Assembly (NCBI GenBank): GCA_030639665.1
Contig: DAOWCC010000003.1
Span: 1-32,625 of the forward strand
Reading direction: 5' to 3'
Length of the DNA stretch: 32,625 bases
Source of the DNA: Elusimicrobiota bacterium
GTDB taxonomy: Bacteria; Elusimicrobiota; Elusimicrobia; Elusimicrobiales; UBA9959
Position 1 is the first letter of the stretch. Each line of letters starts with the position of its first letter. The notes beneath the pieces were generated by a model. It was not told where the DNA came from, searched no databases, and saw only the letters and a program-made list of their open reading frames with translations. Positions 1 through 32,625 of the stretch are shown here, piece after piece. Made by a program: the position numbers and the translations under genes.

Positions 1-109
1 AAAAAAGAAAGGCTGTTTGGAAAATTTTCATTCCTCTTTTTGGAACTTTATATAGTGGGAAGCGAAAAAAGATAAAAAAGCCGGTTTAATTAAGATTGAC
101 CGGGCTTTT

Positions 110-985
110 ATGAATTTAAAAGAGATAAATTTCAAATTGGCCGTATTCAATTATATCTGCGCGAGAAGCGTTGGCGCGTCATTGGATTTTATAGCTGAAA
201 AACACGGCCGCAAGAACTTTTTAGATATTTACGCCTCTCTAATGGCCCCGTCCCGGTTTTATTTTAAACGGTTTTTAAAAGATGTGGAAGCGGGTAAAAA
301 GTCGGAATCTTTTTTTGCCGACAGAATAAAAGATATTCCGATAGATAAGCTGTCCAAGGCGTTTAAAAATTCAGAAAAGCAAAAAATAACTCTCGGCCAA
401 ATTTCCAAAAGCGGCAGATTGTTTATTGAGGCCGTAAATGATTTGATTTTATTGAAAAACGAAGTAAACTATTATTTTTCGCTGATAAACAAGGCTTATA
501 TGTCGCGGATTTTTAAATTAAGGGCGAATTTGACGGGCGAGGATATAGCCAAAATTTGTAAACTTTCCATTGATTCCGCCCGAAAAATAATTAATAAGGA
601 ACCGGGCTCCCGCGAACTTTTTGCCTGCAAAAAAGAAAAACGCCGCAATCGCGCTGAAAAAATTCAAACGGAGTTTCCTTTGAAGGGTATTATTGTTTGC
701 GAGGGAGACGCGAAAGGCAGAATTAAAATAGTGAGAAAACCCTCAGACGCGAAAGATATAACGGAACGGGATATACTTGTATCGGATTATTTAAACGGCG
801 AGCTTCTTGTTCCGATGCTTATATGCAAAGCCATAATAACGGCCAGAGGCGGGTTTTTGTCGCACGCGGCGGCGCTTTCAAGAGAGATAAAGAAGCCGTG
901 TTTAACCGGAGTTTTCGGTTGTGAGAAAATTTTTTCCGATGGGGAAAAAATTACGATAAGAAAAGGAATGATTTACAGAAAATAA
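110..985 (+). CDS. PEP-utilizing enzyme mobile (phospho-His swivel) domain protein; possibly the 3' part of a longer, interrupted gene
   Basis: C-terminal GDAKGRIKIV...DILV...AIITARGGFLSHAAALSREIKKPCLTG matches the PEP-utilizer TxxGGxxSHAAxxxRE motif. No ATP-grasp domain in the ORF. No SD before ATG110. The same frame is open upstream except for one TAG at 53-55. Confidence 0.75.
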   Translation: MNLKEINFKLAVFNYICARSVGASLDFIAEKHGRKNFLDIYASLMAPSRFYFKRFLKDVEAGKKSESFFADRIKDIPIDKLSKAFKNSEKQKITLGQISKSGRLFIEAVNDLILLKNEVNYYFSLINKAYMSRIFKLRANLTGEDIAKICKLSIDSARKIINKEPGSRELFACKKEKRRNRAEKIQTEFPLKGIIVCEGDAKGRIKIVRKPSDAKDITERDILVSDYLNGELLVPMLICKAIITARGGFLSHAAALSREIKKPCLTGVFGCEKIFSDGEKITIRKGMIYRK

Positions 986-1012
986 ATCGACTTTACGGAG
1001 GAGCGTTTGCTT

Positions 1013-3247
1013 ATGTTTTCAATAGATATTTATGACGAAAATTTTTTAAAAGAAATATTCGCCGTAACCGACGCCAATTCTCTTCCCGAAACCCCGCCCA
1101 ATTATCCGCCGTTTTTTTCATGGGACAAAACAGCCGGCTTTGAGGTTGATAAAATATCAAATATCTGGAAGAAATCGAATAAAGAGAATTTTGACCGCAA
1201 TCCCACCATATATGTTCATGTGCCTTTTTGTGAATATATCTGCAAGTTTTGCGGTTTTTACAGAAAGATTCCCAAAAATAATATTGAAATAAATAAATAT
1301 TTGAAAGCTCTTGAAAAAGAAGTTCTTTTTTTGAAAAAAACTTTCAAAAATTTGCCAATCAGAAATTTATTCATTGGCGGCGGCACGCCCACCATTTTGA
1401 GCGAAGATGAATTGGAGTTTATGTTTGGGATTTTTAAAGACAATTTTAATATAACGAAAAACACCAGAATAGCCATTGAATCCAGCCCGCAGACTTTAAC
1501 TTATCCAAAGGCTAAAAAATTGAAGAAGCTCGGAGTTGGATTTTTATCCATGGGAATTCAGAGCTTTAATGAACAATTGATGAGAAGTTTCAACAGGCCG
1601 CAAACCATGAGCCAATGCGTGAACGCTCTGAAAAATGCCAAGAAAGCGGGCATAAAAAATGTTGAAGCCGATTTAATGGTGGGTTTGCCCGGCCAGACTG
1701 AAAAAATTTTCATGAAAGATGTGGATATATTATCCAAATTTGATTTGGAAAGAGTTTATATATTTGATTGGCAGCCAAAAGAATTTACGGGGTTTAAGAA
1801 TTTTCACGGAGCTTCTCTTGGGCTAAGCGATTTAAGAAAAGCCAGAGAGTGGAGAAAAAAAGCAATAGATTTATTGGTAAAGCGGCAAGGCTATACAACG
1901 GAAAGCGGACACTGGATGTCCAAAAGGAAAGGAGGCGAATGGCCGTATACATATGACCAGCAGGAAAATGAAGGCTATTCCATATTGGGGCTGGGCCCTA
2001 CCGGCATGAGTTATTGTACCGATGGTCAGAGATATCAAAATATTTCCAGTGTGAGCAAATATGTGTCATTGATTGAAAAAAATAAATTGCCGATAGCAAT
2101 AATACATTTTCCCTCCAAAAGAGATGAAATGGTCAATTACGCCCTGTTAAAATATATACATACGGGAAGCCTTGTTATAAATCGTTTTAAAAAGAAATTC
2201 AAAAAAAACCCCGAAGATGTTTTCAAGAAAGAATTTGACTATCTTTGTAAAAAAGACATAATTCTCAAGGCCGGTTCCTCCTATGCGCTTAAGGACAGAA
2301 CAAGAGCCATATTTTTCCTTAAAGCGGTTTTTTATTCTCCTGAACTGATAAAAAAATTGGCCCGGCGCGCGAAAATTAAAATTGAATATAAAAACAGCGG
2401 CTCCGCTAAAAAATCCATTTCTGAAAAAGTTTCAGATTCCCGTAATTTGAAGATAATATATCTTGGTAAAAATTTCAAAAGAGAACTTATCGGACTGGAA
2501 GGCTTAAAATCCGAGAAAAGAGATTTTAAGGATATTGCGGCGGAACTTAAAAGCAAAAATTCCAAAGGGCTTAATGAAGTTATCTTCATGGACGGGGATT
2601 TTATTGAATATGAGAAAGCGTGTTTTCTTATAAATATCGCCGGTAAAATAGGTTATAAAAAGGTTTCGTTTTTTACCTCCGGATTGACCGGCGCGAGCGC
2701 CGAGAAATTTAAAAAACTTAAAAAATACGGGATTGATAAATTTTATCTGAATATGCCGGATTTTCAGGATAGCGGTTTTAGTAATAAAGATGTGAAAGTG
2801 AAAAACGCTTTTTGGGCTAAAAAAGCGGGGCTGAATCTGGTAATGACGGCTATCTTGAATGAAAAAGAATTTGGAAATATTGAGAAGCGATTTTCCTTGG
2901 CGAAAAAACTGGGAGCGGAAGAATTTTTATATGTTTTGCCCAGTGGTTATAAAAATCATAATACCGCGGCGTTGTATGAAAAGCTCAAAAAGAACGCTAA
3001 AAAAATAAATGCCGCGGCATCAAGAAAAAAAATAAAGGTTAAAATTTTGAATTCTTTGCCGTGTTTTTTGCAATCATATAATGAATTTTTTGAAAATTTT
3101 TTATTTGTTTCGGATGCCAGGGAAGAAGGCGATCTGATAAAAATCGAAGTGTGCTTAAAATGCAAATATTCATCCCATTGCCCGGGGCCGCGAGAGGAAT
3201 ATCTGAAGGAATTGAAGCATTTTGATATAAAACCGATAAAAGTGTAA
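1013..3247 (+). CDS. HemN/coproporphyrinogen III oxidase-like (class C) radical SAM protein fused to a C-terminal degenerate radical SAM domain with a Cys-rich tail
   Basis: NYPP, YVHVPFCEYICKFCGF (CxxxCxxC), FIGGGTPT, SMGIQSF, DLMVGLPGQT and LGLGP are HemN-family motifs. The extra ~280 aa has no CxxxCxxC and ends SLPCFL...CLKCKYSSHCPG. SD GGAGGAG at 997-1003 favours ATG1013 over TTG1007. Confidence 0.8.
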   Translation: MFSIDIYDENFLKEIFAVTDANSLPETPPNYPPFFSWDKTAGFEVDKISNIWKKSNKENFDRNPTIYVHVPFCEYICKFCGFYRKIPKNNIEINKYLKALEKEVLFLKKTFKNLPIRNLFIGGGTPTILSEDELEFMFGIFKDNFNITKNTRIAIESSPQTLTYPKAKKLKKLGVGFLSMGIQSFNEQLMRSFNRPQTMSQCVNALKNAKKAGIKNVEADLMVGLPGQTEKIFMKDVDILSKFDLERVYIFDWQPKEFTGFKNFHGASLGLSDLRKAREWRKKAIDLLVKRQGYTTESGHWMSKRKGGEWPYTYDQQENEGYSILGLGPTGMSYCTDGQRYQNISSVSKYVSLIEKNKLPIAIIHFPSKRDEMVNYALLKYIHTGSLVINRFKKKFKKNPEDVFKKEFDYLCKKDIILKAGSSYALKDRTRAIFFLKAVFYSPELIKKLARRAKIKIEYKNSGSAKKSISEKVSDSRNLKIIYLGKNFKRELIGLEGLKSEKRDFKDIAAELKSKNSKGLNEVIFMDGDFIEYEKACFLINIAGKIGYKKVSFFTSGLTGASAEKFKKLKKYGIDKFYLNMPDFQDSGFSNKDVKVKNAFWAKKAGLNLVMTAILNEKEFGNIEKRFSLAKKLGAEEFLYVLPSGYKNHNTAALYEKLKKNAKKINAAASRKKIKVKILNSLPCFLQSYNEFFENFLFVSDAREEGDLIKIEVCLKCKYSSHCPGPREEYLKELKHFDIKPIKV

Positions 3248-3315
3248 AAAGGAAGCCGGCAAGTCGTAGAGCGCGGGGCCATTTTTTAGTAAACTGAATA
3301 TATACGGAGGATATT

Positions 3316-4506
3316 ATGATTGACGCGAAAAAGATAAATGAAGCGGTAAAAAAACAGGAAAAAAATATAGTTGCTTTTGCCAGAGATTTGGTGAAGATTT
3401 CAAGTTTTTCAATGGAAGAGGGCCCGGTCGCCAAAAGAATATTGAAAGAAATGAAGAAAGTCAGTTTTGATAAGGCCAAGATAGATAAAATGGGCAATGT
3501 TATAGGATTTATAGGCAAAGGCCGGAAAAAAATAATGATGGACGCCCACATAGATACGGTTGGAGTGGGAGATAAATCGGCTTGGAAAATAAATCCTTTT
3601 GCCGGAATTTTAAAGAACGGCGTTATTTACGGCAGGGGTGCGACCGACCAAAAGCTGTCAATGGCTTCCATGGTTTACGCCGGAAAAATTATTAAGGACC
3701 TTAAACTTTATAATGATTTTACTTTGATGGTGGTGGGTTCATGCCAGGAAGAGGATTGCGACGGCCTTCCTTTGCTTCACATAATTAATAAAGAAAAGCT
3801 TAAACCGGATTTCGTTGTTTTAACCGAGCCGACAAATCTTGCCGTTTATAGAGGACACAGGGGCAGAATGGAAATGAAGGTTACGGTTAAAGGGAAATCC
3901 TGCCACGCTTCCGCTCCCGAGCGCGGTGATAACGCAGTGATTAAGATGACTGCCATAGCGCAAGAAATAACCGCGCTTAATAAAAAATTGAAAAAAGATA
4001 AATTTTTGGGCAAAGGCACTGTGGCCGTAACTTCCATAGACTGCAAAACTCCCTCGTTAAACGCCATTCCCGACGAATGCGCCGTTTATTTGGACAGAAG
4101 GCTCACTATCGGTGAAACGCTTAAAACTTCGGTAGCCGAGATTAAGAAGCTCGCCTCGGTTAAAAAATTCAAAGCGAAAGTGGAAGTTCTGCAATATGAG
4201 GCCGTTTCATGGACGGGTTTAAAAGTGGGACAGGAAAAATATTTTCCAACTTGGGTTTTGCCGGCAAACCATAAACTTGTTAAGGCCGGAGTTGAGGCGG
4301 GAAAAATAGCTCTCGGGAAAAAGCCCGTGGTTGATAAGTGGGTTTTTTCAACCAATGGAGTCGCGTCTTGCGGAAGATTAAAAATACCGTCAATAGGCTT
4401 CGGTCCTTCAGATGAGATTTACGCGCATACGGTTAAGGAGAATATGCCTGTTTCTCATCTTTTAAAAGCCGCTTCTTTTTATGCGTCCATAGGCATGTTC
4501 CTTTAG
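3316..4506 (+). CDS. ygeY: YgeY-family M20 metallohydrolase (selenium/purine metabolism-linked; ureido/N-carbamoyl hydrolase-like)
   Basis: DAHIDTVG, YGRGATDQK, QEEDCDGL, LTEPT, YRGHRGRMEM, GKSCHASAPERGDNA, KYFPTW, KWVFSTNGV and GFGP..E..AH are characteristic of YgeY. SD GGAGG at 3306-3310. Confidence 0.85.
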   Translation: MIDAKKINEAVKKQEKNIVAFARDLVKISSFSMEEGPVAKRILKEMKKVSFDKAKIDKMGNVIGFIGKGRKKIMMDAHIDTVGVGDKSAWKINPFAGILKNGVIYGRGATDQKLSMASMVYAGKIIKDLKLYNDFTLMVVGSCQEEDCDGLPLLHIINKEKLKPDFVVLTEPTNLAVYRGHRGRMEMKVTVKGKSCHASAPERGDNAVIKMTAIAQEITALNKKLKKDKFLGKGTVAVTSIDCKTPSLNAIPDECAVYLDRRLTIGETLKTSVAEIKKLASVKKFKAKVEVLQYEAVSWTGLKVGQEKYFPTWVLPANHKLVKAGVEAGKIALGKKPVVDKWVFSTNGVASCGRLKIPSIGFGPSDEIYAHTVKENMPVSHLLKAASFYASIGMFL

Positions 4507-4529
4507 AATTTGTATTTTCGGTAAATTTT

Positions 4530-5579
4530 ATGATTCCACGAGAATTAGATCTTTGCGTTACAAATAAATGCAATATGAATTGCCTTTATTGCTATGCCGC
4601 CGGAAAAAATTTGGAGAACAAAAGTTTAACGCTTGAGGAAATGAAAAAGGCCGTTCTTATGTATTTTGAAGCCGCATTGTCTGAAAAGAGAAAAATCGAC
4701 AAAATAAGCGTTTCGGGGGGAGAGCCTCTTACTCATTGGGACGCTGTGTCCCGGTTTATTTTGTGGTTTTCAAAGCATACTCCGCAAGATGTAAACGCCG
4801 AAATTTTCACGAACGGTTTGTTATTGGATAAAGATAAGGCCAAGCTTATACTTGATAACGGGTTTAAATTAAGGATAAGTTTTGACGGGCTTAAAAAAAC
4901 TCATGACGCGAGCCGCGTATCCGTTTCGGGAAAATCTTCTTTTGACGGATTTATGAAAAACTTTAATTCTTTCCCTCTTTCTTTAAAGAAACGATGTGAA
5001 GTTGTGCCCATAGTATCGGAAAGAAATGTCGCGGATATGGCGGATAATATGAAGTTTTTGATGGATTTGGGATTTGCTTGCGTTAAGCCTTCTTTTGTTT
5101 TGGATGAAGTGTGGAAAAAGCAATCGTTTAAAATTCTGACCCGGCAATTTGATTTGCTAAAGGAACTTTTAAAAAAGCAAAAAAAATATTCTTTAAAGTT
5201 TGAAAAAATAGCTTTAAAAAATCTCTCCGGCGGCTTAAAGGAATTTTCCGCGTCAAATGAAATATCCGTCGGAACGGATGGCTGGTTTTATCCCTCCTCT
5301 CTGATTTCAGCTTCCGTGGCGGCTAAAAGCGAAGCCTTTAAAAAAAGATACCGCGTGGGAAATATAAACCGGGGCATAGACACGGAAAAATTCGGCAAAT
5401 TGAGGGAGTCTGCTTTTAAAGATATAAAAAAATCAAAAGCGGAGCTTTATTTAGGTTGTCTTCTTTGCATGCACTATAGCTCTAAAGTAAAGAAAGTGGA
5501 TTTTGAAAAACTTCTTCTAAGCGGCGATCAAATAGCTAAAATTACGGCCGCCTCGGGTTTGGGGGAAATTTCCTCTTGA
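4530..5579 (+). CDS. Radical SAM protein (anSME/SPASM-type fold) with a degenerate SPASM region
   Basis: TNKCNMNCLYCY, SGGEPL, FTNGLLL, ISFDG..HD..R. The SPASM-like ISVGTDGWFYPSS...VGNI has Ser where YPC is usual; only a CxxC remains near the end. Confidence 0.8.
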   Translation: MIPRELDLCVTNKCNMNCLYCYAAGKNLENKSLTLEEMKKAVLMYFEAALSEKRKIDKISVSGGEPLTHWDAVSRFILWFSKHTPQDVNAEIFTNGLLLDKDKAKLILDNGFKLRISFDGLKKTHDASRVSVSGKSSFDGFMKNFNSFPLSLKKRCEVVPIVSERNVADMADNMKFLMDLGFACVKPSFVLDEVWKKQSFKILTRQFDLLKELLKKQKKYSLKFEKIALKNLSGGLKEFSASNEISVGTDGWFYPSSLISASVAAKSEAFKKRYRVGNINRGIDTEKFGKLRESAFKDIKKSKAELYLGCLLCMHYSSKVKKVDFEKLLLSGDQIAKITAASGLGEISS

Positions 5580-5617
5580 ACATTTGCCCTTGAATGTTTT
5601 TTAGAGCCAAATTTATC

Positions 5618-7051
5618 ATGAGACATCCGTCCGTTTTACTTATTAAAAGCAGAAGTCTTATCGCTAAAAATACGGGAATCACTCCTCCCTTGGGCATATT
5701 GTATATAGCGGCTTATTTGAGAGAACGATTGAAAGCCGATGTCAAAATTATTGATACCGTCTGGGAAACCGATCCTTTGAACGCTGTTCGCTCCGCTGTC
5801 CGGGAGCAGAATCCCGATATTGTTGGGATAAGCGCTCTTACGGCGGAAGCCTTTTTAGCTCATAAAATCGCGGACGCGGTAAAAAGCGAAAATTCCGGTG
5901 TTCCGGTTATAATGGGCGGGCCCCATCCTTCTTCTCAGCCTGAGTTGGCGATGAATGATAAAAATATTGACGCTCTTATTGTGGGAGAAGGAGAGGTAAC
6001 ATTTTGCGAGCTTCTAAGGGTGATTGTTGAGGAAGGGCATCATTGGAAAAATTCAAAAATTCTGGCCAAAATAGACGGACTGGTTTTTAGAGGCGAAGGC
6101 ATTGAATTTTCAAAATCCAGAGCTCCCATAACTGATTTGGATTCTTTGCCTTTTCCGGCCTGGGACCTTATTGATTATAAAAAGTTTTGGACAAAAGCGA
6201 GCATGGCCACGATTGGCATAAGGCCTTATTTAACAATGTTTACTTCAAGGGGCTGTCCTTATCATTGTGTTTTTTGCCATCAGCTTTTTGGAAAGGTTTT
6301 TCGCGCCAGGTCTCCCGAAAGCGTGGCGGAAGAAGTCAGGCAAATACTTAAAATGGGAGCGAAACATATAGAGGTTTTGGATGATATCTCCAATCTTGAT
6401 CATAATAGATTTAATGGAATGCTTGAACTGATGCTTAAAGATAACTTACATCCCGTTTTAAGTTTTCCAAACGCCATAAGGGCCGATATTATGCGAGAAG
6501 ATTCCATTGATTTGCTTAAAAAAGTGGGCGTGGGAGAAGTTTCAGTGGCTATTGAGACGGCTTCAAATCGTTTGCAAAAATTGATAAAAAAAAATCTTTC
6601 ATTGGATAAGGCGTCAAAAACCATAGAAATGCTGACAAAACGGAGGATTTTTACCCGGGGATTTTTTATGCTGGGCCTGCCGACTGAGACTGAGGAAGAA
6701 ATGCGCTCCACCATTCGCTTTGCCCATAAATCCTCATTGCATCTCGCTTTGTTTTTTACGCCCAATCCTTTCCGCAATACCGAGCTTTACGATATGTTCG
6801 TAAAAGCGGGAAAACTGCCCGATAAATCCAGCACGATAGATTTTGAATATTACGGCTCTCCTTTTAACGCGAGCGAGATTCCCGAAAAAAAATACAGATT
6901 TTTATATAAATGGGCTTATTACGGATTTTATTTTAATATTATCAGGATGTTTCGCATAGCGCGCGACAGGCCTTTATGGTCGGATATTCCTCTTCGCGCT
7001 TATTCCTTGTTTCGCAATATCGTGTCATTTAGGAGATTAAAGGAAAATTGA
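5618..7051 (+). CDS. Cobalamin-binding radical SAM protein (paralog A)
   Basis: PPLGILYIAAYL, GGPHPS, GEGE, DLDSLPFPAWDL, TSRGCPYHCVFC, FFMLGLPTET. Start at ATG5618 or ATG5594. Confidence 0.9.
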   Translation: MRHPSVLLIKSRSLIAKNTGITPPLGILYIAAYLRERLKADVKIIDTVWETDPLNAVRSAVREQNPDIVGISALTAEAFLAHKIADAVKSENSGVPVIMGGPHPSSQPELAMNDKNIDALIVGEGEVTFCELLRVIVEEGHHWKNSKILAKIDGLVFRGEGIEFSKSRAPITDLDSLPFPAWDLIDYKKFWTKASMATIGIRPYLTMFTSRGCPYHCVFCHQLFGKVFRARSPESVAEEVRQILKMGAKHIEVLDDISNLDHNRFNGMLELMLKDNLHPVLSFPNAIRADIMREDSIDLLKKVGVGEVSVAIETASNRLQKLIKKNLSLDKASKTIEMLTKRRIFTRGFFMLGLPTETEEEMRSTIRFAHKSSLHLALFFTPNPFRNTELYDMFVKAGKLPDKSSTIDFEYYGSPFNASEIPEKKYRFLYKWAYYGFYFNIIRMFRIARDRPLWSDIPLRAYSLFRNIVSFRRLKEN

Positions 7052-7052
7052 T

Positions 7053-8585
7053 ATGGCCAATGTTTTGATTATGACGCCGTCTTCTCTTTACAGAAGGTGG
7101 CCCACCACTCCCGATACCACCAAGATGGCCACAAACGCGGCTCCCGTCACAATGCCGCAGCTTGCCGCCGCTTTGCCTAAGCATAATGTTAAAATTCACG
7201 ATGGCAACGCTTATGATATTTCACTCACTGAATACGCCGAATTATTACAATGGGCGGATATTGTCGCCATGAATATCATGAGCTCTTACGCGGCTTTGAA
7301 CAGCGAACTTAATATTCGGTTTATAAAAAAAATAAAGCCTGAAATAAAGGTGATACTTGGCGGTCATCACGCGACTTTTCAGGCGCAGGAATGGCTTTCA
7401 AAGGGGGCGGATGTCGTGGTTAGGCGCGAGGGAGAAATTACGCTGCCGGAAGTTGTGGACGCTTTGATTGAGAAAAAAGATCTCGCGCGGGTATTGGGCA
7501 TTTCTTGGAATTTGCAAGGCGATATTATTCATAATCAGGACCGTCCTTTTATTGAAAATTTGGATTCTTTGCCTTTGCCCAGATGGGATTTAATGAATTT
7601 TGGCAAATATTATTTGTATCTTCGAAAAAAGGGCTATCAGGCCTGTCTTGAAACCAGCAGAGGATGCGAGCAGCATTGCGCGTTTTGCCAGGTGGGCCCG
7701 ATGTGGAAGCATACTCACAGATTCAAATCCGTCGAAAGAGTGAGAGAGGAAATGAGACTGCTTAAGAGCTGCGGGGTTGAACAATTGTTTATCGTTGATG
7801 ACAATTACGGCTCCAATATGGATACCGACAGGCAAGCCGATATATACAAAATGATGCGTAAGGAAAATTTTAATTTTGAGTGGGGCGGATTTTTCAGGCA
7901 TGATTATATTTCATCAAATCATAAACTTCTTAAAGAGGCCGCGGCTACCGGCCTGAAATTCGCCTGCATAGGTTTTGAAAGCGTGGAAGGTTCCGACCTT
8001 AATTCCTTCAATAAAAAAAATTCTTCTTTCAAAAATCTCGATTCATACGCTAAGGAATATGAGTTTTTAAAGAGTCTTGGAATAATCAGTTTTGGTTTTA
8101 TTGTGATAGGCTATCCGGGGCAAAATGAAAGTTCCGCCATCGCAACTCTGGAGAACGCGCATAAATTTTGTAATTATCCCGTGGTTACCCTATATAAGCC
8201 TTTGCCCGGCACCGCCGGTTATATAAAAACGAAAAAAGAAGGCTTGCTGACAAAAAAAATGTTTTATCATGATTCTTTTACCGTGGCCATTAAAGGCACC
8301 AGGCCTATTTTAGCCAAATATAATCGGTTTTTTATCAAGTATTTAATGAGTCCGTCGCGTCTGGTGAAAGGGCTCATGAATAAAAATTGCAGGCCGATAG
8401 AAGTTGTTTTCTTTAAATGGTTTATCGGGGGTATTTTAAGAGCCAATTTTAAAAATGTCGGCGATTTTTTCTGGTTTATTTTTAAAGGCCGTAAATTACA
8501 GGAAGAAAAAGTCATGGAATATTTATGCGAAAATCATCTTTCGGATAAAAATGTTTCCCAACTTGTTAATAAAGCGAAAAAATGA
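7053..8585 (+). CDS. Cobalamin-binding radical SAM protein (BchE-like subgroup, paralog B)
   Basis: GGHHAT, REGE, NLDSLPLPRWDL, ETSRGCEQHCAFC, VDDN, IGFES, PLPGT, MFYHD. Confidence 0.9.
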   Translation: MANVLIMTPSSLYRRWPTTPDTTKMATNAAPVTMPQLAAALPKHNVKIHDGNAYDISLTEYAELLQWADIVAMNIMSSYAALNSELNIRFIKKIKPEIKVILGGHHATFQAQEWLSKGADVVVRREGEITLPEVVDALIEKKDLARVLGISWNLQGDIIHNQDRPFIENLDSLPLPRWDLMNFGKYYLYLRKKGYQACLETSRGCEQHCAFCQVGPMWKHTHRFKSVERVREEMRLLKSCGVEQLFIVDDNYGSNMDTDRQADIYKMMRKENFNFEWGGFFRHDYISSNHKLLKEAAATGLKFACIGFESVEGSDLNSFNKKNSSFKNLDSYAKEYEFLKSLGIISFGFIVIGYPGQNESSAIATLENAHKFCNYPVVTLYKPLPGTAGYIKTKKEGLLTKKMFYHDSFTVAIKGTRPILAKYNRFFIKYLMSPSRLVKGLMNKNCRPIEVVFFKWFIGGILRANFKNVGDFFWFIFKGRKLQEEKVMEYLCENHLSDKNVSQLVNKAKK

Positions 8586-10129
8586 AGAAAAAAAATATTA
8601 TATTAATGAATTCTCTAAGGCTTGCGCCGCGGTTTATGTCCACAAATGAATTTTCGCTTGTTTGGGGCCCTCATCCTTTGGTGACTCTCCCTCTTTTAGC
8701 CACTATGGTTCCCAAAAATTGGAATATTAAATTGTTGGATCCCATTGTTTACAATGTAAAACTGAAAGATTTTGGCTCTTTAATACAGAAAGCCGATGTA
8801 GTGTCAATAACCTGTACGGCTTCAAGTTCAGCTCTCAATACGGAGATGACTATAAAATTAATCAGGCAATTAAGGCCGGATATTCATATTGTGCTTGGCG
8901 GGCATCATTCTTCGTTTTATCCCAAAGAGTGGCTCGAAAAAGGGGCGAGTATTATTGTCAGAGGAGAAGGTGAATATACTTTAAAGGAAATTCTGGAGTC
9001 TATTGAAAAAAATGAAGGCTTTGACAAAATTAAGGGAATATCGTTTATTTCCGGCAATAAAATAATTCATAATCCCGATAGAGAATTAATGCCCGATCTT
9101 GACGCTTTGCCGTTTCCCAGATGGGATTTAATGGATTTTGGGCGTTATAATCAATTCACTCGCAGAAAAGGATTGACTGTGGGGATTGAAACCACGCGCG
9201 GTTGCACGAATAAATGTTCATTTTGTCTGGTTAATAAAATGTGGAAAGGAGAGCAGCGGTATCGCTCTCTTAATAAATCCATGGAAGATATTAAGCGGCT
9301 TTATTCGATGGGAGCAAGGCAATTGGGATTTGTGGGAGACGGTTTTGGCAATCCTCCCGACAGGCATATGGAATTGATGAAAGCCATACAAAAAGAAAAA
9401 ATGGATATTGATTGGATGTCGTTTATGAGGGTTGATTCCATTTTAAAAGAACCCCGTTTAGCCAAAGAAATGGCAAAGGCGGGATGCAAAGCTGTTTTTA
9501 TCGGTTTTGAATCGCCTTTTCAAAACCTGTTAAAAATATGGCAAAAAGGCCCCGACGGTTTGGCGAAAGTTTCAACATATCAAAAAGTTTATGAGCTTTT
9601 GGATAAAGAGGGAATACTTGTTTTTGGATTTTTAATAGTCGGGCATCCCCAAGAGCCTGAAGGAATAGTTCCTAAAATTTTTCGGGAATATCAAAAATGG
9701 TGCGATATTCCTTTGGTAAATGCCATTCAGCCGATGAAGGGAACTCTTGATTATGAGGATTATGAAAAGAAAGATTTATTGGCCAAAGATATGTTTTATC
9801 ATGATATAAGAATTCCGAGTTTGAAAGGTTCAAATAGAAATGTTCATGAGGGTTTAAGTTTGTTCGGTAAGAAAATTATTTTTGAGTTTCCGTTTTATAT
9901 GTTTTCGGCTAAAAAAACAAAAAGACAATTTTTCAGGCATATGTATTTGTTTTTAATAAAGAAACTTCTTGAAACGAATTTGGCCGAGCTTAAAGATTAT
10001 TGGCTATTGCTGAATTTTAATAAAATGTCTCCTTCAGACTTGCAGAACGCGGTAATAAACAGAAATCTTAATCCGAAAAAAATAAGCAAACTCGCGGAAA
10101 AATGCAGAAAAGGATTTAGCGTTTTATAG
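8582..10129 (+). CDS. Cobalamin-binding radical SAM protein (paralog C, related to B)
   Basis: GGHHSS, GEGE, DLDALPFPRWDL, ETTRGCTNKCSFC, IGFES, MFYHD. ATGA/TAA-type overlap with the upstream gene. Confidence 0.9.
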   Translation: MKKKNIILMNSLRLAPRFMSTNEFSLVWGPHPLVTLPLLATMVPKNWNIKLLDPIVYNVKLKDFGSLIQKADVVSITCTASSSALNTEMTIKLIRQLRPDIHIVLGGHHSSFYPKEWLEKGASIIVRGEGEYTLKEILESIEKNEGFDKIKGISFISGNKIIHNPDRELMPDLDALPFPRWDLMDFGRYNQFTRRKGLTVGIETTRGCTNKCSFCLVNKMWKGEQRYRSLNKSMEDIKRLYSMGARQLGFVGDGFGNPPDRHMELMKAIQKEKMDIDWMSFMRVDSILKEPRLAKEMAKAGCKAVFIGFESPFQNLLKIWQKGPDGLAKVSTYQKVYELLDKEGILVFGFLIVGHPQEPEGIVPKIFREYQKWCDIPLVNAIQPMKGTLDYEDYEKKDLLAKDMFYHDIRIPSLKGSNRNVHEGLSLFGKKIIFEFPFYMFSAKKTKRQFFRHMYLFLIKKLLETNLAELKDYWLLLNFNKMSPSDLQNAVINRNLNPKKISKLAEKCRKGFSVL

Positions 10130-10164
10130 AAACCTGTCATGTATATATCTTATAATGATAAGTA

Positions 10165-11589
10165 ATGGCTAAAGTTTTACTTACGACTCCTCCTTGGCTG
10201 CATTTTCACAGCTTGCAGGTATTGTTTCCCAATATTCCGCCTTTAAATCTTCAAATTTTGGCCGGCGTATTGCGTAATGCCGGCCATGAAGTAATGATTG
10301 CCGATATTCAGCATTTGCCGCTTTCAGATAAGAAATTACAGCGGATGATAGAATCATTTCGACCGGATATCATAGGTTTTTCAGTTTCCGAAATTGCCAC
10401 CACTCCCATTGTCGTTGAGATGGCTGCCAAATTGCGCGAGCGATATCCGAATATAAAATGGTTGGCCGGCGGACAAGCCCCCTCATTCAGTCCGGAATTG
10501 TTTTTGGGAAATAATAAGCCTTTTGACGCGGTCGCCTTATATGAAGGTGAAAACACTATCGCGAATATTGTGTCGGCGCTCGCGGCGGGTTCATTGTCCA
10601 AAGATATTCCCGGCGCCGCTTGGCTCGGAGCCGGCGGAAAAATTGAACGCTCCAAAATAGAGCGTTTAATTTGCGATTTGGATAATAGTCCTTTGCCTTA
10701 TGTGGAAGGAACTTTAAAGAGGGCTTATTATTCGGATGGATTTTGCGGAGCCATTGAGACGGCGCGAGGCTGTCCTTTTAAATGTAATTTTTGTCCCGTG
10801 CCGAATTTTTACGGCAATCCCACCAGATATAAATCCGCTAAGCGCATTTTGGAAGAAATAAGGCAATTAAAAGCGAAAGGCGCCACTGAAATAGCTTTCA
10901 ATGATGACTCTTTCGGGACGAGGTTGCAGATTGCTCGAGAAGTTTTTGAAACAATGATTCGCGAGAATATGAAACTTCGTTTCGGACTTCAAATTCGCGC
11001 CGATATCATCGCGGCCAATCCCGACCTTATTGAGCTGGGGGCCAAGGCCGGTCTGGGTTTGGCTGTAGTCGGTTTTGAGGGTTATACCTTGGCCGTGCAA
11101 GCTAAAGCGGATAAAGGCAATTCCGCCGAAATTAATTATGCCGCTTCGCGGATTTTGCGCCGCAATGGAATTTTTGTTTACGGAACACATATATTCGGCG
11201 GTCCCGGCACCTCTTGGCGCGACAATTTTATTACTTTTTTAAAAGGAAGATTCAATTCCGATATTTTTAGGATGACGATTTTTACTCCCGTGCCCGGCTC
11301 GCCTATTTATAATGAACTTTCCAGCGCGAATTATATTGATGTTAGCAATCCAGGCGATTTTTATGAAGGTAAATATCTTATTCCCAATTCTTTTAATCCT
11401 TTTTTGGTGGAGTTTATGTATTTCGGTTTATTGGCTTTGCATTATGCTTTGCCCGACACTTTGTTTAAGGCGCTGTTTCATTCCAATTTGGATTACCGCG
11501 TTTTTCATCGGCGGGCGTATAAAGCGGCGTTTCTATTTGTTATCGGACAAATCGCTTCGCGGTTCAGAAAAAAAAGGTATGAAATATGA
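10165..11589 (+). CDS. Cobalamin-binding radical SAM protein (paralog D)
   Basis: PPLNLQILAG, GGQAPS, YEGE, DLDNSPLP, ETARGCPFKCNFC, NDDSF, VGFEG, TPVPGS. Confidence 0.9.
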   Translation: MAKVLLTTPPWLHFHSLQVLFPNIPPLNLQILAGVLRNAGHEVMIADIQHLPLSDKKLQRMIESFRPDIIGFSVSEIATTPIVVEMAAKLRERYPNIKWLAGGQAPSFSPELFLGNNKPFDAVALYEGENTIANIVSALAAGSLSKDIPGAAWLGAGGKIERSKIERLICDLDNSPLPYVEGTLKRAYYSDGFCGAIETARGCPFKCNFCPVPNFYGNPTRYKSAKRILEEIRQLKAKGATEIAFNDDSFGTRLQIAREVFETMIRENMKLRFGLQIRADIIAANPDLIELGAKAGLGLAVVGFEGYTLAVQAKADKGNSAEINYAASRILRRNGIFVYGTHIFGGPGTSWRDNFITFLKGRFNSDIFRMTIFTPVPGSPIYNELSSANYIDVSNPGDFYEGKYLIPNSFNPFLVEFMYFGLLALHYALPDTLFKALFHSNLDYRVFHRRAYKAAFLFVIGQIASRFRKKRYEI

Positions 11590-13034
11590 CCAGACGGCCG
11601 AAAATTTTATTTGTGAAAAGTCGGAGCATGACTTCAAAGATAAAGGGAACATATGTTTCATTGGGCATTCTTTATATAGCGACATACTTGCGTAAAACTC
11701 TTTCGGCGACAGTGCGCATTATTAACACTATGTGGGATGACGATAATCCTCTAAAAACGGTACTCGACGGAACGCGGGAATTTAAGCCCGACGCGCTTGG
11801 AATCAGCGCTCTTACAGCGGAAGCCTTTTTGGCTCATAAAATAGCGGCCGCCGTAAAAAGCGAAAACCCCGATTTGCCCGTTATAATGGGCGGTCCTTAT
11901 CCTTCTTCGGACCCCGAAAGAGCTCTTAGCGATTTAAATGTGGATATTGTCATTATCGGTGAAGGCGAGGAAACATTCAAAGAACTTGCCGGCGTTATTA
12001 TGAAAGAAGGTCCGCGTTGGAAGGAAGCGAATATATTAAATTCCATTGCCGGTATAGCGTTTCGCGATGGTGAAAATACGCGTATTACGGCTGTCCGTCC
12101 GCCGATAAAAGATCTCGATTCTTTGCCCTTTCCCGATTGGGACCTTATAGATTATCATCGTTTTTGGAAACTCGGCAAATGCGGCATGGCGACCATTGGC
12201 CACAGTTATTATCTGCCGATTTATACTTCCAGAGGCTGTCCTTATAATTGTATTTATTGCCATCAGATTTTCGGTAAAAAATTTAGAGCCCGTTCTCCCG
12301 AGAATGTGGTGGACGAAATAGCTCAAATTATGCGCCGCGGGGTAAATCACATCGAGGTTTTGGACGATATATCCAATTTTGATCAAAAGCGTTTTAATCG
12401 CATACTGGAAATAATGCTGGAGCGAAATCTTCATCCCATGATGAGTTTTCCGAACGGCATTCGCGCCGACCTAATGACCGAAGACTCCATTGATTTGCTT
12501 AAAAAAGTGGGCACGGGGGAGATATCCATAGCTGTTGAAACCGCTTCCAATCGTTTGCAAAAACTATTGGATAAAAATCTTTCTCTTGAAAGAACATGGA
12601 ATACCATAGAAATGTTCGCGAAGCGAAAAATATTCACTCGCGGTTTTTTTATGCTTGGTTTTCCCACCGAAACGGAAGAAGAAATTCGTTCAACTATACG
12701 ATACGCTCATAAATCCAATCTGCATCTCGCTTTGTTTTTTACGCCCAATCCTTTTAAAAACACCAAGCTTTACGATATGTTTACAGATGCCGGAAAAATG
12801 CCGTCCGATACGCGCACCATAGATTTTGAATATTTCGGCTCGCCTTTCAATGGCAGTGAAGTATCGGAAAAGACTTATAAGAGGCTCTACTATTGGGCTT
12901 ATGCTGGATTTCACTTTCATCCGCGCCGCATGTTTCGCATACTTCGCGACAGGCCTTGCAAGGCTGATATTCCGGCGCGAGCTCTGGGATTATTCAGTAA
13001 TTTAGTTTCATTTCGCCGTCTTAAGGAAAATTGA
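11586..13034 (+). CDS. Cobalamin-binding radical SAM protein (paralog A', close duplicate of 5618-7051)
   Basis: SLGILYIATYL, GISALTAEAFLAHKIA (shared with A), GGPYPS, GEGE, TSRGCPYNCIYC, and the same C-terminus VSFRRLKEN. Confidence 0.9.
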   Translation: MTRRPKILFVKSRSMTSKIKGTYVSLGILYIATYLRKTLSATVRIINTMWDDDNPLKTVLDGTREFKPDALGISALTAEAFLAHKIAAAVKSENPDLPVIMGGPYPSSDPERALSDLNVDIVIIGEGEETFKELAGVIMKEGPRWKEANILNSIAGIAFRDGENTRITAVRPPIKDLDSLPFPDWDLIDYHRFWKLGKCGMATIGHSYYLPIYTSRGCPYNCIYCHQIFGKKFRARSPENVVDEIAQIMRRGVNHIEVLDDISNFDQKRFNRILEIMLERNLHPMMSFPNGIRADLMTEDSIDLLKKVGTGEISIAVETASNRLQKLLDKNLSLERTWNTIEMFAKRKIFTRGFFMLGFPTETEEEIRSTIRYAHKSNLHLALFFTPNPFKNTKLYDMFTDAGKMPSDTRTIDFEYFGSPFNGSEVSEKTYKRLYYWAYAGFHFHPRRMFRILRDRPCKADIPARALGLFSNLVSFRRLKEN

Positions 13035-13035
13035 T

Positions 13036-14469
13036 ATGCCTAAAATTCTGATGTTGCAGCCTGTTAGAATCCATAAACGCTGGCCCGTGCCCGAAGACTT
13101 TACGGGACTTCTCGGCGCTTCGCCGACTCTCGCTTTCGCGCAATTGCGCGCTAAGCTTAAAAATTACGAAGCGGACTATATGGACGGTTTGGCCAGAGAA
13201 TATTCGCTCGCGGAGCTTACTCGGCGCGCGAAAGCGGTTGATGCCGTTCTTATAAACGCCCATTCCAGTGTGGGCGCTCTTAACGCGGAAGCGAATGTCA
13301 GGCATATTTTAGACAATTGTCCCGGCGTTCCGATAATTATGGGAGGCCATCACGCTACGGTTTATGATTTTCAATGGCTTGGGCGCGGAGCGCATTTTGT
13401 CGTGCGCAATGAAGGTGAAGAAACCATCGTTGAATTGCTTGAGGCTATTTTTAAAGGCGGTTCTTATGATGAGATAAAGGGAATTTCATGGCAGGGTCCC
13501 GGCAATGAATTCCACCGTAATCCGCCCAGATCCTTGATTAAGAATTTAGATGATTTGCCCATTCCCGATTGGGGCATCTACGACAAAAAACTTTATCACT
13601 TGCCTTTGCCCATTAAGGGTTATTCAACTACGGCGGAAACTTCCCGAGGCTGTCCTTATCATTGCAGTTTTTGCGCAGCGAGCGAGATGTGGATGCATAA
13701 GCAGAGGTTTAAAAGTCCAGAGAGAGTTTTGGAAGAATTGCGAATTTTAGGCAAGCTGGGTTTTACAAAAATCTGGTTTGCCGATGATAATTTCGGGCAG
13801 GATCCCGAGCGCTATGCCCAAATATACGAGGGCATTCTTAGGGAAAATATGAAGTTCAATTTTGTGGTTTTCATTCGTTCCGATAATATCGTGAAATCGC
13901 CAGAAGTCATGAGGCTTGCTCATCGCGCGGGCATGCGCGTGGCGCTCGTCGGCATTGAAAGCGCCGTGGACCGCCTTCTTACGGATTGTTCCAAGGTCAG
14001 TGAGGCCGAGACCAGCCGGAAAGCGGTTGAGATTTTGCGTGAAATAGGTATTTTCATCGGAGGTTTCCTTATGGTAGGCTACCTCGATGAGAAACAGGAT
14101 GAAACAGACACCACCTTTCGCGCGGCAAATGAGATGACGGATTATCCCATTATATCCATATTCGAACCGCGATTCGGAACAAAAGATTTTGTTCGCGCCA
14201 AAGCCAAATTGGATACGCCGGGCGGCGATATGTTCTATCATAATACCGAACATTTTATTCCGAGTATGGTTCATGTTTTGCCGCAATATAGAGATTTTTA
14301 TAGGCGTTATTTAACTCATCCCAAACAAATAAATAAGCTTTTATTCGGCACTCCGACGCAAAAAAAGTGTTACCGCACTTTGTATATGAATCTGGCAAAA
14401 TCAGTCCTGCGCGTTACTCCCGCCATGCTGGCCAATCCATGGGAAATGACACGGGATATATACAAATAG
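13036..14469 (+). CDS. Cobalamin-binding radical SAM protein (paralog B')
   Basis: KRWP N-terminal motif as in B, GGHHAT, NEGE, NLDDLPIPDW, ETSRGCPYHCSFC, ADDNFG, VGIES, MFYHN. Confidence 0.9.
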   Translation: MPKILMLQPVRIHKRWPVPEDFTGLLGASPTLAFAQLRAKLKNYEADYMDGLAREYSLAELTRRAKAVDAVLINAHSSVGALNAEANVRHILDNCPGVPIIMGGHHATVYDFQWLGRGAHFVVRNEGEETIVELLEAIFKGGSYDEIKGISWQGPGNEFHRNPPRSLIKNLDDLPIPDWGIYDKKLYHLPLPIKGYSTTAETSRGCPYHCSFCAASEMWMHKQRFKSPERVLEELRILGKLGFTKIWFADDNFGQDPERYAQIYEGILRENMKFNFVVFIRSDNIVKSPEVMRLAHRAGMRVALVGIESAVDRLLTDCSKVSEAETSRKAVEILREIGIFIGGFLMVGYLDEKQDETDTTFRAANEMTDYPIISIFEPRFGTKDFVRAKAKLDTPGGDMFYHNTEHFIPSMVHVLPQYRDFYRRYLTHPKQINKLLFGTPTQKKCYRTLYMNLAKSVLRVTPAMLANPWEMTRDIYK

Positions 14470-14529
14470 GTTTCATGATAGTGATGTTTGTTATAAAAAA
14501 ACGATTAACATTTAATGCTATTCTAAAAA

Positions 14530-15843
14530 ATGACAGCTAAGAAAAAATTATCTGAAAAAGTTCTGATTTTGGGCGCCGGTTTAACGGGGCTTAGCGCGGC
14601 TTATAAATTAAAAACGCTCGGCTTTAAAAATGTTTTAGTTTTAGAAAAAGAAAAAAGACCGGGGGGGCTGTTAAAAACCGATAGGAAAGAGGGAGGCGCT
14701 ATAGACCAATTGCCTCATGTTTTTTTCAGCAAGGATAAAACAGTTAAAAGTTTTTTTCTTAAAATGGTCGGAAAAGTTTACAGGCATTCTCATAAACTGG
14801 GGGTTTTGTGGAAAAACGGCTATATTGATTATCCTTTTCAAAACAATATACATCAACTGGAAATAGAGGAAAGAAAAAAAATTCTGAAAGGATTGTTTGA
14901 AAGAAAGCCGCTTAAAAATTTAAAAGCCGGAAATTTTGAAGATTTCGCCGTAAAAACTTTTGGGAACGAATTAACGGAACTGTTTTTCCGGCCCTATAAT
15001 GAAAAGCTTTGGCTGACGCCGCTGAAAAAAATGGATTATAAATGGCTCGCGTCAAAAATAAAAATGCAGGAACCCTCTGAACTTGTTGAAAGCGTTTTGG
15101 GCGCTGAAAATAAAAAAGATAAAGCCGTGGCGCCTCATGCTGAGTTTATTTATCCAAAGAAAGGCGGCATTCAAACGCTTATTGACGGCTTGATTGCCGA
15201 AGTGGGCGCGGATAAAATCAAGCTTGATATTAATATAACCAGGATAGACTCCAAGAAAAAAACGGTTTTCGCGGGAAAAGAAATTTTTCATTACGATAAA
15301 ATCATTTCCACTTTACCTTTAAATGAAGCGGTTAAACTGTCAGGCATGAAAAAGAATGGAAGCGCTTTAAAACGCTTGAAAGCGACAAAGGTTTTTTGCG
15401 TTCAATATGTTCTTAAAAAAATCAATCTTCCCCGGTATCATTGGATATATGTTCCAGGCAAGAAGTTTCCCTTTTATCGCTTAACCAGAGAGGAATTGAT
15501 AAATCCCAAAGCGTTTAAAAATAAAAAAGTTTTGCTGGTTGAATGCGCCATGGGTAAATCCGATTTTCCAAATGAAAAAACTTTTATTAAGGAAATTACT
15601 TCCCATCTCGAAAAGTTAAATATTTTAAAGAGAAAAGACATAGAGCGGATGTGGCATTCCGATCATTTTCCTGCCTATCCCGTTCCGCATTTGAAAGGAG
15701 AGAAGGATATTTCTTTTTGTTTGAATGAGCTTTTAAAAAGGGGAATAATTTCCGCGGGCCGATCGGGAGAATGGTTTATAAAAAATATGGACCATAGCAT
15801 TTTGGCGGGCTTTAAGGCCGCGGGGGAAATTTTAAAAAGATGA
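14530..15843 (+). CDS. FAD-dependent oxidoreductase, UDP-galactopyranose mutase-like / protoporphyrinogen oxidase superfamily
   Basis: Rossmann motif ILGAGLTGLSAA...LEKE..PGGL, plus PHVFF, YPFQNN, FFRPYNEKLW, FIYPKKGG, AYPV and GRSGEW...NMDHS, which resemble the UGM-like flavoproteins of glycan clusters. Confidence 0.75.
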   Translation: MTAKKKLSEKVLILGAGLTGLSAAYKLKTLGFKNVLVLEKEKRPGGLLKTDRKEGGAIDQLPHVFFSKDKTVKSFFLKMVGKVYRHSHKLGVLWKNGYIDYPFQNNIHQLEIEERKKILKGLFERKPLKNLKAGNFEDFAVKTFGNELTELFFRPYNEKLWLTPLKKMDYKWLASKIKMQEPSELVESVLGAENKKDKAVAPHAEFIYPKKGGIQTLIDGLIAEVGADKIKLDINITRIDSKKKTVFAGKEIFHYDKIISTLPLNEAVKLSGMKKNGSALKRLKATKVFCVQYVLKKINLPRYHWIYVPGKKFPFYRLTREELINPKAFKNKKVLLVECAMGKSDFPNEKTFIKEITSHLEKLNILKRKDIERMWHSDHFPAYPVPHLKGEKDISFCLNELLKRGIISAGRSGEWFIKNMDHSILAGFKAAGEILKR

Positions 15844-16787
15844 TTCCGGCGGTGATACTTACGGCGGGGGAAGGTAAACGCCTTGGAAAGATGTCAAAGA
15901 ACTTTTCCAAGAGTTTGCTGACGGTGGGCGATTCCACTTTACTGGCGGGGCATTTAAATAATTTTCTTGAAATCGGAATTAATGAATTTATTATCGTGGC
16001 GGATCCTTTGTCCGAGGATATAGAAAAAGAGGCCCAAAAAGTTCTCAAAAACCGGAAGGCTTCTTTTCGCGTTGTTCATCAGAAAAAAAGATTAGGCATA
16101 GGCCACGCGGCTTTGCTTGCCGAAAAATATATCGGCGAGGGAGAATTTATTCTTGTCTTGGGAGATACTTTTTATTCGCCCGGGGATATTTTAGCCGCCA
16201 TTAAGGAGATAACTTCCGGCTCCGTCGATGCCGTTTTATCGGTGAGAAAAGTTTCCGATGACAAAGAAATACTTAAAGAATGCACCGTTAAGCTTGATGA
16301 AAACAATGTTGTTGAAAAAATAGTTGAAAAGCCCGAGCGGGCCTTGAGCATGATGAAGCCTTGCGGAGTTTATTTTTTTAATCATAAGTTTTTTAAACAT
16401 TTGAAAAAAACTTCGGCATCTTCTTTAAGGGGTGAAATAGAGCTGACTGACGCCATAGATAATTTTGTTCGGGAAGGCGGAATGGTTGTGGCCAGAAATA
16501 CTTTGAAGTTTGATGTTAATATAAATTATCCAAGGGATATATTGGCCGCCAATTTAGCCTGGCTCGCCCAAAAAAAAATAAAATGTTTTTCTCACGCGAG
16601 CGCCGTTATAGGCGAAGACGTTTCGCTTTCTGAAAGCGTTGTGGGCCAAAACAGCCGGATTGGAAAGTTTTCCAAGCTGAGGCGGGTTGTGGTTTTTCCC
16701 GGCAGTGAAGTTTCTCCCAATTCAAATTTGGAAAATATTATTGTTCTGCCGGATATGAAAATTCCGGTTTTGCCGGATGAAAATTAA
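15840..16787 (+). CDS. Sugar-phosphate nucleotidyltransferase (RmlA/GlmU-like NTP transferase with a short C-terminal hexapeptide beta-helix)
   Basis: VILTAGEGKRLG, Q..RLGIGHA, LVLGD, IVEKP, SLRGEIELTDAI, and C-terminal AVIGEDVSLSESVVGQNSRIG repeats. Confidence 0.85.
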   Translation: MIPAVILTAGEGKRLGKMSKNFSKSLLTVGDSTLLAGHLNNFLEIGINEFIIVADPLSEDIEKEAQKVLKNRKASFRVVHQKKRLGIGHAALLAEKYIGEGEFILVLGDTFYSPGDILAAIKEITSGSVDAVLSVRKVSDDKEILKECTVKLDENNVVEKIVEKPERALSMMKPCGVYFFNHKFFKHLKKTSASSLRGEIELTDAIDNFVREGGMVVARNTLKFDVNINYPRDILAANLAWLAQKKIKCFSHASAVIGEDVSLSESVVGQNSRIGKFSKLRRVVVFPGSEVSPNSNLENIIVLPDMKIPVLPDEN

Positions 16788-18243
16788 GATGAAAAAAAAT
16801 ATACTTCTTTTCCAGCCTCGAATCGGCGATATGGATATGTTCCGGGATAAGCCGACGCCTCCCATGGGATTATTATGCGCCTGCTCTCTGGCGAGCCAAA
16901 AATTTGAAATAAGGCTTCTGGACCAGAGGATAAATAGAGATTGGAAAAAAGTTTTAAAAACTCTCATAGATGATAATACGATAGCTATTGGAATCAGCAT
17001 TATGACCGGCGGGATGATTAGCCACGCCCTCAAAGCGGCTTCTGAAATAAGGCGTCTTACAAAAGCTCCGCTTATCTGGGGTGGGGTGCATCCGTCTCTT
17101 TTGCCGGAGCAAACCGTTTTAAACAAATTCGTGGATTATGTGATTGCCGGAGAGGGAGAAGAAGCCTTTGCCAAACTTGTGGAAAAAATTTCCATAAATG
17201 AAAATGCCGATAATATTCCCGGAGTTTGGACCAAGTCAAACGCGCGGATAAAAGAACGCCCTGAGAAACCTTTGCTTGATATGAATAATCTTCCGGGCGT
17301 TCCTCATCATTTGGTGGATATGGAAAAATATGTTCAGACATACCGCGGAAAACGAATGTTTTTTTATCAAGCGAGCAGAGGTTGTCCGTGCCGGTGCTCC
17401 TATTGTTATAACAAGGTGTTTAATTTGGGGCTTTTGCGTTCGGCCGATATTGAAAAAGTTTTGCGGGATTTAAAACAATTGAAGGATAAATACGAGTTTT
17501 CTCTGGTGTATTTTTTGGATGACAATTTTCTTATAGACAAAAAGCGGGCTTTAACTATTTTAAGGGGACTTAAAGAGCTGGGTTTGGGGAGCGTTCTTCA
17601 AGGGGTGGATATAGAGAGTTTGAATCGTTTGTCGGATGAAGAATTGGATTTTTTGGAGGCTTCGGGAGTTGAAAGAATCGCGATAGGGGTTGAATCCGGC
17701 TCAAACAGAATCAGAAATAATATTTTGAAAAAAGAAGGAAGCGTGGAGCTGGCGAGGCGCCAGCTGATTCGTTTTAAAAACAGAAAAATTATCGTTTTAT
17801 TTTCTTTGATGATAGGCTTGCCTTCTGAAACCGCCGATGAAATAAAAGAAACTGTTAAATTCGGCTTGGATATTTTAAAAATGGGGCCTAATTTCAGGAT
17901 ACCTCAGTTTTATATATTTTCTCCCTATCCCGGAACGCTTTTGTTTGAGGAGTTGAAACGCGAAGGCGTAAGTTTTCCGTCAAAGCTTGAGGCTTGGGGA
18001 AAATATGAATGGGATTATTCGCATATGCATGAAAAAAATCCCGGCATTAAGGATTTTTTGGAGAGAGTGGGTTTTTTAAGCAAGTTTTTGGATTCGAAAT
18101 TCGGTGATTATGGTTCCGGTAAAATTCTGAAAATTATCTATGATTTTTATCGTCCCATAGCTTGGTTTAGATTGAGCCGCGGTTTAATGAAGCCTTTGCC
18201 TGAGAAGTTTTTTTACAGCCTATTAAAAAAAATATTCGCCTAA
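16777..18243 (+). CDS. Cobalamin-binding radical SAM protein (paralog E)
   Basis: PPMGLL, WGGVHPS, GEGEE, QASRGCPCRCSYCYN, LDDNF, IGVESGS, MIGLPSET, FSPYPGT. Start at 16777 or 16789. Confidence 0.9.
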   Translation: MKIKMKKNILLFQPRIGDMDMFRDKPTPPMGLLCACSLASQKFEIRLLDQRINRDWKKVLKTLIDDNTIAIGISIMTGGMISHALKAASEIRRLTKAPLIWGGVHPSLLPEQTVLNKFVDYVIAGEGEEAFAKLVEKISINENADNIPGVWTKSNARIKERPEKPLLDMNNLPGVPHHLVDMEKYVQTYRGKRMFFYQASRGCPCRCSYCYNKVFNLGLLRSADIEKVLRDLKQLKDKYEFSLVYFLDDNFLIDKKRALTILRGLKELGLGSVLQGVDIESLNRLSDEELDFLEASGVERIAIGVESGSNRIRNNILKKEGSVELARRQLIRFKNRKIIVLFSLMIGLPSETADEIKETVKFGLDILKMGPNFRIPQFYIFSPYPGTLLFEELKREGVSFPSKLEAWGKYEWDYSHMHEKNPGIKDFLERVGFLSKFLDSKFGDYGSGKILKIIYDFYRPIAWFRLSRGLMKPLPEKFFYSLLKKIFA

Positions 18244-18424
18244 AATTATGTATAGGAATTTCAAGGTTTAGCCACAAAAAGCGCAAAAAGCGCAAAACAA
18301 ATCTCCCCCGGCCCCTCTTTGACAAAGAGGGGAGAAAGAATAAAAGTTCTTCCCCCTTTTGCAAAGGGGGCTAGGGGGATTTTGGCAGGATAAAGAAAAG
18401 TTTAGACCGAAGGTCGGCTAACTT
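18240..18424. mobile_element. Putative non-autonomous element, copy 1, carrying a double G/C-rich hairpin (REP-like)
   Basis: Left end CTAA-AATTAT-GTATAGGAATTTCAA. Hairpins CCCCTCTTTG-A-CAAAGAGGGG (18312-18332) and CCCCCTTT-TGC-AAAGGGGG (18352-18370). Right end GACC-GAA-GGTC-GG-CTAA. Confidence 0.5.
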
Positions 18425-18792
18425 GTCGTATAGGAATTTCAAAGCTATGCTGGGTGCCGTTTTAAAGAGCTATGCTCCTCAGACGGCCAAAGTAGGCGCA
18501 AAAGGAAGGGACACATATACGAATTAAACGCAGAGTTCACAGAGAACATAAAAGCGCAGAGAACGCGAAGGAAGAATAAAAAATAGGAAAAATCTGTAAA
18601 AATCCGCGTCTGTTCGCCACAGTATATTGGCGGGGCAAAAGTTGTTTGGTCGTCCGCATAGCTACCGACACCTTATGAAGCATAGCTTCGTTAATTGTAG
18701 TTTGGGTTTGAGTTTTTAACTCTGCGGACTCTCTGTAAAAAGCTCTGCGTTCTCTGCGTTAAAAAAAGTCGCTACCAAAGGCAGCCTAATTA
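18418..18792. mobile_element. Putative non-autonomous element, copy 2 (tandem with copy 1)
   Basis: Left end CTAA-CTTGTC-GTATAGGAATTTCAA. Imperfect long inverted repeat AACGCAGAG... (18527-18567) / ...CTCTGCGTT (18720-18760). 45-nt core at 18648-18692. Right end GCTACC-AAA-GGCAGC-CTAATT. Confidence 0.55.
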
Positions 18793-19542
18793 TTAGGGCT
18801 GTTGAAAGAAATATTTTTTCCTAAAATATTTAAAAATCGTTTTTAATATTTCAAATAAATACGGCAACGGAGATAGGCTGGAAAATTGGGTTCCGTAATG
18901 AGCTGTTATGGGCAACTGCGCTACGCGAAGTTTTAGTTTTCCCGCGCAAAGCAGCATTTCGCCGTCAAAATGAAATTTATCCGTAAGGGTTTCAAATTTT
19001 ATGGCCCGCAAAGCTTTTAAAGAATATGCCATATATCCCGAATGGTATTCGGCGAAATTTAAATTAAAGATTTTATTTTCAATGAAGGTTATAAGGCGGC
19101 TTGCGAAATATCGGAGTTTGGGCATGCCCTCGCTTAAGGCTTTTCCTGAAATAAGTTTGGAGCCCATTGAAACATCCGCTTTTCCCGTCATCAGAGGCTT
19201 GATTATCCGCGCCATTTCTTCGGGGGCGTATTGTCCGTCGGCATGAAGCAAAACAGAGAATTTACAGCCTGATGAAAGAGACTCTTTTAAGCCGGTTTTC
19301 TGGGCGGCTCCATAGCCTTTATTGGATTTGTGATTGAGCACGATAAAATTTAATTGTAGCTCTTTCCCGGCTTTTTCGGCTTCAATTGAGGTGTTGTCAC
19401 TGCTTCCGTCGTTTATTATTACTATAATTGATGGAGGCAATTCCTTTAAGTGACGATTAAGCCTTGAAAGAGTTTGAAAAATGGTCTTTTCCGCGTTAAA
19501 GGCGGGAATGATTATGGCAAGTTGGGGTTCATTTGAAAACAT
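18793..19542 (-). CDS. Glycosyltransferase family 2 (DPM1/polyprenyl-phosphate glycosyltransferase-like)
   Basis: IIIPAFNAE, INDGSSDNT, NKGYGAAQKTG, LHADGQY, EYHSGYMAYS, FHFDGEML. Probable start ATG at 19542; the longer track start overlaps the divergent gene. Confidence 0.85.
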   Translation of the reverse strand: MFSNEPQLAIIIPAFNAEKTIFQTLSRLNRHLKELPPSIIVIINDGSSDNTSIEAEKAGKELQLNFIVLNHKSNKGYGAAQKTGLKESLSSGCKFSVLLHADGQYAPEEMARIIKPLMTGKADVSMGSKLISGKALSEGMPKLRYFASRLITFIENKIFNLNFAEYHSGYMAYSLKALRAIKFETLTDKFHFDGEMLLCAGKLKLRVAQLPITAHYGTQFSSLSPLPYLFEILKTIFKYFRKKYFFQQP

Positions 19543-19573
19543 GGGATTTGAGTTTAACTGAAATATCAAAAAT

Positions 19574-21166
19574 ATGAATATGTCAAAATTATTTACAAGT
19601 AAAAGCAAAAATTATGAGCTGTTTTTGGTTCTTGTTCCCGCTATTTTTTCCTGCTTGCAATTATACTATATTCAGAATATCTATCTTTATTTCTACATTT
19701 TAAGTGAAACAAGGTCGGCCAAGCTGGTTTTTTTGGCGGTAATTCCTTTGCTTATTTCGGAATTTTTGGCGACAAAATTTTGGGAAGCCTCAAAATACGG
19801 TTGGACCAATCGGGTTAAGGCGGCTTTTTTTGCCCGTTGCGTTATTTTATTCGGCGCGGGGCTGATTTTTTTCTGGTATCCGGTCAAAATGAAAGATTCG
19901 GCCGGTTTAATAGCGCCTTTGATTTGGAGATGGGTTGATGTTGTCAGGATTTCATGGGAGGCCAGTATTTTCCCCGCCTCTTTTTTTCTCATTTTTATTC
20001 TATTTTTTTATTATCAATTTACAGTGAAGAGACGCCTTTTTAGATTTGTTTCCACTTTGTTTATTCCCTTTGTTGCAACGGTTTTGCTTTTTTCGCTTTT
20101 ATATTTTAATCCGACAAGTTTTTTTAGAACATGGAATTTAAAAAGGCCGAGCGAGGTTGAAAGCGTTTTTCCAAAAGAAAATTCGGATTTTAAAAATAAA
20201 TTTTTGCCTCAAGGAGATTTTTTTCCGCATGACTTGTATGTTGAGAAAAACGACGCGTGGGCCATGTTTTCAAACGGGCCGACTTTCAGAAGCGCCAAAG
20301 ATGAAGATAAGCTTAGTTTCTTATGGATAAATTTAAAAAATTTGGAATTCCAAGCTTTTTTGGGAGGGCAGATTCGCAGGTTTTATTCCGAATGTTCCGA
20401 TAAATTTTATTTTTCTCCCTGGCATAAAAGCGTTTTATTTGAATACGCGCCCGGAAGCAAAACTTTTAAAAATATAGATTTGCCGGGAGAGGTGGCCGGA
20501 GAAAAAGTAAAAGAGCTTTTTTCCGTTTATCACGATTGCCAAAATAAAAAAGTTTATGTCGCGAACAATATAAATCCGGCTTTATTTGTTTTAAGCAGTT
20601 TGGATAATAAGCTGGAAAAAAGCCTGTCATTGGTTGGGAAAAACGGCATCAGGCAAGGTTCTCATATCTTTGCGGTTAAGCGAAATCCATTTAGGAAAAC
20701 GATAATTTTATCAATGTATCCGAAATATTCCTTGATTGAGCTTGATGAAAAAACCCTTGCTTTTAAAAATAAAATGGGAGTCATACAGCATAGATGCGCG
20801 TATTTTGATGTGGTTGTGTCTTCCGACGGCAAGTATTTATACGCTCCGGCCATATTTAGAAAACAAATAATGAAATTTAACGCTGAAACCTTTGAGTTGG
20901 TTAAAAAAATTAAATCCGAGCCCCATTGCCGGAAATTGGTTTTTTCAAAGGACGGCAGATGGCTTTTTGCGGTTTCATATTTAACGGGAAAAGTTTTAAT
21001 ATATGATGTCGAATCCGATTCTATGCTGACTTCTTTTTATGTTACTCCCAGAGCTGAAACATTGTATGCTACCGACAAATATCTTTATATAGCGGGAGCG
21101 GAAGGCTTATTCAGAATTTCAAATGAAGCCTTGAATTTTATGGTTCAAAATAATGCGAAGTCTTAG
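19574..21166 (+). CDS. Membrane protein with about 5 N-terminal TM helices and a C-terminal YncE/YVTN-like beta-propeller
   Basis: Hydrophobic segments in the first ~180 aa. Blade repeats KKVYVAN, VVSSDGKYLY, VFSKDGRWLFAVSYLTGKVLIYD and TDKYLYI. Confidence 0.7.
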   Translation: MNMSKLFTSKSKNYELFLVLVPAIFSCLQLYYIQNIYLYFYILSETRSAKLVFLAVIPLLISEFLATKFWEASKYGWTNRVKAAFFARCVILFGAGLIFFWYPVKMKDSAGLIAPLIWRWVDVVRISWEASIFPASFFLIFILFFYYQFTVKRRLFRFVSTLFIPFVATVLLFSLLYFNPTSFFRTWNLKRPSEVESVFPKENSDFKNKFLPQGDFFPHDLYVEKNDAWAMFSNGPTFRSAKDEDKLSFLWINLKNLEFQAFLGGQIRRFYSECSDKFYFSPWHKSVLFEYAPGSKTFKNIDLPGEVAGEKVKELFSVYHDCQNKKVYVANNINPALFVLSSLDNKLEKSLSLVGKNGIRQGSHIFAVKRNPFRKTIILSMYPKYSLIELDEKTLAFKNKMGVIQHRCAYFDVVVSSDGKYLYAPAIFRKQIMKFNAETFELVKKIKSEPHCRKLVFSKDGRWLFAVSYLTGKVLIYDVESDSMLTSFYVTPRAETLYATDKYLYIAGAEGLFRISNEALNFMVQNNAKS

Positions 21167-21223
21167 TATTTCGTTAATAGGGCATATGGATTTGGAAATT
21201 AAAATTTATAGAGCGATAACGGT

Positions 21224-21252
21224 TTGACGAAAGGGTTTAAAAAATATATAAA
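21224..21252 (+). promoter_or_regulatory. Sigma70-type promoter for the carbamoyltransferase-carbamate kinase pair
   Basis: TTGACG (21224-21229), 17 bp, TATAAA (21247-21252). SD AAGGAG lies upstream of ATG21322. Confidence 0.55.
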
Positions 21253-21321
21253 ATAGGAAACAATGGGCGCGATTTCCATTAAAAAATATCGGCGGCGGAA
21301 AACAACTAAGGAGAATCAATA

Positions 21322-22335
21322 ATGAAAACAATGCTTAGAGGCAAAGATTGGATAGAGACCGTAAACTGGTCAAAAGAAGAACTGGAAACCGTTTTAGATG
21401 TTGCCAAATATCTTAAGATGAAATTCTCTCTTGGCGAAGCGCATAGAATCCTTCAAGATAAAACTTTATTCATGATGTTTTTTGAACAATCCACAAGAAC
21501 CAGAAATTCAACCGAAGCCGCTATGACTCAGCTTGGCGGACATGCCCATGATTTGACTCCTGATAAAATGCAGATATCTCATGGAGAGACGCCCAAAGAT
21601 ACGGGCAAAGTGCTTTCAAGATACGGCCACGGCATAGCCATAAGAAATTGTTTTTACGGCGTTGGAAACAAATATATAAGAGAGGTTGCCAAGGAAGCTG
21701 ATATTCCCGTTAGCAATCTTCAATGCGATGTTGATCATCCCTGTCAAACAATAGCGGATTTAATGACCATAAGGGAAAAATTCGGAACAAACCTCAAAGG
21801 CATGAAATTTGTTATTTCTTGGACTTATGCTCCCGCTTATGCGCGGCCTCTTTCCGTTCCTCAGGGTCTGGTAACCTTAATGCCGAGATTCGGCATGGAT
21901 GTTGTGCTTGCCCATCCGAAAGAATTTAAGCTTATGCCCAAAACCATAGCGGACGCGGAAAAATATGCCAGAGAATCCGGTTCAAAGTTTGAAATTGTCA
22001 ACGATATGGATGAAGCTTTCAAAGACGCCATAGTGCTTTATCCCAAATCATGGGGCTGTCATCAATTTCTTGATGAACAAAAAATTCCCGAGAAAGAAAG
22101 ACAGGCGCAGGGTATGGAATATTTGAATAAATACAAATCCTGGGTTTGCACTGAAAAAAGAATGAAACTTGCTGATAAGAAATCCGTCTATATGCATCCC
22201 CTTCCGGCCGATAGAGGCGCCGAGGTTGAAGACGCGGTAATTGACGGCCCGCAAAGCATTGTTTTTGATCAGGCGGAAAACAGGCTGCATACCGTAAAAT
22301 CAATACTCGCTCTTACAATGGGCGGCAGACCATAA
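21322..22335 (+). CDS. ygeW: Ornithine carbamoyltransferase-family enzyme, YgeW-like (knotted) carbamoyltransferase
   Basis: FFEQSTRTR (carbamoyl-phosphate site), HPCQ, YPKSW and MHPLP. SWTYAPAYARPLSVPQG...RFGMDVVLAHP closely resembles YgeW rather than ArgF (no SMG motif). Confidence 0.75.
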   Translation: MKTMLRGKDWIETVNWSKEELETVLDVAKYLKMKFSLGEAHRILQDKTLFMMFFEQSTRTRNSTEAAMTQLGGHAHDLTPDKMQISHGETPKDTGKVLSRYGHGIAIRNCFYGVGNKYIREVAKEADIPVSNLQCDVDHPCQTIADLMTIREKFGTNLKGMKFVISWTYAPAYARPLSVPQGLVTLMPRFGMDVVLAHPKEFKLMPKTIADAEKYARESGSKFEIVNDMDEAFKDAIVLYPKSWGCHQFLDEQKIPEKERQAQGMEYLNKYKSWVCTEKRMKLADKKSVYMHPLPADRGAEVEDAVIDGPQSIVFDQAENRLHTVKSILALTMGGRP

Positions 22336-22393
22336 AAATAGCGCGGCAGCGCGGCAGTACTTTGTGTTAAAAAAAAATAAAGGAAAATTTAAA

Positions 22394-23479
22394 ATGAAAA
22401 GAATCAGAATATTCGCTTTTGGCGGAAATGAAGTTTCCCCGTCAGGCCTTAAAGATGAAAATGGAAAAACCATAAATCCCGATATCGCGATGCAATGGCA
22501 AAGAACAAAAAAAACTTGCGAATTTGTGGCTGATATAATGAAGGAGCATCCCCAAGACACTTATATCATCACTCACGGCAATGGTCCGCAAGTTGGAAAT
22601 GTTCTTTTGAGAGCGGAATATTCAAGGCCTATTTTGCCGTCATTACCGCTTGATGTATGCGGCGCCGATACTCAGGGAGCAATGGGCTATATGATGGCTC
22701 AGCTTCTGACAAATGAACTTAAATTGCGGGGAATTGATAAAGTGGCGGCTGAAACGGTTACACAGGTTTTGGTCAATGCCGATGATCCGGATTTTAAAAA
22801 TCCTTCAAAGTTTGTCGGTTCTTCTTATACCAAGGATGAGGCGGAAAGAAGAAAAGAGCAGAATGGTTGGGATGTTAAATTGTATAAGAAAGATGACGAA
22901 GGCAATGAAATTTGGCGCAGAGTTGTGCCTTCCCCCGTTCCCAAAACCATTATTGAAATAGATATTATAGATAAGAGCATAGAAGCCGGATTTATCCCCA
23001 TTTGCGTTGGCGGTGGTGGAGTTCCCGTAGTTGAAATAAAACCCGAGGACGGGGTTTATAATGCCAACTATGGCATTGGCTATAAATCCGAAAGCGATAT
23101 AAAATTACTTAAGGGCGTTGAAGCCGTTATAGACAAAGATTTGGCCTCGGCCTTGCTTGGAAAATTGCTTTTGGAAAAGGCGAAGGCTAAAGGGGAAGAG
23201 ATTGAAATTTCACTTACGATATTTACCGGTGAAGACGGCGCGAAATTAAATTATCAAAAACCCGATCAAGTGGATTTAAGAAAATTAACTTTAGCTGAAC
23301 TTGAAAAGATTCATTTTTCAAATCCTTGTCCTTTTCCCGCGGGAAGCATGGGACCCAAAATAAAAGCGATTATAGAGTTTTTGCGGTTTGGCGGCAATAT
23401 CGCTTATATAACAAAAACCGATTTATTTGAGGAAACTCTTAAAGGCCGAGCCGGCACTACGGTTACCCAAAAGGCGTAA
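22394..23479 (+). CDS. arcC: Carbamate kinase
   Basis: AFGGN, ITHGNGPQVG, GADTQGAMGY, TQVLV...DPDFKNPSKFVG, WRRVVPSP, GGGGVPV, GVEAVIDKD, GSMGPKI, AGT. Likely start ATG22394. Confidence 0.95.
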   Translation: MKRIRIFAFGGNEVSPSGLKDENGKTINPDIAMQWQRTKKTCEFVADIMKEHPQDTYIITHGNGPQVGNVLLRAEYSRPILPSLPLDVCGADTQGAMGYMMAQLLTNELKLRGIDKVAAETVTQVLVNADDPDFKNPSKFVGSSYTKDEAERRKEQNGWDVKLYKKDDEGNEIWRRVVPSPVPKTIIEIDIIDKSIEAGFIPICVGGGGVPVVEIKPEDGVYNANYGIGYKSESDIKLLKGVEAVIDKDLASALLGKLLLEKAKAKGEEIEISLTIFTGEDGAKLNYQKPDQVDLRKLTLAELEKIHFSNPCPFPAGSMGPKIKAIIEFLRFGGNIAYITKTDLFEETLKGRAGTTVTQKA

Positions 23480-23493
23480 ACCATTTTGAGCCG

Positions 23494-23514
23494 CCGGTTG
23501 CCGGTCACCGGTAT
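23494..23514. repeat. Short degenerate heptamer tandem repeat (CCGGTNN x3)
   Basis: CCGGTTG CCGGTCA CCGGTAT directly after the arcC stop. Confidence 0.45.
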
Positions 23515-23530
23515 GAGTGAGCCTTTTGTC

Positions 23531-23773
23531 CTAATTTAGCGTAACAGCTTGCCCGCCAATGCAGTAGTGGAGGGGAATTTCAAAGTTTAAAGCAACCACG
23601 AAAGTGTGAAAATTGAGAAGACACGAAAAACGGCGAAAAAAATAAAATATATTTCGGTCGTTCACATAGTTACCGACACTTTATGAAACATAGTTTCGTT
23701 CTTCGTGCTTTCAGCCTTTCGTGCCTTCGTGGTAATGTTTTATAAAGAGCTCCCGCCAAAGGCGGGCTAATTT
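23531..23773. mobile_element. Putative non-autonomous element, copy 3
   Basis: Bounded by a CTAATTT direct repeat (23531-23537 and 23767-23773). Contains GGAATTTCAAAG, the inverted repeat ACCACGAA... (23595-23627) / ...TTCGTGGT (23702-23733), the 45-nt core at 23656-23700 and the terminal hairpin CCCGCC-AAA-GGCGGG. Confidence 0.55.
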
Positions 23774-23779
23774 AAAAGA

Positions 23780-24787
23780 ATGCAATACAAAATAAAAAAT
23801 TGTGAAATCATCTTGAATACCGATTGTAATGCGAGGTGTTCTTTTTGTTATCAGCCCGATATGGAAACGACGGAAGCGTCATATCGAATGCCTTTTAAGG
23901 CAGCGGCGAAAGCGCTTTATGACGGAAGAAAAAGAGGCGCGCAAGTGGCGTATTTTATAGGCGGCGAGATAACGCTTCATCCGGAACTTCCCAAAATAAT
24001 AGCCTTTGCCAAAAAAGTCGGATATCCGTATATTCAGGTTATGAGTAATGCTTTAAAGCTCGCCGATTTCGCCTATACCAAAAGCTTAATCGACGCGGGC
24101 GCGAATTTATTTAAAATTTCATTGCATGGCTATAACGCGAAGATACATGATGATTTGGTAGGCGTGCCGGGCGCTTACGCGAAAATTATTAAAGCTTTTG
24201 AGCATATTGAAAAACTGGGCGCTGAAACAACAATCAACTATACGATGAATAAACATAATTATCAAACCGTTCATAAATTTGCCGAGCTTATAACGGAGAA
24301 ATTTAAAATAGAGGATTTTAATATTATCTTTCCGCATTATACCGGCATGATGAAAGATAATGCCAAAATACTTAAAGTGAGCGTGAATCAGGCCGAGCCT
24401 TATTTAAAAAAGATGTTAAAAGTTTTGGAAAAATCAAAGGCAAAAGTGGAAAATGCCATACTCATTAATTTTTGTCCTTGCAATCTGCCTGAGGCGACTC
24501 ATCTGATGACCGAATGGGAAAGACCGGATTCCGTTTTGGAAGATGAACCGATGTATCATCTTGAAGGTTATACGGAAAGAATTTATCAGATGAAAGAAGA
24601 GTTAAGAACAAAAAACAAAAGTTGCGCGAAATGTATTTATGATAAAAGATGTATGGGTTTTGAAAAGTGGTATGTGGATATTTTTGGTTCAAGAGAATTT
24701 AAGCCTGTGATTAAGCGCGTTAAACCCGTTAATGTTCGGCCCACTTACAGAAAAATAAAAAATTTGAAAAGCATGAAAGTTTCATAA
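23780..24787 (+). CDS. Radical SAM protein with a C-terminal Cys-rich (CxxC-x5-C) auxiliary region (HxsC/MoaA-like architecture)
   Basis: NTDCNARCSFCY, IGGEIT, ISLHG....HD, NFCPC, CAKCIYDKRCMG. Confidence 0.85.
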   Translation: MQYKIKNCEIILNTDCNARCSFCYQPDMETTEASYRMPFKAAAKALYDGRKRGAQVAYFIGGEITLHPELPKIIAFAKKVGYPYIQVMSNALKLADFAYTKSLIDAGANLFKISLHGYNAKIHDDLVGVPGAYAKIIKAFEHIEKLGAETTINYTMNKHNYQTVHKFAELITEKFKIEDFNIIFPHYTGMMKDNAKILKVSVNQAEPYLKKMLKVLEKSKAKVENAILINFCPCNLPEATHLMTEWERPDSVLEDEPMYHLEGYTERIYQMKEELRTKNKSCAKCIYDKRCMGFEKWYVDIFGSREFKPVIKRVKPVNVRPTYRKIKNLKSMKVS

Positions 24788-24831
24788 AAAGTATAATTGT
24801 AAGCATATAATTAGCTTAAAGGAGTTTTAAA

Positions 24832-26067
24832 GTGAGAAAGATAAAGACGGTTCAATGTATACAATGCGGGAAAGACCACGATTTTGATGATTTGGATATG
24901 GATTGCACTTCCTGCGGCGGCAATTTACATGTTATTTATGACTATAAACTTATAAAAAAGAGACTCACTTATGAAGAGTTGGAAGAAAATCCCGATAGGA
25001 GCATTTGGCGTTATATGGATCTCCTTCCTCTATCCAGTAATAAGCATTTGCCTTTGCCCAGTATAGGTTTCACGCCTCTTTATAAAGCGGAGAAATTGGG
25101 CCATGATATCGGTGTTCCCGAATTATATGTAAAGGATGAGGGAAGAAATCCGAGCGCTTCTTTTAAAGACAGAGCGAGCGCGATTGTTGTTGCCAGGGCC
25201 ATGGAGTTAAAAGAAAAAATTATTACAACCGCATCCACCGGCAACGCGGCTTCTTCGCTCGCGTGTTTAACGGCCGGCACAAATTTGAAAACCATAATTT
25301 TTGTTCCTGAAACGGCTCCCGCTCCAAAAATAGCGCAATTGCTTGTTTTTGGCGCTACTGTAATTACGGTCAAAGGAACTTATGATGACGCTTTTGAGCT
25401 TTCCGTGCAGGCTTCTCAGGAATATGGCTGGTATAATAGAAGCACCGGTTATAATCCTTTGACGAGAGAGGGGAAAAAAACTTGTTCGTATGAAATATGC
25501 GAACAAATGCATTGGGAATCTCCCGAGAAAGTTATAGTTCCGGTCGGCGATGGAAATATTATAAGCGGTTTATGGAAAGGTTTTATTGATTTTCATAAAC
25601 TTGGAATAATCGAAAAATTGCCTCAAATGATAGCTGTTCAAGCCGAGAATAGCAATGCGATTAAAAAAGCTTTTGACAGCGGCGGAGATATTGAGCCGGT
25701 AAGCGGCAACACCATAGCGGACAGCATATCCGTTCGCATGCCCAAAGATGGCATGTCGGCGCTTATGGCTATAAAAGATTCGGGAGGTTTTGCCGTTTCG
25801 GTTTCCGATGATGAGATATTAAAAGCTATTCCCGAGCTTGCCAGAGCTACCGGTGTTTTTGCTGAGCCAGCGGGCGCGGCCGGTCTTGCAGGCTTAAAAA
25901 AGGCGATTAAAGAAGGCAAAGTTGATGACGGCGATTCCGTAGTTTTAATCGCGACAGGCAATGGCCTGAAAGATATTAAAAGCGCCGTAAAAGCCACCGG
26001 CAAGCCTTTCTGCATAAATCCCGATATAAACGAATTAAAGAGCCTTGTTGATTCAGGAAAAATATGA
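24832..26067 (+). CDS. thrC: Threonine synthase / threonine synthase-like PLP enzyme
   Basis: N-terminal CxxC...CxxC zinc knuckle, SIWRY, GFTPL, KDEGRNPSASFKDR (PLP Lys), ASTGNAASS, EGKKT, VPVGDG, FAEPAGA, TGNGLKD. GTG start with SD AAGGAG. Confidence 0.85.
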   Translation: MRKIKTVQCIQCGKDHDFDDLDMDCTSCGGNLHVIYDYKLIKKRLTYEELEENPDRSIWRYMDLLPLSSNKHLPLPSIGFTPLYKAEKLGHDIGVPELYVKDEGRNPSASFKDRASAIVVARAMELKEKIITTASTGNAASSLACLTAGTNLKTIIFVPETAPAPKIAQLLVFGATVITVKGTYDDAFELSVQASQEYGWYNRSTGYNPLTREGKKTCSYEICEQMHWESPEKVIVPVGDGNIISGLWKGFIDFHKLGIIEKLPQMIAVQAENSNAIKKAFDSGGDIEPVSGNTIADSISVRMPKDGMSALMAIKDSGGFAVSVSDDEILKAIPELARATGVFAEPAGAAGLAGLKKAIKEGKVDDGDSVVLIATGNGLKDIKSAVKATGKPFCINPDINELKSLVDSGKI

Positions 26068-26068
26068 A

Positions 26069-26097
26069 GCTTGCCCAGCTTAAAAGGCTGGGCAAGC
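26069..26097. repeat. Perfect 11-bp hairpin after thrC (no U-tract)
   Basis: GCTTGCCCAGC-TTAAAAG-GCTGGGCAAGC. Confidence 0.6.
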
Positions 26098-26165
26098 GGA
26101 ATCCTCCGCTCTTCCAGTCCTCTTCGTTGCCCGGTGTTCTGTTTTTTTGTTTATTAATTTCCATA

Positions 26166-26232
26166 TAGGTCCTATGACCCATTGTCAAATAGTACCTTAG
26201 GTTCTTGACATTAGGTTTATCTGTGCTAGGAT
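26166..26232 (+). promoter_or_regulatory. Double palindromic operator plus sigma70 promoter of secreted paralog 1
   Basis: TAGGTC-CTAT-GACCCA (26166-26181), second box TAGTACCTTAGGTTCT 24 bp later, then TTGACA (26205-26210) and TGcTAGGAT. Confidence 0.65.
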
Positions 26233-26289
26233 ATAAGCATAGTTCACTATATCCTTACAAAAGACTTGAAGTAAAGCGGAGGTAGCGTT

Positions 26290-27153
26290 ATGAAAAAGAT
26301 ATTAGCTTTATTATTGTGTTTCGCGTTTGCCGGAGCGGCCGGAGCGGAAACGGCTAATTTTGACCAAGGTCTCAAGGGTAGCAATATTTTAAAGGATAGT
26401 CAGAATAAATCATACGCGTTTCCCAATTCTATCATTCCTTTTGACAGCAGTGACGGTTATACGGAAGATTGCGCGAGATTTAGTTTTCGCCCTTCAGATG
26501 CTTTATTGTCAAAGGAAGTAAAATTGCGCAGTGAAGAACATTCACAAGACTGTTATATTGTCAATGAAAAGGGGCCGAACGGCACTGTCATTCCCATGGA
26601 GATTTGCGATGATACTTATGGAGAGGTATGGAATAAAACCGTGCGAATGGAAATAATGGACAGGGAACTTTTTCCTTGGGAGGATGAGACTTTTAATATT
26701 TGTCTCAATGGTCCGGGGCTGACAATGCACTTTACTCAAGCGTCATACAAATATGATGTTAAGCAAACCGAACAGGACGGGAAAGCTTTCTTTGTCTTAA
26801 CGCCTAAAGAGAAAAAAGTATTGCGTCCCGATAAAAACGGAATTAATTTTATTGATTTGAAATATAATCAGGATTCAGGTGCGTATGTGCTTACGCTTAA
26901 GGATTCATGGGCAAAAGAATATGCCGGTGAAAGAGTTTTGCTTAAAGCGGATCTTTATCACGATAAGACTTTATGGGGTGATTCTCATGAAGGCGCGGGT
27001 GAAGTTACGCTTAATATAGCCGGTGAATATGAGGTTCTTATCCCCGCCAATGAGGTTAAGAAAGCTTATGTGAAATGGGGTTTTAAGAGAATAGGTAAAA
27101 TTTCCATAAGGGAGTTTATTGACAAAGGTGAAACGCCCAGAGTTGAAAAGTAG
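26290..27153 (+). CDS. Secreted hypothetical protein (tandem paralog 1)
   Basis: Sec signal MKKILALLLCFAFAGAAGA. Family motifs LFPWE.ETF, D.WAKEYAGE and KWGFKRIGKIS. SD GGAGGT. Confidence 0.85.
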   Translation: MKKILALLLCFAFAGAAGAETANFDQGLKGSNILKDSQNKSYAFPNSIIPFDSSDGYTEDCARFSFRPSDALLSKEVKLRSEEHSQDCYIVNEKGPNGTVIPMEICDDTYGEVWNKTVRMEIMDRELFPWEDETFNICLNGPGLTMHFTQASYKYDVKQTEQDGKAFFVLTPKEKKVLRPDKNGINFIDLKYNQDSGAYVLTLKDSWAKEYAGERVLLKADLYHDKTLWGDSHEGAGEVTLNIAGEYEVLIPANEVKKAYVKWGFKRIGKISIREFIDKGETPRVEK

Positions 27154-27181
27154 TTTTTTACGGCGGAAAACAGTTCTCAAA

Positions 27182-27216
27182 CCCCGCGGATATTGTTCCG
27201 CGGGGCTTTTTTATTT
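27182..27216 (+). terminator. Rho-independent terminator
   Basis: CCCCGCGGA-TATTGT-TCCGCGGGG followed by CTTTTTTATTT. Confidence 0.85.
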
Positions 27217-27235
27217 CATTCTTGATCTCAATCAA

Positions 27236-27275
27236 TAGGTCTTATGTCCCATTGATAAATAGGGCTTTACGTTCT
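27236..27275 (+). promoter_or_regulatory. Double palindromic operator of secreted paralog 2
   Basis: TAGGTC-TTAT-GTCCCA (27236-27251) and TAGGGCTTTACGTTCT 24 bp later. Confidence 0.65.
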
Positions 27276-27355
27276 TATGGGGTTGCGTTTGACTATGGTA
27301 AAATATAATTGGATTAGATGCGTTTTTAAAGATTTTAAAAGACAGAGGTGATATT

Positions 27356-28264
27356 ATGAGAAAAGTATTGGCGTTGTTATTGTGTTTTGCTTTTACCGGC
27401 ATAGCCGGAGCTACTGAATTTAATTTTGACCAAGGCATAGATACTAAAGAAATTGTGGAAGGGCGTTATGATTATGGATATGATTATATGCCGGATGTTC
27501 ATATGTCGCGAGGTCATTCAAGGTATACGGAGGATTGCGCGAGGTTCACTTTTGGAGTGAATAATAATGAAATAATGTCTGAAAAAGTGCGGCTTTATAG
27601 TGATGAATATATTGAGGAGTGTTGGTATGTTCCGGTATCGGATCCTGGCGGCGTAGTTAATATGGTTAGGCGCTGTCATGAGAGGAGAGGACAAAGTTGG
27701 AGCAGAACGGTTCAGTTGAATATAAAGCCGAGAATTCTGTTTCCGTGGGAAAAAGAAACTTTTAATGTTTGTCTAAAGGGTCCGCATATGGATATTTACT
27801 TTATCGATACGGCGTATAAATATCATTTTAGAAAGATAACCGATCATGAAACTCTTTTTGAATTAACGCCTGAATATAAGAAAGCCAAGGATCCGGATTT
27901 AAACGGTATTCAGTTTATTGATTTTAAGTATGATGAAAGGAGTGAAAGATATACCCTTAAGGTTGAGGATATCTGGGCAAAAGAATATGCCGGCGAAAAA
28001 ATATTTTTTAAAATTGAGCTTCGCAGAGATATTCCCTATTGGTTTGATGCGAGCAAGGGAGAAAAGGAAATTACATTTGACACAAACGGCGAATATGAAA
28101 TTTCTTTTTTTGAAAATGAACTTATAAAGGGAAGATTTGATAAAGATATTCAATTGCTTAAAGGACCTAAAAAATTCTTTCTCAAGTGGGGTTTTAAAAG
28201 AATTGGCAAGATATCCACGGATAAGTTTATGAAGAAAGGTGAAACGCCCAGAGTTGAAAAGTAG
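27356..28264 (+). CDS. Secreted hypothetical protein (tandem paralog 2)
   Basis: Signal MRKVLALLLCFAFTGIAGA and the same family motifs; ends KGETPRVEK like paralog 1. Confidence 0.85.
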   Translation: MRKVLALLLCFAFTGIAGATEFNFDQGIDTKEIVEGRYDYGYDYMPDVHMSRGHSRYTEDCARFTFGVNNNEIMSEKVRLYSDEYIEECWYVPVSDPGGVVNMVRRCHERRGQSWSRTVQLNIKPRILFPWEKETFNVCLKGPHMDIYFIDTAYKYHFRKITDHETLFELTPEYKKAKDPDLNGIQFIDFKYDERSERYTLKVEDIWAKEYAGEKIFFKIELRRDIPYWFDASKGEKEITFDTNGEYEISFFENELIKGRFDKDIQLLKGPKKFFLKWGFKRIGKISTDKFMKKGETPRVEK

Positions 28265-28292
28265 TTTTTTACGCTGGAAAATAGTTTTCAGG

Positions 28293-28327
28293 CCCCGCGG
28301 ATATTGCTCCGCGGGGTTTTTTTATTT
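28293..28327 (+). terminator. Rho-independent terminator
   Basis: CCCCGCGGA-TATTGC-TCCGCGGGG followed by a T-tract. Confidence 0.85.
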
Positions 28328-28354
28328 CCGTTTAATTCCGGCGCGCAATTTAAG

Positions 28355-28394
28355 TAGGTCTTTTGGCCTATCTTCAAATAGGGCTTTAGTCACT
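28355..28394 (+). promoter_or_regulatory. Double palindromic operator of secreted paralog 3
   Basis: TAGGTC-TTTT-GGCCTA (28355-28370) and TAGGGCTTTAGTCACT 24 bp later. Confidence 0.65.
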
Positions 28395-28464
28395 GGTATT
28401 TGAATTATCGGATTTATTAAAATTAATTACTCAATTAAAAACATCAATAAATGGGAGGTAGTAA

Positions 28465-29304
28465 ATGAAGAAAGTATTAGCGATTGTAATCTGTTTGGGT
28501 TTTACATCTTATGCCGCGGCGGAAATTGATTTTGACCGGGCGATAGATATAGAGGAAGCTATAGAAAGCTCTTCCGAGCATTCTTTTGATATTCCAAATG
28601 TCAGGTGGGATGGGGATTCATGGTATACGGAACAGTATTATGAGTACCTTGTTTATTCTCTCGACACTGATTGTACATTTGAAAAAACAAGGTTTTTTAG
28701 TCAGGAATGGATTCAGAATTGTTATACCGATTATGCTTTTGATACCGGCACGCATTGTTCGGACATTCGCGGAAGGTCTTGGAGTCTGAATGGTCAATTA
28801 ATTATAAAGCAGAGAGAACTGTATCCATGGGAAAAGGAAACTTTTCATATATATATTCATGGCCCAAAATTGGATTTGCGGCTTATTGACACGGTGTATA
28901 AATATAGTATTGAGAGGGTGGAAGGCGGTGGAGAAACTATTTTCACTTTAACTCCCAAATCGCGGGAGGCCGGTAAACCTGATATGTACGGAATTGAAAT
29001 TGTTCATTTTGCATATAGCAAAGAGGCCAAGAAGTATGTTTTAAAGCTTAAGGATGTGTGGGCAAAAGACTATGCCGGCGAAAAAATTGAAATATACGCG
29101 GAGCTTTGGAAGGATGCTTTTTTGTGGCCTGATTCCGCTAAGGAAACGAAAAGAATTGAATTTGAAGTGAGTGATAATTATGAGATTTTTTTTGATAATA
29201 ATGAAATTGATAAAGCCTATGTTAAGTGGGGTTTTACGAGAATAGGTAAAGTTTCCACAGAGGATTATATGAATAGAGGTGAAACATACAAAGTCTCAAA
29301 ATAG
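28465..29304 (+). CDS. Secreted hypothetical protein (tandem paralog 3)
   Basis: Signal MKKVLAIVICLGFTSYAAA; LYPWEKETF, DVWAKDYAGE, KWGFTRIGKVS. SD GGGAGGT. Confidence 0.85.
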   Translation: MKKVLAIVICLGFTSYAAAEIDFDRAIDIEEAIESSSEHSFDIPNVRWDGDSWYTEQYYEYLVYSLDTDCTFEKTRFFSQEWIQNCYTDYAFDTGTHCSDIRGRSWSLNGQLIIKQRELYPWEKETFHIYIHGPKLDLRLIDTVYKYSIERVEGGGETIFTLTPKSREAGKPDMYGIEIVHFAYSKEAKKYVLKLKDVWAKDYAGEKIEIYAELWKDAFLWPDSAKETKRIEFEVSDNYEIFFDNNEIDKAYVKWGFTRIGKVSTEDYMNRGETYKVSK

Positions 29305-29340
29305 CAGTGTGAAACAATGTATTATAAATTTGTTTAAAGG

Positions 29341-29371
29341 GCCCCGTGAAATTTATTTCACGGGGCTTTTT
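29341..29371 (+). terminator. Rho-independent terminator
   Basis: GCCCCGTGAAAT-TT-ATTTCACGGGGC followed by TTTTT. Confidence 0.85.
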
Positions 29372-29391
29372 ATTATCGTTTTTTAATCGCT

Positions 29392-29414
29392 CCCTCCATT
29401 AAGGTGTTGGCGGG
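29392..29414. repeat. 23-nt REP-like imperfect palindrome (also at 23552-23574 and 18612-18634)
   Basis: Reverse complement CCCGCCAA-CACCTTAA-TGGAGGG. Compare CCCGCCAA-TGCAGTAG-TGGAGGG (23552) and CCCGCCAA-TATACTG-TGGCGAAC (minus strand, 18634). Confidence 0.6.
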
Positions 29415-29512
29415 TCCGTTTAAGTTGCAATGGCGGAAAACTCTAAGTTCTCCAGACACATATATTGCTATAATGAGTGTGTAACCACCATTTAATCGCA
29501 AGGAGTTCCAAT

Positions 29513-30979
29513 ATGTCGGAAATAAAAATAAATTCAAGTGTTTTAGAAAAAACCATAGGCCGCGCTCGTGAAAAAAATATTATTTTACCCACTTTCTCCC
29601 AACAGAAAAATCCCGAACTCGTGCCTCAAAGTATAAAAGAAGAACTTAAAGACATCGGTCTTTGGGATATCAATTCAAGAAATCTTTTCAGAATTACATG
29701 GAAAAATAATCCGAAAGAAGCAGGCGGCGACGGTCTTTTCGGCGAGGCTAATTTTGTGGAATTGCCGCGAGAAATTACGGGCATTAAAGCCAGAGTGATA
29801 GGGCTTGTCGGAAAATATTTCCCCACGGGTTCGCATAAAGTGGGCGCGGCTTATGGCTGTTTGGCGCCCAGGCTTGTTACGGGAGAATTCGATCCCACAA
29901 GCCAAAAAGCCGTTTGGCCGTCCACCGGCAACTATTGCAGAGGGGGCGCTTTTGACAGTGTTCTCTTAGGCTGCACCTCCATTGCCATACTTCCTGAGGG
30001 CATGAGCAGGGAGCGTTTTGATTGGCTTGAGGAAGTTGGTTCGGAAGTTATAGGCACTCCCGGAACTGAGTCAAATGTGAAAGAGATTTATGATAAGTGC
30101 TGGGAGTTGAGAAGAACCAGAAAAGATATTGTTATTTTCAATCAATTTGATGAATTCGGCAATTCAATATGGCATTATCATATGACGGGCTCCGCCTTGG
30201 AAGAAATTTATGATAAAGTAAAAACTCCAAAAAGTAGATTCGCGGCTTATTGTTCGGCCACAGGTTCTGCGGGAACAATCGCCGCGGGTGATTATTTGCG
30301 AAAAAAACATCCGCTTATGAAAGTTGTGGCTTCCGAAGCTTTGCAATGTCCCACCATACTTTTAAACGGTTTTGGCGAACATAGAATAGAGGGCATAGGA
30401 GATAAGCATATTCCTTGGGTTCACAATGTTAGAAATACGGATGTGGTGACAGCCATTGATGATGAGGACTGTATTAGGTTGATGCGGCTTTTCAATGAGC
30501 CGGAAGGTCAGAAAACTTTACTTGAAAAGGGTATTAAAAAAGAAACAATTGAAAAACTTCAGCTTTTGGGCATTTCAAGCATTTCCAATATGTTGAGCGC
30601 TATTAAAACCGCTAAATATTTCGAATATGGCGAAGATGATATTGTTTTTACCGTATTTACCGATTCAATGGAGCTTTATCAATCAAGATTGAAAGAGGTG
30701 CATGATGCGAAAGGAGCTTATAGGCGAGATAATGCTTTGATTGATTTTGAAGGCTGTATTGAAAAATGTGCCATTGACAATATGAAAGAGCTTTCTTACT
30801 ATTATAGAAAAGCCGTTCATAATTTAAAATATTTTACTTGGGTTGAGCAACAGGCCAAAGATTCCGTTGATTTAAAAGAGATGTGGAGCCCGGAATTCTG
30901 GGATAAAAAATTCTCAAGTATTAATGAATGGGATAAGCTTATAGAAGAGTTTAATGAAAAAGTGGGATTGCTAAAATAG
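29513..30979 (+). CDS. Fold-type II PLP-dependent enzyme (~490 aa 'PLP-dependent protein, beta subunit' family; cysteine synthase/ammonia-lyase superfamily)
   Basis: GKYFPTGSHKVGA (PLP Lys), WPSTGNYCRGG, NQF, TGSAGT, HRIEGIGDKH, GISS. SD AGGAG at 29501-29505 and extended -10 TGCTATAAT at 29466-29474 favour ATG29513. Confidence 0.85.
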   Translation: MSEIKINSSVLEKTIGRAREKNIILPTFSQQKNPELVPQSIKEELKDIGLWDINSRNLFRITWKNNPKEAGGDGLFGEANFVELPREITGIKARVIGLVGKYFPTGSHKVGAAYGCLAPRLVTGEFDPTSQKAVWPSTGNYCRGGAFDSVLLGCTSIAILPEGMSRERFDWLEEVGSEVIGTPGTESNVKEIYDKCWELRRTRKDIVIFNQFDEFGNSIWHYHMTGSALEEIYDKVKTPKSRFAAYCSATGSAGTIAAGDYLRKKHPLMKVVASEALQCPTILLNGFGEHRIEGIGDKHIPWVHNVRNTDVVTAIDDEDCIRLMRLFNEPEGQKTLLEKGIKKETIEKLQLLGISSISNMLSAIKTAKYFEYGEDDIVFTVFTDSMELYQSRLKEVHDAKGAYRRDNALIDFEGCIEKCAIDNMKELSYYYRKAVHNLKYFTWVEQQAKDSVDLKEMWSPEFWDKKFSSINEWDKLIEEFNEKVGLLK

Positions 30980-31012
30980 AGACAAGAGATATGAAGAAGG
31001 TTAGTTTTTTTA

Positions 31013-31043
31013 ACTGGTGACTTGCAACCGGTAACTTGTGACT
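31013..31043. repeat. Degenerate heptamer tandem repeat (ACYNGYR x4)
   Basis: ACTGGTG ACTTGCA ACCGGTA ACTTGTG ACT. Confidence 0.5.
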
Positions 31044-31066
31044 ATTTTTTACAGGGTAAAAATATT

Positions 31067-31723
31067 ATGGCTATAAAAGGAAAATTTCGCATTACTTGTC
31101 CGTCTTGCGACCATGAATTTGAAGTTGATTTTTGGACTGTCGTAAGAGGTGACAGAGATTTGAAGCTTAAAGAGATGCTTCTTGAAGGCGAGTTTGATAT
31201 GTTTATGTGTCCTTTGTGTAAAAAAGTTTTTCTTAAAGAAGAAACTTTTATCTATCATGACCGGAAAATGGATTTGTTTATTTTTGTTTTGCCTTCGGCA
31301 TATATCGCGGAAAAGGACAAATGGATAAAGAAAATGGAAGATGATTATGTTTTGGTTAAAAAGACAATGAATAATGAATTTTCCGGCAAGCCGTTAATTT
31401 TATTTGGCAGTAACGCGCTTAGAGATTTGCTTCTGCGCGACAGAGATATTGAGGAAGAAACGGAAGTTCTTCAATTTATGGCGGATGACTTAAAAATAAA
31501 AACCAAGCCGATAAAAGCGGGGTTTGCCAGAGAGCGTGATTTTCCTTTTATTATTCCCTATGGGGGAGATGAAATTAATCATACAAATATCTTAAAGGCC
31601 GTTAAAAAAATTCATGCCGCCAATAAATCCCTGCCGAGGCTTAATAAATTTATGGAATTTCTCGCGTTGAAAGAAAGCAAAAAAATAAATTTTCTTAAAA
31701 ATGAAAATGTTCCCGCTCAATAA
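31067..31723 (+). CDS. CpXC domain-containing protein
   Basis: ITCPSC.HEF...FW..V....D..LKE.LL.GE...F.CP.C...F.YHD pattern. Start ATG31067. Confidence 0.8.
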   Translation: MAIKGKFRITCPSCDHEFEVDFWTVVRGDRDLKLKEMLLEGEFDMFMCPLCKKVFLKEETFIYHDRKMDLFIFVLPSAYIAEKDKWIKKMEDDYVLVKKTMNNEFSGKPLILFGSNALRDLLLRDRDIEEETEVLQFMADDLKIKTKPIKAGFARERDFPFIIPYGGDEINHTNILKAVKKIHAANKSLPRLNKFMEFLALKESKKINFLKNENVPAQ

Positions 31724-32625
31724 TAATAAAATTATAGAAGAGATAGCTCTTTTTTGCCTTAAAAATAATATTAAAATTTATGCGGTAGGCGGATATGTCA
31801 GAGACGCTCTTTTGGGTATTGAAAGTAAGGACATTGATTTGCTTTTTGGTTCGGATATAGAAAAAGTCGCGGCTCATATTAAGCGCAAATATAAGGCTAA
31901 AATTGAATATTTTAAACCATTTTTAACTTATCGCTGTTTTTTTAATAATAATACAAGAATTGATTTGGCCCGGTTTAGAAGCGAGAAATATTCAGGCTCG
32001 GCGGTTTTGCCCGCGGTTATAAAAGCCGGGTCCATCAAGGAAGATTTAAAAAGAAGAGATTTTTCCATTAATGCTTTGGGTATGAATGTGCGGCCTGATG
32101 GAGCGAATGAAATTATTGATTTATTTGGCGGACGGAAAGATATCAAAGACGGCAGAGTTAAAATTCTTCATAATAAAAGTTTTATTGATGATCCTACAAG
32201 AATTTTTAGAGCGGCCAAGTTTTGCGCCAGATTTAACTGGCGGCCCGACGCTTTAACTCTAAATCTTATAAAGCGGGCGGTTAAAAAAGATTTGCCGGCT
32301 TTATTATCGCGAGAAAGAATAAAGAATGAATTGTTTAGAATCCTTGAAGAAAAAAATCCCGAAGCGGTTTTTGTCTTGCTTGAAGATTGGGATATGCTCA
32401 AATATATTCATAGAGAATTTAGAGTTTTTAAGAATATAAAAGTTTTGTCTGACCCTGAAAAAAAACTTGCCCTTATGGCATGTAAAATGAAAACGAGCGG
32501 TTTGGGTTTTTTGAAGGGCCTTGAATTAAATAGAGACTCATTCCGTAGATTGAAAGAAGTTGTTTTAATAAATAATCTGAAGGAAGCTCCAAAAAAATCT
32601 ATTGATGAATTTGAGAAATCCATAT
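31701..32625 (+). CDS. cca: tRNA nucleotidyltransferase (CCA/A-adding; poly(A) polymerase head domain), truncated by the window end and absent from the ORF track
   Basis: Manual translation from ATG31701 gives IYAVGGYVRDALLG...KDIDL, IDLARFRSEKY, EDLKRRDFSINAL, IDLFGG..D, LHNKSFIDDPTRIFRA and SRERIKNEL. The frame is still open at the window end. Confidence 0.9.
   Translation, partial: MKMFPLNNNKIIEEIALFCLKNNIKIYAVGGYVRDALLGIESKDIDLLFGSDIEKVAAHIKRKYKAKIEYFKPFLTYRCFFNNNTRIDLARFRSEKYSGSAVLPAVIKAGSIKEDLKRRDFSINALGMNVRPDGANEIIDLFGGRKDIKDGRVKILHNKSFIDDPTRIFRAAKFCARFNWRPDALTLNLIKRAVKKDLPALLSRERIKNELFRILEEKNPEAVFVLLEDWDMLKYIHREFRVFKNIKVLSDPEKKLALMACKMKTSGLGFLKGLELNRDSFRRLKEVVLINNLKEAPKKSIDEFEKSI

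What the first reader, a model, noticed from the sequence alone, without database searches (positions are those of the whole stretch)
4530..21166. Candidate undescribed biosynthetic system: seven cobalamin-dependent radical SAM enzymes coupled to NDP-sugar, mutase and lipid-glycosylation enzymes
Seen: six B12-rSAM genes in an unbroken run (5618-14469, mostly overlapping or 1-bp gaps), then a UGM-like flavoprotein, a sugar nucleotidyltransferase and a seventh B12-rSAM, the last three overlapping. A DPM1-like GT2 and a TM/beta-propeller protein follow. All seven keep CxxxCxxC. There is no PKS/NRPS, precursor peptide, peptidase or exporter in the block. Established: class B rSAMs methylate unactivated C or P centres (Fom3, GenK, TokK, HpnP) or carry out ring chemistry (OxsB ring contraction, BchE cyclization). 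Characterised pathways normally use only a few. Inference: an assembly line that makes an NDP-sugar, converts its ring form and iteratively methylates or rearranges a sugar or lipid core, which the GT2 then loads on a lipid carrier to give a heavily modified glycolipid or surface glycan. A tetrapyrrole-tailoring role is the alternative, given the BchE-like and HemN-like members; from memory, rSAM-rich clusters have been noted in groundwater Elusimicrobia.
Basis: partly seen in the sequence, partly recalled or inferred. Interest (0 to 1): 0.85.

Follow-up and report, generated by a model that had tools for sequence, protein, structure and literature searches.

The report
B12 radical-SAM arm of Hxs supercluster
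A run of seven vitamin-B12-dependent radical enzymes plus sugar-activating genes in an uncultured sediment bacterium is real, and it looks like an add-on to a much larger enzyme cluster built around a small histidine-rich repeat peptide, a combination I did not find described.

Summary
Window 5594-18243 encodes seven proteins with a B12-binding domain, a radical SAM core and CxxxCxxC. With them are a UGM-like flavoprotein, a sugar-1-phosphate nucleotidyltransferase, a DPM1-like GT2 (on the minus strand) and a membrane-anchored beta-propeller protein. None of the seven reaches the cut-off of any characterised subfamily.

The five-gene core (UGM-like, NTase, B7, GT2, propeller) is syntenic in other Elusimicrobia genera.

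The reading 'no precursor peptide, no peptidase' does not survive. In four relatives a His-Xaa-Ser repeat peptide gene (HxsA4 type) sits in the same operon, about 96 bp upstream of the homologue of the block's first gene. In two more genera the block continues a long HxsB/HxsC-type radical SAM cluster. The window's own genome has HxsD-like, HxsB and HxsA4 genes on contig C48. Synteny chains C48, C170 and C62 to the window. These four contigs hold 24 of the genome's 49 radical SAM genes.

Best reading (about 0.5): an accessory tailoring and glycosylation arm of an HxsA4 maturation supercluster. An autonomous glycolipid pathway stays possible; tetrapyrrole tailoring is unlikely. This is a new variant of a known kind.

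The parts
1007..3247 (+). HemN-like radical SAM protein, 746 aa, two Radical_SAM stretches.
   Evidence: Pfam Radical_SAM 120.1 bits, 2 stretches. NCBIfam STM4012/HutW/HemN families all below cut-off. Homologues (34-47% identity) lie in the same clusters in relatives.
3316..4506 (+). YgeY-family M20 hydrolase, 23 nt upstream of the block. Possible part of the system or a flanking marker.
   Evidence: TIGR03526 545.6 bits against cut-off 321.5. It lies beside the Hxs cluster or the block in G001, G002 and G363.
4530..5579 (+). rS0: SPASM/twitch-type radical SAM enzyme without a B12 domain or an N-terminal extension. CxxxCxxC at residue 14.
   Evidence: Best solved relative 5wgg, E 4.6e-16, aligned to that chain's residues 98-284. 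Orthologues of 34-81% identity lie in 7 related loci; in four of them the gene follows the HxsA4 gene.
5594..7051 (+). B1, class B radical SAM enzyme, orthogroup B1.
   Evidence: 65% identical to B5.
7053..8585 (+). B2, class B radical SAM enzyme, orthogroup B2.
8582..10129 (+). B3, class B radical SAM enzyme, divergent sister of orthogroup B2. Seen only in this window.
   Evidence: SH-aLRT 88.
10165..11589 (+). B4, class B radical SAM enzyme, orthogroup B4.
11586..13034 (+). B5, class B radical SAM enzyme, paralogue inside orthogroup B1.
13036..14469 (+). B6, class B radical SAM enzyme, orthogroup B6.
14530..15843 (+). UGM-like flavoprotein (amine-oxidase fold, PRK07208-like), core gene.
15840..16787 (+). 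Sugar-1-phosphate nucleotidyltransferase with a left-handed beta-helix tail, core gene.
16777..18243 (+). B7, class B radical SAM enzyme, the one B12 enzyme present in every related locus. Core gene.
18244..18792 (.). Non-coding spacer made of dispersed repeats. Not conserved: the same gap is 5 nt in G002.
   Evidence: 77 further blastn matches elsewhere in the genome.
18793..19608 (-). GT2 glycosyltransferase, DPM1/AglJ/PpgS-like, antisense to its neighbours. Core gene.
19574..21166 (+). Membrane protein: about six N-terminal helices plus a 7-bladed YncE-like beta-propeller. Core gene.
23780..24787 (+). HxsC-like radical SAM enzyme.
   Evidence: HxsC4 102.6 bits and HxsC 87.3 bits, below cut-offs 500 and 267.9. 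Orthologues of 53-58% identity lie in the clusters of relatives.

Best explanation
The block is the distal, accessory tailoring and glycosylation arm of a very large His-Xaa-Ser (HxsA4-type) radical SAM maturation cluster found in one family of Elusimicrobia. Steps supported by homology: the NTase makes an NDP-sugar, and the UGM-like flavoprotein converts it to the furanose form. Inferred steps follow. B7 is translationally coupled to both enzymes and always present, so it probably C-methylates or otherwise radically tailors that nucleotide sugar. The DPM1-like GT2 probably loads the sugar onto polyprenyl phosphate. The membrane-anchored YncE-like propeller protein probably acts with the lipid-linked sugar at the membrane. 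From synteny, the final target is the exported, Ser/His/Gly-rich HxsA4 repeat peptide, or a product made from it. HxsB/HxsC-like enzymes encoded on neighbouring contigs would mature that peptide. rS0 and the variable array B1-B6 would add further modifications, most likely C-methylations. Whether they act on the peptide or on the sugar is open.
For: (1) Core synteny. UGM-like, NTase, B7, antisense GT2 and propeller protein lie in the same order in G002, G017, G007, G363, G390, G320 and G267 and in metagenome loci L047, L049 and L051. G008 shows the first three before its contig ends. (2) Orthogroups B1, B4, B2 and B6 recur beside the core in G002, G008, G363 and the 71% GC metagenome locus L046 at 47-77% identity. 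The clades have 99-100 SH-aLRT support. (3) In 4 of the 4 genomes of genus g4 that have the core, plus L051, an HxsA4-type gene (103-110 aa, (S-H-G)n, C-terminal ARGGWC) precedes this run on the same strand: rS0-like, long B12 enzyme, UGM-like, NTase, B7. The gaps are about 96, -4 and 23 nt, followed by overlaps. (4) In G363 one contig carries HxsD, HxsB, HxsA4 and many HxsB/HxsC-like genes, then YgeY, rS0, B1, B4 and the core. (5) In G002 the end of contig C2 and the start of C38 align to window 3306-3923 and 4324-5572, so the Hxs cluster runs through YgeY into rS0 and the B array. (6) In the window's genome, C48 encodes HxsB (469.6 bits, cut-off 370) and HxsA4 (63 bits, cut-off 55). Synteny with G002 orders C48, C170 (one SPASM gene is split across the two contig ends), C62 and the window. 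These four contigs are 58 kb, 2.6% of the genome, and hold 24 of 49 above-cut-off Radical_SAM matches. (7) rS0 is closest to peptide-modifying SPASM maturases. The best solved relative of B1 and B7 is 9CCB, which a review names as the protein glutamine C-methyltransferase QCMT (passages read). (8) Homology for the sugar steps comes.
Against: The window has no His-x-Ser repeat in any of its six frames, so linkage in this genome rests on synteny across three assembly gaps. L046 shows no HxsA within 10 kb on either side, and no GT2 homologue (blastp). HxsA4 is near-universal in the family (70 of 79 other genomes). The propeller gene is patchy (7 of 46 other family genomes, 0 of 354 in the rest of the phylum sample). 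The block is therefore not needed for basic HxsA4 maturation, and adjacency could reflect co-regulation of radical SAM genes rather than a shared substrate. All seven B12 enzymes fall far below every curated subfamily cut-off, so 'methyltransferase' is only the commonest chemistry of the class. NTase, UGM-like enzyme and GT2 are typical envelope-glycan genes. CrtI-family flavoproteins inside the arrays of G002 and G363 hint at a lipid substrate. HxsC and HxsD scores are below cut-off. There are no chemical or expression data.
Confidence: 0.5

Rival explanations
1. Autonomous surface-glycan or glycolipid pathway. The NTase, UGM-like enzyme and B12 enzymes build a heavily C-methylated furanose. 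The GT2 loads it onto a polyprenyl carrier for envelope glycans or glycolipids. The Hxs cluster is only a neighbour.
For: Homology of the NTase, UGM-like enzyme and GT2 to envelope-glycan enzymes. Paralogues of the UGM-like protein at about 30% identity occur in 37 of 41 genomes of the order sample, G000 included, which suggests general furanose use. L046 has the core and the B array without an HxsA within 10 kb. The block is patchy while HxsA4 is near-universal.
Against: The block is joined to the Hxs cluster in two different arrangements: straight after HxsA4 in genus g4, and after YgeY at the distal end in g1 and g12. rS0 resembles peptide maturases. No flippase, polymerase or GT-C-type transferase was recognised in the block.
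Confidence: 0.27
2. Lipid tailoring. The B12 enzymes methylate unactivated carbons of isoprenoid or acyl chains. CrtI-like desaturases, where present, act on the same lipid, and the GT2 glycosylates it.
For: CrtI-family flavoproteins (TIGR02734 209-211 bits, cut-off 238.1; solved relatives 4rep and 4dgk at E about 1e-35) lie inside the arrays of G002 and G363. The genome has two SQS_PSY genes elsewhere. Weak matches to the HpnR, HpnJ and ladderane-lipid models.
Against: The window itself has no CrtI-like gene. No squalene-hopene cyclase was found. All lipid-related B12 models score far below cut-off. This reading does not explain the conserved UGM-like and NTase pair or the link to HxsA4.
Confidence: 0.1
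3. Tetrapyrrole or cofactor tailoring, on the basis of the BchE-like and HemN-like members.
For: BchE is the top NCBIfam match for B1, B5 and B6 (132-162 bits), and HemN-like genes lie nearby.
Against: The scores are far below the BchE cut-off of 481. No ALAD and no CbiC were found in this 92.6% complete genome, so no de novo tetrapyrrole route was detected. No NifH-like reductase lies nearby.
Confidence: 0.03

Closest known systems
HXS antiphage system of Pseudomonadota (HxsD-HxsB-HxsC-HxsA; Nat Commun 2026, PMC13128918; abstract and sections 9 and 10 read)
   Same: A protein with His-x-Ser repeats, encoded beside paired radical SAM enzymes of the HxsB and HxsC types and a small HxsD-like protein. 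In E. coli the matured HxsA is periplasmic.
   Different: [quoted passage not shown] Here HxsA4 is 103-127 aa with a dozen or more tandem S-H-G repeats (my count from the sequences printed) and an ARGGWC end. It is near-universal in the family. It sits among about two dozen radical SAM genes, including B12-dependent ones and a nucleotide-sugar module. A defence role was not tested here, and PADLOC gave only generic radical SAM matches.
Cobalamin-dependent radical SAM C-methyltransferases acting on peptides or proteins (QCMT, PDB 9CCB, named in PMC12931638; PoyB/PoyC and Mmp10 recalled from memory)
   Same: Domain architecture and CxxxCxxC. QCMT is the best solved relative of B1 and B7.
   Different: Similarity is weak (E 2e-17 to 3e-13). 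No characterised pathway that I know of uses seven such enzymes in one run (recalled, not searched exhaustively).
UDP-galactopyranose mutase of the eukaryotic type (PDB 4dsg, 3ukk and others)
   Same: Full-length alignment, E 6.9e-44. Blocks YPFQNN, RPYN, YPxxGG, PFYR and GRxGxW are conserved.
   Different: The bacterial UGM model TIGR00031 scores 44 bits against a cut-off of 304. The flavin-loop sequence differs (LPH here against GGH in 4dsg in the alignment). Sugar and nucleotide are unknown.
Polyprenyl-phosphate sugar synthases (DPM1, AglJ, PpgS, ArnC)
   Same: GT2 domain. Best solved relative is the archaeal dolichol-phosphate mannose synthase 5mlz. Best NCBIfam matches are AglJ and PpgS.
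   Different: Scores of 68-70 bits against cut-offs of 325-370. Only 271 aa; no membrane-spanning tail was looked for.
rSAM-rich loci beside a nitrogenase paralogue in groundwater Elusimicrobia (bioRxiv 10.1101/765248; passages read)
   Same: Same phylum. Many radical SAM genes, some with B12-binding or HemN_C domains.
   Different: Those loci are defined by nifHDK paralogues. No NifH-like gene lies near this cluster, and G000 has none. The figure S6 cited there was not seen (figures and supplements are not available here).

Membership tests
Class B (cobalamin-dependent) radical SAM enzymes | N-terminal B12-binding Rossmann domain | tested here: met
   PF02310 scores 42.3-87.1 bits (cut-off 32.1) in all 7 proteins.
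Class B (cobalamin-dependent) radical SAM enzymes | Radical SAM core with CxxxCxxC | tested here: met
   PF04055 is above cut-off in all 7. One motif each at residues 203-221.
Class B (cobalamin-dependent) radical SAM enzymes | Membership of a characterised subfamily (BchE, HpnJ, HpnR, PhpK, QCMT, RiPP C-methylases and others) | tested here: not met
   Best scores are 106-162 bits, and every match to each protein lies below its model's cut-off (251-775).
Class B (cobalamin-dependent) radical SAM enzymes | Bound cobalamin and methyl transfer | not testable with these tools
   Needs purified enzyme.
UDP-galactopyranose mutase | Full-length similarity to solved UGMs | tested here: met
   4dsg, E 6.9e-44, query residues 6-435 against chain residues 7-452.
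UDP-galactopyranose mutase | Curated bacterial UGM model | tested here: not met
   TIGR00031 scores 44.1 bits against a cut-off of 303.75, N-terminal part only.
UDP-galactopyranose mutase | Conserved substrate-binding and flavin-loop residues (their roles are recalled from the literature, not taken from a call) | tested here: inconclusive
   His63, Arg317 (in FYR) and YPFQ are invariant in 9 aligned sequences. The Arg of RPYN is kept in the 7 cluster-linked sequences and lost in the 2 paralogues. The residues before the His are LP here and GG in 4dsg.
HXS (His-Xaa-Ser) system | HxsA protein with His-x-Ser repeats | tested here: not met
   None in the six frames of the window. Present in the same genome on C48:4937-5311 (NF038313 HxsA4, 63 bits, cut-off 55).
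HXS (His-Xaa-Ser) system | HxsB radical SAM/SPASM maturase | tested here: not met
   Not in the window. rS0 scores 68.4 bits against a cut-off of 370. A true HxsB lies on C48 (469.6 bits).
HXS (His-Xaa-Ser) system | HxsC radical SAM enzyme | tested here: not met
   Window 23780-24787 scores 87.3 and 102.6 bits against cut-offs 267.9 and 500. The C48 gene scores 89.9 and 103.6 bits.
HXS (His-Xaa-Ser) system | HxsD small protein | tested here: inconclusive
   C48:1469-1972 scores 42.8 bits against a cut-off of 50.
HXS (His-Xaa-Ser) system | Four-gene order HxsD-HxsB-HxsC-HxsA (99.6% of published systems; section read) | tested here: not met
   The order on C48 is HxsD-like, HxsB, an unknown 376-aa gene, HxsA4, a HemN-like gene on the other strand, then an HxsC-like gene.
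Polyprenyl-phosphate glycosyltransferase (DPM1/AglJ/PpgS type) | GT2 catalytic domain | tested here: met
   PF00535 scores 75.8 bits against a cut-off of 23.3.
Polyprenyl-phosphate glycosyltransferase (DPM1/AglJ/PpgS type) | Curated equivalog model | tested here: not met
   AglJ scores 69.6 bits (cut-off 325) and PpgS 68.3 bits (cut-off 370).
Hopanoid or bacteriochlorophyll tailoring | Pathway backbone genes in the genome | tested here: not met
   No SQHop_cyclase_C match and no ALAD match in a 92.6% complete genome.
RiPP biosynthetic cluster | Precursor peptide gene next to the maturases | tested here: inconclusive
   Absent from the window. Present in the same operon in 4 relatives plus L051. 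Linked to the window by synteny in G002, G363 and G000.

The most novel reading that the evidence does not exclude
About two dozen radical SAM enzymes act on one small exported peptide made almost only of Ser-His-Gly repeats. They include seven B12-dependent ones in an organism where I found no route to make B12. With a dedicated furanose-nucleotide and lipid-carrier module, they would produce a poly-C-methylated, cross-linked, O-glycosylated peptide. That product class has not been seen. It could serve as a periplasmic barrier against phage DNA, as in the E. coli HXS system, or as a metal-binding envelope component.
Probability: 0.25. Interest if true: 0.9.

Novelty: new variant of a known kind. 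Interest (0 to 1): 0.74.

Why it matters
If the linkage is real, the four-gene HXS system, only recently shown to be an antiphage defence, has a much larger relative. In that relative B12-dependent radical chemistry and lipid-linked glycosylation are attached to the same kind of repeat peptide. This gives a concrete substrate to test for at least five uncharacterised orthogroups of class B radical SAM enzymes. It may also be a first case of a UGM-like mutase and nucleotidyltransferase working inside a peptide-maturation cluster. The cost to the organism is striking. About half of its radical SAM genes lie in about 58 kb. Seven B12 enzymes sit in a genome where neither ALAD nor CbiC was found, so it apparently depends on scavenged corrinoids.

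Tried and rejected
Rfam at gathering thresholds gave no match in the window, so no riboswitch lies in the block.

A nitrogenase-paralogue link, as in the Elusimicrobia preprint, was rejected. G000 has only weak matches (28 and 19 bits) to the NifH model. In five relatives nothing lies near the cluster.

The idea that the block is an island inserted between ygeY and a ygeW-like gene was weakened. YgeY itself travels with the Hxs cluster in G001, G002 and G363. GC content shows no sharp boundary.

A Foldseek search with the propeller-protein model returned only generic 7-bladed propellers, YncE first. It gave nothing for the membrane part, and no GT-C-like fold appeared. The protein atlas gave only YncE-like leads at 0.83, below the level the tool calls more than a lead.

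PADLOC gave only superfamily-level radical SAM matches (viperin models, PDC-M51A). Its 2023 library matched no Hxs model even for the true HxsB.

The conserved small-ORF screen found nothing shared with the window itself.

Literature: no paper held 'cobalamin-dependent radical SAM' together with 'UDP-galactopyranose mutase' and 'gene cluster'. Among the 12 papers listed (Elusimicrobia, RiPP, radical SAM, B12; 85 papers matched, 12 listed), none concerned this cluster, judging by titles and abstracts. A search on the Hxs names found only the HXS defence paper, its preprint and incidental mentions. Supplements and figures of the papers could not be seen. Figure S6 of the Elusimicrobia preprint and Fig. 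5d of the HXS paper might show related architectures.

Sequencing runs: no RNA holder was listed. Nine DNA rows from four coded studies hold the stretch or part of it, labelled cold seep or marine sediment metagenomes.

Complex prediction, the second structure job and read laying were not used. I judged none of them able to settle peptide against sugar as the substrate.

Full report
WHAT IS IN THE WINDOW. The window is a whole 32,625-bp contig (C178) of a 2.26 Mb, 276-contig genome that is 92.6% complete. Record titles and source names of close relatives say Elusimicrobia. ORF listing and Pfam give this order on the plus strand:
- a PEP-utilizers-domain protein (110-985);
- a 746-aa HemN-like double radical SAM protein (1007-3247);
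- a YgeY-family M20 hydrolase (3316-4506; TIGR03526 545.6 bits, cut-off 321.5);
- rS0, a SPASM/twitch-type radical SAM enzyme (4530-5579);
- six B12-binding radical SAM genes, B1-B6 (5594-14469);
- an amine-oxidase-fold flavoprotein (14530-15843);
- a sugar-1-phosphate nucleotidyltransferase with a hexapeptide tail (15840-16787);
- a seventh B12 radical SAM gene, B7 (16777-18243);
- a 549-bp spacer;
- a GT2 on the minus strand (18793-19608);
- a membrane plus beta-propeller protein (19574-21166);
- an OTCase-fold gene, a carbamate-kinase-like gene, an HxsC-like radical SAM gene (23780-24787), a threonine-synthase-family gene and others.

All seven B proteins have both Pfam domains above cut-off and one CxxxCxxC each. 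B1 and B5 are 65% identical. B2, B3 and B6 are 31-35% identical to each other. All other pairs are 23-32%. Seven of the genome's 11 B12-binding-domain matches are here.

WHAT THE PARTS RESEMBLE. None of the seven B12 enzymes reaches any NCBIfam cut-off. The best scores (BchE, HpnJ, HpnR, PhpK) are 106-162 bits, and every matched model lies below its own cut-off (251-775). Their best solved relatives are weak: 9CCB for B1 (E 2.1e-17) and B7 (E 3e-13), and CysS and TokK for B2. A 2026 review names 9CCB as the glutamine C-methyltransferase QCMT (passages read).

The flavoprotein aligns end to end with a solved UDP-galactopyranose mutase (4dsg, E 6.9e-44). It keeps the blocks YPFQNN, RPYN, YPxxGG, PFYR and GRxGxW, which are also conserved among its cluster-linked orthologues. 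It fails the bacterial UGM model (44 bits against 304). So 'UGM-like' is fair, and membership of UGM proper is not shown.

The NTase is closest to archaeal dual sugar-1-phosphate nucleotidylyltransferases and to RmlA. The GT2 is closest to dolichol-phosphate mannose synthase, AglJ and PpgS, all below cut-off.

The last protein was modelled from 8 orthologues (pLDDT 75.9, pTM 0.78). The model shows about six N-terminal helices and a 7-bladed propeller, and YncE is its best structural match. Its family is small. About 26 full-length clusters at 50% identity score E 1e-68 or better, plus roughly 9 distant ones, among 1.84 billion representatives.

IS THE NEIGHBOURHOOD CONSERVED? Yes. The unit UGM-like, NTase, B7, antisense GT2 and propeller protein recurs in:
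- G002 (same genus, 76-83% identity);
- G007, G017, G363, G390, G320 and G267 (other genera of the family, 36-62%);
- metagenome contigs L047, L049 and L051.

G008 shows B1, B4, UGM-like, NTase and B7 before its 6-kb contig ends. The propeller gene was found in 7 of 46 other genomes of the family and in 0 of 354 genomes of the rest of the phylum sample. The unit is therefore a patchy accessory trait.

The B array varies:
- G002 has rS0, B4, B1, B2, two B6 genes, a CrtI-family flavoprotein and a MiaB-like radical SAM gene.
- G363 has rS0, B1, two CrtI-family genes and B4.
- The 71% GC contig L046 has the core (no GT2 homologue by blastp) followed by another B12 gene and orthologues of B1, B6, B2 and B4 at 47-51% identity.
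- Genus g4 has instead a single long (about 700 aa) B12 enzyme.

A quick maximum-likelihood tree gives clades B1 (with window B5 inside), B2 (with B3 as a divergent sister, support 88), B4, B6, B7 and the long form. Each clade has 99-100 SH-aLRT support (the careful search did not finish).

THE TURN: A PRECURSOR PEPTIDE. I screened conserved small ORFs across 11 loci, then scanned six frames for three or more His-x-Ser repeats. In all four g4 genomes with the core, and in L051, this found a 103-110-aa ORF. It has a Lys-rich start, a conserved leader-like stretch and a hydrophobic helix. Then comes a run of S-H-G repeats ending in ARGGWC. The gene lies on the same strand between an unknown 355-aa gene and the rS0 homologue, about 96 nt upstream of it. 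It is followed, with overlaps or short gaps, by the long B12 enzyme, the UGM-like gene, the NTase and B7.

The window has no such repeat. Its genome does, on contig C48:4937-5311. NCBIfam calls that gene HxsA4 (63 bits, cut-off 55). It calls the gene at C48:1941-3410 HxsB (469.6 bits, cut-off 370). An HxsD-like gene falls just below cut-off (42.8 against 50). HxsC-like genes are well below cut-off. HxsA4-like genes occur in 70 of 79 other genomes of the family and in 13 of 13 genera.

PHYSICAL LINKAGE.
- In G363 one contig carries HxsD, HxsB, an unknown gene, HxsA4 and about 11 kb of HxsB/HxsC/SPASM-type genes. It then carries YgeY, an HxsC-like gene, rS0, B1, CrtI, CrtI, B4, the core, another HxsC-like gene, an OTCase-fold gene, a carbamate-kinase-like gene and a ThrC-like gene.
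- In G002 the last 618 bp of contig C2 align to window 3306-3923 and the first 1.27 kb of C38 align to window 4324-5572. The two contigs therefore meet inside ygeY, and a 26-kb Hxs cluster runs straight into rS0 and the B array.
- G002's proteins place the G000 orthologues on C48, then C170 reversed, then C62 reversed, then the window. One SPASM gene is split between the end of C48 and the end of C170. C62 also carries a class-V aminotransferase.

These four contigs total 58,228 bp and hold 24 of the 49 above-cut-off Radical_SAM matches in the genome. The order in G000 is inferred from synteny, not observed.

COMPARISON WITH WHAT IS KNOWN. The HXS system was published in 2026 as a four-gene antiphage defence (abstract and sections 9 and 10 read). 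Its gene order is HxsD-HxsB-HxsC-HxsA. [quoted passage not shown] 99.7% of systems are in Pseudomonadota.

The Elusimicrobia version differs in peptide architecture, gene order, size and phyletic pattern, and in carrying B12 enzymes and a nucleotide-sugar module. I found no paper describing it. The rSAM-rich Elusimicrobia loci in the 2020 preprint are defined by nitrogenase paralogues, which are absent here.

MECHANISM AND ODDS. Homology supports NDP-sugar formation, a pyranose-to-furanose change and a GT2 transfer of the polyprenyl-phosphate type. Gene coupling and universal co-occurrence suggest that B7 acts on that nucleotide sugar. Two different arrangements of linkage suggest that the HxsA4 peptide, or a product made from it, is the final target. 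rS0's likeness to peptide maturases that lack their recognition domain points the same way.

Several facts count against this reading. The block is patchy while HxsA4 is near-universal. L046 shows no HxsA within 10 kb. CrtI-like genes in relatives hint at lipids. Nothing chemical is known. My odds are:
- about 0.5 for the Hxs-arm reading;
- 0.27 for an autonomous glycan or glycolipid pathway;
- 0.1 for lipid tailoring;
- 0.03 for tetrapyrrole tailoring. No ALAD or CbiC was found. One cobalamin riboswitch exists on C7, which suggests B12 is sensed and probably scavenged.

VERDICT. This is a new variant of a known kind, with interest 0.74.

Noticed in passing
window 18244-18792: The B7-GT2 spacer is built from dispersed repeats. 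blastn finds 77 further matches on dozens of contigs of the same genome, the longest 527 bp at 82% identity on C204. The same gap is 5 nt in G002. It looks like a small mobile or REP-like element family.
   Followed up: partly
window 26290-27153, 27356-28264, 28465-29304: Three tandem paralogues (287, 302 and 279 aa) have signal-peptide-like starts, no Pfam family and a shared C-terminal block. A homologue (46% identity) lies next to the propeller gene in G007 (L014:245-1216). They may be exported partners or targets of the system.
   Followed up: partly
window 18793-19608 (-) and 19574-21166 (+): The GT2 is antisense to both neighbours in every locus that has it. Its 5' end abuts or overlaps the 5' end of the propeller gene: by 35 nt here with the TTG start, by 13 nt in G002. 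The two divergent promoters must therefore lie inside coding sequence.
   Followed up: no
window 21322-22335: The OTCase-fold gene is 97.6% identical in protein to its G002 counterpart, whereas the block genes are 55-83% identical and YgeY is 85%. It is either under much stronger constraint or was recently exchanged.
   Followed up: no
window 3316-4506, 21322-23479: A YgeY-family hydrolase, an OTCase-fold gene and a carbamate-kinase-like gene (264 bits, cut-off 358) flank the block. From memory, their E. coli counterparts ygeY, ygeW and yqeA are neighbours in a purine or selenium-linked cluster. Here YgeY travels with the Hxs cluster in three genomes.
   Followed up: partly
G000 whole genome: No ALAD and no CbiC match was found in a 92.6% complete genome that has 11 B12-binding-domain genes and one cobalamin riboswitch (C7:4307-4441). 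The organism probably scavenges corrinoids.
   Followed up: partly
G000 C247:4966-5706 and C274:15371-16228: Two squalene/phytoene-synthase-family genes are present but no squalene-hopene cyclase match. Their product is unknown.
   Followed up: no
L058 (G001:C157) 2198-8459: G001 is in the same genus and gave no propeller match. Beside its HxsA4 gene it has three tandem SPASM-type radical SAM proteins of about 700 aa. This is another variant of the supercluster.
   Followed up: no
L014 (G007:C17) 5844-6989 and L049, L051, L052: A membrane polyferredoxin-like protein (three Fer4_5 stretches) lies within or beside the core in G007 and, at 47-48% identity, in three metagenome loci. It may be an electron donor for the radical SAM enzymes.
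   Followed up: no
window 110-985 and 1007-3247: A protein with only the mobile PEP-utilizers domain lies directly upstream of the 746-aa HemN-like double radical SAM protein. This is an odd pairing with no obvious role.
   Followed up: no
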